Assembly (NCBI GenBank): GCA_964555955.1
Contig: CAZKUM010000002.1
Location: 1 to 30,368, forward strand
Direction: 5' to 3'
DNA length: 30,368 nt
Origin: an uncultured Candidatus Saccharibacteria bacterium
Lineage (GTDB): Bacteria > Patescibacteriota > Minisyncoccia > Minisyncoccales > Staskawiczbacteraceae
Shown: positions 1 to 30,368 of the stretch, one piece after another
How the letters are laid out: each line of letters opens with the position of its first letter
How positions within the stretch are numbered: position 1 is the first letter of the stretch
The notes under the pieces: generated by a model
Seen by the model: the letters and a program-made list of their open reading frames with translations, nothing else
Database searches by the model: none
What the model was told of the DNA's origin: nothing
Translations under genes and position numbers: made by a program

Positions 1-2
1 CA

Positions 3-248
3 TATTTATTATTTAAAATAAATTTAAAAAAAATTAATTATATCTTTAAAAAATTAATTATATTGGGCTTAATTTTAATTCCTATACTAAGCTTAATAAT
101 ATCTTTTATATTTATACCATCTTTTACTTATCCATCTGAATCTGGGAAAGAAACGATAAATTTATTTAATCATGTAAATGATCAACTTTTAATTTTAGCA
201 AGTAATGAATCTGCCACTTATGCTCTGTATTCTTATGGAGCAATATAT
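3..248 (+). other. Very AT-rich open frame encoding a membrane-protein-like fragment, in frame with gyrB but not GyrB-like
   Basis: The frame is open from nt 3 ([39 protein letters not shown]...). It has a hydrophobic helix, no GyrB ATPase motifs, and is much more AT-rich than the DNA that follows. Confidence 0.45.
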
Positions 249-1343
249 AATAATATTTATACTCCAGAGGGCGGAACTCATATTTCAGGATTTCGCACAG
301 CTTTAACAAGATGCTTAAACGATTATGCAAGGCGTGAAGGATTTTTAAAAGAAAAAGACGAAAACTTTACAGGAGACGATGTGAGAGAAGGCTTAACCGC
401 TGTGGTTTCTGTAAAAATAAGAACTCCGCAATTTGAAGGACAAACAAAAGCAAAATTAGGAAATCCAGAAGCCAAAAACGCTGTGGAAATGGCTTTGTCA
501 GAAGGCTTGTCAGATTATTTAGAAAGATTTCCTCAAGATGCTAAGGCCATTATTGAAAATTGTCTTTTGGCAACAAAAGCAAGGTTAGCCGCTAAAGCTG
601 CCAGGCAAACAGTTTTAAGAAAGGGAATTTTAGAGGGATTGGCATTGCCAGGAAAGCTGGCCGATTGTTTGTCAAAAAAACCAGAAGAATCAGAGTTATA
701 TATAGTTGAAGGAGAATCTGCCGGAGGCTCGGCAAAACAAGCCAGAGATAGGGGATTTCAGGCGATTTTGCCTCTGCGAGGAAAAATTTTAAACGTTGAA
801 AGAGCCAGGGTTGATAAAATGCTGGCGTCAAAAGAAATTAAATCTTTGATTATTGCTTTGGGAACTGCTGTGGCAGAAGATTTTGACATAGAAAAATTAA
901 GATACCACAGAATAGTTATAATGACCGATGCTGATGTTGACGGAGCGCATATAAGAACTTTGCTTTTAACTCTTTTTTACAGATATTTTAAGCCTATAAT
1001 GGAGGCAGGCTATATTTATATTGCTCAACCTCCTCTTTATAAAATTCAAACTGGAAAACGCATAGAGTATGCTTATACAGAAGAACAAAAAGACAAAATT
1101 GTAAAAGAAATAGGAAAGGCAACTGGCGTATCTTTGCAAAGGTATAAGGGTTTGGGAGAAATGAACTCTGAACAGCTTTGGGAAACAACAATGAACCCTG
1201 AAAACAGATTATTATTACAGGTTACAGTTGAAAACGGCCACGAAGCAGATAAAACTTTAGATATGTTAATGGGCGAAGAAGTCGGTCCAAGAAAGAAATT
1301 TATTCAAACGCACGCAAAAACAGTAAAGAATTTAGATATTTAA
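249..1343 (+). CDS. gyrB: DNA gyrase subunit B, C-terminal ~364 aa only (transducer, TOPRIM, C-terminal domain); N-terminal ATPase domain absent from the window
   Basis: Motifs [72 protein letters not shown] and RKKFI. Short form without the long enteric insertion. Confidence 0.93.
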
Positions 1344-1347
1344 TTAT

Positions 1348-1602
1348 ATGTTTGATCAATTAAAAAAAATTGCAGAGTTAAAAAAGCTTCAAGATAATTT
1401 TAAAAAAGAAAAAACAACAATTGAAAAAAGGGGAACAGCAGTTACAATGAACGGAAATTTTGAGGTTGAAGATATAAAATTGAATTCAGAATTAAGCATA
1501 GAAGAACAGCAACAAATTTTGAAAGAATGTTTAAACGAGGCAAGAGAGGATATTCAAAAAAGAATGGCAAAAAATTTAATGAATTCAGGATTTAGTTTTT
1601 GA
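1348..1602 (+). CDS. YbaB/EbfC-family nucleoid-associated protein
   Basis: 84 aa with the pattern MFDQLKK..KKLQ...V.VTMNG..EVEDIKLN...LKECLNEA, typical of the family in size and layout. Confidence 0.75.
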   Translation: MFDQLKKIAELKKLQDNFKKEKTTIEKRGTAVTMNGNFEVEDIKLNSELSIEEQQQILKECLNEAREDIQKRMAKNLMNSGFSF

Positions 1603-1634
1603 AAGAATAGTTTTTGTATCTAGCACATTGAGAC

Positions 1635-1663
1635 TTGACTTATTGTTATGGTTCAGCTACTAT
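1635..1663 (+). promoter_or_regulatory. Sigma70-type promoter for secE-nusG-rplK
   Basis: TTGACT (1635-1640), 17 bp spacer, TACTAT (1658-1663). A leader hairpin ATGGCC-TCCG-GGCCAT follows at 1672-1687. Confidence 0.7.
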
Positions 1664-1712
1664 ATAAGTAGATGGCCTCCGGGCCATTTTAAAAACCGTG
1701 AAAAATTAAAAT

Positions 1713-1907
1713 ATGACAATAACACAAAAAATAAGCGTATTTTTTAAAGAAGTTTATTTCGAACTAAAAAGAGTAAATTGGCTGTCGCGCAGAGATGTTT
1801 TAAGGTACACATTAATTGTTTTAGCAGTTACCCTTATAGTATCCTTCTTTTTAGGAGGCTTGGATTTTATATTTACAGAAATAATCAAGAAATTTGTTTT
1901 TAAATAA
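1713..1907 (+). CDS. secE: Preprotein translocase subunit SecE
   Basis: FFKEVYFELKRVNWLSR followed by a single TM helix and GGLD; lies directly upstream of nusG. Confidence 0.95.
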   Translation: MTITQKISVFFKEVYFELKRVNWLSRRDVLRYTLIVLAVTLIVSFFLGGLDFIFTEIIKKFVFK

Positions 1908-1913
1908 AAAACT

Positions 1914-2462
1914 ATGCCAAAGCAAGTAATAGAACAAGAAAGAGGGTGGTACGTGATTCATACTTATTCTGGTTATGAAGATGCGGTTGCAAAAAACCTT
2001 AAACAAAGGATAGAGAGTTTAGGTATGGAAGATAAAATTTTTAATGTTATTGTTCCAAAAGAAAAGAAAATAAAAATTAAAAACGGAAAAAGAAAAACAA
2101 TAGAAGAAAAGATTTATCCAGGTTACGTGCTGGTAGAAATGATAATTACCGATGCTTCGTGGTATGTGGTTAGAAATACTCCACGGGTAACAGGGTTTTT
2201 GGGAGCGGGAACCACGCCAATTCCGGTTTCAAAAAAAGATATTGACGACTTAATGAAAAGAATGGAAGTAGGGGAGCCAGAATTTACAATTGATTTTGAA
2301 ATTGGAGCTTCGGTTAAAATTACAGACGGCCCGTTTAAAGGCTTTGAAGGAAAAGTTTCTGAAATTGATCAAGCACGAGGAAAAATTAAAGTGCTGGTTA
2401 ATATGTTTGGAAGAGATACTCCGGTAGAATTAGATTCTTTGCAAATTAAAAAAGTTCAATAA
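1914..2462 (+). CDS. nusG: Transcription termination/antitermination factor NusG
   Basis: WYVIHTYSGYE, YPGYVLVEM, VRNTPRVTGF, KOW motif VKITDGPFKGFEG, and FGRDTPVEL. Confidence 0.98.
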   Translation: MPKQVIEQERGWYVIHTYSGYEDAVAKNLKQRIESLGMEDKIFNVIVPKEKKIKIKNGKRKTIEEKIYPGYVLVEMIITDASWYVVRNTPRVTGFLGAGTTPIPVSKKDIDDLMKRMEVGEPEFTIDFEIGASVKITDGPFKGFEGKVSEIDQARGKIKVLVNMFGRDTPVELDSLQIKKVQ

Positions 2463-2534
2463 AAAATTAAATATTGCTTATAGCTTTTGAACAATTGTAA
2501 AAAAGCATAACATAGTATTTAGTTAATAAAAAAA

Positions 2535-2960
2535 ATGGCGAAACAAATTAAGGCAGTAGTAAAAATACAAATACCAGCTGGCAAGGCAACGCCAGCGCCT
2601 CCAATTGGGCCTGCATTAGCCCAGCACGGGTTAAATATTGCTGAATTCTGTCAAAAGTTTAATGCGGCAACACAGGCAATGGCAGGATATACTATTCCAG
2701 CAGAGGTTACAATTTACGTTGACAGGTCTTATGTTTTTAAACTAAAAACCCCGTTGGCTTCAGAATTATTAAAAAAAGCTGCTGGCGTTGAAAAAGGATC
2801 TGGCACGCCAAATAAAACAAAAGTTGGCAAAGTCACAAAAGCCCAGTTAAAAGAAATTGCAGAAAAGAAAATGCCAGACCTAAACACAACAGATATAAAC
2901 CAGGCAATGAAAATAATTGCAGGAACAGCCAAAAATATGGGAATTGAGGTAAAAGATTAA
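2535..2960 (+). CDS. rplK: 50S ribosomal protein L11
   Basis: [38 protein letters not shown] and [12 protein letters not shown]. Confidence 0.98.
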
Positions 2961-2969
2961 ACAACATAT

Positions 2970-3011
2970 AAAACGAAAAGCAAGGGTTAAAAAGCTCTTG
3001 CTTTTTGTTTT
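2970..3011. terminator. Intrinsic terminator after rplK
   Basis: AAAACGAAAAGCAAGGG ... CTCTTGCTTTTTGTTTT inverted repeat with a T-tract. Confidence 0.8.
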
Positions 3012-3027
3012 AGCAAAGTGGTAGAAT
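2998..3027 (+). promoter_or_regulatory. Putative promoter of the thymidylate cluster, overlapping the rplK terminator
   Basis: TTGCTT (2998-3003), 18 bp spacer, extended -10 TG-G-TAGAAT (3019-3027). Confidence 0.5.
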
Positions 3028-3057
3028 AATAAAACATTAAAATTAAAAGTAAAAACT

Positions 3058-3576
3058 ATGGAAGAAATGAAACCTGCCAGCGCAGGCGAGGAAAAATATG
3101 TTAGGCCAACATGGGATGAATATTTTTTAAATTTGATAGAACCAATTGGTAGAAGAGCAACTTGCGACCGCGGAAGAAGCGGCTCTATAATTGTCAGTCC
3201 CGGGCATACAATTATAGCCACGGGGTACGTAGGATCTCCTCCTGGCCAACCGCATTGTGATGAAGTCGGGCACATGATGAAAACTATAATACATGAAGAT
3301 GGAACTCAAACTCAGCATTGTGTAAGGACATTGCATGCGGAAGAAAACGCAATTTTACAATGCGCAAAAGATGGCATAAGGCTTGATGGGGCTACAATCT
3401 ATTCAAAAATGGTTCCGTGTTATAATTGCGCAATGAGAATTATAAGAGTTGGAATTAAAAGGGTTGTTTCAACAAAAAGATATCATGCAGATGGAATGTC
3501 TAGGAAATTATTTAAAGATGCCGGAGTAGAATTAGTTGTGATTGATGACTCTGTGCAGGAATATAAAAATCAATAA
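3058..3576 (+). CDS. dCMP deaminase (ComEB-like)
   Basis: RPTWDEYF, RRATCDRG, ATGYVGSP, zinc motifs LHAEENAI and PCYNC. Confidence 0.92.
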   Translation: MEEMKPASAGEEKYVRPTWDEYFLNLIEPIGRRATCDRGRSGSIIVSPGHTIIATGYVGSPPGQPHCDEVGHMMKTIIHEDGTQTQHCVRTLHAEENAILQCAKDGIRLDGATIYSKMVPCYNCAMRIIRVGIKRVVSTKRYHADGMSRKLFKDAGVELVVIDDSVQEYKNQ

Positions 3577-3581
3577 ACAAA

Positions 3582-4190
3582 ATGGACAAAAATGACGAGC
3601 AAATTTTAGTTGTGAAAGCAAGCATAATTTTTGAGAAGGGTGTTTGGCAAGGGTTAAAAACTGATAATTTAGATTATTATGTTGATTTAATTAAAAATAA
3701 TTGTGAATTTAAAAGGAGGGGAGATGTTGAAGAAGATGATTCTTTCCAGCAGATAATTCCATATATTGTTTTTAATTTTAAAGATCAATATTTTATTTAT
3801 AAATATTTGCCAAAAGCAGGCGAGCAAAGATTAGTTGACACATATCAACTTGGAGTTGGCGGGCATATAAACAAGGAAGACATTAAAGAGGGTAAAGATA
3901 TTTTAGAAGAGGGAATGATGAGAGAGTGGAATGAGGAAGTAAATTTTAATGGCAATATTTTAGAAAAAAAATTAGTTGGATTATTAAATGATAGCTCACA
4001 GCCCGTAGAAAAAGTTCATTTAGGATTAGTTTATAATTTTGTTGGTGACAGCCCGGAAATTTCAATAAAAGAAACAGATAAAATGAAAGGAAAAATGGTT
4101 AATTTAAAAGATATTGGGAAATATGTTGCTGGCAACCCTGGCGTTTGGGTGCAATTAATTTATAGAGATTATTTAAAAAATAAAATATGA
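3582..4190 (+). CDS. Nudix-family phosphoesterase (YmaB/COG4112-like)
   Basis: EEDDSFQQIIPY, GEQRL, GVGGHIN, Nudix-box-like GMMREWNEEV, and VHLGLVY. Confidence 0.85.
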   Translation: MDKNDEQILVVKASIIFEKGVWQGLKTDNLDYYVDLIKNNCEFKRRGDVEEDDSFQQIIPYIVFNFKDQYFIYKYLPKAGEQRLVDTYQLGVGGHINKEDIKEGKDILEEGMMREWNEEVNFNGNILEKKLVGLLNDSSQPVEKVHLGLVYNFVGDSPEISIKETDKMKGKMVNLKDIGKYVAGNPGVWVQLIYRDYLKNKI

Positions 4191-4729
4191 AAAAAATAAT
4201 AGGCATAGTCGGAGAAATTGGTTCTGGAAAAGACACGTTTTGCAATTTCGTAAAAGATAACTATAAAAATGTTTATTTTTTAAGATTCTCAGACGGCTTA
4301 ACGGAAGCCCTAAAAGTTTTTTTTGACGAAATAAAAAGAGACGATCAGCAATGGCTCAGCACCCAGCTCAGAGAAAGATTCGGCCAAGATATTTTAGTGA
4401 AAGCTCTGATTAAAAAAGTAAATAGCTTAAATGATGGGATAATTATCTTAAACGGAGTGCGCAGACCGGGAGACTTTGAGGCGCTAAAGCAAATTGGCGG
4501 AAAATTAATATATATAACAGCAGAGCCAAAAATTAGGTGGGAAAGAGTAATTATAAGAAAAGAAAAAGCCGATGATGATGTTCCGTTTGAAAAATTTTTA
4601 GAAATGGGTAAAGCTGAAGCCGAGCAGCAAATTTCAATTATTGCAGCCGAAGCCGATTTTAAAATAGAAAACAATGGGTCAAAAGAACTATTTTTCGAAG
4701 AAATAAAAAAAATAATGGAATTAAGTTAA
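4187..4729 (+). CDS. P-loop nucleotide kinase (dephospho-CoA kinase/NMP-kinase-like fold)
   Basis: N-terminal Walker A GIVGEIGSGKDT, GVRRPGD, and ADFKIEN; the start overlaps the Nudix stop. Confidence 0.75.
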   Translation: MKKIIGIVGEIGSGKDTFCNFVKDNYKNVYFLRFSDGLTEALKVFFDEIKRDDQQWLSTQLRERFGQDILVKALIKKVNSLNDGIIILNGVRRPGDFEALKQIGGKLIYITAEPKIRWERVIIRKEKADDDVPFEKFLEMGKAEAEQQISIIAAEADFKIENNGSKELFFEEIKKIMELS

Positions 4730-5439
4730 TGAAAAAAGGCAAATTTTTTGTTTTTGAGGGTATAGATGGATGCGGTAAATCAACGCAAACAAAATTATTG
4801 GCTGATTATTTTATTAAAAAAGGATACAAAGTAGAAAAAATTGATTTTCCCCAACACGGAGAAAAGTCGTCTGGCCCAGTGGATGAATATTTAACCGGAA
4901 AATACGGCGAGGCAAAAGACGTGGGGCCGTATGTAGCTTCAATTTTTTATGCCGTAGACAGGTATGACGCAAGCTTCAAAATAAGAAAATGGATAAATGA
5001 AGGAAAAATTGTTATATCAGACAGATATTTAGTTTCTAATATCGGGCATCAAGGAGGTAAAATTATAAAAAATAAAAAAGAGTGGAAAAAATATATAAAT
5101 TGGCTGTATAATTTAGAATATGGCTTGTTTAAAATTCCAAAGCCAAATTACACGTTTATTTTAAAAACTTCAGCAGAATTTTCTTTAAAATTGGCTCATA
5201 AAATAACGGATAAAAATAAACAGAATAGAAGAAAATCCTATCTTGGAAGCAGTAAAAAGCAAGACATACACGAAAAAGATAGAAATCATTTAGAAAATGC
5301 TTTAAATTCTTATTTATTGGCCGCGAAAGAGTTTCCAAAAGATTTTAAAGTTATAGAGTGTTTAGTTAAGGGCGAATTGTTGTCTCCGGAAGTAATTAAC
5401 CAAAAAATAATCGAAGTTGTTAAAAAATTAAAACAATGA
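4729..5439 (+). CDS. tmk: Thymidylate kinase
   Basis: FEGIDGCGKSTQ, FYAVDRY, ISDRYLVSNIGHQG and PKPNYTFIL. Confidence 0.93.
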   Translation: MKKGKFFVFEGIDGCGKSTQTKLLADYFIKKGYKVEKIDFPQHGEKSSGPVDEYLTGKYGEAKDVGPYVASIFYAVDRYDASFKIRKWINEGKIVISDRYLVSNIGHQGGKIIKNKKEWKKYINWLYNLEYGLFKIPKPNYTFILKTSAEFSLKLAHKITDKNKQNRRKSYLGSSKKQDIHEKDRNHLENALNSYLLAAKEFPKDFKVIECLVKGELLSPEVINQKIIEVVKKLKQ

Positions 5440-6260
5440 AGCAATATTTGGACGTTTTAAAAAAAATAATGGATGAAGGCGTAGACAGGCCAGATAGAAC
5501 AGGAGTTGGCTCGCGCGCTGTTTTTGGCGTGCCAATGAGGTTTAATATGAAAGACGGATTTCCAGCAATGACAACAAAAAAATTGGCCTTCGAAGCTGTA
5601 AAAGCTGAGTTATTATGGTTTTTATCAGGAAGTTCAGACAACAAAGAACTTCAAAAATTAGGTTGCCATATTTGGGATGGAAACGCTGAGGCCGATTATT
5701 GGAAACCAAAAGCAAAATTTGAAGGGGATTTAGGCAGGGTTTACGGAGTTCAATGGAGAAATTGGAAGTCGCCTTATACAGATGTTCCTATTGATCAGAT
5801 AAGCAATGTTATAAATCAGTTAAAGAAAAACCCAGGAGACAGAAGAATGATAGTTTCAGCATGGAATCCTGCAGAGTTGGATATGATGGCTCTTCCGCCA
5901 TGCCATTTGCTTTTTCATTTTTTTTCTGTGCAGGGAAAGTTATCTTTATTAATGTATCAAAGAAGTTGTGATACATTTTTAGGGGTTCCTTTTAATATTG
6001 CTTCTTATTCTTTATTGCTGCATATGGTTTCGCAAGTTGTGGGGTTAGAGCCGCACGAGTTTGTGCATATTTTAGGCGACACCCATATTTATTTAAACCA
6101 TTTTGAACAAGTAAAAGAACAAATGGCCCGCGAGCCTTATTCTTTGCCAAAATTATGGTTAAATCCGGAAGTAAAAAATATTTTTAGTTTTAAAATGGAA
6201 GATATAAAATTAGTTGATTATAAATATCATCCGCCCATTAAAGCTCCAATGGCCGTTTAA
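5436..6260 (+). CDS. thyA: Thymidylate synthase
   Basis: DRTGVG, ELLWF, DLGRVYGVQWR, catalytic LPPCH, YQRSCD, LGVPFNIASY, GDTHIY and IKAPMAV. Confidence 0.98.
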   Translation: MKQYLDVLKKIMDEGVDRPDRTGVGSRAVFGVPMRFNMKDGFPAMTTKKLAFEAVKAELLWFLSGSSDNKELQKLGCHIWDGNAEADYWKPKAKFEGDLGRVYGVQWRNWKSPYTDVPIDQISNVINQLKKNPGDRRMIVSAWNPAELDMMALPPCHLLFHFFSVQGKLSLLMYQRSCDTFLGVPFNIASYSLLLHMVSQVVGLEPHEFVHILGDTHIYLNHFEQVKEQMAREPYSLPKLWLNPEVKNIFSFKMEDIKLVDYKYHPPIKAPMAV

Positions 6261-6266
6261 ATTAGT

Positions 6267-6773
6267 ATGATTTCAATGATATCAGCTGTGGCTGAAAATA
6301 AAGTAATAGGAAATAAAAACGCTTTGCCGTGGCATTTGCCGGCTGATTTCAAATATTTTAAAGAAGCTACATTGGGCAAAACAATTGTAATGGGTTTAAA
6401 TACTTTTAATTCTATTGGGGCAAAACCTTTACCCGAAAGAAAAAATGTAGTTCTAAATAACGATCCAAACTATGCAGCTCCTAACGGATGTTTTGTGGCG
6501 CGCTCAATTGAGGAAGTTTTAGAAATGGCAAACCCTTCGACAAGCTCAGGGCTAGAACCAGAGGTAATGATTTGCGGGGGAGCGTCTGTTTATAAGCAAT
6601 TTTTGCCTTATGCAAAAAAATTATATATAACTGAAGTACATGCCACCCCAGAGGGAGATACTTTTTTTCCGGAAATTAATAAAGAAGAATGGAAAGAAAT
6701 ATGGAGGGAAGATCATAAAGCTGACGACAAAAACGCATTTGATTACTCTTTTGTGGTTTTAGAGAAGATTTAA
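6267..6773 (+). CDS. folA: Dihydrofolate reductase, with a small in-frame palindromic insert
   Basis: VIGNKNALPWHLPADFKYFK, IVMGLNTF, KPLPERKNVV, ICGGASVY and GDTFFP. Confidence 0.96.
   Translation: MISMISAVAENKVIGNKNALPWHLPADFKYFKEATLGKTIVMGLNTFNSIGAKPLPERKNVVLNNDPNYAAPNGCFVARSIEEVLEMANPSTSSGLEPEVMICGGASVYKQFLPYAKKLYITEVHATPEGDTFFPEINKEEWKEIWREDHKADDKNAFDYSFVVLEKI
6533..6551. repeat. Palindromic element within the DHFR gene (encodes PSTSSG)
   Basis: CCCTTCGACAAGCTCAGGG; same family as the element at 9680-9701. Confidence 0.75.
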
Positions 6774-6808
6774 AAATTATAAATTGAAAATTAAAAATTC
6801 GCTAATAT

Positions 6809-8284
6809 ATGGCATATAAACCAACAATTGGGTTAGAAATTCATGCGGAATTAAAAACAAAATCAAAAATGTTTTGTTCCTGCAAAAATGACCCGGATGA
6901 AAAACGGCCAAATTATAATATTTGCCCGGTTTGCACAGCGCAACCCGGAAGTTTGCCAGTGGCAAATGAAGAAGCAATAAAAAAAGTTATTAAAACAGGG
7001 TTGGCTTTAAATTGCAAAATCGCAGAAAAATCAAAATTTGACAGGAAAAATTATTTTTACCCGGATTTGCCAAAAGGATATCAAATTTCGCAGTACGACC
7101 AGCCATTATGTGAAGGCGGATTTTTAGAGATTAAAGATAGAAAAATACGAATAACAAGAATACATTTAGAAGAAGATACGGGAAGTTTAATGCATCCGGA
7201 AAATACGGACTATTCATTGGTTAATTTAAATAGAGCAGGAGTGCCTTTAATGGAGCTTGTCACAGAGCCAGATATTACTTCGGGTAAAGAAGCAAGGGAA
7301 TTTGCAGAAGAGCTTCAAATTATTTTAAAATATTTGGGGGTTTCTGATGCAGATATGGAAAAGGGCCAAATGAGGGTTGAAGTAAATATAAGTATAAGCA
7401 AGGGGAAAACACTGGGTACAAAAGTTGAAATTAAAAATTTGAACTCATTTAAAGTTGTTGAAAAAGCAGTTGATTTTGAAATAAAAAGACAAGAAGAAGT
7501 TTTGGAGTCTGGAGAAAAAATTGTTCAGGAAACAAGGGGCTGGCATGACAAAAAAGAAATAACATTTTCGCAGAGAGAAAAAGAAGAAGCGCACGATTAT
7601 AGATATTTTCCAGAGCCTGATTTACCTCTAATGAATTTTGAGAAAGATTATATAGAAAAAATAAAAGCAGAAATACCCGAATTGCCGGCAGGCAAAAGAA
7701 AAAGATTTGCTAAAGAATATGGCTTGGATACAGGATTAATTGAGATTTTTGTCAGTAATAAAGATTTAAGCGAATATTATGAAAAAGTTGTTTCTGAATT
7801 TGAGGAGTGGTTGAAAGACGAAGGGGAAAAGCCCCACGAAAAATTATATAAGTTAGTTGCTAATTATTTAATATCTGATGTACAGGGTTTATTGCAAGGC
7901 AAAGAGTTTAAGGAATTCTCCGCCCAAGGCGGACCAGCCTCGGGCTGGAAAATTACTCCAGAAAATTTTGCAGAATTTATTAAAATGATTTATAAAAATG
8001 AAATTTCAAGCAAAGTGGCTAAAATGGTTTTAGCTGATATGTTTAATACGGGGTCAGACCCATCAACTATTGTAGATGAAAATAATTTAAGGCAGATGTC
8101 AGACGATTCTGAACTTGAAAATATTATAAAAGAAATTATTTTAAAAAATCCAAAAGCAGTTGAAGATTATAAAAAGGGCAAACAAAATTCTCTGCAATTT
8201 TTAGCAGGGCAGGTGATGGCAGTTACAAGAGGCACTGCTAATCCCGGGAAAGTCCGCGAACTTTTGAGTAAATTATTGAAATAA
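6809..8284 (+). CDS. gatB: Asp/Glu-tRNA amidotransferase subunit B
   Basis: IGLEIHAEL, FDRKNYFYPDLPKGYQISQ, RIHLEED, NRAGVPLMELVTEP, EIKNLNSF and YRYFPEPDL. Confidence 0.98.
   Translation: MAYKPTIGLEIHAELKTKSKMFCSCKNDPDEKRPNYNICPVCTAQPGSLPVANEEAIKKVIKTGLALNCKIAEKSKFDRKNYFYPDLPKGYQISQYDQPLCEGGFLEIKDRKIRITRIHLEEDTGSLMHPENTDYSLVNLNRAGVPLMELVTEPDITSGKEAREFAEELQIILKYLGVSDADMEKGQMRVEVNISISKGKTLGTKVEIKNLNSFKVVEKAVDFEIKRQEEVLESGEKIVQETRGWHDKKEITFSQREKEEAHDYRYFPEPDLPLMNFEKDYIEKIKAEIPELPAGKRKRFAKEYGLDTGLIEIFVSNKDLSEYYEKVVSEFEEWLKDEGEKPHEKLYKLVANYLISDVQGLLQGKEFKEFSAQGGPASGWKITPENFAEFIKMIYKNEISSKVAKMVLADMFNTGSDPSTIVDENNLRQMSDDSELENIIKEIILKNPKAVEDYKKGKQNSLQFLAGQVMAVTRGTANPGKVRELLSKLLK
7919..7948. repeat. 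Tandem double-hairpin element within gatB (encodes SAQGGPASGW)
   Basis: TCCGCC-CAA-GGCGGA followed directly by CCAGCC-TCG-GGCTGG. Confidence 0.85.
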
Positions 8285-8291
8285 TTAAATC

Positions 8292-8334
8292 AAAAAAACA
8301 GCCCCAACTCGCGTAAAGCAAGCTGGGGCTTTTG
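8292..8334. terminator. Bidirectional terminator between gatB and the convergent orphan gene
   Basis: A-tract, AGCCCCA...TGGGGCT stem, T-tract. Confidence 0.75.
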
Positions 8335-8349
8335 GTTTGGCGGAGGGCC

Positions 8350-8727
8350 CTAGTATTGGGGTTTTGGCGTTGGGTCGGCGGCTCCGCCGAAATTTTCGAA
8401 TGGATTCGCGTGGCGCCCAAGCCCGTAGGAAAAGCAAGGAAGAATTCTTGGAGGAGTTGCTCTGTTTCCTAGCGGGCAAACCCTACGAAGAATTTTCAAC
8501 ATTTCTTTGTCTGGCATTCCTCCATAAATCCAGACTTCTCCGTTTTCAAGAATCGCAACTGTACAGCCGTCATCACAGCCCCAATGGCCGAGATGAAACT
8601 GAGGCGCTTGTATGGGCTCCTCTTCGTCCGATGTAGCATCGTAAACTGGCAAGCCGGTCACGTGAATGAACTTTTCCCTTACAAGCTCGTTCCTTTGGTC
8701 CACTAGTGGCAGTGTCGTCGTAGCCAT
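8350..8727 (-). CDS. Hypothetical protein, 125 aa (likely start ATG 8727)
   Basis: GGAGG SD 7 nt upstream, its own promoter and a terminator. GC-richer than its neighbours. Confidence 0.65.
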   Translation of the reverse strand: MATTTLPLVDQRNELVREKFIHVTGLPVYDATSDEEEPIQAPQFHLGHWGCDDGCTVAILENGEVWIYGGMPDKEMLKILRRVCPLGNRATPPRILPCFSYGLGRHANPFENFGGAADPTPKPQY

Positions 8728-8786
8728 AAATAGGCCTCCCTTATGCAAAAGTGAAAGAACAAGTATTGGTTAAAATCCAATAATTA

Positions 8787-8815
8787 ATCATATCATTTTT
8801 CAATGAAGATGTCAA
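8787..8815 (-). promoter_or_regulatory. Promoter of the 125-aa orphan, overlapping the miaA 3' end
   Basis: On the minus strand: TTGACA (8815-8810), 17 bp spacer, TG-A-TATGAT (-10 at 8792-8787). Confidence 0.7.
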
Positions 8816-9770
8816 TAGCGTGTATGATTTTTTTATAATCGTCCATCCAATTTATTTTTTTATCTTTTTTAAACCATGTCATCTGCCGCTTTGCATAATG
8901 CCAGGTATTTGCTTTTATAATTTCTGATGCCTGCTCTAATGTTGTTTTTTTACCCGCCCCGTTTTTTTCGGGGTTTAAATATTCAATTATTTCGCGGTAT
9001 CCAATGGCGTCAAAGGCTTGTTGATAGCCGCCAGCCTCGACGCTAGGCGGGTATTTTTTTATTAAATTTTTTACTTCTTTGACTAATCCGTTTTTTATCA
9101 TTTCGTCAACGCGCTGATTTATGCGTTTTTGTAATTCTTCTTTGGGAACTGAAATTCCAATTTCCAAAACGTCAAAAATTGGGTTTCCTTGTTTTCTTTG
9201 CAGAGAAAATGGTTTTTTAGTTAAAAGGGTGACTTCTAAAGCCCTTATAACTCTTCGTGGGTTTTTTGGGTCAACAATATAAGCTGATTCAGGGTCAAGT
9301 TTTATTAGTTTTTTAAAAACGTAATTTAATCCATATTTTTCTATATCTTTTTCAATTTTTACCCGCAAAAAAGGATCTGGCTTAACTTTTGGAATATCAA
9401 GATTTTCGGCTACCGCCTTTATATAAAGCCCTGTGCCGCCAACTAAAATTGGCAGTTTATTTCTTTTTAAAATTTGGTTTATTTTTTGTACAGCGTCATT
9501 TTTGTATTCGGCTACTGTATAATTTTGATTTGGTTTTTTAATGTCTAAAAGCCAGTGGGGAACTTTGCATTGTTCTTTTTTTGTGGGCTTTGCAGTGCCA
9601 ATGTCCATGCCTTTGTAAATTTGCCTTGAATCAGCCGAAACCACCTCTGCGCCGTTAATGCCAAGTTTTTTAAATCGTTGCCCTTCGGCTATGCTCAGGG
9701 CCAATTTGACGGACAAATTGGTTTTCCCAGACGCAGTTGGCCCTAAAATTACAATTAATTTATTTTTCAT
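8793..9770 (-). CDS. miaA: tRNA dimethylallyltransferase (start probably ATG 9770), with three palindromic inserts
   Basis: ILGPTASGKT, VSADSRQIYKGMDIGTAKP, LVGGTGLY, RRVIRALEV, AIGYRE and YAKRQMTWF. Confidence 0.97.
   Translation of the reverse strand: MKNKLIVILGPTASGKTNLSVKLALSIAEGQRFKKLGINGAEVVSADSRQIYKGMDIGTAKPTKKEQCKVPHWLLDIKKPNQNYTVAEYKNDAVQKINQILKRNKLPILVGGTGLYIKAVAENLDIPKVKPDPFLRVKIEKDIEKYGLNYVFKKLIKLDPESAYIVDPKNPRRVIRALEVTLLTKKPFSLQRKQGNPIFDVLEIGISVPKEELQKRINQRVDEMIKNGLVKEVKNLIKKYPPSVEAGGYQQAFDAIGYREIIEYLNPEKNGAGKKTTLEQASEIIKANTWHYAKRQMTWFKKDKKINWMDDYKKIIHAIDIFIEK
8957..8973. repeat. Hairpin within miaA (encodes PEKNG)
   Basis: CCCCG-TTTTTTT-CGGGG. Confidence 0.5.
9028..9050. repeat. 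Palindromic element within miaA (encodes PPSVEAGG)
   Basis: CCGCC-AGC-CTCGAC-GCT-A-GGCGG. Confidence 0.75.
9680..9701. repeat. Palindromic element within miaA (encodes ALSIAEGQ)
   Basis: GCCCTTCGGCTATGCTCAGGGC; a variant of 6533-6551, in the opposite orientation relative to its host gene. Confidence 0.8.
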
Positions 9771-11037
9771 TAATAATTTCGCCATTTAAGATAAACGGAT
9801 AGGCTTCGGTAATTTTTACCTTAACTAATTTTCCTAAAAGGTTTTTTGCAGATGCTATTTTTATTGTTTTATAGTGTTCGTTTTTGCCAAACCAATTTTC
9901 GCCTCTTTGACTATCTATTAAAACTATTGTTTCTTTGCCAATTATTTTTTTGTTTTTTTCCAAAGCAGTTTGTTTTAAAATTTCTGTTAAAACTTTTTCC
10001 CTGCGTTTTTTTTCAATAATTAAAACATTGTCTTTTAATTTGGCGGCGGCAGTGCCGGCTCTGGGCGAGTATTTATTTATATATGCCATATCAAACTTAA
10101 TTTCGCGGAATAATTTTGCAGTATTTTCAAACTGTTTTTTTGTTTCGCCAGGAAACCCCACAATAATATCTGTTGATATAGAAATATCTGGAATTTTTTC
10201 TCTTAATTTTTTAATTTTATTTTTATAGTCTTTTACAGTGTAATGCCTGTTCATTAATTTTAAAACCTTATCATCGCCGGCTTGCACTGGCAAATTTAAG
10301 TAAGGCGTAATTTTGCCCTGCCTACCGGCAGGCAGGCTCCAGTTTGCCATTGCATTTATAACTTCGTCGGTAAAATCTTTTGGGTGGCTTGAAGTAAACC
10401 TTATCCAAAACTTTCCTTTGATATTATTTACTATTTTCAAAAGCTCTGCAAAAGTTATTTTACCATCTTTATAACTATTAACGTTTTGCCCCAAAAGCCA
10501 GATTTCTTTATAGCCCTCACTAATAAGATTTTTTATTTCTGAAATTATTTCTTCTGCCGGACGTGAGATTTCACGTTCGCGAGTGTAGGGAACAACGCAA
10601 TATGCGCAAAAATTATTGCAGCCTGTCATTATTGGCACATTAGCTGAAAATTTATTTGAATATTTTGGGGCGATATTTAAATAATCGCTCGGCAGGTTTT
10701 TAAAAATTTGTTGCCCCGCTAAAATATTAGGAAGTTCTGTAATATTTTTTATATCTAAAATATAGTCAAAAATTTCTTCAAATTTTTTCTTGTCTTTTTT
10801 TAGCACGCATCCGGTTAAAACAGTTACTGGTTTATTTTTCTTTTGTTTGAGTTTTTCGACAAGGCCATAAATTCTGTTTATGGCAGATTGCCTTACCGAG
10901 CAGGCATTAATTACAACCAAATTTGCATCAGCCATATCTTTGGCAGGTTTGTATTTTAAGTTTTCTAAAACTGCGGCAATTCTTTCAGAATCCGATATAT
11001 TCATCTGGCATCCGTATGTTATAACGTGATATTTCAT
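9760..11037 (-). CDS. miaB: tRNA-i6A37 methylthiotransferase
   Basis: ITYGCQMN, NACSVRQSA, radical-SAM motif GCNNFCAYCVVPYTRERE, LLGQNVNSY, DIIVGFPGET and a C-terminal TRAM domain. Confidence 0.96.
   Translation of the reverse strand: MKYHVITYGCQMNISDSERIAAVLENLKYKPAKDMADANLVVINACSVRQSAINRIYGLVEKLKQKKNKPVTVLTGCVLKKDKKKFEEIFDYILDIKNITELPNILAGQQIFKNLPSDYLNIAPKYSNKFSANVPIMTGCNNFCAYCVVPYTREREISRPAEEIISEIKNLISEGYKEIWLLGQNVNSYKDGKITFAELLKIVNNIKGKFWIRFTSSHPKDFTDEVINAMANWSLPAGRQGKITPYLNLPVQAGDDKVLKLMNRHYTVKDYKNKIKKLREKIPDISISTDIIVGFPGETKKQFENTAKLFREIKFDMAYINKYSPRAGTAAAKLKDNVLIIEKKRREKVLTEILKQTALEKNKKIIGKETIVLIDSQRGENWFGKNEHYKTIKIASAKNLLGKLVKVKITEAYPFILNGEIINEK
10317..10336. repeat. Palindromic element within miaB (encodes LPAGRQG)
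   Basis: CCTGCCT-ACCGGC-AGGCAGG, with perfect 7-bp arms. Confidence 0.85.
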
Positions 11038-11048
11038 GAAGCTAATAA

Positions 11049-11093
11049 TACAACAAAAAAACAGCTTCGTAAAGGAGCTGTTTTTTTGTTGTA
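11049..11093. terminator. Long bidirectional terminator-like inverted repeat
   Basis: TACAACAAAAAAACAGCT / AGCTGTTTTTTTGTTGTA, perfect 18-bp arms. Confidence 0.85.
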
Positions 11094-11095
11094 TC

Positions 11096-12271
11096 TTACT
11101 GAGCGCTTGTCGTATTTGGATTTAGAATATTCTGCAGGGCCTTTGTGCATTCTTCTTTTTCTTCAAAAGTTCTAAGAGTTTGGTACATATATGCTCCGCA
11201 GAATTCTTTTTCTTGGCAAGTTCGGTTATCTTTATCAAACCACCAAAGGTCTTCGCATTCAGTTTTTACATCTCCGCATTTGCCTTCTGAGGCAATTTTC
11301 GTTCCGGCGGCTTTCGCTAAACATTCGTTGCCGTATGTTACTCCGTCTTTGCCGCATACTGGCTCATATTCTTGTGTGCAAATTTTTTGTTCTGAACGGG
11401 TTAAACAATTAAATCCCGTAATGCATTCTTTTCCATCCCTTTGCATTTTTATTATGCCATTTTTACAGAAATCAGCAACCGGTTTTGAAACAACGGGACA
11501 ATTTTTTTCTGCATTTTTTTCTGTCGCTTTTTCTATTAATTTATCGTTTACTTTTTCTCTAACGTTTTCTTTTATGTCATCTAATTTTTGCTTTATATCA
11601 TCTGGCATTTTTTCTTTTATCTTATCTAAAATATCAGTATTAATCGCATCTCCATTTTGCAGAGATTCTTTTATCTTATTTATGATTTGGTCTTTATTAT
11701 CCTGAAGTCTTGTCATCACATCCTTGAATTTTTCTAAATGCTGTTCTCTTGCTTCTTTAATTTTTTCGAATGCTGCCTCTGGCACTTGCCCTTCAAGCTT
11801 TTGGAGAATTTTTTCTTGCAACACCTGCTGATTCGTAAATTTATCTAAAAAATTATTTACTTCTTGATTGTTGTCCGCCTTATCTTTTATTTCATCAGCT
11901 GCGTTTTTTACCTTGTCTAAAGCCTCTTTATAGTTTTCTATGGCATCTTTTATTTTTTCTGAGTCAGCTCCATTGTCAGACATTTTTTGCAATTCAATTA
12001 TTTTTTCATTCGTAAATTTGTTTTCAAGTTCCGCTTTTTTTACTTTGTTGATAGTAAAAAATAATTGAATTCCTCTGCCCCAATTTTTTAAAAAATAAAA
12101 AGGGCTGTCTGGTAAAATGTTTTGGTTGCTTACTCCAAGGTCTGTTGGCAAAACCTGAACGCTATCTTGAGTTGTTGTTGTTGAATTAGTTTGCGCATTT
12201 ATTACGCCAGAAAAACTAATAAAAGTTAAGCAAACTGCCGCTAATAATATTATCGTTAATTTATTTTTCAT
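11096..12271 (-). CDS. Exported protein with a DUF5667-like helical region, a Kazal-type domain and a C-terminal Cys module
   Basis: N-terminal signal/TM segment; LPDSPFYFLKNW; charged helical middle; Kazal pattern CTQEYEPVCGKDGVTYGNECLA...EGKC. Confidence 0.8.
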   Translation of the reverse strand: MKNKLTIILLAAVCLTFISFSGVINAQTNSTTTTQDSVQVLPTDLGVSNQNILPDSPFYFLKNWGRGIQLFFTINKVKKAELENKFTNEKIIELQKMSDNGADSEKIKDAIENYKEALDKVKNAADEIKDKADNNQEVNNFLDKFTNQQVLQEKILQKLEGQVPEAAFEKIKEAREQHLEKFKDVMTRLQDNKDQIINKIKESLQNGDAINTDILDKIKEKMPDDIKQKLDDIKENVREKVNDKLIEKATEKNAEKNCPVVSKPVADFCKNGIIKMQRDGKECITGFNCLTRSEQKICTQEYEPVCGKDGVTYGNECLAKAAGTKIASEGKCGDVKTECEDLWWFDKDNRTCQEKEFCGAYMYQTLRTFEEKEECTKALQNILNPNTTSAQ

Positions 12272-12312
12272 AGAATATTTTTATTAAATATTATTATAAG
12301 TTATCGACCTTT

Positions 12313-13935
12313 TTAGCGAATTTCTTCCTTTTTTTCTTTTATAAAATATCGCCATCTTTCTAAAAATTCAACGAAAACAGAAAATGGCATATCAATTAAA
12401 GCATTAAAAAAGGTGGCAATAGCGTTATATTGTTTCCATGTGTTAGAAAGCCATTGTCCTATTCCGGTTATCGGCAGCAACAAAACATCCGACATAAAAC
12501 TGAAAAAACTTTCTGGCCTTTCTTCAATAGTTAGTTCTTCTGCCCGTTTTCTAATTGCAGTTCCGGCAAAAAGTATTAAAGTGATAAATACTATATTTAT
12601 TATAATTGAAGTGATGGGGAATTTAAAGAAGCTAAAAATCCAAATAATTGTTCCAAGCGACACTACGGCTCCCAGCGCATAAAAAATAGAAATAATTAAT
12701 CTTGTGAAAAATCCCCGTTTTTTTTGTATTTTTATTTCGTATGTGTCTATTTTTTCTTTTTGATATGCAATTTTCATTGTTTCCATTACAGCTATGCTTA
12801 AGTTTCTGTTAGAAGGTTTTTTTATTGTTGCAACTAAAATAAACATTAAAATAGTTGGTATTAAAACGTCTGCTGCCAATAAAATAAAATTAAGGTGCCC
12901 TGTTAGCATTTCAGATAACAACACTTCCAATAATACCAAAGATAAAACTTTAGTTAAAAAAATAGATAAAGTTGAATAAATAGCCGCCCTTTGAAGCCTT
13001 GCTTTAAGCGTGGATAATCTTTTACCATAAGATGATTTTATTAAACTTTCTAATACAGCAGGATCTTGGATTTTTCTGCCTATTTCTGCCGGGTTGTCAG
13101 TAGACAATATATCTCCCAATAATAAGTATGGAGTATCGTATTTTTCGCATATTGCATAGAATTTTTTTAAAAGCGGGTGATTTAATTCTCTTTCTATTTT
13201 ATTCCATATTTTATAAACATTTTGGGCGATTTTAAAAAGTAAATCTTCACCATTTTCATGCCAGTTTGGATATTTATGCGTTATAAGATTGTAATTTATA
13301 ATAGGTTTGTCCAGTTTAAAAAGAGCCTGCTGAACAGCAATGTAAATTTGAGTATCTTCGTCCTCTTTTTTTAACAAGCCTCTTTCAAAAATATTTTCGT
13401 TTACTTTTATTCTTTCTTTCATTAACTCAAACATATAATCTATTAAAGCTCTTTCTTTTATGGCGGGAACTAAAATTTCTTCTATTTCACAGGCAGTAAT
13501 TTCTAAAAGCCAGTTATAAAATTGCAATCCGGCTTTACCTTTTTTATTTTCCGGGCTGTTTTTTAAAATAAAAACATATTTGTCTATTACTTTTTGAACA
13601 TCAATAATTTTTGACTCTTCAATTTTGTCGTTTAAAAAGTGGCCTCCGCGGATTAACTCTAAAACCAAGGGTTCTGCTATTTGCTCGTCTGGCGAAAAAT
13701 TACTTAGCTCTAAATCAAAAAATCTTCTTTTTAATTTTCTGATAATAGCCGCTCTTCGCATTAAGTGCTCTTCTTTCCAGTCAACTATTGTTCTTATGTG
13801 CTCGTAAAAAGCGGCAACCCTTAGGGCAACTTCGTCAACGTGTATTGTTAAAACGCCTTCTTTGGGTTTTAAAGACTGCTGCCAAAGATTATATTTTGAG
13901 ATTAAATTTTTTGTTGCCGCAGAAAGTTCTGCCAT
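12313..13935 (-). CDS. Hypothetical integral membrane protein, 540 aa, soluble N-terminal part and about 4 C-terminal TM helices
   Basis: Long ORF with host-like codon usage, 4 nt downstream of thrS, with hydrophobic helices in the last ~200 aa. Confidence 0.85.
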   Translation of the reverse strand: MAELSAATKNLISKYNLWQQSLKPKEGVLTIHVDEVALRVAAFYEHIRTIVDWKEEHLMRRAAIIRKLKRRFFDLELSNFSPDEQIAEPLVLELIRGGHFLNDKIEESKIIDVQKVIDKYVFILKNSPENKKGKAGLQFYNWLLEITACEIEEILVPAIKERALIDYMFELMKERIKVNENIFERGLLKKEDEDTQIYIAVQQALFKLDKPIINYNLITHKYPNWHENGEDLLFKIAQNVYKIWNKIERELNHPLLKKFYAICEKYDTPYLLLGDILSTDNPAEIGRKIQDPAVLESLIKSSYGKRLSTLKARLQRAAIYSTLSIFLTKVLSLVLLEVLLSEMLTGHLNFILLAADVLIPTILMFILVATIKKPSNRNLSIAVMETMKIAYQKEKIDTYEIKIQKKRGFFTRLIISIFYALGAVVSLGTIIWIFSFFKFPITSIIINIVFITLILFAGTAIRKRAEELTIEERPESFFSFMSDVLLLPITGIGQWLSNTWKQYNAIATFFNALIDMPFSVFVEFLERWRYFIKEKKEEIR

Positions 13936-13939
13936 AAAA

Positions 13940-15670
13940 TTATTTTTTGCTATTTATTTCCTTTATAATTTTTTCAACGAACTTATTTGGAGCCATAGTT
14001 CCGATATCCCCCTTACCGCGTTCTCTAACTGAAACCGCATTTGCAGAAACTTCTTTATCACCCAAAATTAAAAGATAAGGGATTTTTTGCATTTCAGCTT
14101 CGCGGATTTTTTTGCCTAAAGTTTCATTTTCATATTTCAATTCAATGCGTATATTTTTTTCTTTTAATTCTTTTTCAATTTTTTTTGCATATTCAAAATG
14201 TTTTTCAGAAATTGGGATTACGCTAACCTGAACAGGGGATAGCCATAATGGAAACGCCCCGGCATAATGCTCTATTAAAATTCCAAAAAATCTTTCAGGC
14301 GAGCCTACAATGGCCCGATGTATCATTACAGGAGTTTTTTCTTTGCCATCTGAATCTGTATATTTTAAGCCAAATCTTTCGGGCATTATAAAATCAAGCT
14401 GTATTGTTGAAAGCTGCCATTCTCTGCCCAGAGAATCTCTAGAAATTAAATCCATTTTTGGTCCGTAAATTGCAGCTTCGCCTTCTGCTTTAAAATATTC
14501 AATTTTATTTTCAACTAAAATTTCCTCAAGCAATTGCTGGGATTTTTTCCATGTTTTTGCATCGCCTAAATATTTTTCAGGATGTTTTTGATCCCACAAA
14601 GAAAGCCTGATTTTATAATTCATTCCAAATGTTTTCATTGCTTTTTCTACTATTAAAAGCACTGATTTAAATTCGTCTTTTATCTGGTCTTCGCGGCAGA
14701 AGCAGTGGCCGTCATCTTGCCTAAACCCGCGCAGCCTCGAAAGCCCAGAAAGCTCGCCGGTTTTTTCGTCTCTATAAAGCATAGAAAAATCAGCAATTCT
14801 TATAGGTAAATCTTTGTAACTTTTTGGTTTTGCTGCAAAAATTTGGGTATGTTGAGGGCAATTCATCGGCTTTAAAAAATATTCTTCTTTTGTGTAGTGA
14901 GAGTGTACCAAAAACATATCGTCTTTATATTTTTCATAGTGACCAGAAACCTTAAAAAGTTCTGCGCGGTTCATGTTCGGCGTTTGCACTTCTTGATATC
15001 CAATTCCTTTTTGAAGCTCGTTGCAATAATTTTTAATTTCATCTAAAACAGCAACGCCTTTAAAAGTATAAAGAGGAAGCCCCGGCCCAACTAATTCTGA
15101 AAAAACAAATAAGTCTAATTTTTCACCCAGTTTTCTGTGGTCGCGTTTTTCTGCCTCTTCTTGCATTTTTGAATAATCTTGCAATTCTTTTTCAGTTTCA
15201 AAAGCTAAACCATAAATTCTTGTCAGCATTTTATTTTTTTCATTTCCCTTCCAGTAAGCTCCGGAAATTTTTGTAAGCTTAAAAGTTTTTAAATTTATTT
15301 CGCTAGTATTTTTTACATGAGGCCCTTTGCACAAATCTGTAAAATTACCGTTAATGTAAATTGAAACATTTTTGCCCGGCAATTCTTTTATTAGTTCTAA
15401 TTTATATGGCTGGCCTGCAAACAATTTTTTTGCTTTTATTTTTGAAATTTCTTCTTTTTCAAATTTTTGGTTTTGTAAAATCAACTGGCGCATTTTTTCT
15501 TCAATTTTTTTTAGGTCGTTTGGCTCAGATGGTTTTGTCAATTGAAAATCGTAATAAAAACCGTTTTCAATTGCCGGCCCTATTCCTAATTTCGTTTTAG
15601 GCCAAAATTCTAAAACTGCTTGCGCCATAATATGCGATAGGGAATGGCGTATATTTTCTATATTTTTCAT
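13940..15670 (-). CDS. thrS: Threonine--tRNA ligase (start probably ATG 15670; lacks the N-terminal TGS domain)
   Basis: RHSLSHIMAQAV, GPAIENGFYYDF, DLCKGPHV, RDHRKLG, KPMNCP, QLSTIQLDF and HRAIVGSPERF. Confidence 0.98.
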   Translation of the reverse strand: MKNIENIRHSLSHIMAQAVLEFWPKTKLGIGPAIENGFYYDFQLTKPSEPNDLKKIEEKMRQLILQNQKFEKEEISKIKAKKLFAGQPYKLELIKELPGKNVSIYINGNFTDLCKGPHVKNTSEINLKTFKLTKISGAYWKGNEKNKMLTRIYGLAFETEKELQDYSKMQEEAEKRDHRKLGEKLDLFVFSELVGPGLPLYTFKGVAVLDEIKNYCNELQKGIGYQEVQTPNMNRAELFKVSGHYEKYKDDMFLVHSHYTKEEYFLKPMNCPQHTQIFAAKPKSYKDLPIRIADFSMLYRDEKTGELSGLSRLRGFRQDDGHCFCREDQIKDEFKSVLLIVEKAMKTFGMNYKIRLSLWDQKHPEKYLGDAKTWKKSQQLLEEILVENKIEYFKAEGEAAIYGPKMDLISRDSLGREWQLSTIQLDFIMPERFGLKYTDSDGKEKTPVMIHRAIVGSPERFFGILIEHYAGAFPLWLSPVQVSVIPISEKHFEYAKKIEKELKEKNIRIELKYENETLGKKIREAEMQKIPYLLILGDKEVSANAVSVRERGKGDIGTMAPNKFVEKIIKEINSKK

Positions 15671-15678
15671 AGTAATAC

Positions 15679-15707
15679 TTGACACGATTAATTTTATATG
15701 ATATTAT
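15679..15707 (+). promoter_or_regulatory. Promoter of the 66-aa orphan, divergent from thrS
   Basis: TTGACA (15679-15684), 17 bp spacer, TG-A-TATTAT (-10 at 15702-15707). Confidence 0.75.
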
Positions 15708-15754
15708 TAATATAATAAGGTAAAGTGATTTTTCACAATTTTTGGAGAAAAACC

Positions 15755-15955
15755 ATGACTAAGGCTAAAGCTAAGGTTTTCAGCCAAGAAGAGGTGATAG
15801 AAGTCAGAGGGCCTAATTTGGGAAAACTTGAACAACGACTTGACTCGTTGAATCCTCAAGACAGAGGCTTAGAGCTCAAAAGAGCAGGAGCAGATGGAGA
15901 CGATTTCGTTTTCAAGTTTACACAGGCCAACCAGCCTTCCAAACAGCCCCAGTAG
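15755..15955 (+). CDS. Hypothetical protein, 66 aa
   Basis: GGAG SD before ATG 15755, its own promoter and terminator. Confidence 0.65.
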   Translation: MTKAKAKVFSQEEVIEVRGPNLGKLEQRLDSLNPQDRGLELKRAGADGDDFVFKFTQANQPSKQPQ

Positions 15956-15978
15956 GTCCCGTTAACTCGGGGGCACAT

Positions 15979-16017
15979 GCGCCAAGGTTTGTTTTACAGA
16001 CCGCGGCGCCTTTTTTT
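15979..16017 (+). terminator. Intrinsic terminator
   Basis: GCGCC-AA-GGTTTGT-TTT-ACAGACC-GC-GGCGC followed by T7. Confidence 0.75.
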
Positions 16018-16057
16018 ATTTCTTAATCTTACCATCTTTATTTTTATCAAGAAAGTC

Positions 16058-16086
16058 TTGACAAAAGTATATTATAGGTGTATCAT
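16058..16086 (+). promoter_or_regulatory. Promoter of the 107-aa membrane-anchored orphan
   Basis: TTGACA (16058-16063), 17 bp spacer, TATCAT (16081-16086). Confidence 0.75.
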
Positions 16087-16164
16087 TAAATATAGCACAC
16101 AATAGGTTTTTTTCTGCCAAGCTTGTGCAAAAGCAGACAAAGGCCAAACCATAGGAGGTCTATT

Positions 16165-16488
16165 ATGGACAGTCTTACTAAGTATGTAATTGTCGTTACT
16201 ACCTTTTTATGCGTCGTTTGTGTTGTGGCGCTTGTTGTGTTAGACAGCAAGCGCACAGATCAACCCCTGCATCAGGAATCAGCTAAGGTGGAAAGCGACC
16301 AGGGGTATCAAGATGAGGCTGACAAGATTGTTAGCCAGATTAGGTACATTAAGGATGAGCGAACCGAAATATGTTTTGCCTATATCTTGGATGAACAGGG
16401 GAAGATTCAGTTTTTCACCTGTGTGCCAAGCAATATGGTTCAACCAACGTTGCTCAAGATTGGCAAGACTGAGGGAAAACAGCCCTAA
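16165..16488 (+). CDS. Membrane-anchored hypothetical protein, 107 aa
   Basis: AGGAGG SD before ATG 16165; N-terminal TM helix; C-terminal IRYIKDERTEICFAY...FTCVP module. Confidence 0.75.
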   Translation: MDSLTKYVIVVTTFLCVVCVVALVVLDSKRTDQPLHQESAKVESDQGYQDEADKIVSQIRYIKDERTEICFAYILDEQGKIQFFTCVPSNMVQPTLLKIGKTEGKQP

Positions 16489-16518
16489 ACGATAAAGGTC
16501 TAAGCAGGCCAACTGCTT

Positions 16519-16546
16519 ACCGCGTTGAGAAATACGCGGTTTTTTT
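16519..16546 (+). terminator. Intrinsic terminator, preceded by a second hairpin at 16502-16518
   Basis: ACCGCGT-TGAGAAAT-ACGCGGT followed by a T-tract; AAGCAG-GCCAA-CTGCTT lies upstream. Confidence 0.8.
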
Positions 16547-16559
16547 ATGTTTTGTGCTG

Positions 16560-16582
16560 AAAATTGACGGTCGTCAATAAAT
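16560..16582. repeat. Palindromic direct repeat, copy 1, upstream of the PaaX/Cas2-like gene
   Basis: AAAATTGACGGTCGTCAATAAAT, with core palindrome ATTGACG-GT-CGTCAAT. Confidence 0.92.
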
Positions 16583-16610
16583 TGACACTAAAGAATTAAG
16601 AGGCTATTAT
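16582..16610 (+). promoter_or_regulatory. Promoter of the PaaX/Cas2-like gene
   Basis: TTGACA (16582-16587), 17 bp spacer, TATTAT (16605-16610); abuts repeat copy 1. Confidence 0.75.
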
Positions 16611-16625
16611 AAATATAAAAATAAA

Positions 16626-17177
16626 ATGTCTGATTTAAAAGAAAAAATATTATTATCGCTTTTGGCTGGAATTGCATTTGGATGTGCAGTTACTCCTAGC
16701 CAGCAGAACAGAGTTTTAAAATCGTTTGCCAAAATTTGGGGTACTAATAATAAAGAAATTTCAAAGGAATTAAGGACTCTGAAGCGAAATCAATTAATTA
16801 AAAAGATTATCCGAAAAGACGAATCTACATATAATTTAGAATTGACCGAAAAAGGTAAACTAAAAGCATTAGATTATTATTTTTTCAGAAAATTAAAAAT
16901 TAAAGATAAAAAATGGGACGGCAAATGGCGTATGCTGATTTTTGATGTGCCAGAGCGTTTACGCAACGGAAGAAATGCCTTGAGATGGAAAATTAAGAAA
17001 TTGGGGTTTTATGAATTGCAAAAAAGTGTTTTTATAATTCCTTATGAATGCAAAAAAGAAATAGATTTTGTTGTTCATTATTTCAATTTAAAACAGTATG
17101 TTTATTATGGTATTTTTGAGATAGGGGACGAAAGAACAAATAAAAAATTAATGAAAACATTCCAAATCACAGATTAA
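16626..17177 (+). CDS. PaaX-like protein: winged-helix-like region plus a Cas2/VapD-like domain, with no CRISPR context
   Basis: LRTLKRNQLI...LELTEKG (wing), WDGKWRMLIFDVPE, RNALRWKIKKLGFYELQKSVF. Confidence 0.85.
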   Translation: MSDLKEKILLSLLAGIAFGCAVTPSQQNRVLKSFAKIWGTNNKEISKELRTLKRNQLIKKIIRKDESTYNLELTEKGKLKALDYYFFRKLKIKDKKWDGKWRMLIFDVPERLRNGRNALRWKIKKLGFYELQKSVFIIPYECKKEIDFVVHYFNLKQYVYYGIFEIGDERTNKKLMKTFQITD

Positions 17178-17191
17178 AGTGTAGGTGTACA

Positions 17192-17214
17192 AAAATTGAC
17201 GGTCGTCAATAAAT
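17192..17214. repeat. Palindromic direct repeat, copy 2, downstream of the PaaX/Cas2-like gene
   Basis: Identical 23-mer AAAATTGACGGTCGTCAATAAAT. Confidence 0.92.
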
Positions 17215-17246
17215 AGACTTCAAGGGTATTAGAGATTTATTAATAG

Positions 17247-20200
17247 CTATGATTCCCGCGGAACAAGAATTTCTTGCGCGTCGTCGGCTACAATTTTAAT
17301 TTCGCCATTTCGGTCGTCAACGCGGCCGGCAACAAAAATTATTTTATTTTCTTGCAAAGCAACAGGATTTCTTTCTAAAAGATTTGGGAAAATTACAACT
17401 TCTGTTTTGCCGGTTAAATCTTCAAGTTTCATAAACAGCATTGGCTTGCCGTTTTTAGTGATAATTTTTTTAACAGAAGAAACTAACCCGCCAACAATAA
17501 TTTTTTTATTTACAAAACTTGCGTCAATTCTTGAAATTGGCGTTGTTTTATTTTCAAAAAGTTTTTTAAAGCCGTACAAAGGGTGCGAGCTAACGTAAAG
17601 CCCAAGCAGTTCTTTTTCCCAGCCCAGTTTTTCAAAGTTGCTGGCAGGCGTGGCCGGTTCTAATTTTATTTCACTATTGATTTTTACTCCAGCTGACGCA
17701 AAAAGCCCCATTTGGTTTGAATTATTGTTTTTGTTGTTTTCTCTTGCAATTTCAAGCATTTTTTCTAAGTTTGTCAGTAATTGGTTTCTTTCGGCAAACT
17801 CGTCAAAAGCTCCGGCTTTTATTAAAGCCTCCATTGATTTTTTGTTTAAATCTTTAGATTTTACTCTGTGTATAAAATCGCTAATAGATGCAAATTTTCC
17901 GTTTGCTTTTTTTTCTTCAACAACTGCGTCTATAATATTTACCCCAACATTTTTGATGGCTAATAAACCAAACCTAATTTGATTTTTGCCCTCAACAACT
18001 GTAAAGTTTTTTAAAGATTCATTTATGTTTGGAGGCAAAACTTCAACATTCATTTTTTTGCACTCGTCAATTAAAAAGGCAATTCTTTCAACATCTGTTC
18101 TTTCTGAAGTTAAAACTGAAGCCATAAATTCAACAGGGTAGTGAGCTTTTAAGTAGGCTGTTTGGTAGGCAATTGTGGCATAAGCTGCAGAGTGCGATTT
18201 GTTAAATCCGTAAGCTGCAAAAGGTAAAATCCATTGCCATAATTCTTCGCCAACTTTTTTTGAAGCGCCATTTTTTACAGCTCCTTCAATAAATTTTGTT
18301 TCTTGAGCGTCTAAAAGATTTTTAATTTTTTTACCAACAGCTTTTCTTAAAACATCAGCTTCGCCCAAAGTAAACCCGCAAACTTCCTGGGCAATTTTCA
18401 TAAGCTGTTCTTGATAAATGCAAATGCCCTGTGTTTCTTTTAATATGGACTCTAATTTTGGATGCAAGTATTCTATTTTTTGACCTCCATGCTTTCTTGA
18501 AATATAATCTGGAATAAATTGCATAGGGCCCGGGCGATATAAAGCTACCATAGCGGTAATATCTTCAAAAGTTGTAGGATGAAGTTCTTTTAAATATCTT
18601 TTCATGCCATCGCTTTCTAGCTGAAAAACAGAAGTTGTTATGGCATCTTGCAAAAGTTTAAAAGTTTTTGCGTCGTCATAAGGAATTTTATCTAAATCAA
18701 TTTTTAAATTATTATGCAAAACATAAATGCGAGCCAAGGTGTCTTCTATTATGGTAAGGTTTTTTAACCCTAAAAAGTCCATTTTTAAAAGGCCTAAGTC
18801 TTCAATGCTGTGCATTTCGTATTGAGTTATAATGCCTTCTTCAGACTGGGTTGACCTTTGCAATGGGACAGAGTTGGTTAAAGAGTCGGCCGAAATCACA
18901 ATTCCGCAGGCGTGAGTTGAAGCATGGCGGGCAACTCCTTCAAGTTTTTTGCCTAAATCAATTAAGCGTTTTGCCTGGTCATCCATTTTATACATATCTT
19001 TAAACTCTGAAACTTTTTCTAATGTTTCTGCCAAATCCATGCCAGTTGGAATCATTTTTGCCAGCGAGTCGCAATAAGAATAAGTGTACTGCAAAGCCCT
19101 GCCAACGTCGCGAATAACAGCGCGGGCCGCCATTGTTCCAAAAGTAATAATTTGGGCTACATGGTCTTGGCCGTATTTTTCTGCAACATATTTTATAACC
19201 TCGTCTCTTCTTCTGTCGGCAAAATCTAAATCAATATCAGGCATAGAAATTCTTTCAGGGTTTAAAAATCTTTCAAAAAGCAAATTATGTTTTAAAGGGT
19301 CAACATTAGTGATATTGGTTAAATAGGCAACTAATGAGCCGCCGGCAGAACCTCTGCCGGGCCCCACAATTATTCTGTTTTCTTTTGCCCAGTTTACAAA
19401 GTCTTGCACAATTAAAAAATATCCTGCAAAGCCGGTTTTTTTAATTACGGAAAGTTCATAATTCATTCTTTCAATAATTAGATTTCGGTCAATATTTTCG
19501 CCCGCCTGCAACGCCTTCGGCTCGACCGTCTCGCTACGAGAAGCGTTACGGGCGGGCGTAGCCGATGCGGGCAGGCCAAATCTTGTTTTAAGCCCTTGCC
19601 AGCAAAGTTCTTCTAAAAATTGTTCTGCTGTTTTTTCTTCTGGCAACGAGAAAGTAGGCAATTTTGTTTTACCAAGCTCAATTTGCAAATTACACAGATC
19701 GGCTATTTTTTGCGTGTTTTCAATTGCCTCTGGGGTGTCTTTAAAATGTTCATGCATCGCTTCAGGGCTTATCATTGAAAAATTATCTTGAGCCATAGAC
19801 AGCCTTTCTGGGTCGTTTGCGTCAGCTCCCGTGTTTATTAACATTAAAACATCTTGGGCTTCTGCGTCTTCTTTTCTTAAATAATGTATGTCGTTTGTGG
19901 CAACTAAAGGTATGCCGGTTTTTTTAGAAAGTTCTATAAGCCTTTTGTTTGCGGTTGCTTGTTCTGGTATATTGGCATGGTGCTGTAATTCTAAATAAAA
20001 GTTTCCTTTGCCAAAAAAGGATTCATATTTTTTTGCGGTTTCTTCAGCTTCTTCGTTTTTGTTAGACAAAAGAAGCCGTGGAATTTTTCCCTGAATGCAG
20101 GCGGATAACCCAATTAAGCCCTCGGCATATTGGCTTAAAAGTTCTTCATCTATTCTGGGCTTGTAATAAAAACCTTCTAAATGCGCTTTAGAAACAAGCT

Positions 20201-20507
20201 TAACCAAATTTTTATATCCCTGCTCATTTTTTGCCAGTAAAATTAAATGATGCCTTCTTGAGTCTATGTTTGGCCTTTTGTCTTGCATTTTGTCTATGGC
20301 AACATAAACTTCGCAACCTATAATTGGTTTTATTCCTTTTATTTTTGCTTTTTTAAAAAATTCAATAGCGCCATACATTACTCCGTGGTCGGTTAAGGCA
20401 ACAGAATCCATTCCAAGCTCTTTTACATAATCTAAAAGCTCGTCAATTTTTGGCAGGCCGTCAAGAAGGGAATAGTGGCTGTGAACATGTAAATGAGTAA
20501 ATTTCAT
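17247..20507 (-). CDS. dnaE: DNA polymerase III alpha subunit, with a ~25-aa palindrome-derived insert
   Basis: PHP domain HLHVHSHYSLLDG, GPGRGSAGGSL, FERFLNPERISMPDIDLDF, LLKMDFLGL, YGFNKSHSAAY and a C-terminal OB fold. Confidence 0.98.
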   Translation of the reverse strand: MKFTHLHVHSHYSLLDGLPKIDELLDYVKELGMDSVALTDHGVMYGAIEFFKKAKIKGIKPIIGCEVYVAIDKMQDKRPNIDSRRHHLILLAKNEQGYKNLVKLVSKAHLEGFYYKPRIDEELLSQYAEGLIGLSACIQGKIPRLLLSNKNEEAEETAKKYESFFGKGNFYLELQHHANIPEQATANKRLIELSKKTGIPLVATNDIHYLRKEDAEAQDVLMLINTGADANDPERLSMAQDNFSMISPEAMHEHFKDTPEAIENTQKIADLCNLQIELGKTKLPTFSLPEEKTAEQFLEELCWQGLKTRFGLPASATPARNASRSETVEPKALQAGENIDRNLIIERMNYELSVIKKTGFAGYFLIVQDFVNWAKENRIIVGPGRGSAGGSLVAYLTNITNVDPLKHNLLFERFLNPERISMPDIDLDFADRRRDEVIKYVAEKYGQDHVAQIITFGTMAARAVIRDVGRALQYTYSYCDSLAKMIPTGMDLAETLEKVSEFKDMYKMDDQAKRLIDLGKKLEGVARHASTHACGIVISADSLTNSVPLQRSTQSEEGIITQYEMHSIEDLGLLKMDFLGLKNLTIIEDTLARIYVLHNNLKIDLDKIPYDDAKTFKLLQDAITTSVFQLESDGMKRYLKELHPTTFEDITAMVALYRPGPMQFIPDYISRKHGGQKIEYLHPKLESILKETQGICIYQEQLMKIAQEVCGFTLGEADVLRKAVGKKIKNLLDAQETKFIEGAVKNGASKKVGEELWQWILPFAAYGFNKSHSAAYATIAYQTAYLKAHYPVEFMASVLTSERTDVERIAFLIDECKKMNVEVLPPNINESLKNFTVVEGKNQIRFGLLAIKNVGVNIIDAVVEEKKANGKFASISDFIHRVKSKDLNKKSMEALIKAGAFDEFAERNQLLTNLEKMLEIARENNKNNNSNQMGLFASAGVKINSEIKLEPATPASNFEKLGWEKELLGLYVSSHPLYGFKKLFENKTTPISRIDASFVNKKIIVGGLVSSVKKIITKNGKPMLFMKLEDLTGKTEVVIFPNLLERNPVALQENKIIFVAGRVDDRNGEIKIVADDAQEILVPRES
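19500..19575. repeat. Nested palindromic insert within dnaE (encodes LPASATPARNASRSETVEPKALQAG)
   Basis: GC-rich 75 nt with CCCGCC/GGCGGG arms and an inner TCTCG-TAG-CGAGA hairpin. Confidence 0.88.
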
Positions 20508-20561
20508 AAAATAATCCTAATCTACGAATTTATCCGAATGCAACAAATATCCGGATGCTTT

Positions 20562-20622
20562 ATTTTACTTTTTATGTTCTGCGCGGTCAACTATTGACAA
20601 TATATTATTTAGGGTGTATAAT
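20562..20622. promoter_or_regulatory. Back-to-back divergent promoters for dnaE (minus) and the small peptide (plus)
   Basis: Minus strand: TTGACC (20590-20585), 17 bp, TAAAAT. Plus strand: TTGACA (20594-20599), 17 bp, TATAAT (20617-20622). Confidence 0.8.
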
Positions 20623-20669
20623 TAAAATATAGGGAATCAAAACCTTAAATCCTGTTTTGGAGATGAAAG

Positions 20670-20795
20670 ATGACGGTTAAGGAATCGAAAGAAGTTAGGG
20701 GATCAAAGTGGGTTTTAGCTATGTTTATAGCTGCTTTTGCGGCTGTAATCTTGGGTATTGCCCATGCGGCGATTTGCCAGATGTTGGGAAAGTAG
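20670..20795 (+). CDS. Small hydrophobic peptide, 41 aa (below the ORF-track cutoff)
   Basis: MTVKESKEVRGSKWVLAMFIAAFAAVILGIAHAAICQMLGK; consensus promoter, GGAG 7 nt upstream, and a downstream terminator. Confidence 0.65.
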   Translation: MTVKESKEVRGSKWVLAMFIAAFAAVILGIAHAAICQMLGK

Positions 20796-20863
20796 GCAGG
20801 GACCCTCTCCTATAAGAGCGGTTCGCAAGATGGCCGGTTGAGCTTGTAGCTCCTGGCTGTCGG

Positions 20864-20901
20864 GGCCGTTGTGTGTCGCGCGACATGCAACGGCCTTTTT
20901 T
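20864..20901 (+). terminator. Long-stem intrinsic terminator
   Basis: GGCCGTTGTGTGTCG / CGACATGCAACGGCC (two G-U pairs) followed by T6. Confidence 0.85.
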
Positions 20902-20929
20902 ATTGCATATACAATGGTAAAATAAGAAA

Positions 20930-21550
20930 ATGATTTATCCAAATTTTGTTGAAGAAAAAAAATTATGGAAAAGGGGATATAGGTTTGTTGCCGGGTTAGA
21001 CGAAGCAGGCAGAGGGCCTTTGGCTGGCCCAGTTGTGGCTGCCGCCGTAATTATTTTAGATTATAAAAAAATAAAAATAAAAAATGTTAAAGATTCAAAA
21101 AAAATGACGCCAAAGGCGCGTGAAGAAATTTATGAAATTTTAACCAACCATCCGCATATTAAATGGGGGATTGGCATTGTTTCAGAAAGGTTGATAGATA
21201 AAATAAATATTTTAGAGGCAACAAAACTGGCTATGAAAAAATCAGTTAAAAATTTGAGCCCTGATTTTTTAGTTATAGACGGAAATTTTAATATTAATTC
21301 TGATATTCCTCAAAAATCTATAATAAAAGGAGATTTAAAAGTTTTTTCAATTTCTGCCGCATCAATTATTGCCAAAGTGACAAGAGACAGAATAATGCAT
21401 AATTTTCATAAAAAATATCCGCAATATGGGTTTGACAAGCACAAGGGATACGGCACAGCTCATCATTTTAAAATGATAAAAAAATACGGCCCGAGTAAAA
21501 TTCACAGAAAAAGTTTTTATCCAGTAAGTATTTTTATTGAGGCAAAATAA
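20930..21550 (+). CDS. rnhB: Ribonuclease HII
   Basis: VAGLDEAGRGPLAGPVVAAA, VKDSKK, VIDGN, IIKGD, ISAASIIAKVTRD, KHKGYGT and HRKSF. Confidence 0.98.
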   Translation: MIYPNFVEEKKLWKRGYRFVAGLDEAGRGPLAGPVVAAAVIILDYKKIKIKNVKDSKKMTPKAREEIYEILTNHPHIKWGIGIVSERLIDKINILEATKLAMKKSVKNLSPDFLVIDGNFNINSDIPQKSIIKGDLKVFSISAASIIAKVTRDRIMHNFHKKYPQYGFDKHKGYGTAHHFKMIKKYGPSKIHRKSFYPVSIFIEAK

Positions 21551-21586
21551 AAAGCCCTGATCGTCCATTAATCAGGGCATGTTTTT
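21549..21586. terminator. Bidirectional terminator between rnhB and the 656-aa gene
   Basis: GCCCTGAT-9 nt-ATCAGGGC, with flanking A- and T-rich tracts. Confidence 0.75.
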
Positions 21587-21588
21587 TA

Positions 21589-23559
21589 TTATTTCGCGGC
21601 AACTACTTCGGTCGCGTTTTTTGCATACGGCCAATACCTCCATTTGTAGGTCATTGACCGCCACTCGGTTTTCCAAGAGCTTGCAGTGAACTGTTGTTTT
21701 TTTACACCAGCAGTGCTTCCATACTTTTTTTTGGTTTCTTTTTCCCAGTTCGCCTCCATTTTTTTTCTGGTTTTTTCAACTTCCACAGATTTTTTTAATG
21801 GAGACAAATCCATATTTGTGCTGATTGGCTTTATGGCGGCGTACGAATCGCCAAATTTTAGTACAATTATCTTGTTTAAAGGAACTAATACCTGCGGCAA
21901 ACTTTTACCATTTCCATCGCGACAATTTGTTTGATTCCATCCTTTATATTCGTACTTAGAAGGGTCTGCAATCTTGCTGATATCAGTTTCGTCTATTAGG
22001 GCAAAGAATAAAAGCCCTTGGTTGCTGTTTTTTGATTCTTCTGTTTCCAGAAAAATAAAAATAGAGCCTTCAGGCATTGATGGCAACGGACCTGCTCCTC
22101 CTCGCCAAGCGGTTCTGATAGATCCAACCGTAAAGGCACAGATGCTAGGCCAAATATTTGACACTGACAATTTGTTTTTGCCAGATGTTGACGGAGGAAC
22201 GTTAGCAGGGGTTTTATCACCTGAAACCATCGGCATATTTGCTGTGAAAAACGGCGGGGTGCAGTAAAAGAATACTTCTGGAACAGAATCCAAGAGTATA
22301 CTTGAATGTCCAGCGTCCCACAGGTTTAAGCTGCCGTTTTCGTCTCTGAAAATAAAGACATCATTTATCCAGTGATGCCTGGTGCCTTTAATTCCAGTGG
22401 TGATCATTTCTGACTGGATTGTGAAAACATTGTTCACCGGCAAGTTGCGGAAAGAATATTTTGGATGTTTTACTAAGCCGCTTCTTTTAATGCCGTTTTT
22501 TATCTGTTCTCCGTCCAGTAAAAACATAATTCCTTCCGAAATAAAAGCGAGCCCTCCGTTTGGTTCTGGTTTCCATACTAATCCTTCGCAATTGCGAAGT
22601 TGCACAGGTATTTCATAAATTCCTGGGTGCAAATTTTTATAGACTTTTCCTGTCGCGCTGTCTCTTACATTTTTTTGGCTTTCACTTCTAATTTCAATAG
22701 GCCCCCATCCAAAAGGAGTCTGGTATATTACGGCAAACAATTCTTCTTCGGGTTTTTCAGTTGTAAGCCATGTTGCAAAATGCCCGTCTCTTCTAAATGA
22801 AAACCGTTTAATGCATTCGTTGCCCATAAGGCTTGCATTAGCTTCTATGTCATGCTCGGGTCCTATGGGAAAAATAGGGCTGTTAGGTTTTCCTGGATTG
22901 CTAAAATATTCCGGGTTTGTTCTGAAAGGCCAAACTGGAGCACAGAAATTAGTGTTTCCGCAGTATTGCCAAGCTGGCAGCAGCGGCATATTGCCATTAA
23001 TGTCTTTTTTAAAAAAGACAACTGCGTTGCATATATCTTTTTTCGCTATATATAGCGGCAAATACTGAGGGTAGTCCGAAGAGTATTTGCTGAACCAAAG
23101 CTTGTCTATATCGCTTCCAGGCTTTATGGGAACCATAGAATCGCCTGTTTTTTCAAACTCAAAAGATATATTGTTCCCGTTTTTGGAAACAACAATATTT
23201 TTGGCAGATTGCGGCAGAATCACACTTGTGGTTCCGTTTGCAATCTCTCTATCGTTTCCAATAGGCTTAAAAACAGTTCTCTCTAAAAGATATGGTTTTC
23301 CATTAGGCAGAAGCTTTATCCAAAGCTTGCGATCCCTTATCCAAAACAAAGTCGTTCCATCTTCTGAGATAGTAAAAGGGTCTTTGGCAGTTGTCTCATC
23401 AACGTCATCTGTAATTTTTGTTTGTTGTTTTGTTGTGAAATCGTAGTAAACGAGGTTTTTACCGCCAGAAAAAACAATACCTCCTGGGATTTCTTTTGCC
23501 TCGGCAAAAACACACAGAACCAAAACAAGCAAACAAGCCAACACAAAGTTCGTCTTCAT
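21589..23559 (-). CDS. Secreted hypothetical protein, 656 aa, possibly with an N-terminal TolB-like beta-propeller
   Basis: Signal peptide MKTNFVLACLLVLVLCVFAEA; repeats such as FTISEDGTTLFW and VVSKNGNNISF; AAGGAG SD. Confidence 0.8.
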   Translation of the reverse strand: MKTNFVLACLLVLVLCVFAEAKEIPGGIVFSGGKNLVYYDFTTKQQTKITDDVDETTAKDPFTISEDGTTLFWIRDRKLWIKLLPNGKPYLLERTVFKPIGNDREIANGTTSVILPQSAKNIVVSKNGNNISFEFEKTGDSMVPIKPGSDIDKLWFSKYSSDYPQYLPLYIAKKDICNAVVFFKKDINGNMPLLPAWQYCGNTNFCAPVWPFRTNPEYFSNPGKPNSPIFPIGPEHDIEANASLMGNECIKRFSFRRDGHFATWLTTEKPEEELFAVIYQTPFGWGPIEIRSESQKNVRDSATGKVYKNLHPGIYEIPVQLRNCEGLVWKPEPNGGLAFISEGIMFLLDGEQIKNGIKRSGLVKHPKYSFRNLPVNNVFTIQSEMITTGIKGTRHHWINDVFIFRDENGSLNLWDAGHSSILLDSVPEVFFYCTPPFFTANMPMVSGDKTPANVPPSTSGKNKLSVSNIWPSICAFTVGSIRTAWRGGAGPLPSMPEGSIFIFLETEESKNSNQGLLFFALIDETDISKIADPSKYEYKGWNQTNCRDGNGKSLPQVLVPLNKIIVLKFGDSYAAIKPISTNMDLSPLKKSVEVEKTRKKMEANWEKETKKKYGSTAGVKKQQFTASSWKTEWRSMTYKWRYWPYAKNATEVVAAK

Positions 23560-23582
23560 AGCATCAGCTCCTTAAAATGTTT

Positions 23583-23622
23583 GCCTTGTTAAATACGCCA
23601 GAAAGCGGTATTTAACGAGGCA
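23583..23622 (-). promoter_or_regulatory. Long hairpin in the 5' leader of the 656-aa gene
   Basis: GCCTTGTTAAATAC...GTATTTAACGAGGC (14 bp plus 2 bp), ending about 10 nt before the SD. Confidence 0.65.
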
Positions 23623-23703
23623 GGGTTGTCAAAGTGCCACACTATATTAACTATATGACGGCCTATAGTTTTGTCAAGTTTTATGGGTTTTTTTAAAAAA
23701 AAG

Positions 23704-23712
23704 TTATCCACA
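23704..23712 (+). promoter_or_regulatory. Single consensus DnaA box
   Basis: TTATCCACA. Confidence 0.55.
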
Positions 23713-23781
23713 GGCGTAAAGAATTGACACACTTGTTTTAGAAAATATAAAAAGTTAAAATAATAAAATATATGCATAATC

Positions 23782-23834
23782 GTTAAATTATTAAACTGTT
23801 AAATTATTAAATAACGTTATTTAATAATTTAACA
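23782..23834. repeat. Perfect 38-bp palindrome (23797-23834) plus an extra direct copy of its 14-bp arm (23782-23795)
   Basis: TGTTAAATTATTAAATAACGTTATTTAATAATTTAACA. Confidence 0.88.
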
Positions 23835-23860
23835 ACAAAACAATTTAGCAATTTAATAAA

Positions 23861-24325
23861 ATGAATAAGTCATTAGCATTTTTATTAGTAATCGCAGGAG
23901 TAATTATTTTTGTTTTGGGCGGAGGCGCTGGCGTTTTTTATCAAACACAACAGAGCCAATTGGGAATTATAGGTGCTCCGCAAAATAGCGCGGCAGAAAC
24001 TGCGTTAAAATCATTGTCTTCAAAAGTTATTCCCTCAATTGTAGCTTTTGGCGAAGTGTCAAACATATCTGGAAAAAATATTACATTAAAAAATGCTGGG
24101 GAAAGTTTAACAATAAAAATTGATGACAATGCGCAAATTTCTTCTTTTAATGCAGCCCCGGCAAAAGGAACAACTGCTCCTACTCAAGCAAAAGCTGAAT
24201 TTAAAGATATTAAAATTGGCAATACCTTAAGTATAAATTTAAGGCTTTTATCTAGCGGCACTTTAAAGGGCATGTCGGTTGTTATTGTTAATTCTTTGCC
24301 AAACACAAACGTTGGTCCAAAATAA
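23861..24325 (+). CDS. Membrane-anchored protein with a small beta-rich (OB-fold/DUF5666-like) domain
   Basis: N-terminal TM with GGGAG; GEVSNISGKNITL...IKIGNTLSINL. Confidence 0.75.
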   Translation: MNKSLAFLLVIAGVIIFVLGGGAGVFYQTQQSQLGIIGAPQNSAAETALKSLSSKVIPSIVAFGEVSNISGKNITLKNAGESLTIKIDDNAQISSFNAAPAKGTTAPTQAKAEFKDIKIGNTLSINLRLLSSGTLKGMSVVIVNSLPNTNVGPK

Positions 24326-24338
24326 TATTATAGAATTT

Positions 24339-26393
24339 ATGGCAAAAATAAATTCGTTTTACTTGTTTTCTTTTGGATTAATTGCCTTATTAGCTGGTTT
24401 TGTATTATATTCGTCTATAGATCCGGCTGTGATTATAACTTCTGCGCAATCTTCAAGCTCTGGTTCAAGCTCCAGCTCAAGTTCCAGCTCAGGCTCTAGC
24501 TCAAGTTCAAGTAGTTCCAGTTCAAGTAGCTCTAGTTCAAGTAGCTCTAGTTCAAGCAGTAGTTCAAGTTCAAGTAGCGGAGGATCGTGCGACCCTAGTT
24601 GCCAAGTTGGAACAGTTAGTGATAGTTTTTGTAAAGATATTAATACCGTTGCTAATAGAGATACAATAACAACGTGCGACTTAGGTGTTTGTAATACTAG
24701 CGAATTGGTTCAATGGGCTCCTTGTCCGCCTCCAGAGTTGATAGAAAAATATTGTGGGCCCAATGGAACTATTAAAGAAAAGAAAAGAGTTTATTATTGC
24801 CGGCAAAATGGCAATCAAGCCGCTTGCGTGGCAGGAGTTCAATCTGGCACAACAGGCAACTGTGGCGCATGCGGTCCTACAGGAAACACACGATGCGGAG
24901 GCGGAGCTGGTCAATCGAGTATAATGATAGAAGTAAACTGTCCGTCTTGTCAGGGAGCTGGAATATGTTTTCCTAATCTTAGCTGGAAAAAACTTGCAGA
25001 TTGCCCCATTAAACAAGATATAACATTGCCTCCAATGTGCGTAAATAATGTTTTATGCAGCGTTGTAATAAGCTGGCCTGGCACTTGCACTGAGCTTTTC
25101 CCTGGCAGTACTGCCGCCTGTGATGGCGCAACAGTTGGTGTTGTTTGCACAGACCCTTGCAGCGGTGGCGGCGGAGGCGGTTCTAGTTCAAGTTCAAGCA
25201 GTTCTAGTTCAAGCAGTTCTAGCTCAAGTTCAAGTAGCAGTTCAAGCAGCTCAAGTTCAAGCTCCAGCGGAGGCGGCCCTTGTGTAGATGGCAGTCACTC
25301 TGAGTGCATAGGCAACCAATGCGTTTGTGTTAATGGCACTGGTATAAATCAATGTAATTATCCTGGCTCTTATTGTTCTGGGTCTAGCAGTTCAAGCAGT
25401 TCTAGCTCAAGTTCAAGTAGCTCTAGCTCCAGTAATGGGGGAGGCACTGGCTGTATATTAAATGGCAAAGGAGTGCCTGATGGCACTACTAAATCTTGTT
25501 TCTGTGGCGGCACTACTCCTTGCGTAAATGGCGTATGGGCTCCTTGTTCAGGTTCTCATTCTTCCTGTGATGGCGGCCAATGTAAATGTGTTTCTGGCGC
25601 AGGCGATGACCTTTGCGCAACAGACAGCGCTTGTGTGCCGGCAAACGGCTATCCATACGCAGATCATTTGCAAGCTTTCACTGGTAGTTATTGCACAGGA
25701 ATTCCAGGCGTTGGAACTGCCATATTTAGGTGGAATTATGAACATACTGCAAAAATGGGAGAGGTAAAATTTGAAATTCAGGTAGATGATAATCCTAACT
25801 TTTTATCGCCTGAAGTTGACAGGGTTTATGGCAATCTTAACTATCCGGCAGGGGCTTTAAATGAACAAATGATTTTTGTGCAATTAGATCCTTCGTCTCA
25901 TTATTGCGACACTAATAATTTGTCTAACCAATATCCTAATAACCAATGCGACCATATAAACTTTAACACAGCTTATTATTGGAGGGTAAAAGTGTGGGCA
26001 AAAGATTATACTGCTTCAGAATGGAAGCAGGCTTCACAAACATTTACATACGGATACACTCATCCTTGCCCTAACCCAAACTATAATTTTAATCCAACTA
26101 CTCCGCTTGTAAACAGTTCAACTTCTCTTGTAGACACTTCTGTTTGTTATACCTCCACCGGAACTTATTCTTGCAACACAGGGCCAAATACTTCATACAC
26201 TTGGGATTTTGGCGACGGTTCCGCTAAAAGTTATACTAAAGGAAATGTTTCTCATACATATACTTCAACCTGTTCTCATTACTCAAGCTTGAAAGTTTGC
26301 GACGAAATAGGCTGCGGTTATATTTCTAAAAATGCTTTTATCCTTCCTTGCTCAAGCACCTTGCCTGGCAACAAAGAAGTTCCGCCATTCTAA
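24339..26393 (+). CDS. Large surface protein: N-terminal TM, three poly-Ser tracts, Cys-rich modules, an Fn3/Ig-like region and a C-terminal PKD domain (start probably ATG 24339)
   Basis: Ser tracts at 24450-24578, 25182-25268 and 25383-25433; YYWRVKVW (Fn3-like); YTWDFGDGS...NVSHTY (PKD). Confidence 0.85.
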   Translation: MAKINSFYLFSFGLIALLAGFVLYSSIDPAVIITSAQSSSSGSSSSSSSSSGSSSSSSSSSSSSSSSSSSSSSSSSSSSSGGSCDPSCQVGTVSDSFCKDINTVANRDTITTCDLGVCNTSELVQWAPCPPPELIEKYCGPNGTIKEKKRVYYCRQNGNQAACVAGVQSGTTGNCGACGPTGNTRCGGGAGQSSIMIEVNCPSCQGAGICFPNLSWKKLADCPIKQDITLPPMCVNNVLCSVVISWPGTCTELFPGSTAACDGATVGVVCTDPCSGGGGGGSSSSSSSSSSSSSSSSSSSSSSSSSSSSSGGGPCVDGSHSECIGNQCVCVNGTGINQCNYPGSYCSGSSSSSSSSSSSSSSSSSNGGGTGCILNGKGVPDGTTKSCFCGGTTPCVNGVWAPCSGSHSSCDGGQCKCVSGAGDDLCATDSACVPANGYPYADHLQAFTGSYCTGIPGVGTAIFRWNYEHTAKMGEVKFEIQVDDNPNFLSPEVDRVYGNLNYPAGALNEQMIFVQLDPSSHYCDTNNLSNQYPNNQCDHINFNTAYYWRVKVWAKDYTASEWKQASQTFTYGYTHPCPNPNYNFNPTTPLVNSSTSLVDTSVCYTSTGTYSCNTGPNTSYTWDFGDGSAKSYTKGNVSHTYTSTCSHYSSLKVCDEIGCGYISKNAFILPCSSTLPGNKEVPPF

Positions 26394-26398
26394 ACTAT

Positions 26399-26439
26399 AA
26401 ACTAAAAAGCCTCCCGCTTAGCGGGAGGCTTTTTAGTTT
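26399..26439. terminator. Bidirectional terminator
   Basis: AAACTAAAAAGCCTCCCGC-TTA-GCGGGAGGCTTTTTAGTTT, perfect 19-bp arms. Confidence 0.9.
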
Positions 26440-26454
26440 ATCTAAAATTTTGAA

Positions 26455-27495
26455 TTAATAAATGCCCGGTATAAACATATATTTTGTTTTTTTCATATAT
26501 TCAATATATGCCTCATCTTTCATTAAATGTTTCTCTTCAGTTAAAGCTCTCATAAAATAAATAAAACTCCACACAGCCAAGCTTAAAATAGCCACAAAGC
26601 CATATATTTTTATAAGGGGAATGCCCATAATCCACCAGCTTAAATTTTTTGAAGAATAAGCAGGATGTCTTACATATTTATACGGGCCGCTAGAAACAAT
26701 TCCTCTGTTGGTTAAATTAGAAGCTTTAAAACCCAATGCAATAGATGCCCAGAGATAAATGCTGAATGCTAAAAGCGACAAAAGCCCTGTCATAATATTT
26801 ATATTTATATTTCCAAAATCATTAAAATCCGAAGAATACCAGCCTAAAATTCTTCCGGTTATATCGTTGAATGGCGGATAACACATAAGAGCAACTATCC
26901 AGCCCAAAGCAGTGGGTTCTACCGATTTTACGGTGTTTTTTAAAAAAGAAGATTCAAAAAGATAACCAAATGTGAATATTGCAGTGTCTAAAACTAAAAT
27001 CAAATAAAAAATAAGGTAAAAATAAGAGCCTAAAATGTTTACTTTTGTGAATTCAAACGAATTTTGGTTATGCAAAAATTGAATAAGAGATCTGCTGTTA
27101 TTAATCAAAAAATTTATCATTATAGGGGTAAAAACTATTTTAACAAAATAAAAAAGAATAGACACTTTTTCTTCTTTATGTATTATTAAATCTTTTTTTA
27201 TTTTATCTACAAAAATAAAATAAAATATTTTTTTAAGGCCAGAATATATTAAATAAACCCTTTCTTCTTCAATTGAAATATCCTCTCTTAAAAGCAAATA
27301 AGCGCAATAAAGCAGAAGCAAATCAAAAATAATTCCTATCGGGGAAAATAATATTTTTCCGTTAAAAACAAAATTGATAATAGGGGACTCAAAAGCGCCG
27401 TAGAAACTTTTTGAAAACGGCAAAACAGATAAAATAAAAATAGGCAATCCGTAAACTAATAATGTTAAGGCTATTAGCTTAAATTTTGTTTTCAT
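26455..27495 (-). CDS. Multi-TM protein with a C-terminal ICMT/PEMT-like methyltransferase domain
   Basis: SNLTNRGIVSSGPYKYVRHPAYS and RALTEEKHL; many TM helices. Confidence 0.82.
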   Translation of the reverse strand: MKTKFKLIALTLLVYGLPIFILSVLPFSKSFYGAFESPIINFVFNGKILFSPIGIIFDLLLLYCAYLLLREDISIEEERVYLIYSGLKKIFYFIFVDKIKKDLIIHKEEKVSILFYFVKIVFTPIMINFLINNSRSLIQFLHNQNSFEFTKVNILGSYFYLIFYLILVLDTAIFTFGYLFESSFLKNTVKSVEPTALGWIVALMCYPPFNDITGRILGWYSSDFNDFGNININIMTGLLSLLAFSIYLWASIALGFKASNLTNRGIVSSGPYKYVRHPAYSSKNLSWWIMGIPLIKIYGFVAILSLAVWSFIYFMRALTEEKHLMKDEAYIEYMKKTKYMFIPGIY

Positions 27496-27510
27496 ATTTA
27501 TTTTTTGTTT

Positions 27511-28233
27511 TTAATATTTTATAATTTTATTAAATAACTGCCTTTTATACAAGCCTAGCACTGAAATGGCCATTTCTAAAGAGTCGTTTAATATTTTTAC
27601 TTTTGATCCTGGTATTTCTTGCCACATTACGCCAACCTCTTTTATTTTTAGATTTAAATTTTTAGCCAGCCATAAAATTTCAATATCAAAGGCAAAACGG
27701 TCTATTTTTTGCATAGTAAAAATTTTTTTGGCGCAATCTTTTTTAAAAAGTTTGGCTCCGCAGGAAGCGTCTTTTATTTTTGGCAGCAGAGGCCAACAGA
27801 AAAGATGAAAACAAATGCCCACTATGCGGCGCATAAAAGATATTTTTGCTTTTGCCCCTTTTGCTGTTCTTGAACCAATTACCACGTCTACATTTTTTAT
27901 TTGTAAAAGAAGTTTATTAATTTCAGCCGGTTCTACCGCGCCGTCAGCGTCATATATATAAATCAGGCTGCCTTGAGCCTCTTTTGCGCCGGTTTTCACC
28001 GCATATCCTTTTCCGCGGTTAGGGTTTATTTTTATTATTTTTATAGGCAATTGTTTTTTAAAAAAATCAGCAATTTTTACAGTTTTATCTTTTGAGCCGT
28101 CATCAACTATTATTATTTCAACAATCTTATGCTCGTGTTCGCCATTTTTTAAAAATTTTTGCCAGGCGTGAAGAGTTTTTGCAAGCCTTTTTTCTTCATT
28201 ATATGCTGGTATTATAACTGAAATAGTTTCCAT
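27511..28233 (-). CDS. GT2 glycosyltransferase (polyprenol-phosphate sugar synthase, Dol-P-Glc/Man synthase-like)
   Basis: SVIIPAYNEEKRL, IVDDGSKD, NRGKGYAVKTG, DADG, VIGSR and FAFDIEIL. Confidence 0.9.
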   Translation of the reverse strand: METISVIIPAYNEEKRLAKTLHAWQKFLKNGEHEHKIVEIIIVDDGSKDKTVKIADFFKKQLPIKIIKINPNRGKGYAVKTGAKEAQGSLIYIYDADGAVEPAEINKLLLQIKNVDVVIGSRTAKGAKAKISFMRRIVGICFHLFCWPLLPKIKDASCGAKLFKKDCAKKIFTMQKIDRFAFDIEILWLAKNLNLKIKEVGVMWQEIPGSKVKILNDSLEMAISVLGLYKRQLFNKIIKY

Positions 28234-29477
28234 ATTTTTTTAATTAAAGCGTTGGCAATTGGAATAGATAAAATTATTAATAATGGAGCGTAGGGCATAA
28301 GATAGCGTTCTTCGCCGATATTTTGCAAATAAACAGTCAGCGGAATAGATAAAACAATTAAGGCCATAAGATAAAAATATTTTTTTTCATTAATTTTAAA
28401 CCAATTATAAAAAAGGCCTGTAATTGTTATTATTCCGCTAACAAACAATAATCCGGTTAAAATTTTAAATATTAAACGGAAAACTTCCCATCCTGCCACG
28501 TTTCCAATAGTTGGAAAAAGATGGCTGTGGAACAATTTTATTACAGAAGAAAAGTTTTCAACTAATATTTGCGGGTGATTTTTTATGCAGTTTAATCCCA
28601 TTTGGTAATAATATTTTTGGTTTTCAAAGGGGACTGCGGTAAAAATTCTGCGATTTTCAGGGTAATCAATATTGGCTGGAGGCCCAAAGCCAAAAGAATA
28701 GCCTTTGTTTGAAAATTGAAGAGATTTAGCATCGCACCATAACATTGCAAAACCAACTCCGCTATTAGAAGAAATAGATTTTTCAGCTCCGTTTGTGTAA
28801 TAAGAATTAAAAAGCGTCATAGAGGCAACTATTGCTATTACTGTTAAAGAAAAAGTTAGCAATAAACGCCAGTTAACTTTATAGTATATTCCCCAAAGCA
28901 AGAAAAATGGCAAAACTAACGCAAAAATAGGACGAGTTAAAAAAGCCAGCCCAAAAAATAATCCTATCCATAGCCCAGTTGAGGCATTTTCAGGTTTTAT
29001 TATTAAAAAATATAATCCCAAAAAAAGTAATGGAAAAAATAAATTCTCGCTCATTACCAAATAATTCATAAATATCAAAGGGTACCAAAAAATTAACATC
29101 CCTAAAACTATCAAGCCAATTTTTTTAGAGAAGAGCTTTTTTGTAATCTGGTAAACGCACCAAAAACCAATCATTGCCAGTAATGCCGAAATTATGACAT
29201 AAATTTCAATGCGTTGGTTTTCTAGTCCAAGCCATATTAAAGGCCTGTAAATTAAACTTAACCAAATATGATAAAACGGAGGCCAATAGGTTGAAAACAT
29301 TACAAACTGGCCCTTTGCCATTTGCAAAGCCCGCAGGTCATAGGCTCCTGGATCAGACCAAAGATAAAGTTTTGGAGTAGTAAAAAGGAAAATATAAAAG
29401 AGGCGGATTAAAAATCCAAAAGCCAACAAGGCATAGCACCATACATCTTGTTTTAAAAAAGAAAAGATGTTTTTCAT
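28212..29477 (-). CDS. GT-C fold glycosyltransferase (ArnT/PMT-like; start probably ATG 29477)
   Basis: SDPGAYD, WPPFYHIWLS, MSENLF, FLTRP and ERYLMP; multiple TM helices. The longer ORF-track start overlaps rpmF on the other strand. Confidence 0.85.
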   Translation of the reverse strand: MKNIFSFLKQDVWCYALLAFGFLIRLFYIFLFTTPKLYLWSDPGAYDLRALQMAKGQFVMFSTYWPPFYHIWLSLIYRPLIWLGLENQRIEIYVIISALLAMIGFWCVYQITKKLFSKKIGLIVLGMLIFWYPLIFMNYLVMSENLFFPLLFLGLYFLIIKPENASTGLWIGLFFGLAFLTRPIFALVLPFFLLWGIYYKVNWRLLLTFSLTVIAIVASMTLFNSYYTNGAEKSISSNSGVGFAMLWCDAKSLQFSNKGYSFGFGPPANIDYPENRRIFTAVPFENQKYYYQMGLNCIKNHPQILVENFSSVIKLFHSHLFPTIGNVAGWEVFRLIFKILTGLLFVSGIITITGLFYNWFKINEKKYFYLMALIVLSIPLTVYLQNIGEERYLMPYAPLLIILSIPIANALIKKIWKLFQL

Positions 29478-29580
29478 TTTTTTATTATACATTTTATGTG
29501 GTCTATTGCAAAATAACAAATTATCTGTTATATTAGAAAATACTTTAGTATTAAAATTAGAAATTAAAAATTTCGTTGAT

Positions 29581-29859
29581 ATGGCAGTTCCAAGACATAG
29601 GCATACAAAAGGCAAAAGAAATAAAGTAAGGATGCACTTATTTATAAAGCCGGCTGTTTTGACTATTTGTAAAAAATGCAAAAAATCGGTTAGGCCGCAT
29701 ACAATTTGCAAAAATTGCGGTTTTTATAATGGAAAAAAAATCATTGACGTTTTGAAAAAACTTACAAGAAAAGACAAAAAGGCAAAAGAAAAAGAGATAA
29801 AAGAGGCCGAAAAAGGAACAAAAAATCCGGCAACAATGGAAGAACTTTCAAAAAGATAA
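29581..29859 (+). CDS. rpmF: 50S ribosomal protein L32, zinc-binding form, with a C-terminal extension
   Basis: MAVPRHRHTKGKRNKVR, CKKC...PHTICKNCGFYNG; ATG at 29581. Confidence 0.95.
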   Translation: MAVPRHRHTKGKRNKVRMHLFIKPAVLTICKKCKKSVRPHTICKNCGFYNGKKIIDVLKKLTRKDKKAKEKEIKEAEKGTKNPATMEELSKR

Positions 29860-29868
29860 TTTAAAATT

Positions 29869-30294
29869 ATGGCATCAAGACATTTATCAAGGTCAATTGC
29901 AATGCAGAGTTTGTATGAATGGGATTTTTACGGCAGAAAAGAAAATTTTTTAAAAGCAATAGTTGATAGAAATTTAGAAGATTTTGGCCCCGGATTAGAA
30001 GATAAAAAATTTGTTTTTGAATTAATTGCAGGAGTTGAAAAGCATTTAAAAGAAATTGATAAAATAATTGAAAAAGCGGCTCCTGAGTGGCCAATTCCCC
30101 AAATACCAATTGTTGACAGGAATGTTTTAAGAATCGGTCTTTTTGAGCTTTTATATTCAAACAAAGAAGAGGTTCCTCCAAAGGTTGCCATAAACGAAGC
30201 AATTGAGTTGGCCAAAACTTTTTCAGGGCCTATTTCAGGAAAATTTATAAACGGAGTTTTAGGAACAGTTTACAAGCAAATAGAACAAAAATAA
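29869..30294 (+). CDS. nusB: Transcription antitermination factor NusB
   Basis: [41 protein letters not shown] and KFINGVLG. Confidence 0.97.
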
Positions 30295-30368
30295 ATGAAG
30301 GATTTTGAACCATTTGAAAAAAAATTAGGATTAAAATTTAAAAACAAAGACCTTTTAACACAGGCTTT
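30295..30368 (+). CDS. rnc: Ribonuclease III, N-terminal fragment running off the window
   Basis: MKDFEPFEKKLGLKFKNKDLLTQAF matches the RNase III N-terminus, just before the expected HRS motif. Confidence 0.8.
   Translation, partial: MKDFEPFEKKLGLKFKNKDLLTQA

Follow-up and report, generated by a model that had tools for sequence, protein, structure and literature searches.

The closest analogues of the elements described here are the Rickettsia palindromic elements (RPEs), intragenic REPs and the GC clusters of yeast mitochondria. RPEs are about 100-150 bp long, are found only in Rickettsia and fall into about ten families, each encoding a conserved peptide (Ogata et al. 2000, 2002, via PMC10969869). 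Di Nocera et al. (2013, PMC3733652) report intragenic REPs in genes for replication and repair, among them dnaE of R. conorii. Yeast GC clusters include in-frame insertions in var1 and the "byp" elements of Magnusiomyces, and ribozyme activity has been proposed (PMC8811140).

Like RPEs, the present elements are palindromic repeats lying in frame within housekeeping genes that are unrelated to one another, in a genome that is reduced and AT-rich; the added peptide fits the fold of the protein, and a transposase is known for neither. They differ from RPEs in their length of 18-78 nt, in belonging to at least three families across many phyla with seemingly few copies per family, and in that one of the families is a unit of exactly 30 nt that lacks a target-site duplication. 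REPs are likewise GC-rich stem-loops of 20-40 nt that occur singly or as inverted doublets and are sometimes intragenic, and mobilization in trans by a hairpin-recognizing enzyme is plausible for both. REPs number hundreds per genome, however, against about one copy per 50 kb or less here. With yeast mitochondrial GC clusters the elements share the form of short GC-rich palindromes dispersed across a very AT-rich, compact genome, in-frame insertion polymorphism affecting a protein gene, copies that nest or merge, and association with tRNA genes, and the mobilizing mechanism is known for neither. The yeast clusters differ in residing in a eukaryotic organelle, and most of them carry AG/TAG terminal repeats read as target duplications, none of which were seen here.

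Inserts in housekeeping genes of a CPR genome

The window, which is the whole 30,368-nucleotide stretch of DNA that was analysed, comes from a small, AT-rich, Candidatus Staskawiczbacteria-like CPR (Candidate Phyla Radiation) genome and has a GC content of 34.8%. The identities of its five host genes are backed by NCBIfam:

6267-6773, plus strand: folA
6809-8284, plus strand: gatB
8793-9785, minus strand: miaA
9760-11037, minus strand: miaB
17247-20507, minus strand: dnaE

The inserts in these genes are as follows:

6533-6553, plus strand: folA insert, 21 nt, CCCTTCGACAAGCTCAGGGCT, family 1, encoding PSTSSGL
7919-7948, plus strand: gatB insert ("element E"), exactly 30 nt, encoding SAQGGPASGW
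8952-8972, minus strand: miaA insert 3, 21 nt, CCCGAAAAAAACGGGGCGGGT, encoding PEKNGAG, with a 5-bp stem and an A7 loop
9033-9050, minus strand: miaA insert 2, 18 nt, CCGCCTAGCGTCGAGGCT, encoding PPSVEA
9656-9698, minus strand: miaA insert 1, 36 nt in total, made up of 9 nt (9656-9664) and 27 nt (9672-9698), encoding LSIAEGQRF..GI
10315-10335, minus strand: miaB insert, 21 nt, plus strand C+CCTGCCTACCGGCAGGCAGG, gene strand CTGCCTGCCGGTAGGCAGGGC, encoding LPAGRQG
19500-19577, minus strand: dnaE insert, 78 nt (26 aa, roughly LPASATPARNASRSETVEPKALQAGE), ends uncertain by a few nt

GC-richness by itself is not diagnostic of an insert, because many of the remaining GC-rich islands of the window are merely conserved Gly/Ala/Pro/Arg motifs. 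The sequence-only reading had held that GC-rich segments interrupt housekeeping ORFs without breaking the frame, and had proposed aligning orthologues to find empty sites. The reading was borne out: a gap opens in close orthologues at each of the seven segments, all of which are insertions relative to these, and every insert has a length divisible by three and is free of stop codons. For folA, an exact empty site (GCAAA^AAG) exists in the relative L503, whose protein shares 80% amino acid identity; most aligned Staskawiczbacteria DHFRs have no insert there, and about one-third carry a PS[TA]SSGQ-type element. The gatB insert is missing in L189 and L503 (81-82% identity) and present in L190/L001. 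The miaA inserts (9+27, 18 and 21 nt) are missing overall in L189, L190, L191 and L192; individually, insert 1 is missing in L189, L190 and L002, insert 2 in L190 and L191, and insert 3 in L189, L190, L192 and L193, the last being common only to P0144 among 91 orthologues. The miaB insert is missing in all relatives compared (L002, L003, L189, L190/L001, L191, L503 and L504), and the dnaE insert in L190 (82% identity) and the 23 closest orthologues. Inserts have been both gained and lost, since relatives bear different GC-rich inserts at different sites. The same nucleotide families recur in miaB of L190, gatB of L503, miaA and miaB of L003 and miaA of L002, and overall inserts are found in genes unrelated to one another, run in either orientation and vary among close relatives.

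Assembly or binning artefacts, in which chimeric junctions or foreign reads were collapsed into CPR contigs, are an extremely improbable source of these segments. The data do come mostly from metagenome-assembled genomes, and in miaA of L002 a stop codon and a 60-amino-acid gap come after an element, a possible assembly collapse. Nonetheless, the same inserts come back in independent assemblies and samples: the gatB insert is shared by the window and L190/L001, miaA insert 1 is shared by the window, L503 and L504, and folA-site elements come from several sources. Frames are kept in every case. The families are also found in isolates (Olivibacter, Salinimicrobium, Microbacterium, Sphingopyxis and Moraxella, for example), and among records described as whole chromosomes.

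Palindromic families and their distribution

Folding against shuffles with DNA parameters gave the inserts a mean z-score of -1.76, compared with -0.49 for 15 control GC-rich islands of the window (Mann-Whitney p = 0.013). The proposal that the segments form hairpins holds for the set as a whole and strongly for gatB (dG -12.3, z -3.5) and dnaE (dG -25.5, z -3.3). The hairpins of miaB (z -1.7) and miaA insert 2 (z -1.5) are moderate, the latter with a CCGCC...GGCGG stem that reaches into flanking sequence, and those of folA (z +0.8, with a stem of 4 bp only) and miaA inserts 1 and 3 (z -0.7 each) are weak. Element E is a tandem pair of 6-bp hairpins with triloops (TCCGCC-CAA-GGCGGA and CCAGCC-TCG-GGCTGG), and the dnaE insert is a compound palindrome in which an outer stem, GCCCGCCCGTAACGC/GCGTTGCAGGCGGGC, surrounds two small hairpins. 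Family 1 consists of a conserved loop, TTCGACAAGCTCA, flanked by a variable stem of 3-4 bp that covaries about it. The core palindrome of miaA insert 1 (GCCCTTCGGCTATGCTCAGGGC, 9680-9701) is a family-1 variant whose orientation relative to its gene is opposite to that of the folA copy, confirming that folA 6533-6551 and miaA 9681-9700 are one family in opposite orientations. The CCYGCC...GGCRGG arms said to unite three other elements are literally there, but the elements belong to different families.

Nucleotide families extending beyond this genome could be demonstrated for four of the seven elements, and copies of these families turn up both within unrelated genes and between genes, in many CPR lineages as well as in other phyla. 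For dnaE and miaA inserts 2 and 3, the 3.7 Mb of fetched loci yielded no nucleotide relatives, and none of the three could be assigned to any nucleotide family. P0120/P0077 DHFRs share a family with the window's inserts solely at the peptide level. The exact folA 19-mer and the exact miaB 20-mer each occur at no fewer than 120 GTDB loci in many phyla, far above chance, because only 1-4 exact 19- or 20-mer matches are expected in the 596 Gb collection (arithmetic from collection size). Element E, searched as a degenerate pattern with 24 specified bases to which this chance expectation does not apply, likewise occurs at 120 loci or more, spread over CPR and other phyla.

This distribution bears on whether the inserts are instead ordinary lineage-specific loop expansions that arose at each site through slippage, duplication or GC-biased repair and resemble one another through GC-rich Gly/Pro/Ala/Arg codons. 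The many GC islands that are conserved motifs, the three elements lacking detectable nucleotide relatives, and the AT-rich indels that accompany some GC-rich ones (KEF in gatB, KKLGI in miaA) all fit such expansions. Identical strings of 19-30 nt in unrelated genes, intergenic DNA and other phyla, exact pairs of filled and empty sites, and palindromicity above both shuffles and control GC islands do not, and in-place expansion is highly improbable overall; for four of the elements it is already for the most part refuted.

The proposed count of coding against intergenic copies was made for element E, with an outcome that differed by lineage. Within CPR, 62% of copies lie in ORFs, close to the 66% of random positions, so that, unlike REPs, the element shows no depletion in coding sequence there; outside CPR the figures are 25% against 68%, a depletion from genes. 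In-frame hosts of element E include the CCA-adding enzyme, TGT, TsaD, HisRS, Pol I, UvrC, DnaJ and RNase R, among others. Both orientations occur among element E and miaB-type copies, yet 34 of 57 in-ORF copies of element E read SAxGGPAxGW, a single orientation and frame, and LPAGRQ is read in 10 of 21 in-ORF copies of the miaB 20-mer.

Selected DNA or RNA signals, such as sites for nucleoid, gyrase or RNase-type factors, DNA uptake or pausing, with the protein loops a tolerated by-product, are an unlikely alternative to selfish repeats. Strings of 19-30 nt are identical at every specified position across many phyla, stems covary about a conserved loop, copies per genome are few, and some copies adjoin tRNA or tmRNA 3' regions or sit in terminator-like hairpin loops. 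L503 and L504, moreover, carry miaA insert 1 with 39 identical nucleotides against a background of about 75% identity, and between the window and L503 this insert and its flanks are more conserved than the surrounding gene, a pattern that may point to constraint or to gene conversion. A signal, however, accords poorly with positions that differ among close relatives and have no consistent tie to gene function or gene ends, with unfixed orientation, with the many different families held by the same permissive protein loops, with an avoidance of ORFs outside CPR of the kind expected of insertions under purifying selection, and with the lack of any Rfam match.

Consequences for the host proteins

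The suggestion that the inserts create new protein loops was supported, and mapping onto structures placed those that were modelled or aligned in loops, helix ends or variable linkers. The folA insert lies in the loop that joins helix 81-87 to strand 100-103 of the DHFR model, where pLDDT drops to 67. In the MiaA model, insert 1 lengthens helix 21-34/36-40 and the next loop, insert 2 lies in a loop separating helices 234-244 and 256-259, and insert 3 lies in a loop with a pLDDT of 61. Structure alignment showed the gatB residues to be extra relative to Aquifex GatB (3H0L) and those of miaB relative to MiaB (7MJV), and the dnaE insert maps to the variable linker joining PHP and palm; there, at query residues 311-341, the alignment to Taq Pol III alpha (2HPI) is interrupted. 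A predicted peptide spanning an insert would be ...FSAQGGPASGWK...

Permissive sites are reused by different families, as seen in 91 MiaA and 25 DHFR orthologues. Among the former, the site of miaA insert 1 holds family-1-type peptides in other orthologues and that of insert 3 holds other families in other lineages. The insert 2 site is occupied in 13 of the 91, about 10 of these being of PP(x)xxGEAG/RRAG type (e.g. PPSGEAG, PPRLGEAG and PPARRAG), and the remaining peptides differ (PPPFNR, PPSLSK and PPPFSN). The 52 insert events in these sequences are richer than the core in G (11.6 versus 5.5%), P (11.0 versus 4.3%), S (7.5 versus 3.1%) and R (6.7 versus 5.0%), as the sequence-only reading had described for the added peptides; it had also named A, which hardly differs (7.3 versus 6.6%).

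Conservation of frame suggests that translation passes through the inserts and adds residues to loops. Byp elements in protein-coding regions are skipped by the ribosome, and rRNA intervening sequences are excised; with these precedents, segments that are cut from the RNA in the manner of introns or intervening sequences, or bypassed by the ribosome, would be absent from the protein. Element E copies also occur in loops of tRNA-like fragments, which would fit removal, but deleting them in silico did not restore complete tRNAs. Byp elements are bypassed, whereas the present elements keep the frame: the seven inserts and all CPR ORF copies examined are stop-free multiples of three, and the bias toward a benign frame is strong (34/57). 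Because neither property is needed in a segment that is removed or bypassed, both count against this explanation, which is very improbable.

Mobility and a possible route of copying

The class and activity proposed for the elements fared less well. They had been likened to REPs mobilized by RAYT transposases and to MITEs, but membership of either class found no support. Unlike REPs, the elements lack a GTAG or CGTC tag, belong to cross-phylum rather than species-specific families and are present at low density, and a scan of about 0.8 Mb of CPR loci gave no RayT homologue; unlike MITEs, their only terminal inverted repeats are the hairpins themselves. A search for target duplications gave none, insertion of element E being exact in filled and empty pairs within L318 and L309. 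Its flanks typically have a T-run on one side and R/A on the other (TT^CGA, TTT^GA/AA). The expectation that a mobilizer is encoded elsewhere agrees with the window, which encodes neither a transposase nor another mobilizer, but no RayT homologue came to light in the CPR loci, and no recurrent protein family lies beside the copies. In fetched Moanabacter loci, 13 aligned copies showed element E embedded in a conserved repeat, at least 470 nt long, which apparently ends in a transposase gene.

Nor was the view that the elements are spreading upheld. No empty site or other polymorphism indicative of recent mobility was found among near-identical strains, and several inserts are old, being common to lineages only 75-82% identical (gatB with L190, miaA insert 1 with L503); the folA-site elements, present in many DHFRs, are counted among these older inserts. 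A seemingly low copy number combined with high cross-phylum identity departs from what is known of REP/RAYT and MITE systems, and could mean a conserved function or another copying mechanism.

An enzyme or process acting in trans and recognizing single-stranded DNA hairpins may do the copying. "Peel and paste" by an HUH/Y1 enzyme of IS200/IS605 or RAYT type is the closest match, because target-site duplications are absent and a flank preference exists; this specific route is nonetheless doubtful. IS200/IS605-derived palindrome-associated elements likewise have hairpin ends, no target-site duplication and a short preferred adjoining sequence, and the unit of two different hairpins looks like a left and a right end in minimal form. 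In contrast to IS200/IS605, however, the perfect hairpins here lie at the extreme ends, leaving no space for transposase guide sequences, and TnpA was not found near the elements. Hitch-hiking on other mobile DNA, of the kind suggested by the Moanabacter repeat, might aid spread between lineages.

Taken together, the evidence supports a reading of these segments as mobile palindromic repeats that make protein loops, and they are probably inserted, repeated palindromic elements that are kept and translated in frame. Very short GC-rich palindromes (18-78 nt), belonging to several unrelated families, would have invaded housekeeping genes, landing roughly at random, and in a gene-dense CPR genome the majority of landings would fall inside genes. 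Purifying selection would then spare copies that are stop-free multiples of three in surface loops or linkers, and may favour the frame that yields a benign Gly/Pro/Ser/Ala-rich peptide. Copies retained in this way would be transcribed and translated, adding residues to the loops of the host proteins.

Seven in-frame insertions in housekeeping genes

The window (30,368 bp, 34.8% GC) carries thyA, folA, gatB, miaA, miaB, thrS and dnaE, all confirmed by NCBIfam, and its MiaA protein is nearest to those of Candidatus Staskawiczbacteria MAGs (Parcubacteria, Candidate Phyla Radiation, CPR). Indels were listed by tblastn of all window proteins against syntenic relatives, namely the loci L001 and L190 (RIFOXYB1_FULL_37_44-like), L189, L191 and L192, and L503 and L504 (Hainich groundwater). 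Each of the seven GC-rich segments that the sequence-only reading had taken for insertions coincides with a gap in close orthologues, and all seven lengths are multiples of three; the segments are therefore insertions relative to these orthologues. Peptides predicted to span inserts include FSAQGGPASGWK and NWSLPAGRQGK. A metagenome scan returned no empty site in a near-identical strain, the closest MiaA being 70% identical.

Insertions in the window, with their state in relatives
folA, plus strand: 21 nt, CCCTTCGACAAGCTCAGGGCT; exact empty site in L503 (GCAAA^AAG)
gatB, 7919-7948, plus strand: exactly 30 nt, hereafter E (two tandem 6-bp hairpins with triloops); missing in L189 and L503 (81-82% amino acid identity), common to L190 and L001
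miaA, minus strand: three inserts, miaA-1 (9+27 nt), miaA-2 (18 nt) and miaA-3 (21 nt); gaps in close orthologues
miaB, minus strand: 21 nt; gap in close orthologues
dnaE, minus strand: 78 nt (26 aa); missing in L190 and in the 23 closest orthologues from a 5.8-billion-protein collection

Taken together, the inserts form more stable folds than their dinucleotide shuffles and than 15 other GC-rich islands of the window (mean z -1.76 versus -0.49; p = 0.013). The hairpins are strong in gatB (z -3.5) and dnaE (z -3.3), moderate in miaB and miaA-2, and weak in miaA-1, miaA-3 and above all folA (4-bp stem, z +0.8); across all elements the stems span 4-8 bp. Most of the control islands correspond to conserved Gly/Ala/Pro/Arg motifs, and a high GC content by itself is therefore no evidence of an insert.

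Mapping of the insert sites onto AlphaFold models and solved structures places them in loops, at helix ends or in linkers. In DHFR the insert is part of the loop that joins helix 81-87 to strand 100-103, a stretch in which the confidence of the model (pLDDT 83) drops, and the alignment to solved DHFRs has a 6-residue gap at the insert. In the MiaA model (pLDDT 89) insert 1 lengthens the first helix and the connecting loop, and inserts 2 and 3 occupy inter-helix loops, the lowest internal confidence being at insert 3. The gatB and miaB inserts are additional residues relative to solved GatB (3H0L) and MiaB (7MJV), and the dnaE insert falls in the variable PHP-palm linker, at a break in the alignment to Taq Pol III alpha. 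Inserts in 91 MiaA orthologues contain more Gly, Pro, Ser, Arg and Cys than core positions do, and less Ile, Leu, Asp, Glu and Val.

A separate peculiarity of DnaE concerns the CPR orthologues P0251, P0254, P0264 and P0266, in which the DnaE sequence ends right after the conserved LLFERFL motif (alignment columns ~430-450) and a common, non-DnaE tail follows (SISEKYFVTNEDFGIL-like); many DnaE matches on long contigs are only 190-440 aa. These short proteins may reflect a split dnaE, or an intein or intron at the LLFERFL site.

Gain and loss among relatives

Inserts come and go among relatives, which carry GC-rich inserts of their own at other sites. The miaB gene of L190 has its own insert TGSGQA, from CCTTCGACGGGCTCAGGACAAGCC, and that of L002 a 30-aa insert of 69% GC; miaA of L193 has a 31-aa insert; and L503 carries its own NPSAGSGR (a variant of family 1, the group of the folA and miaA-1 palindromes) and a 13-aa insert in gatB, and a 14-aa insert of 74% GC in thrS. 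More in-frame palindromic families occur in CPR miaA and miaB genes (L004:3751-3772; L003:775-852 and 1126-1248), comprising GGGGCGTATTGCAATACGCCCC (GAYCNTPLQ), TGTCATTGCGAGGGAGTCGCAACGACTGAAGCAATCC (CHCEGVATTEAIP) and a half-E between AT-rich QIQNSK-type repeats; similar peptide strings presumably occur in 'hypothetical proteins' of other phyla.

Most of 25 aligned Staskawiczbacteria-type DHFRs (typically 159-163 aa) have no insert at the folA site of the window; about one third carry a PS[TA]SSGQ-type element there, one has a nested larger version, and others carry elements elsewhere. The 91 MiaA orthologues contain 52 insert events clustered at a few permissive sites, and one and the same site holds different families, sometimes in opposite orientations. 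The miaA-2 site is filled in 13 and the miaA-3 site in 2 of the 91, and P0122, the nearest orthologue, lacks all three inserts of the window.

In the miaA gene of Staskawiczbacteria LacPavin_0419 (L002:3586-3618), a copy of the family of the miaB 20-mer (TGCCTACCGGCAGGCAGGCA) is followed by a stop codon, beyond which about 60 codons are gone and the remainder is read in a different frame. Either the element made the gene, or marks the site at which it became, a pseudogene, or two copies of the element were collapsed into one during assembly. The window and L503 form a mosaic, with proteins at 63-1343 and 1914-2462 showing 97-98% identity, that at 12313-13935 93.5%, MiaA 50% and ThyA 52%; around the family-1 element of miaA, 39 nt are identical in a background of ~75% identity. 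These identity levels suggest recombination or gene replacement between lineages, possibly near repeats.

Other segments of the window also differ in composition or content. Between gatB and miaA, a 500-bp segment (8285-8792, ~41% GC) holds a 132-aa ORF (8350-8748, minus strand) with no Pfam match. It is present in L503/L504 (67% identity), and in L001/L190 gatB and miaA directly abut, so it looks like an inserted small gene. The intergenic region between thrS and the PaaX-like gene (15686-16625, 38-41% GC) has small ORFs at ~15756-15955 and ~16166-16488, and a hairpin resembling a terminator stands behind each of them. At 5436-6773, thyA and folA lie upstream of gatB in the window and L503; L190 and L001 have there a 485-aa ORF unrelated to ThyA or FolA, and thus the genes of thymidylate metabolism differ between close relatives.

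Repeat families and their insertion sites

Three motif scans of one-genome-per-species GTDB (596 Gb) each returned at least 120 loci, which places the folA 19-mer, E and the miaB 20-mer in families spread well outside the genome of the window; about 1-4 chance matches are expected for an exact 19- or 20-mer, a figure that is derived from collection size and does not cover the degenerate E pattern. Among the matches listed, the folA 19-mer (CCCTTCGACAAGCTCAGGG) is found in Proteobacteria, Actinobacteria, Bacteroidota, Chloroflexota, Cyanobacteria, CPR and others, including isolates. Its usual setting there is an intergenic inverted doublet, CCGTTCG-NNN-TGAGCTTGTCGAA-N'N'N' ... NNN-TTCGACAAGCTCA-N'N'N'-CGAACGG, and in family 1 a 13-nt loop is conserved while the 3-4-bp stems that enclose it co-vary. 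A variant of family 1, the miaA-1 palindrome, is shared nucleotide for nucleotide by the window and L503/L504. The E pattern (CCAGCC-NNN-GGCTGG-TCCGCC-NNN-GGCGGA) was matched, among the hits listed, in many CPR phyla, Omnitrophota, Planctomycetota, Bdellovibrionales, Verrucomicrobiota, Leptospira and uncultured Gammaproteobacteria, and the 20-mer (CCTGCCTACCGGCAGGCAGG), likewise among those listed, in Bacteroidota, CPR, Omnitrophota, Chloroflexota, deltaproteobacteria and others, again including isolates; Olivibacter and Salinimicrobium are cultivable carriers of the 20-mer.

The proposal that elements sharing CCYGCC...GGCRGG arms form one family was rejected, as they split into E, the 20-mer family and unassigned elements. 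For the dnaE, miaA-2 and miaA-3 elements, 3.7 Mb of fetched loci yielded no relatives at the nucleotide level, and Rfam at gathering thresholds, applied to the window and six element-bearing loci, assigned the elements to no family. Family 1 occurs about once per 50 kb in CPR DNA that had been selected independently of the motif counted, and E and the 20-mer are sparser there; 305 kb of non-CPR miaA loci contain no copy of the three. A viral_contigs collection gave a single match to E, and phage carriage is thus no major reservoir of E in that collection.

In two loci a local repeat is present both filled by E and empty, and in both loci E is an exact 30-nt insertion, with the junctions GGACCGGGTT^CGATTCCCGG (L318) and GCAGAGCAGTT^GGCTGT (L309). 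Target duplications, for which the junctions were checked, are absent: no direct repeat flanks E in 100 of 116 non-redundant copies, or in the filled/empty pairs. Written as CCAGCC...GGCGGA, E is flanked by a pyrimidine at -2 (95%), a base other than A at -1, and A at +1 to +3 (77, 88 and 61%), which on the other strand reads TTT^[G/C/A][A/G].

E lies in long open frames in 57 of 127 copies, and 34 of the 57 share one orientation and frame, giving SAxGGPAxGW as in gatB of the window. A Pfam scan identified ten ORFs of this type as genuine members of conserved protein families (CCA-adding enzyme, TGT, TsaD, HisRS, Pol I, UvrC, phosphoketolase, DnaJ, FAD oxidase and RNase R). ORFs hold 62% of the E copies in CPR loci, versus 66% of random positions, and 25% versus 68% in other phyla. 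The 20-mer is more strongly depleted from ORFs than E (33% inside ORFs in CPR, 12% elsewhere). It often occupies the loop of a longer hairpin specific to the locus, or stands beside other palindromes, which suggests that elements nest or that hairpin loops are preferred targets. In L420, L439, L433, L437, L471, L478, L465, L388, L416 and others the hairpin around the 20-mer is in some cases terminator-like, or the 20-mer adjoins palindromes such as CCTCTCCCTAGGGAGAGG.

In several phyla E sits in partial tRNA copies 12-45 nt from intact tRNA or tmRNA genes, either exactly at TT^CGA of T-arm-like sequence (L303, L318, L341, L339, L321, L345, L333) or in D-loop-like sequence (L374, L368, L380, L309, L266). 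In L318 the last 34 nt of tRNA-Pro are duplicated and only the second copy carries E. Interruption of complete tRNA genes was considered and rejected: in silico deletion of E, with 0-3 nt trimmed from each side, followed by ARAGORN, recovered no tRNA across the junction, and the hosts are therefore partial copies beside intact genes.

Known mobile palindromes, possible mobilisation and consequences

REP and REPIN sequences are present at high copy per genome, mostly extragenic and species-specific, and are paired with a cognate RAYT (a Y1 HUH transposase) that is typically REP-flanked. The elements resemble REPs as short (~20-40 nt) imperfect GC-rich palindromes with 4-8-bp stems that, as a set, fold beyond shuffles and control islands. 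Unlike REPs, they reach at most ~1 per 50 kb in CPR DNA not selected by motif, recur with the same sequences across many phyla, and 62% of CPR copies of E are in ORFs. Another REP hallmark is a conserved tetranucleotide, GTAG or CGTC, at one stem-loop end (PMC3733652), whereas neither is present at the hairpin foot in E, the 20-mer or family 1; the ends and flanks read T[CGT]-CCAGCC...GGCGGA-AAA for E and C-CCTGCC...GGCAGG-C for the 20-mer.

A mobiliser encoded elsewhere had been predicted, and the window indeed contains no transposase or HUH protein, and no RAYT. E. coli RayT, a single probe of limited sensitivity, found by tblastn nothing in CPR and one degenerate Planctomycete fragment in the 3.7 Mb of fetched loci, and no neighbour gene family recurs in more than 5 of the 120 family-1 loci listed. 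In Candidatus Moanabacter, a longer, highly conserved repeat (at least ~470 nt; 13 copies in fetched loci L270, L274, L293, L295, L302, L311, L324, L346, L349, L369, L376 and L382) contains E ~65 nt from one of its ends, and the upstream part of the repeat resembles, by eye, the C-terminus of a DDE transposase. This multi-copy case was rejected as an autonomous E-bearing element, E being embedded near the end of a longer repeat with an apparent terminal transposase gene; the arrangement suggests that E modules may hitch-hike on other mobile DNA.

With no tetranucleotide tag, high copy number or species specificity, and with no RAYT found in the window or in the fetched CPR loci, membership of a REP/RAYT system, one side of the REP/MITE-like proposal of the sequence-only reading, is not supported. 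MITEs carry IS-derived terminal inverted repeats and a target-site duplication. The present elements, by comparison, are hairpins only, with no terminal inverted repeats and with no target-site duplication at 100 of 116 E junctions or in the filled/empty pairs, and the MITE reading fails as well. The part of the earlier proposal that stands is that palindromic repeats create protein loops, as mobile elements in protein genes.

Like Rickettsia palindromic elements, the inserts enter unrelated protein genes in frame, at fold-compatible loops or linkers; unlike them (~100-150 bp, with a family-specific conserved peptide, in Rickettsia only), they measure 18-78 nt, use several frames and orientations, and reside in a CPR host. 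Non-autonomous elements of the IS200/IS605 type insert strand-specifically in the lagging-strand template, with TnpA present. E shares with IS200/IS605-type HUH elements the lack of a target duplication; those elements insert 3' of a fixed tetra- or pentanucleotide, whereas E is preceded by T-rich sequence (TTT/TTC) and followed by R/A, with no fixed tetranucleotide. The exactness of the junctions, the lack of a target duplication and the preferred flanks are reminiscent of HUH/Y1 single-strand transposition, a route that we infer by analogy only. GC clusters of yeast mitochondria have AG or TAG terminal repeats, read as target duplications (PMC8811140), and differ from the present elements, in which no terminal direct repeats are seen.

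On the best-supported reading, set out below, the inserts belong to one kind of phenomenon with Rickettsia palindromic elements (PMC10969869), REPs in ORFs, including dnaE (PMC3733652), and in-frame yeast mitochondrial GC clusters (PMC8811140). A 2024 review of prokaryotic MITEs makes no mention of Patescibacteria, names only Rickettsia for high-frequency in-frame insertion of this style, and only raises the possibility of similar protein evolution in other prokaryotes (PMC10969869). The top-ranked literature results included no paper describing such elements in CPR/Patescibacteria, and the strings TTCGACAAGCTCA, GGCTGGTCCGCC, FDKLRANG, GGPASGW, AGPPLAE, PAGRQG and others gave nothing relevant in the searched literature.

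The best-supported reading is that palindromic repeats that can insert or be copied into DNA are kept in frame in tolerant loops and translated. Short palindromic repeats would insert, or be copied, into DNA; in a gene-dense CPR genome they would survive only where the frame is kept and the loop is tolerant, and the retained inserts would therefore be translated as Gly/Pro/Ser-rich loop residues.

Two features outside any known system keep a more novel reading open, namely the cross-phylum identity of 19-30-mers at low copy and the presence of E in T- and D-loops of partial tRNAs. Such identity at low copy per genome does not fit the REP/RAYT and MITE paradigms. It implies that the elements either move by a route not recognised so far or serve a hairpin-binding function that is widely conserved. 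It is possible, if rather doubtful, that cross-phylum hairpin modules of ~20-30 nt spread by an undescribed precise copying process that leaves no target duplication, uses T-rich or hairpin-loop targets including tRNA T- and D-loops, and involves no element-encoded or neighbouring gene; they would enter CPR coding DNA at a near random rate as a continuing source of surface loops in essential proteins. Now that the units have been delimited and their insertion junctions are known exactly, the mobilisation and hairpin-binding readings are both testable.

If the insertion reading is true, many small insertions in CPR/Patescibacteria proteomes would stem from selfish DNA and not from adaptive change, which would bear on orthologue alignments, phylogenies and structure predictions in these organisms. 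Gene calling would also be affected, because modules translated from intergenic DNA yield spurious 'hypothetical proteins', and the same process would bear on ideas of how protein loops originate.

Follow-up and report, generated by a model that had tools for sequence, protein, structure and literature searches.

Among the described systems, the closest to the locus analyzed here is PaaX, the phenylacetyl-CoA-responsive repressor of E. coli and Pseudomonas. Its E. coli operator, TGATTC-N27-GAATCA, is a long inverted repeat of about 39 bp, and PaaX represses its own Px promoter by steric hindrance, blocking RNA polymerase (PMC9493321). The gene considered here, denoted G, lies in the window, that is, the whole 30,368-base stretch of DNA that was analyzed. 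As in the PaaX structures (8a39, 3l09, and 3kfw), an N-terminal winged helix is followed in G by a Cas2-like middle domain (PF20803), and the palindromic unit of the G family, about 40 bp long and positioned over the −35 element, is of the same scale as the PaaX operator. However, G has only 183 aa, compared with about 300 aa in PaaX, and lacks the C-terminal helical ligand-binding domain; no paa (phenylacetate catabolism) genes are present in the 30-kb window; a second identical site follows its stop codon; several orthogonal copies of the family occur per genome; and G keeps the Cas2-type Asp after strand 1.

Cas2, the scaffold of the Cas1-Cas2 integrase, and VapD are ferredoxin-fold nucleases that resemble G in this fold and in the Asp conserved where strand 1 ends, and G is borderline on the cas2 model (TIGR01573, 23.5 bits against a cutoff of 24.5, residues 102–137 only). 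In contrast to these proteins, G has its Cas2-like domain fused to a winged helix, and neither cas1 nor an array nor an antitoxin-like partner lies beside it, the homologous loci having housekeeping neighbors. The G unit also differs from type II toxin-antitoxin systems, being a single gene without a conserved partner. In auxiliary-operator looping systems, such as lac O1/O2, gal OE/OI, and lambda OL/OR, a promoter-proximal operator is combined with a cognate site hundreds of base pairs away. The layout of the G locus is similar, and a putative loop could raise occupancy; however, the second site is located past the regulator's gene, on its 3′ side, and hardly differs in sequence from the first. 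In the IS200/IS605 and REP/RAYT systems, hairpin-forming palindromes flank a single small gene, which encodes an HUH/Y1 transposase. The G unit likewise consists of one palindrome-flanked gene, measures roughly 600–700 bp, and is present or absent as a block without obvious target duplication, but an HUH/Y1 transposase is not encoded. Moreover, each unit is single-copy and syntenic and has a stable context, and no dispersed copies of the palindromes were seen in the window, in the 3 kb on either side of 80 loci, or in two 20-kb loci. In the searchable literature, no description of this architecture was found, nor any paper linking PaaX or Cas2-like proteins to Patescibacteria or to palindromes flanking a gene.

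The 23-mer AAAATTGACGGTCGTCAATAAAT occurs as exact matches at 16560–16582 and 17192–17214, both on the + strand, in direct orientation and 632 bp apart; over 27 nt the copies differ at a single base (T/A at position 24), just as an earlier note on this DNA had described. No third copy is present in the window, even with up to 3 mismatches allowed, and dinucleotide-preserving shuffles gave zero matches. The core palindrome of both copies is ATTGACG-GT-CGTCAAT, and the perfect palindrome comprises only these 16 bp, the left arm being degenerate in the upstream copy (U) as well as in the downstream copy (D). The features of the locus are compiled in Table 1.

Table 1. Features of the G locus (positions refer to the window)
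Feature	Position	Strand	Remarks
Intrinsic terminator of the upstream 121-aa ORF	16519..16548	+	GC-rich hairpin and T-run
Block U + promoter + G + D	16550..17246		Missing at the equivalent L207 site
U, upstream repeat copy	16560..16586	+	27 nt; proposed autoregulatory operator
Core palindrome in U	16563..16578		16 bp
Predicted sigma-70-type promoter of G	16582..16610	+	Near-consensus hexamers, 17-nt spacer
−35 hexamer	16582..16587	+	TTGACA
−10 hexamer	16605..16610	+	TATTAT
Gene G	16626..17177	+	183 aa; sole ORF between the repeat copies; stop codon 17175–17177
Region of G encoding the Cas2-like domain	16908..17159	+	About residues 95–178
D, downstream repeat copy	17192..17218	+	27 nt; proposed second cognate site
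Core palindrome in D	17195..17210		16 bp
Stop codon of dnaE	17247..17249		Convergent to G

The two copies enclose a single gene and its promoter, as the earlier note had stated. It had also described the first copy as abutting the −35 element; in fact U overlaps it, the 27-nt repeat including five of the six bases of TTGACA. The terminator of the 121-aa ORF ends 11 nt 5′ of U and forms the left border of the unit. At the other end, D starts 14 nt past the stop codon of G, in agreement with the earlier description, and leaves 28 nt to the stop codon of dnaE. The transcription unit contains one gene, and no partner gene is kept across the homologous loci. All annotated genes of the window have housekeeping functions (gyrB, nusG, L11, dCMP deaminase, tmk, thyA, folA, gatB, miaA, miaB, thrS, dnaE, rnhB, glycosyltransferases, and nusB). 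Neither cas1 nor a recombinase nor a transposase is found among the annotated genes of the 30-kb window, and no CRISPR-like array is present in it, Tandem Repeats Finder having reported only coding Ser-rich repeats; the statement that cas1, an array, and a recombinase are missing nearby is therefore correct for the window. Rfam gave zero matches.

The protein G matches the Pfam family PaaX_M (PF20803, "PaaX central Cas2-like domain") at residues 95–174 with 78.6 bits against a cutoff of 24 (E-value 3.8e-22), the only Pfam match above its curated cutoff, and the Pfam PaaX N-terminal domain gave no match at an E-value of ≤1. The model of full-length PaaX (TIGR02277) reached 24.2 bits, compared with a cutoff of 264.55, and aligned at positions 63–147 of 279 only. 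In the AlphaFold model, a winged helix at about residues 3–73 (three helices and a beta-hairpin) is followed by a linker helix (75–88) and by the Cas2-like ferredoxin domain, with modeled strands and helices across residues 101–178, and the chain ends directly after this domain, at residue 183. The best whole-chain match in Foldseek is E. coli PaaX (8a39, E-value 2e-5), with Cas2 and VapD next; the structural matches include 3exc, 8ia4, 4qr0 (Cas2), and 6zi1. These results bear out the combination of a winged helix and a Cas2-like fold that the earlier note had recognized. A PDB sequence search with the Cas2-like domain alone returned matches to ApcE and alpha-Rep, which are spurious, and nothing else. 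The acidic residue after strand 1, also pointed out previously, is D107, the Asp ending this strand, and it is invariant in 43 homologues, as are E110, R116, R120, E130, Q132, and S134. A His-hydrophobic-His (HUH) motif is absent from the conserved columns of the family. Because PaaX_M and the fold match are present while the full-length PaaX model is missed widely, G is, as judged from the domain models, a short two-domain PaaX-like protein without the C-terminal ligand-binding domain of PaaX.

A word-indexed search revealed 634 proteins related to G, and at least 561 loci of the G family were found in species-representative genomes, all of them labeled as Patescibacteria or Parcubacteria lineages, with several divergent copies per genome. 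An exhaustive profile search yielded 2,845 clusters (50% identity, E-value of 1e-10 or better). Eighty loci were fetched, and the 250 nt upstream and the 200 nt downstream of each gene were compared. An exact repeat of at least 12 nt was shared by the two flanks in 86% of 78 homologous loci versus 4% in the controls, in which the comparison was made with different stretches of that locus or with the downstream flank taken from a second locus. The median length of the shared repeat was 17.5 nt (maximum 48), compared with a median of 9 nt in the controls. The extended repeats, from 20 to 53 nt, are near-identical within a locus but differ between loci, and their orientation is mostly direct. Most of them are palindromic, often perfectly so, with arms of up to 26 nt, and paralogues of one genome have different palindromes. 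A third copy of the palindrome is rare within 3 kb on either side of the 80 loci, and none was present in two 20-kb loci. The DNA read comprised 30 kb of the source genome and, in relatives, 3–10 kb on either side of the gene. Long palindromes are concentrated at the G-family genes, with 93 in their flanks versus 42 in the remaining approximately 440 kb, and those distant from G-family genes lack the family core. A metagenome scan was performed with the permissive pattern ATTGACGRYCGTCAAT; among the matches listed, 6 of the 80 retrieved loci contained a G relative, and only L136 and L149 had a site pair. Bracketing by locus-specific palindromes thus characterizes the family: the two-site layout, the fact that relatives keep it, and its locus specificity are established. 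The comparative test proposed in the earlier note, whether homologues are flanked by palindromic repeats of their own, came out positive for most of them.

The palindromes of the family share a common anatomy. When they are aligned at the dyad, 92% have a C three positions away from it, and an A/T tract occupies positions 8–11. The center is CGATCG in 44 of 101 palindromes; others are CTAT(A/C)G, CTCGAG, CGGTCG, CACGTG, and CATATG. The identity between U and D is symmetric around the dyad, exceeds 0.8 out to 15 bp, is 0.63 at 16–20 bp, and drops to background farther out; therefore, the conserved unit spans about 40 bp. The similarity of half-sites correlates with the identity of the N-terminal, winged-helix part of the proteins with a rho of 0.40, versus 0.29 for the C-terminal part, and motif classes of the recognition helix pair with core classes of the palindrome. 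Recognition helices of the type NLYRSKLI are found with the core CGATCG, YLYRL.F with GCTAT(A/C)GC, DLKRQKLI, together with an "EILW" N-terminus, with GGCTCGAGCC, and NLKR(S/T/N)xL with TTGACG(A/G)TCGTCAA, the type of this window. The co-variation of repeat and winged helix that the earlier note had proposed to look for is thus present; these correlations, which shared ancestry confounds, are as predicted for a cognate protein-site pair.

Changes in the palindromes are also coordinated between the two ends. In a 77%-identical homologue (L081), ATTGACG-AC-CGTCAAT takes the place of the -GT- version of the window at both ends, and more generally the palindromes of orthologues in the same gene order differ, yet U and D change together. 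Double changes between U and D that keep complementarity were observed 34 times, compared with about 8 expected under independent change, and at two loci (L004 and L041) the outer arms differ between the two palindromes while each is perfectly symmetric. Such symmetric changes may result from symmetric protein contacts, from selection for hairpins or cruciforms, or from template-switch mutation in quasi-palindromes. For the outer arms, hairpin or cruciform selection or template switching seems to fit better than simple base-specific reading, and this is a point against the operator explanation. Among mismatches on the sense strand, G.T outnumbers A.C in D (17:5, p = 0.017) and not in U (8:7). 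The bias fits a transcribed D and may stem from RNA pairing or from C-to-T mutation of the non-template strand.

The two copies differ in their relation to transcription. Hexamers resembling a −10 element at 31–38 nt from the dyad were found 22 times for U in the sense direction, compared with 7, 6, and 1 times for the other combinations of copy and strand, and in the window the distance from the dyad of U to the −10 is about 34.5 nt. The dyad of U is located near −46 from the predicted transcription start; therefore, the site should cover the −35. This geometry, read from the sequence, is that of an autoregulatory operator. The model of operators at both ends, one of three put forward in the earlier note, is the best supported, but U alone has a promoter geometry that indicates its function.

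For D, no −10 at a fixed distance was detected on either strand across the family loci. D is present in 75% of the loci, alike for co-directional and convergent downstream genes; because its frequency is independent of their orientation, D belongs to G and not to the neighbor. In the family it is located 0–60 nt past the stop codon, sometimes overlapping it. The RNA hairpin of the D copy in the window has 6 bp (about −4.6 kcal/mol) and is not followed by a T-run on the sense strand, and in many relatives the T-tract of the palindrome is on the wrong side for a terminator. A role of D as the canonical terminator of G was rejected for the weak hairpin and the missing sense T-run, and a role as the terminator of the convergent dnaE for the weak hairpin and because L207, a locus with a 91%-identical DnaE, lacks D entirely. 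DnaA boxes beside D were also considered, but the motif AGTTATCCACAGG is common in intergenic DNA generally and not tied to palindromes. The spacing between U and D has a median of 644 bp (IQR 618–675) without helical phasing, a test that is uninformative at such length. As D has neither a promoter at a fixed distance nor the properties of a canonical terminator, its role is one that we infer.

Orthologues with 72–77% identity to G are found in the gene order thrS(−), small ORF(+), G(+), dnaE(−), and rnhB(+). The shallow clades of the protein tree have one context each, and one protein of the family recurs in identical form, with unvarying surroundings, on 23 contigs that come from different samples. 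No relatives of G were found in collections of phages, plasmids, and viral contigs, and near-identical paralogues were not seen. These findings speak for a stable gene that is inherited vertically. Close relatives, however, gain or lose the whole unit. G is absent from the thrS-dnaE site of L207, whose dnaE-rnhB interval instead contains a family member that is 48% identical and has another pair of palindromes; five further relatives with 86–87% identical DnaE (L208, L209, L210, L211, and the P0127-carrying contig) have no family member beside dnaE. The thrS-dnaE site is occupied by the WIN type in some genomes and, in L050 and L065, by the EILW type, which belongs to a different deep clade and is named for an EILW motif in the N-terminal domain. 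Nucleotide identity between L207 and the window is 84–90% up to 16549 and resumes from 17260, so that a block of about 700 bp comprising U, the promoter, G, and D is a clean indel relative to L207. The left edge of the block was set at the end of homology, and its right edge between D and the last dnaE codons; on the rnhB side, the intergenic DNA of the window and L207 is too diverged to be aligned for exact indel junctions. Neither repeat copy is present at the empty thrS-side site of L207, and the reciprocal empty dnaE-rnhB site of the window contains no palindrome. As both palindromes vanish along with G in L207, the neighboring genes do not need them. Unrelated small genes likewise come and go in the gap between dnaE and thrS, among them those of an MNT/HEPN toxin-antitoxin pair in L209, and ordinary accessory-gene flux therefore suffices to account for the patchiness.

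The explanation that we favor, and which we regard as somewhat more probable than not, is that the palindromes are the binding sites of the protein itself, a PaaX-like autoregulator with two cognate sites. Because the layout recurs with differing palindromes in most relatives, the locus is probably a self-regulating two-operator unit rather than a mobile element or a CRISPR relic. By analogy with PaaX, the protein is probably dimeric, and the Cas2-like domain would hold the dimer together, while the winged helix would read the palindrome. U would be its own operator, with its center near −46 relative to the predicted start of transcription, and a protein bound there would cover the −35 and exert feedback on the transcription of G, for which repression is the likeliest direction, as with PaaX at Px. 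D would be a second cognate site without a promoter of its own. Most likely, it would either cooperate with U via a DNA loop of approximately 630 bp, resulting in tighter autoregulation, or serve as a protein roadblock at the 3′ border of the unit. That the protein binds these sites, in which direction it regulates, and what D does are thus proposals. Two points weigh against the explanation: in the window, the perfect palindrome is short and its left arm degenerate in both copies, and a protein bound only beside its own gene has no evident use for the cell.

Several observations could also be accommodated by other explanations. The unit might be a minimal mobile or excisable cassette, bounded by the palindromes, on which the wHTH-Cas2-like protein would act, either as a nuclease or as a factor in recombination. 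Its block-wise presence and absence among close relatives (L207 versus the window; L208–L211), the occupation of the same intergenic sites by members of different deep clades, the mostly direct orientation of the repeats, the invariant D107 and E110 in the Cas2-like domain, and the several divergent copies per genome are all compatible with a cassette. However, no single repeat remains at the two empty sites (the thrS side in L207 and the rnhB side in the window), so that there is no sign of the repeats having recombined to excise the unit. Moreover, the identical protein on the 23 contigs is found in an unchanging context, and orthologues down to 72% identity are syntenic; near-identical paralogues and a third palindrome copy nearby are lacking, as are a recombinase or transposase in the window, an HUH motif in the protein, and relatives in the phage, plasmid, and viral-contig collections. 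The coming and going of unrelated small genes in the same gap points to ordinary gene flux. Thus, the cassette model of the earlier note, which had proposed a search for empty sites with a single repeat, is mostly contradicted by the two empty sites read, neither with a leftover repeat, and by the missing recombinase; its block-wise gain and loss was observed, and we consider it unlikely overall. A similarly low probability is assigned to the view that the units are selfish or accessory cassettes of Patescibacteria, in which the winged helix would tether the protein to its own palindromes and the predicted Cas2/VapD-type nuclease would act there, in moving, excision, or homing, or as a toxin or defense effector. 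What keeps this view alive is that the acidic site is intact, that the units are patchily distributed, and that multiple orthogonal copies exist.

Alternatively, the palindromes could be structures that act independently of the protein, either RNA hairpins that terminate or stabilize transcripts or DNA cruciforms that insulate the gene. Their length, frequent perfection, and arms of up to 26 nt, the commonness of compensated changes between U and D, the excess of G.T over A.C mismatches in D and not in U, and the A-tract/hairpin/T-tract organization of some palindromes, which resemble bidirectional terminators, are in line with this possibility. In contrast, the hairpin in the window is weak and without a sense T-run, the T-tract is on the wrong side in many family members, and U, located upstream of the G promoter and directly after a strong terminator, is for this reason probably not transcribed, yet identical to D. 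The sharing of sequence between U and D and the tracking of the core by the winged helix would be left unexplained, both copies vanish together with G, and the G.T bias could also arise by C-to-T mutation of the non-template strand; we regard purely structural palindromes as improbable. Two further explanations have next to no probability. A one-off local duplication or functionless chance repeat would agree with just two copies in the window but is refuted by the lack of chance matches in the shuffles and by the recurrence of the same layout in the homologous loci (86% of 78, versus 4% of the controls). A degenerate CRISPR-like mini-array of two repeats in which the gene takes the place of the spacer, the third model of the earlier note, or a relic of CRISPR adaptation could be suspected from the Cas2-like domain with its near-cutoff TIGR01573 score and from the palindromic repeats. 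However, cas1, an array, and a leader are missing in the window, what would be the "spacer" is in all cases the gene, the upstream copy is placed on the promoter, and the domain scores far better as PaaX_M, so that the mini-array is without support and a relic is scarcely conceivable.

Gene regulation in Patescibacteria, whose genomes are very small, is poorly understood. For most of the sampled members of the G family, the likely DNA target of the protein is legible from the two flanks of its gene, and the family constitutes a natural set of candidate orthogonal protein-operator pairs with visible co-variation of helix and site. The recurrent two-site layout, with one site at the promoter and one at the 3′ end, has a purpose that is directly testable. 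If the selfish-cassette view were true, the units would represent an undescribed class of minimal elements related to the ancestry of Cas2. The occurrence, outside any CRISPR context, of a Cas2-like domain whose acidic site is intact also bears on the relations between Cas2, VapD, and the middle domain of PaaX.

The co-directional genes dnaE and thrS are separated by a gap that is a variable hot spot; the table lists its contents in the window and in three close relatives (L207, L208 and L209; 86-91% DnaE identity). On the other side of dnaE, the interval before rnhB holds a small stand-alone unit (window 20594-20895), and a 55-aa counterpart of its ORF occupies the equivalent position in L207 (5685-5852). 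Further along the window, coding tandem repeats that are Ser-rich and have periods of 6-30 nt extend from 24453 to 25433.

Coordinates of features in the window and of the dnaE-thrS gap in its relatives
Feature	Position	Context or content
dnaE-thrS gap, window	15686-17246	76-aa ORF, 121-aa ORF and the winged-helix/Cas2-like protein gene (G)
dnaE-thrS gap, L207	9220-9781	121-aa ORF only
dnaE-thrS gap, L208	4615-4629	15 bp, no genes
dnaE-thrS gap, L209	6684-8926	three small ORFs and an MNT/HEPN toxin-antitoxin pair
Promoter-like TTGACA...TATAAT	within 20594-20895	small dnaE-rnhB unit
41-aa hydrophobic ORF	20671-20796	small dnaE-rnhB unit
GC-rich terminator	20864-20895 plus T-run	small dnaE-rnhB unit
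Two near-boxes (DnaA)	23316, 23337	just upstream of 23560-23860
Exact DnaA box TTATCCACA (one)	23704	in AT-rich intergenic region 23560-23860
38-nt imperfect inverted repeat	23778-23853	in AT-rich intergenic region 23560-23860
704-aa PKD-domain protein	24279-26393	encloses Ser-rich repeats

An origin-like or regulatory role is possible for the AT-rich intergenic region at 23560-23860. Across 462 kb of the related genomes, 13 exact DnaA boxes were observed, compared with about 3.5 expected. A motif with a perfect box, AGTTATCCACAGG, recurs in the intergenic DNA of these genomes (L010:3572, L012:3593 and L032:1340, among others), and at three loci it follows the downstream palindrome by just a few nt.

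The palindromes themselves vary between loci. Three are present at one locus, L004 (2932-3650): the copy located 21 nt past the stop codon differs from the upstream copy in its outer arms, with fully compensated changes (GTGGGCGAAAATC vs GCGGTCAAAAATC). The third, at +83, agrees with the upstream one. At L012, the upstream palindrome (2910-2955) looks like a hybrid: the left half is similar to the site of L018 (3554), a paralogue from that genome, and the right half to the downstream site of L012 itself. This resemblance could hint at cross-talk or heterodimers.

Follow-up and report, generated by a model that had tools for sequence, protein, structure and literature searches.

How did a 75-nt palindrome come to lie in frame in the gene for the alpha subunit of DNA polymerase III, and is it a single element or one element inserted into another? 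The question is raised by the dnaE gene of a small groundwater bacterium of the Patescibacteria, whose source genome is Candidatus Staskawiczbacteria-like and has 35% GC. By the window we mean the whole stretch of DNA that was analysed, 30,368 nucleotides in length. The best homologues of its dnaE product are named Candidatus Staskawiczbacteria DnaE, and the ORF is annotated with PHP, DNA_pol3_alpha, finger, HHH_6 and OB as its Pfam families. The features discussed below are collected in Table 1.

Table 1. Positions of the dnaE gene, of the insert with its parts and of a related insert in the window
Feature	Position	Strand	Basis or remark
dnaE (DNA polymerase III alpha, 1086 aa), carrier of the insert	17247..20507	-	ORF intact
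Composite palindromic insert, 75 nt, 25 aa (residues 312-336)	19501..19575	-	clean indel, GC content, folding
Left half of the 39-nt host unit, CCTGCCCGCATCGGCTACG	19557..19575	-	identical to the stand-alone unit in L008, L014, L017, L020 and others
Guest element, 36 nt, CCCGCCCGTAACGC-TTCTCGTA-GCGAGACGGTCGAG	19521..19556	-	inverted relative to the host
Apical mini hairpin TCTCG-TAG-CGAGA, within the guest	19529..19541	-	sequence reading; paired in the DNA fold
Right half of the 39-nt host unit, CCGAAGGCGTTGCAGGCGGG	19501..19520	-	contains the closing arm
21-nt insert LPAGRQG (hairpin CCTGCCTGCCGGTAGGCAGG) in the MiaB-like radical-SAM gene	10315..10335	-	same superfamily

The insert and its site in DnaE

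The insert differs from the rest of its gene in composition and folds strongly. It has 71% GC versus 36% in the remainder of dnaE, its GC3 is 76% versus 30%, and its GC content is the top one of any 75-nt stretch in the 30-kb window. The minimum-energy RNA fold is -44.2 kcal/mol (z = -3.5, with 0 of 200 shuffles equally stable) and pairs the outer arm; the DNA fold (z = -3.6) pairs the inner one. This agrees with the original prediction, in which one closing arm can pair with either of two left arms, and each of the strings quoted there was found on the coding (minus) strand at the dnaE site. The locus was also right, and the range was corrected to 19501-19575 by the element ends or 19500-19574 by the codons.

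The closest relatives are empty at this position. The insert is absent from all of the 119 closest DnaE orthologues, including that of the sister P0002 with 94% identity, and the alignment of sister proteins that had been proposed as a check gave no conserved 25-aa segment in relatives. At the DNA level (alignment A3) the insert is a clean 75-nt indel with a boundary ambiguity of 1 nt, and Logan contigs from runs X1 and X2 both contain it unchanged. With its extreme GC content, the clean indel and an outer 39 nt identical to a repeat found at multiple loci, the presence of a palindromic element in dnaE is far beyond chance.

The insertion site is, as modelled, a permissive, length-variable surface linker from helix 294-310 to helix 341-358. 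When DnaE is aligned with Taq Pol III alpha, the break falls precisely at 310/342, and there the Taq enzyme has its own extra stretch of about 58 residues. The AlphaFold2 model, which is poor overall (mean pLDDT 52.8) and was used for the local coil only, has a coil with pLDDT <50 at residues 313-338 between two helices. The encoded peptide, LPASATPARNASRSETVEPKALQAG, lies in frame between ...GLKTRFG and ENIDRNLIIERMNYEL. The same dnaE nucleotide carries an 18-nt palindrome of a different subfamily in P0080, which belongs to a non-sister lineage. We rejected this shared nucleotide as proof of site-specific targeting, since in a loop some five codons long with a single favoured frame the chance of coincidence is estimated at about one in five.

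On sequence grounds the insert would be translated and lengthen DnaE by 25 aa, and it is presumably neutral for the polymerase; a search for RNA runs yielded none. Its survival could be attributed to a length that is a multiple of three, to the absence of stops from the host frame and to the flexible loop, with many Ala, Pro, Ser and Arg residues, that it would encode; every coding copy examined elsewhere is likewise of 3n length and stop-free in its host frame. It is very improbable that the 75 nt are instead cut out of the mRNA, or skipped by the ribosome like the byp elements of Magnusiomyces mitochondria, so that the protein is not lengthened. The mRNA hairpin is indeed very stable (-44 kcal/mol), and the mitochondrial coding-region GC clusters that are skipped in translation are a precedent (PMC8811140), but neither bypass nor splicing requires an insert and coding copies that are 3n and stop-free, and the byp elements break the frame or have stops. 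An intein and a self-splicing intron were both rejected: 25 aa are far below intein size (intein blocks have >130 aa), and the insert is too small for such an intron and has no group I/II core. The Rfam search gave nothing at the gathering score and only sub-threshold matches to generic hairpins.

Host and guest hairpins

The 75-nt insert can be divided into a 39-nt host hairpin and a guest placed at the dyad centre of the host. Its outer 19 + 20 nt match a stand-alone 39-nt hairpin unit at 39 of 39 positions. The guest consists of a 14-nt arm, CCCGCCCGTAACGC, at 19556-19543, an 8-nt loop and a decayed 14-nt arm, and is about 75% identical, by our count on alignment A2, to the stand-alone 36-nt element at L015:3298-3333. 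In the same alignment both host and guest have the termini CCYGCCYGC...GCRGGCRGG. The terminal inverted repeats, CCYGCCYGC(AAYGC), are imperfect and 9-14 nt long, with CCYGCC as the element start, and a (G/A)TAG is conserved in the apical loop. Judged by sequence, host and guest are members of one superfamily, and only because they are homologous can the left arm of the guest pair with the arm of the host. The nest as originally parsed stands except for one assignment: the closing arm, GCGTTGCAGGCGGG at 19514-19501, is part of the host's own right half, and the guest has a separate, partly decayed right arm, GCGAGACGGTCGAG.

Each part is also found without the other, which bears out the claim of one element within another. 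The 39-nt host without a guest occurs at 13 other loci, and in groundwater contigs of runs X1 and X3 window positions 19555-19575 are joined straight to 19501-19518. The guest occurs alone on another groundwater contig, from run X19, with intact 9-bp arms and unlike, mostly AT-rich flanks, and has stand-alone 36-nt relatives in L015, L018, L007 and L012. These copies also bear on the reading that the insert arose in place, from dnaE sequence that was duplicated, inverted or copied with a template switch, or that it is an assembly artefact. A pair of similar left arms at a spacing of 19 nt might look like a local duplication, but the outer part is fully identical to a unit at unlinked loci and in other genomes, the inner part occurs alone elsewhere, the GC content is twice that of dnaE, and the identical sequence was assembled from two runs. 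We give a local origin next to no probability and judge it refuted by the unlinked 39-nt copies and the stand-alone guest.

Nesting at the centre of the 39-nt host is recurrent. At least four different guests are located at this same point, namely the window type, the L015/L021 type, a 69-nt one in L007 and a 55-nt one in L012, which indirectly supports the proposal that existing copies are preferred targets. Besides the nests in L007 and L012 there is a tandem arrangement in L014. One 75-nt composite type occupies five distinct loci, so that some nests may have been complete before they reached their site; the window-type composite was not found at a second locus among viral contigs, 1.84 billion protein representatives or the contigs of the X19 search. 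The further proposal that the protein loop has grown stepwise was not borne out at the dnaE locus, where no host-only allele was found and the palindrome of P0080 is of a different subfamily. A search for such an allele with a hypothetical DnaE segment returned short fragments only, and neither an empty nor a host-only dnaE allele of the same population was seen among low-depth contigs.

Copies elsewhere and their possible movement

Related elements are spread over many genes and genomes of the Patescibacteria. We scanned the GTDB species genomes with a 21-mer and found 20 loci, of which 11 genome bins (MAGs) of Patescibacteria account for 19; the plain 39-nt unit is present at 13 of the 20, once as the tandem pair of L014. 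The unit is also found on four contigs of run X3 and 14 contigs of run X4. At least 12 copies are inside long ORFs with Pfam domains, and others are intergenic. The in-frame copies are in the genes of DprA, PCMT, a MiaB-like protein, HolB, FemAB and LeuRS, and also in a radical-SAM gene, a class-V aminotransferase, a prepilin peptidase and an IleRS-like gene. They are read in three different frames or orientations, and in nine of ten coding copies the element is on the same strand as the coding strand. The 21-nt insert in the MiaB-like gene of the window is missing in the L003 orthologue, and across seven syntenic housekeeping genes of related genomes we counted more than 15 lineage-specific, GC-rich hairpin inserts.

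Wider searches added few copies. The pattern used to scan metagenomes, CATCGGCTACGCCHGCCYG, was too short and degenerate: 116 of its 119 loci are chance matches in GC-rich contigs, and three (L045, L062 and L064) are real elements. A 64-aa concatenated peptide query gave no candidates for other insert-bearing proteins, and a 30-aa query against the 1.84 billion representatives gave one weak match, P0121, a repetitive ORF. The viral contigs had no match to the 21-mer or to a guest 20-mer; the 18-nt palindrome on 25 of them was rejected as not diagnostic, these contigs being mostly GC-rich, and two matches to the right-arm 18-mer were both due to chance. Phage and plasmid collections had no match to the element. 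No published description of the repeat family was found in the literature searched.

Our analysis suggests that the insert is probably selfish repeat DNA with no coding capacity, i.e. a 39-nt hairpin host that carries an inverted 36-nt relative at its dyad centre and has recently landed in the length-variable surface linker of DnaE. Single-stranded or hairpin DNA would be either the moving form of the elements or their target, and a trans-acting enzyme whose gene lies elsewhere would mobilise them. When a resident copy extrudes its apical loop, this loop would be a hot spot, giving rise to nests and tandems, and purifying selection would spare only in-frame copies in permissive gene loops. Genes for a transposase or for an HUH-type nuclease of single-stranded DNA were sought in the window, in the host ORFs and beside the L007 and L012 clusters, and none was found.

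Could the hairpins instead be selected cis-acting signals that benefit the cell, with dnaE just tolerating one of them? Such a signal might be bound by a nucleoid, replication or uptake protein, might act through RNase III or on mRNA stability, or might make transcription pause. Between distant lineages of the Patescibacteria the 39-nt unit hardly varies, its conserved arm mismatches included, which could reflect a selected function instead of selfish spread, and the strand preference of the coding copies points in the same direction. However, the copies are lineage-specific with sister genomes empty at the same sites, they are in unrelated genes in three frames as well as between genes, and there is no Rfam family match. 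Older copies also decay by substitution, as seen in the gatB copy of the window versus L175. We thus regard such signals as quite unlikely.

Somewhat less unlikely, though still improbable, is templated repair with no dedicated transposase. Hairpin or cruciform tips would be cut (e.g. by an SbcCD-type nuclease) or forks would stall, and a related hairpin would be copied through microhomology of the arms; with the same low probability, the nests and tandems would be by-products of repair. Guests are located exactly at the dyad centre, the arms of host and guest are homologous, and neither a transposase nor a target-site duplication nor a fixed flank motif was found. As to the last two, filled and empty dnaE sites have no target-site duplication, unambiguously so at P0080 site 2, and the left flanks of 18 copies share no motif. 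Insert boundaries also vary: P0080 site 2 carries CTGCCTGCGCAGGCAGGC, and CCTGCC...GGCAGG is one possible reading at site 1. On the other hand, first insertions in AT-rich coding DNA have neither a resident hairpin nor priming homology, and identical 39-mers in 11 species-level genomes demand an efficient route of copying or spreading.

An extension of the selfish-repeat reading, which we put forward tentatively and consider doubtful as yet, is a phylum-wide superfamily in the Patescibacteria. It would consist of GC-rich hairpins of 18-39 nt that move via single-stranded hairpin loops with no linked transposase, nest from 18 to 39 to 75 nt and longer, and are adapted to genes. The adaptation is suggested because the usual size classes have lengths divisible by three and lack stops.

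Known systems and the meaning of the insert

The closest analogues are the Rickettsia palindromic elements (RPEs) and the yeast mitochondrial GC clusters, and the dnaE element belongs to neither. Functionally the RPEs are the closest match. They are short palindromes with no coding capacity of their own, found in frame in many unrelated housekeeping genes, where they add a peptide at fold-compatible positions (PMC10969869). The dnaE-type elements, too, are palindromes read in frame within unrelated genes, and both kinds live in bacteria with small genomes. However, the RPEs are about 100-150 bp long, form ten families, are known from Rickettsia and encode a conserved peptide module, whereas the Patescibacteria units have 18, 36 or 39 nt (75 nt as a composite), are very GC-rich in an AT-rich genome, nest in each other and are read in three frames. 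Compared by description, the two have no known sequence relationship.

The GC clusters of yeast and other fungal mitochondria are 30-60 nt GC-rich palindromes in an AT-rich genome with mobile behaviour, common terminal sequences, tandem arrays and merging or shuffling into new clusters, and their in-frame insertions underlie the size polymorphism of the var1 protein (PMC8811140, PMC4478555). The dnaE family resembles them in the GC contrast (71% in the insert versus 35% in the genome) and in its tandem (L014), nested (L007, L012) and in-frame forms. The clusters are mitochondrial, their AG or TAG terminal repeats are interpreted as target duplications, and some are skipped in translation (byp), whereas the dnaE element is bacterial with no such terminal repeats seen and with stop-free coding copies of 3n length.

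Other short repeats are more distant. REP/BIME sequences are GC-rich, imperfectly palindromic and 20-40 nt long; they have conserved mismatches, often form tandem or inverted clusters and are presumably moved by an HUH enzyme specific for single strands (PMC3733652). The dnaE-family elements are likewise short, imperfect and GC-rich, but REPs are extragenic and their stem has GTAG or CGTC at its 5' foot, whereas many dnaE-family copies are intragenic with (G/A)TAG in the apical loop. No RAYT (REP-associated tyrosine, Y1 HUH) gene was found among the ORFs of the window or those adjoining the clusters, a small part of any genome. Bacterial MITEs such as Correia, ERIC and BOX are small and non-autonomous with terminal inverted repeats, and some form intragenic in-frame fusions (PMC10969869). 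The dnaE element shares the terminal inverted repeats, the small size and the lack of an own ORF; MITEs, in contrast, are usually 100-600 bp with target-site duplications and an IS parent that shares their ends, and none of these features was found here, the parent insertion sequence having been sought in the loci with Pfam-scanned ORFs and in the phage and plasmid collections. IS200/IS605-derived elements insert 3' of a fixed tetra- or pentanucleotide and have subterminal hairpins at both ends, unlike the single hairpins and motif-free left flanks of the dnaE family. Integron attC sites, CRISPR repeats and DNA-uptake sequences were rejected since their defining features are missing. The hairpin and double-hairpin repeats of sponge and chytrid mitochondria also occupy coding and rRNA regions. 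They are organellar and different in sequence, and a comparable nesting hierarchy is not known to have been described for them. They are reported as families of short hairpin repeats with repeated invasion of the genome (PMC2800124).

In-frame selfish palindromes in essential genes have so far been a curiosity of Rickettsia and mitochondria, and they are now seen in the Patescibacteria, a very large radiation with tiny, gene-dense genomes, as units several times shorter than the RPEs. The nests record where new copies land, i.e. at the dyad centre of resident hairpins, which is a clue to the mechanism. The more than 15 hairpin inserts in seven housekeeping genes imply a rapid turnover of protein loops. 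Such inserts bear on the annotation of genome bins, the trimming of phylogenomic alignments, structure prediction and repeat-linked assembly breaks. If the phylum-wide superfamily is real, it would be a major source, overlooked so far, of protein-length variation among the most gene-dense of bacteria, the replicative polymerase included.

Sequence and insertion status of the dnaE palindrome

The window has a GC content of 35% and its ORFs are housekeeping genes (gyrB, nusG, L11, thyA, folA, gatB, miaA, thrS, dnaE, rnhB, nusB and others); the top homologues of its DnaE carry the names Candidatus Staskawiczbacteria or Patescibacteria. The insert in dnaE is the highest-GC 75-nt stretch of the window, with 71% GC and a GC3 of 76%, versus 36% and 30% in the remainder of the gene. 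On the coding strand CCTGCCCGCATCGGCTACG is followed by CCCGCCCGTAACGC, a mini hairpin TCTCG-TAG-CGAGA and GCGTTGCAGGCGGG, and every string quoted in the original prediction was located on this strand. The predicted fold reaches -44.2 kcal/mol for the RNA (z = -3.5), with z = -3.6 for the DNA, and in both cases none of 200 shuffles was equally stable. The closing arm had been proposed to pair with either of two left arms, and the minimum-energy folds of RNA and DNA each pick a different one.

We aligned the 120 best DnaE homologues, the window protein included (BLASTP identity 81-91%), and found the 25 residues LPASATPARNASRSETVEPKALQAG missing in all 119 others. At the DNA level this is a clean 75-nt indel against both the sister homologue P0002 (94% identity over aligned columns) and P0042, which provide the empty states that the original prediction had proposed to look for; the empty site reads TTY GGC / RAW. 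The dnaE of P0080 carries a perfect 18-nt palindrome, CCTGCCTGCGCAGGCAGG (LPAQAG), at the identical nucleotide, and a second copy at another dnaE site. In the neighbour-joining tree the window pairs with P0002 and P0080 with P0042, both partners having empty sites. The clade that unites the two pairs takes in 96 of the 120 sequences, which means that the insertions in the window and in P0080 arose independently. Their common nucleotide is weak evidence for site specificity: if one reading frame is favoured and the loop spans ~5 codons, we put the probability of such a coincidence at about 1 in 5. No host-only or empty dnaE allele of the same population was found among the contigs covered, which were at depth 3-5 only. 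The dnaE of the sister genome L003 has a 16-nt perfect palindrome, TCCGCCAGCTGGCGGA (PPAGG), without counterpart in the window, and P0036 has at that site another 75-nt hairpin, whose loop is AT-rich.

The alignment of the window DnaE with the Thermus aquaticus Pol III alpha (2HPI) is interrupted exactly at residues 310/342, where the Taq protein has ~58 residues of its own and where length differs among close relatives too. The overall quality of the AlphaFold2 model is poor (mean pLDDT 52.8), but it can be used locally and has a helix at 294-310, a coil at 313-338 (pLDDT <50) and a helix at 341-358. Most simply read, the insert would be a tolerated flexible surface loop, and its 3n length and stop-free frame suggest that it is translated; a search for RNA runs containing the locus found none.

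Other observations concern the surroundings (see the table). In the dnaE-rnhB spacer a promoter, a short ORF and a hairpin with T run follow one another, which suggests that a small transcription unit of its own, pointing away from dnaE, is located here. The PaaX_M gene adjoins dnaE in L001, L003 and L172 as well, and was not called in the syntenic loci L173-L175. The serine-codon runs of the PKD-domain protein are unlike the L003 orthologue in length. The region of gene convergence, where plus genes end and minus genes begin and the GC skew switches sign, may be the replication terminus region.

Features located in the window
Feature	Position	Strand	Description
dnaE	17247-20507	minus	ORF intact
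Insert in dnaE	19501-19575	minus	75 nt; residues 312-336
Guest	19556-19521	minus	36 nt; CCCGCCCGTAACGC-TTCTCGTA-GCGAGACGGTCGAG
Second superfamily member	10315-10335	minus	21 nt (LPAGRQG), MiaB-like radical-SAM gene; hairpin CCTGCCTGCCGGTAGGCAGG
30-nt double hairpin	7919-7948	plus	gatB; second dispersed in-frame family; TCCGCC-nnn-GGCGGA then CCAGCC-TCG-GGCTGG (SAQGGPASGW)
CCTGCCAGCGCAGGCGAG	3073-3090	plus	dCMP deaminase ORF (3058-3576), from third codon (MKPASAGEE...)
Small insert AACCCCGAAAAAAACGGGGCG	8955-8975	minus	miaA; hairpin CCCCG-A7-CGGGG
Gene convergence	~8284-8793		plus genes up to 8284, minus genes from 8793
Terminator-like hairpin	8300-8330	minus	
GC-rich island	8339-8390		
PaaX_M gene	16626-17177		Cas2-like fold
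dnaE-rnhB spacer	20594-20897	plus	
Sigma-70-like promoter	20594-20622	plus	perfect 12/12
41-aa ORF	20670-20795	plus	hydrophobic helix
Nested GC hairpin + T run	20862-20897	plus	16 bp
PKD-domain protein	24279-26393		
Serine-codon runs	24497-25454		AGT TCA AGC repeats, in PKD-domain protein

Host and guest within the insert

The insert had been read as one element inside another, and each of the two parts was found to stand alone. In public contigs matched to the region from the groundwater runs X1 (1035 nt) and X3 (1343 nt), window positions 19555-19575 abut 19501-19518 directly within unrelated flanks, giving a 39-nt unit, CCTGCCCGCATCGGCTACGCC joined to GAAGGCGTTGCAGGCGGG. The left 21-mer was searched in GTDB, with each species represented by a single genome, and matched at 20 loci. 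Of these, 19 belong to 11 Patescibacteria genome bins labelled Staskawiczbacteria, Nealsonbacteria, Moranbacteria, Parcubacteria or 'Saccharibacteria'; the 20th, in an actinomycete, is a chance match. The plain 39-nt unit occupies 13 of the 20 loci, as a tandem pair in L014, and six others carry it with added sequence, always at one identical internal point. The outer 19 + 20 nt of the window insert are identical to the unit at 39/39 positions. The guest has the layout of a 36-nt family (14-nt arm, 8-nt loop, 14-nt arm) found stand-alone in L015, L018, L007 and L012, with ~75% identity to the L015 copy as counted on the family alignment. In a contig of run X19 the window-type guest stands alone; its 9-bp arms, CCCGCCCGT...ACGGGCGGG, are intact there, and the flanks on its two sides are unlike and for the most part AT-rich. 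The window guest has two substitutions in the distal arm. The guest is inverted and lies within 1-2 nt of the host dyad centre, in the host apical loop. Host and guest belong to one superfamily, since the 39-nt unit can be aligned to the 36-nt family with a difference of three single-base insertions.

The suggestion that existing copies are preferred targets is supported indirectly. Within the 39-nt host a single position holds four different guests, namely that of the window, that of L015/L021, a nest of 69 nt in L007 and one of 55 nt in L012. Because so short a target makes up very little of a genome, the sequences compared are a strong argument that the loops of resident copies are preferred. 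The L015/L021-type composite is present at five distinct loci (L015, L019, L021, L022 and L064), and such composites are probably propagated as complete 75-nt units as well; a second copy of the window-type composite was not found. In L004, L006 and L009, which belong to one genome bin, the 39-nt unit forms part of a longer repeat (170 nt or more) present in three copies, whose second internal hairpin varies as if hairpin modules had been swapped.

Dispersal and turnover in coding genes

The superfamily members have common termini, CCYGCCYGC...GCRGGCRGG, and differing interiors, with observed lengths of 18, 20-21, 36, 39, 42, 52 and 75 nt and multi-level nests over 100 nt in L007 and L012. The 39-nt unit occurs on 4 contigs in run X3 and 14 in run X4. 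Many copies sit within long ORFs with clear Pfam domains, namely DprA, protein-isoaspartate methyltransferase, MiaB-like, Pol III delta' (HolB), FemAB (a tandem pair), LeuRS (a 75-nt composite), a radical-SAM enzyme, class-V aminotransferase (one 39-nt and one 18-nt copy), prepilin peptidase and an IleRS-like protein. The translated reading is LPASATPKALQAG in five cases and PARIGYAEGVAGG in four, and one copy is read from the opposite strand.

Across seven housekeeping genes in conserved synteny, compared among nine related loci at most, we counted over 15 GC-rich hairpin inserts that are lineage-specific and fall into several families; judged from these sequences, hairpin inserts are a general, fast-turning-over trait of these genomes. 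The LPAGRQG insert is not present in the L003 orthologue, and the MiaB-like gene of L173 has a related CCTGCCTACCGGCAGGCAGG at a different position. The 30-nt double hairpin recurs in the gatB of L175 and in miaA (L174:18528-18557), and the gatB insertion is an older one, being shared with L175 but diverged by substitutions. CCTGCCAGCGCAGGCGAG, directly behind the start codon of the dCMP deaminase ORF, resembles a decayed version of the 18-nt palindrome. The small miaA insert is lineage-specific among six orthologues. L003 in turn has GC-rich hairpin inserts of its own, EGLARSAAPERAMA in thrS, EAASAPPWRRFGE in rnhB and HPAPEQVRCGG in miaA, all without window counterpart.

Possible movement and relation to known elements

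The elements are dispersed over unlinked sites in many genomes, combine common ends with variable inner parts, form tandems and nests, and are lineage-specific in their presence, all of which are hallmarks of mobile DNA. Neither a transposase nor an HUH-type gene was found in the window, in the host ORFs or beside clusters; there was also no target-site duplication between filled and empty dnaE sites, no common flank motif among the copies, and no copy of the 21-mer or the guest in viral, phage and plasmid collections. The element strand is the coding strand in 9 of the 10 coding copies, against an expectation of ~60% if only stop codons were at work (p ~0.05). Where most genes of a genome are oriented along replication, such a bias hints at strand-specific insertion, which would fit single-stranded DNA. 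On the reading that we favour, a non-autonomous hairpin element would be moved by a trans-acting hairpin- or single-strand-specific enzyme, the loops of resident copies acting as insertion hot spots and selection retaining the in-frame copies located in permissive loops. The main rival explanation is templated repair at hairpin tips instead of transposition.

In the way they work they resemble the Rickettsia palindromic elements, known for in-frame insertion into housekeeping genes (PMC10969869), but differ from them in size and taxon. The GC clusters of yeast mitochondria are GC-rich palindromes in AT-rich DNA with common termini and tandem and merged forms; some are inserted in frame in var1, and byp is a variant of them (PMC8811140, PMC4478555). 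Our family is like them in its GC-rich palindromes, common termini, tandem and merged forms and in-frame copies, but not in the organelle setting or the terminal AG/TAG repeats. It also lacks the extragenic position and 5' GTAG tag of REP (PMC3733652); of the features of MITEs, no target-site duplication was found, and no parent IS in the loci whose ORFs were scanned with Pfam. The original prediction is confirmed as to the palindrome and its nesting and supported as to target preference, and stepwise growth of the loop inside dnaE is a possibility. The full-text literature search returned no account of such elements in Patescibacteria and none of the sequences, and in this phylum, without a description that we could find, we assign the family to the selfish in-frame palindromic elements.

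What the first reader, a model, noticed from the sequence alone, without database searches (positions are those of the whole stretch)
20585..20901. Unannotated 41-aa hydrophobic peptide with a structured 3' UTR, divergent from dnaE: type I toxin-like unit
Seen: perfect TTGACA-17-TATAAT promoter back-to-back with the dnaE promoter (their -35s form GTCAA-CTA-TTGAC), GGAG SD, and a peptide with a charged N-terminus, one TM helix (WVLAMFIAAFAAVILGIAHAAIC) and a terminal Lys. About 100 nt of GC-rich 3' UTR follows, with two hairpins (CTCT-CCTATA-AGAG; GCCGG..GAGC-TTGTA-GCTC-CTGGC) and a ~15-bp terminator. Known: type I toxins (Ldr/Fst/Hok classes) are 30-50 aa single-TM peptides on structured mRNAs with antisense antitoxins. 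Inference: a type I TA module, or a small membrane regulator co-regulated with dnaE. No antisense promoter was identified.
Basis: partly seen in the sequence, partly recalled or inferred. Interest (0 to 1): 0.62.

Follow-up and report, generated by a model that had tools for sequence, protein, structure and literature searches.

The report
Small membrane-peptide gene with conserved RNA tail
Between dnaE and rnhB of an uncultured groundwater bacterium (Candidatus Staskawiczbacteria-like) sits a real, strongly promoted gene for a 41-residue membrane peptide followed by a conserved folded RNA tail, but nothing tested here supports calling it a toxin-antitoxin pair.

Summary

The ORF looks translated. 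Its codon usage fits this genome only in that frame. A roughly 27%-diverged relative in a groundwater run has 10 of 16 known changes at third codon positions and mostly conservative replacements (P = 0.0004).

The peptide is an orphan, with no relative among 5.8 billion proteins and no match in Pfam, NCBIfam or PADLOC.

The 3' block 20814-20861 is nearly identical in contigs whose upstream sequence differs. Its variation keeps the hairpins. The second stem and the terminator base recur in related species, where the same slot holds GC-rich RNA without an ORF, other small membrane or secreted proteins, or nothing.

The type I toxin reading is not supported: no antisense promoter or terminator was found, the ribosome-binding region is not strongly sequestered, and no toxin family matches. 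No RNA data exist.

Best reading: a lineage-specific small membrane-protein gene on an older RNA scaffold, possibly bifunctional. Moderate interest.

The parts
20562..20590 (-). dnaE promoter (-35 TTGACC 20590-20585, 17-nt spacer, -10 TAAAAT 20567-20562)
   Evidence: 10/12. The -10 block ATTTTAC is invariant in six related loci.
20586..20598 (.). Palindrome GTCAA-CTA-TTGAC formed by the two back-to-back -35 boxes
   Evidence: The core CAAC[T/C]ATTGAC is conserved in L012, L016, L020 and L022, with a variant CAATCATTGAC in L026.
20594..20622 (+). Promoter of the unit: TTGACA-17-TATAAT (12/12). The predicted start is A20629.
   Evidence: best site in the window. Logan contigs X14 and X2#4 are identical up to 20633 and then diverge.
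20629..20669 (+). 41-nt 5' UTR with GGAG (20659-20662) 7 nt before the ATG
   Evidence: Mean unpaired probability of the initiation region is 0.54. The same TTTTGGAGA-N6-7-ATG context occurs at the other small ORF at 15757.
20670..20795 (+). ORF for the 41-aa peptide: charged N-terminus (residues 1-13), one helix (residues 12-39) with a GxxxA motif, and a terminal Lys
   Evidence: Codon log-odds +9.4. Coding-type substitution pattern in relative X2#5.
20796..20826 (+). P1 hairpin: outer stem GGACC/GGUUC kept in all variants, inner part variable
   Evidence: Variants X7#3, X9 and X15.
20814..20861 (+). Most conserved block (P1 3' strand, linker GCAA, P2): 0-1 change in X15 and X9 although their upstream sequence differs
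20829..20861 (+). P2 hairpin: GAUGGCCGG/CUGGCUGUC closing stem and inner GAGCU-UGU-AGCUC
   Evidence: Structure-preserving variation. A homologous closing stem encloses 95-140 nt in L012, L020 and L022.
20862..20901 (+). Intrinsic terminator: 16-pair stem at 20862-20897 and T-run at 20896-20901
   Evidence: The base GCCGT...ACGGC-T(n) is shared with L012, L020 and L022. Indels on both arms in X7.
20915..20932 (+). Neighbouring rnhB promoter and start: extended -10 TGGTAAAAT, 6 nt, then ATG (leaderless). It marks the downstream limit of the unit.
   Evidence: The same TGnTAnAAT-6 nt-ATG is seen in six relatives, and L016 has TATAAT-6 nt-ATG.

Best explanation
This is a stand-alone, monocistronic transcript of about 275 nt (20629 to about 20901). 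It is driven by the strongest promoter in the window and encodes a 41-residue single-pass membrane peptide found only in a narrow Candidatus Staskawiczbacteria-like lineage.

Shown:
- The promoter, SD, ORF, hairpin and terminator anatomy.
- Codon usage and a substitution pattern typical of a translated gene.
- One predicted helix spanning residues 12-39.
- A 3' block (P1 3' strand, linker and P2) that is more conserved than the ORF and varies in ways that keep the stems.
- Homology of the P2 closing stem and terminator base with GC-rich, ORF-less transcripts in the same dnaE-rnhB slot of related species.

Inferred:
- The peptide inserts with its positively charged N-terminus in the cytoplasm.
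- It acts through helix-helix packing in the membrane (AAxxAA and GxxxA faces), as an abundant small membrane component or modulator of a partner protein rather than as a guarded toxin.
- The 3' module is an older RNA scaffold. It at least stabilises the mRNA and insulates the leaderless rnhB promoter from read-through. Because its sequence, and not only its structure, is conserved, it may also act as an RNA, which would make the transcript bifunctional.
For: Anatomy.

Coding:
- The frame-0 codon log-odds is +9.4. Real 40-codon windows give 14.6 +/- 7.0, and off-frame windows give -26 +/- 16 with a 95th percentile of -3.
- Relative X2#5 differs at 16 of 60 known nt, split 3/3/10 by codon position (binomial P = 0.016).
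- 14 of 20 residues are identical and the replacements are V>A, V>I, R>K, G>E, V>I and I>L. The BLOSUM score is reached by 0.04% of random substitution sets.
- The stop codon is kept in X2#5. X7#3 has an in-frame earlier stop after the conserved GIxH.

Helix: Kyte-Doolittle 15-residue maximum 2.76. AlphaFold predicts a helix at 12-39, mean pLDDT 79.

RNA module:
- 20814-20858 is identical in X15, and 20815-20864 differs at one base in X9, behind unrelated upstream sequence.
- In the X2#4 contig this block is about 91% identical, while its ORF region did not align at the 80% threshold.
- Changes are U.G>U-A (20859), G-C>G.U (20850), a loop change (20845) and a bulge change (20839). A 21-nt insertion lengthens the P2 helix.

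Slot homology.

Independence from rnhB: a conserved extended -10 ends 6 nt before the rnhB ATG in loci with or without the unit.
Against: - There are no transcript or translation data. No RNA run holds the region.
- The coding test rests on about 60 known nucleotides of one low-coverage contig, plus fragments. The relatives could not be retrieved as full sequences.
- The peptide has no homologue anywhere else, so de novo or very young origin, and hence weak function, is possible.
- GC3 of the ORF (46%) is above the genome mean (29%).
- The C-terminal end of the ORF is the most variable part.
- The function of the peptide and any trans-acting role of the RNA module are inference only.
Confidence: 0.55

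Rival explanations
1. Type I toxin-antitoxin module. The peptide would be a membrane-damaging toxin. An undetected antisense or 3'-overlapping RNA (as in TxpA/RatA or BsrG/SR4) would pair with the long structured 3' UTR and trigger degradation or block translation.
For: - The peptide has the right size and a single hydrophobic helix with charged ends.
- The 3' UTR is long, conserved and structured, so it could be an antisense target.
- The gene is present or absent among close relatives, as is usual for toxin-antitoxin loci (joints that skip the unit).
Against: - No sigma-70-like promoter (9/12 or better) or extended -10 lies on the minus strand between 20630 and 20930. The hairpin has no T-run on the minus strand.
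- The SD/AUG region is not locked in structure.
- No Pfam, NCBIfam or PADLOC toxin family matches.
- No paralogues are present in the sequence held.
- A consensus promoter plus a rare SD implies strong constitutive synthesis.
- No paper in the searched library links type I toxins with the candidate phyla radiation.
Confidence: 0.12
2. The unit is primarily a non-coding regulatory RNA. It would belong to the same fast-evolving RNA gene that fills the dnaE-rnhB slot in related species, and the ORF would be incidental or secondary.
For: - L012, L020 and L022 carry GC-rich, strongly structured transcripts (z = -3.5, -4.5, -7.0) with no credible ORF in the same promoter/terminator frame. They share the P2 closing stem and terminator base.
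- The 3' block is more conserved than the ORF.
- SD motifs are rare in this genome, so GGAG alone is weak evidence for translation.
Against: - Third-position bias and conservative replacements in the ORF of a relative.
- In-frame codon usage typical of real genes.
- The 5' 170 nt is AU-rich and weakly structured, like an mRNA.
- No Rfam family matches at any threshold.
Confidence: 0.18
3. Cis-acting leader or attenuator. The transcript would be the regulated 5' leader of rnhB (riboswitch-like or leader-peptide attenuation at the terminator), or a device coupling dnaE and rnhB expression.
For: The terminator ends only 28 nt before the rnhB ATG. In relatives the structured domain is closed by a stem that lies 3-4 nt before the terminator, which resembles an aptamer followed by an expression platform.
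Against: - rnhB has its own extended -10 (TGnTAnAAT; TATAAT in L016) exactly 6 nt before its ATG in every relative examined, including those with no unit at all (L024, L026), so it is probably leaderless and independent.
- The terminator is very stable, with a 16-bp stem, and no competing antiterminator appears in the fold.
Confidence: 0.05

Closest known systems
Type I toxins with 3'-overlapping antisense antitoxins (B. subtilis TxpA/RatA, BsrG/SR4; E. faecalis Fst/RNA II), compared from my own knowledge
   Same: A peptide of 30-60 aa with one transmembrane helix, encoded on a short monocistronic mRNA with a long structured 3' region.
   Different: No antisense promoter or terminator was found, the translation initiation region is not strongly sequestered, there is no sequence-family match and there is no paralogue. 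Toxicity is untested.
Small regulatory or accessory membrane proteins of bacteria (for example MgrB, AcrZ, MgtS, CydX, KdpF), compared from my own knowledge
   Same: Under 50 aa, single-pass helix, small-xxx-small packing motifs, own promoter and terminator, lineage-restricted.
   Different: No partner protein or operon context points to a target. There is no homology to any of these proteins.
Dual-function RNAs (SgrS/SgrT, S. aureus RNAIII/hld, B. subtilis SR1/SR1P) and 3'-UTR-derived sRNAs, compared from my own knowledge
   Same: A small ORF in the 5' part, followed by conserved stem-loops and a terminator that are conserved independently of the ORF.
   Different: No target, seed or processing site has been identified. 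No RNA data exist. A duplex search against the window's gene starts was uninformative.
Rfam families
   Same: None.
   Different: No family reaches its threshold in the window. The only hits at E up to 10 are chance-level matches to ssnA and GOLLD. The related loci also have no hits.

Membership tests
Type I toxin-antitoxin system | Small (<60 aa) hydrophobic peptide with a transmembrane helix | tested here: met
   41 aa. Kyte-Doolittle 15-residue maximum 2.76. Predicted helix at residues 12-39.
Type I toxin-antitoxin system | Antisense (cis or 3'-overlapping) RNA antitoxin gene | tested here: inconclusive
   No minus-strand promoter (9/12 or better), extended -10 or terminator lies in 20630-20930. 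Consensus scans cannot exclude a weak or non-canonical promoter, and no RNA-seq is available.
Type I toxin-antitoxin system | Toxin mRNA folded so that the ribosome-binding site is sequestered (translation-inactive primary transcript) | tested here: not met
   The initiation region has mean unpaired probability 0.54. Only a weak 3-bp helix touches GGAG, and the centroid structure has no 5'-3' clamp.
Type I toxin-antitoxin system | Sequence membership in a described toxin family (Hok/Gef, Ldr, Fst, TisB, Ibs, TxpA/BsrG and others) | tested here: not met
   Pfam gives only a sub-threshold DUF3040 match (13.6 bits against a 24.7 cut-off). NCBIfam and PADLOC give nothing.
Type I toxin-antitoxin system | Growth arrest or membrane damage on expression, relieved by the antitoxin RNA | not testable with these tools
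   This needs an experiment.
Translated small-ORF membrane protein | ORF under protein-level purifying selection | tested here: met
   There are 16 changes in 60 known nt of relative X2#5, 10 of them at third positions (P = 0.016). The BLOSUM score gives P = 0.0004. The sample is limited to one relative.
Translated small-ORF membrane protein | Codon usage of the host genome in the proposed frame | tested here: met
   The score is +9.4 in frame 0, against -36.8 and -6.7 in the other plus-strand frames. It lies within the range of real genes.
Translated small-ORF membrane protein | Direct evidence of transcription and translation | not testable with these tools
   No RNA run holds the stretch.
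Dual-function RNA / 3'-UTR riboregulator | RNA element conserved independently of the ORF, with structure-preserving variation | tested here: met
   20814-20861 is nearly invariant behind different upstream sequences. Changes are U.G>U-A, G-C>G.U, loop and bulge changes, and a helix-extending insertion. Only a few partial sequences are available.
Dual-function RNA / 3'-UTR riboregulator | Base-pairing targets or a processed 3' fragment | not testable with these tools
   The duplex search was uninformative, and there are no RNA data.
Riboswitch or attenuator leader of rnhB | Downstream gene depends on read-through of the regulated terminator | tested here: not met
   A conserved extended -10 ends 6 nt before the rnhB ATG in loci with and without the unit.

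The most novel reading that the evidence does not exclude
The dnaE-rnhB spacer of Staskawiczbacteria may be a hypervariable expression slot. A conserved divergent promoter and a conserved closing stem plus terminator frame a cargo that turns over between species: structured RNA, small membrane peptide, secreted protein, or nothing. The window's 41-aa peptide could then be a membrane protein born recently inside, or grafted onto, an ancestral non-coding RNA gene. That would give a bifunctional transcript of a kind not yet described in the candidate phyla radiation.
Probability: 0.2. Interest if true: 0.65.

Novelty: new member of a known kind. Interest (0 to 1): 0.4.

Why it matters
Small proteins and regulatory RNAs of candidate-phyla-radiation bacteria are almost unstudied. 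This unit is a compact case where a membrane peptide gene and a conserved RNA module share one transcript. The same genomic slot in sister species shows how such units turn over.

If the peptide is translated and the RNA tail has its own function, the locus would be a tractable example of small-gene birth on an RNA scaffold in a reduced genome. If not, it is simply one more orphan small membrane-protein gene.

It should not be annotated as a toxin-antitoxin system on present evidence.

Tried and rejected
Known RNA families
- Rfam at gathering threshold over the whole window, and at E up to 10 over 20400-21000, gave nothing meaningful. The same was true for six related loci.
- ARAGORN found no tRNA or tmRNA.
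- I considered SRP RNA, 6S RNA, RNase P RNA and tmRNA by eye and rejected them. The conserved motifs are absent, the fold is not rod-like, and the unit is missing from close relatives.

Peptide homology
- The word-indexed search of 5.8 billion proteins found only the peptide itself.
- phmmer against 1.84 billion representatives found the peptide itself and one spurious repeat protein.
- PDB sequences gave only a designed helical repeat protein.
- tblastn against plasmids found nothing.
- tblastn against all held DNA found no paralogue.

Collection scans
- The single metagenome scan, with GCGGTTCGCAAGATGGCCGG, returned six chance hits in 62-71% GC contigs.
- The viral contig scan returned nothing.
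- The peptide is too short for the search for related loci.

Sequencing runs
- No RNA runs hold the region.
- Eight further DNA runs held no additional relatives.

Other ideas
- A duplex search of the 3' module against 28 gene starts was not discriminating.
- The idea that the GC-rich 3' UTR belongs to a repeated GC-rich element, like the dnaE insertion, was rejected.
- The anti-SD idea (CUCUCC in P1 pairing with GGAGA) was rejected because variants X7#3, X9 and X15 lack that segment.
- An 8-mer, ATGACGGT, shared with L012 is at chance level.

Full report
**Context.** The window has 34.8% GC. Its RNase HII is closest to proteins of Candidatus Staskawiczbacteria (candidate phyla radiation, Parcubacteria), at 64% identity to a GTDB genome and at most 77% to any protein in the large collection. 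The DNA occurs at low depth in groundwater metagenomes. The finding lies in the 422-nt spacer between dnaE (17247-20507, minus strand) and rnhB (20930-21550, plus strand).

**Observation check.**
- TTGACA-17-TATAAT at 20594-20622 scores 12/12 and is the best promoter match in the window.
- The dnaE promoter TTGACC-17-TAAAAT lies on the other strand at 20590-20562. The two -35 boxes form GTCAA-CTA-TTGAC at 20586-20598.
- GGAG (20659-20662) lies 7 nt before the ATG at 20670, and the ORF ends at 20795.
- The following 105 nt have 55-65% GC. They fold into P1 (20796-20826), P2 (20829-20861) and a 16-pair terminator (20862-20897) with a T-run. The energy is -56 kcal/mol, z = -5.2 to -5.8, and the minimum-free-energy and centroid structures are identical.
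- The plus strand folds much better than the minus strand (-102 against -67 kcal/mol), as expected if the structure is read as plus-strand RNA with G.U pairs.

**Is the ORF a gene?** Three lines of evidence say yes.
- Codon usage: a log-odds score trained on 25 long ORFs of the window gives +9.4 in the proposed frame. Real 40-codon windows give 14.6 +/- 7.0, and off-frame windows give -26 +/- 16 with a 95th percentile of -3. The two other plus-strand frames score -36.8 and -6.7.
- Substitution pattern: a Logan contig from another groundwater run (X2#5) carries a diverged copy.
  - Over the 60 nucleotides I could read with certainty it differs at 16 positions, 3/3/10 by codon position (P = 0.016).
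  - VKESKEVRGS becomes AKESKEIKES and FAAVILGIAH becomes FAAILLGIAH.
  - A BLOSUM score this high is reached by only 0.04% of random substitution sets. The stop codon is retained.
  - Another variant (X7#3) keeps GGTATTG[G/C]CCAT (GIxH) and then has an in-frame TAA.
- Predicted structure: the product has a charged N-terminus, and residues 12-39 form one helix (hydropathy; AlphaFold mean pLDDT 79).

Two caveats apply. GGAG is weaker evidence than it looks, because only about 3 of 25 genes here have any SD-like motif. The other promoter-proximal small ORF (15757-15957) does share the same TTTTGGAGA context.

**The peptide is an orphan.**
- The only other occurrence is an identical copy on a 909-nt ENA contig.
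- phmmer against 1.84 billion representatives adds only a spurious repeat protein.
- Pfam, NCBIfam, PADLOC, PDB sequences and plasmids give nothing.
- No paralogue is present in the DNA held.

**The 3' module is the most conserved part.**
- Short contigs from four other runs contain 20814-20861 almost unchanged. X15 has 0 changes in 45 nt and X9 has 1 in 50. In both, the sequence immediately upstream is unrelated to the window's.
- One 425-nt contig (X2#4) is collinear with the whole unit. It aligns at 80% or better only at the promoter (20615-20633) and at 20817-20880.
- The changes seen are U.G>U-A (20859), G-C>G.U (20850), a loop change (20845) and a bulge change (20839).
- A 21-nt insertion, when folded, lengthens the P2 helix.
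- In P1 the outer stem GGACC/GGUUC is kept (A-U>G.U in X15), while the inner part is replaced.
- Indels on both arms of the terminator in X7 are not multiples of three. This argues against any coding on either strand there.

**Relatives at greater distance.** I fetched contigs for RNase HII proteins of 71-77% identity.
- dnaE and rnhB are always divergent neighbours. The dnaE -10 and the back-to-back -35 core CAAC[T/C]ATTGAC are conserved.
- The cargo between them differs:
  - L012-L015, L020 and L022 hold 225-300 nt of GC-rich, strongly structured sequence (z = -3.5, -4.5, -7.0) with no credible ORF.
  - L016 and L017 hold a 61-aa hydrophobic ORF behind GGGGAGG.
  - L018 and L019 hold a 109-aa protein with a hydrophobic, signal-peptide-like N-terminus.
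  - L026 holds the promoter and a stub of about 30 nt.
  - L001, L021 and L024 hold nothing.
- Joints in two runs that skip 434-494 nt show relatives lacking the unit.
- Apart from the promoter, blastn finds similarity only at the 3' end.
- Alignment shows a shared CCTGG(C/T)...GTC, then 3-4 nt, then GCCGT...ACGGC-T(n).
- In the independent minimum-free-energy folds of L012, L020 and L022, that 3' strand closes a multi-branched domain of 95-140 nt (GCCAG/CUGGC, GGCGACCAG/CUGGUC-A-GUC, GACAGCUG/CGGCUGUC). In the window it closes only a small hairpin.
- I therefore read P2 plus the terminator as the remnant of an older RNA gene in this slot, and the ORF-bearing 5' part as lineage-specific.
- No Rfam family matches any of these units.

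**Independence from rnhB.** An extended -10 (TGnTAnAAT) ends exactly 6 nt before the rnhB ATG in the window (20915-20923) and in L012, L018, L020, L022, L024 and L026. L016 has TATAAT at the same 6-nt distance. This holds whether or not the unit is present. rnhB is therefore probably a leaderless mRNA with its own promoter, and the unit is not its leader.

**Test of the type I toxin idea.**
- The peptide fits the class in size and hydrophobicity.
- The minus strand of 20630-20930 has no promoter-like site at 9/12 or better and no extended -10. The terminator hairpin has no T-run in that direction.
- The initiation region is not strongly sequestered: mean unpaired probability 0.54, no long-range clamp.
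- No toxin family matches.
- Strong constitutive signals fit an abundant harmless product better than an unguarded toxin.
- No RNA data exist to settle the antisense question.
- The searched literature has no paper that mentions both type I toxins and the candidate phyla radiation.

**Conclusion.** The most likely reading (0.55) is a real, strongly expressed, lineage-restricted gene for a single-pass membrane peptide. Its 3' UTR is a conserved RNA module inherited from an older RNA gene in the same slot. The peptide's mode of action (helix packing in the membrane, N-terminus inside) and any riboregulatory role of the tail are inferences.

Rivals are a mainly non-coding RNA (0.18), a type I toxin with an undetected antitoxin (0.12) and a cis-acting leader (0.05).

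The finding is a new member of known kinds (small membrane proteins, possibly dual-function RNAs). The hypervariable slot with a conserved frame is the more unusual aspect.

Noticed in passing
window 19497-19571 (within dnaE, minus strand): DnaE carries a 25-aa in-frame insertion (GLPASATPARNASRSETVEPKALQA) that six related DnaE proteins lack. It is encoded by a 71%-GC palindromic stretch in a 35%-GC genome. This recalls palindromic elements that insert in frame into genes. No second copy is present in the window.
   Followed up: partly
window 20915-20932; L012, L016, L018, L020, L022, L024, L026 upstream of rnhB: rnhB appears to be a leaderless mRNA. An extended -10 TGnTAnAAT (TATAAT in L016) ends exactly 6 nt before the ATG in the window and seven related loci.
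   Followed up: partly
L012:752-978, L020:2268-2490, L022:2168-2470: Related species carry GC-rich, strongly structured transcripts without an ORF (z = -3.5, -4.5, -7.0) in the same dnaE-rnhB slot. They are framed by the same promoter and a similar terminator, and match no Rfam family. They are a candidate new RNA family of Staskawiczbacteria.
   Followed up: partly
window, whole (25 long ORFs): Only about 3 of 25 genes have an SD-like motif upstream, and most starts sit in A/T-rich sequence. Intergenic near-consensus TTGACA-17-TATxAT promoters are common (8815 minus strand; 15679, 16058, 16582 and 20594 plus strand).
   Followed up: partly
window 15679-16016: This is a second compact small-gene unit. 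It has a promoter TTGACA-17-TATTAT (11/12, with TG), the same TTTTGGAGA ribosome-site context, a hydrophilic ORF of 66 aa (15757-15957) and a GC-rich 3' hairpin with a T-run.
   Followed up: no
Logan contigs X14 and X2#4 laid on window 20600-20633: Two contigs from other groundwater runs are identical to the window through the promoter up to 20633 (about +5 of the transcript) and then diverge abruptly. This suggests that the cargo is exchanged or diverges right after the start site.
   Followed up: partly
window 8285-8792: This 500-nt spacer has up to 64% GC. It holds a bidirectional-looking terminator at 8300-8330 and a 132-aa TTG-start ORF on the minus strand (8350-8748) behind an 11/12 promoter at 8815-8787.
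   Followed up: no
window 24497-25454 (within ORF 24279-26393): These are degenerate 15-nt tandem repeats (AGTTCAAGTAGCTCT-like) that encode serine-rich tracts in a 704-aa protein.
   Followed up: no
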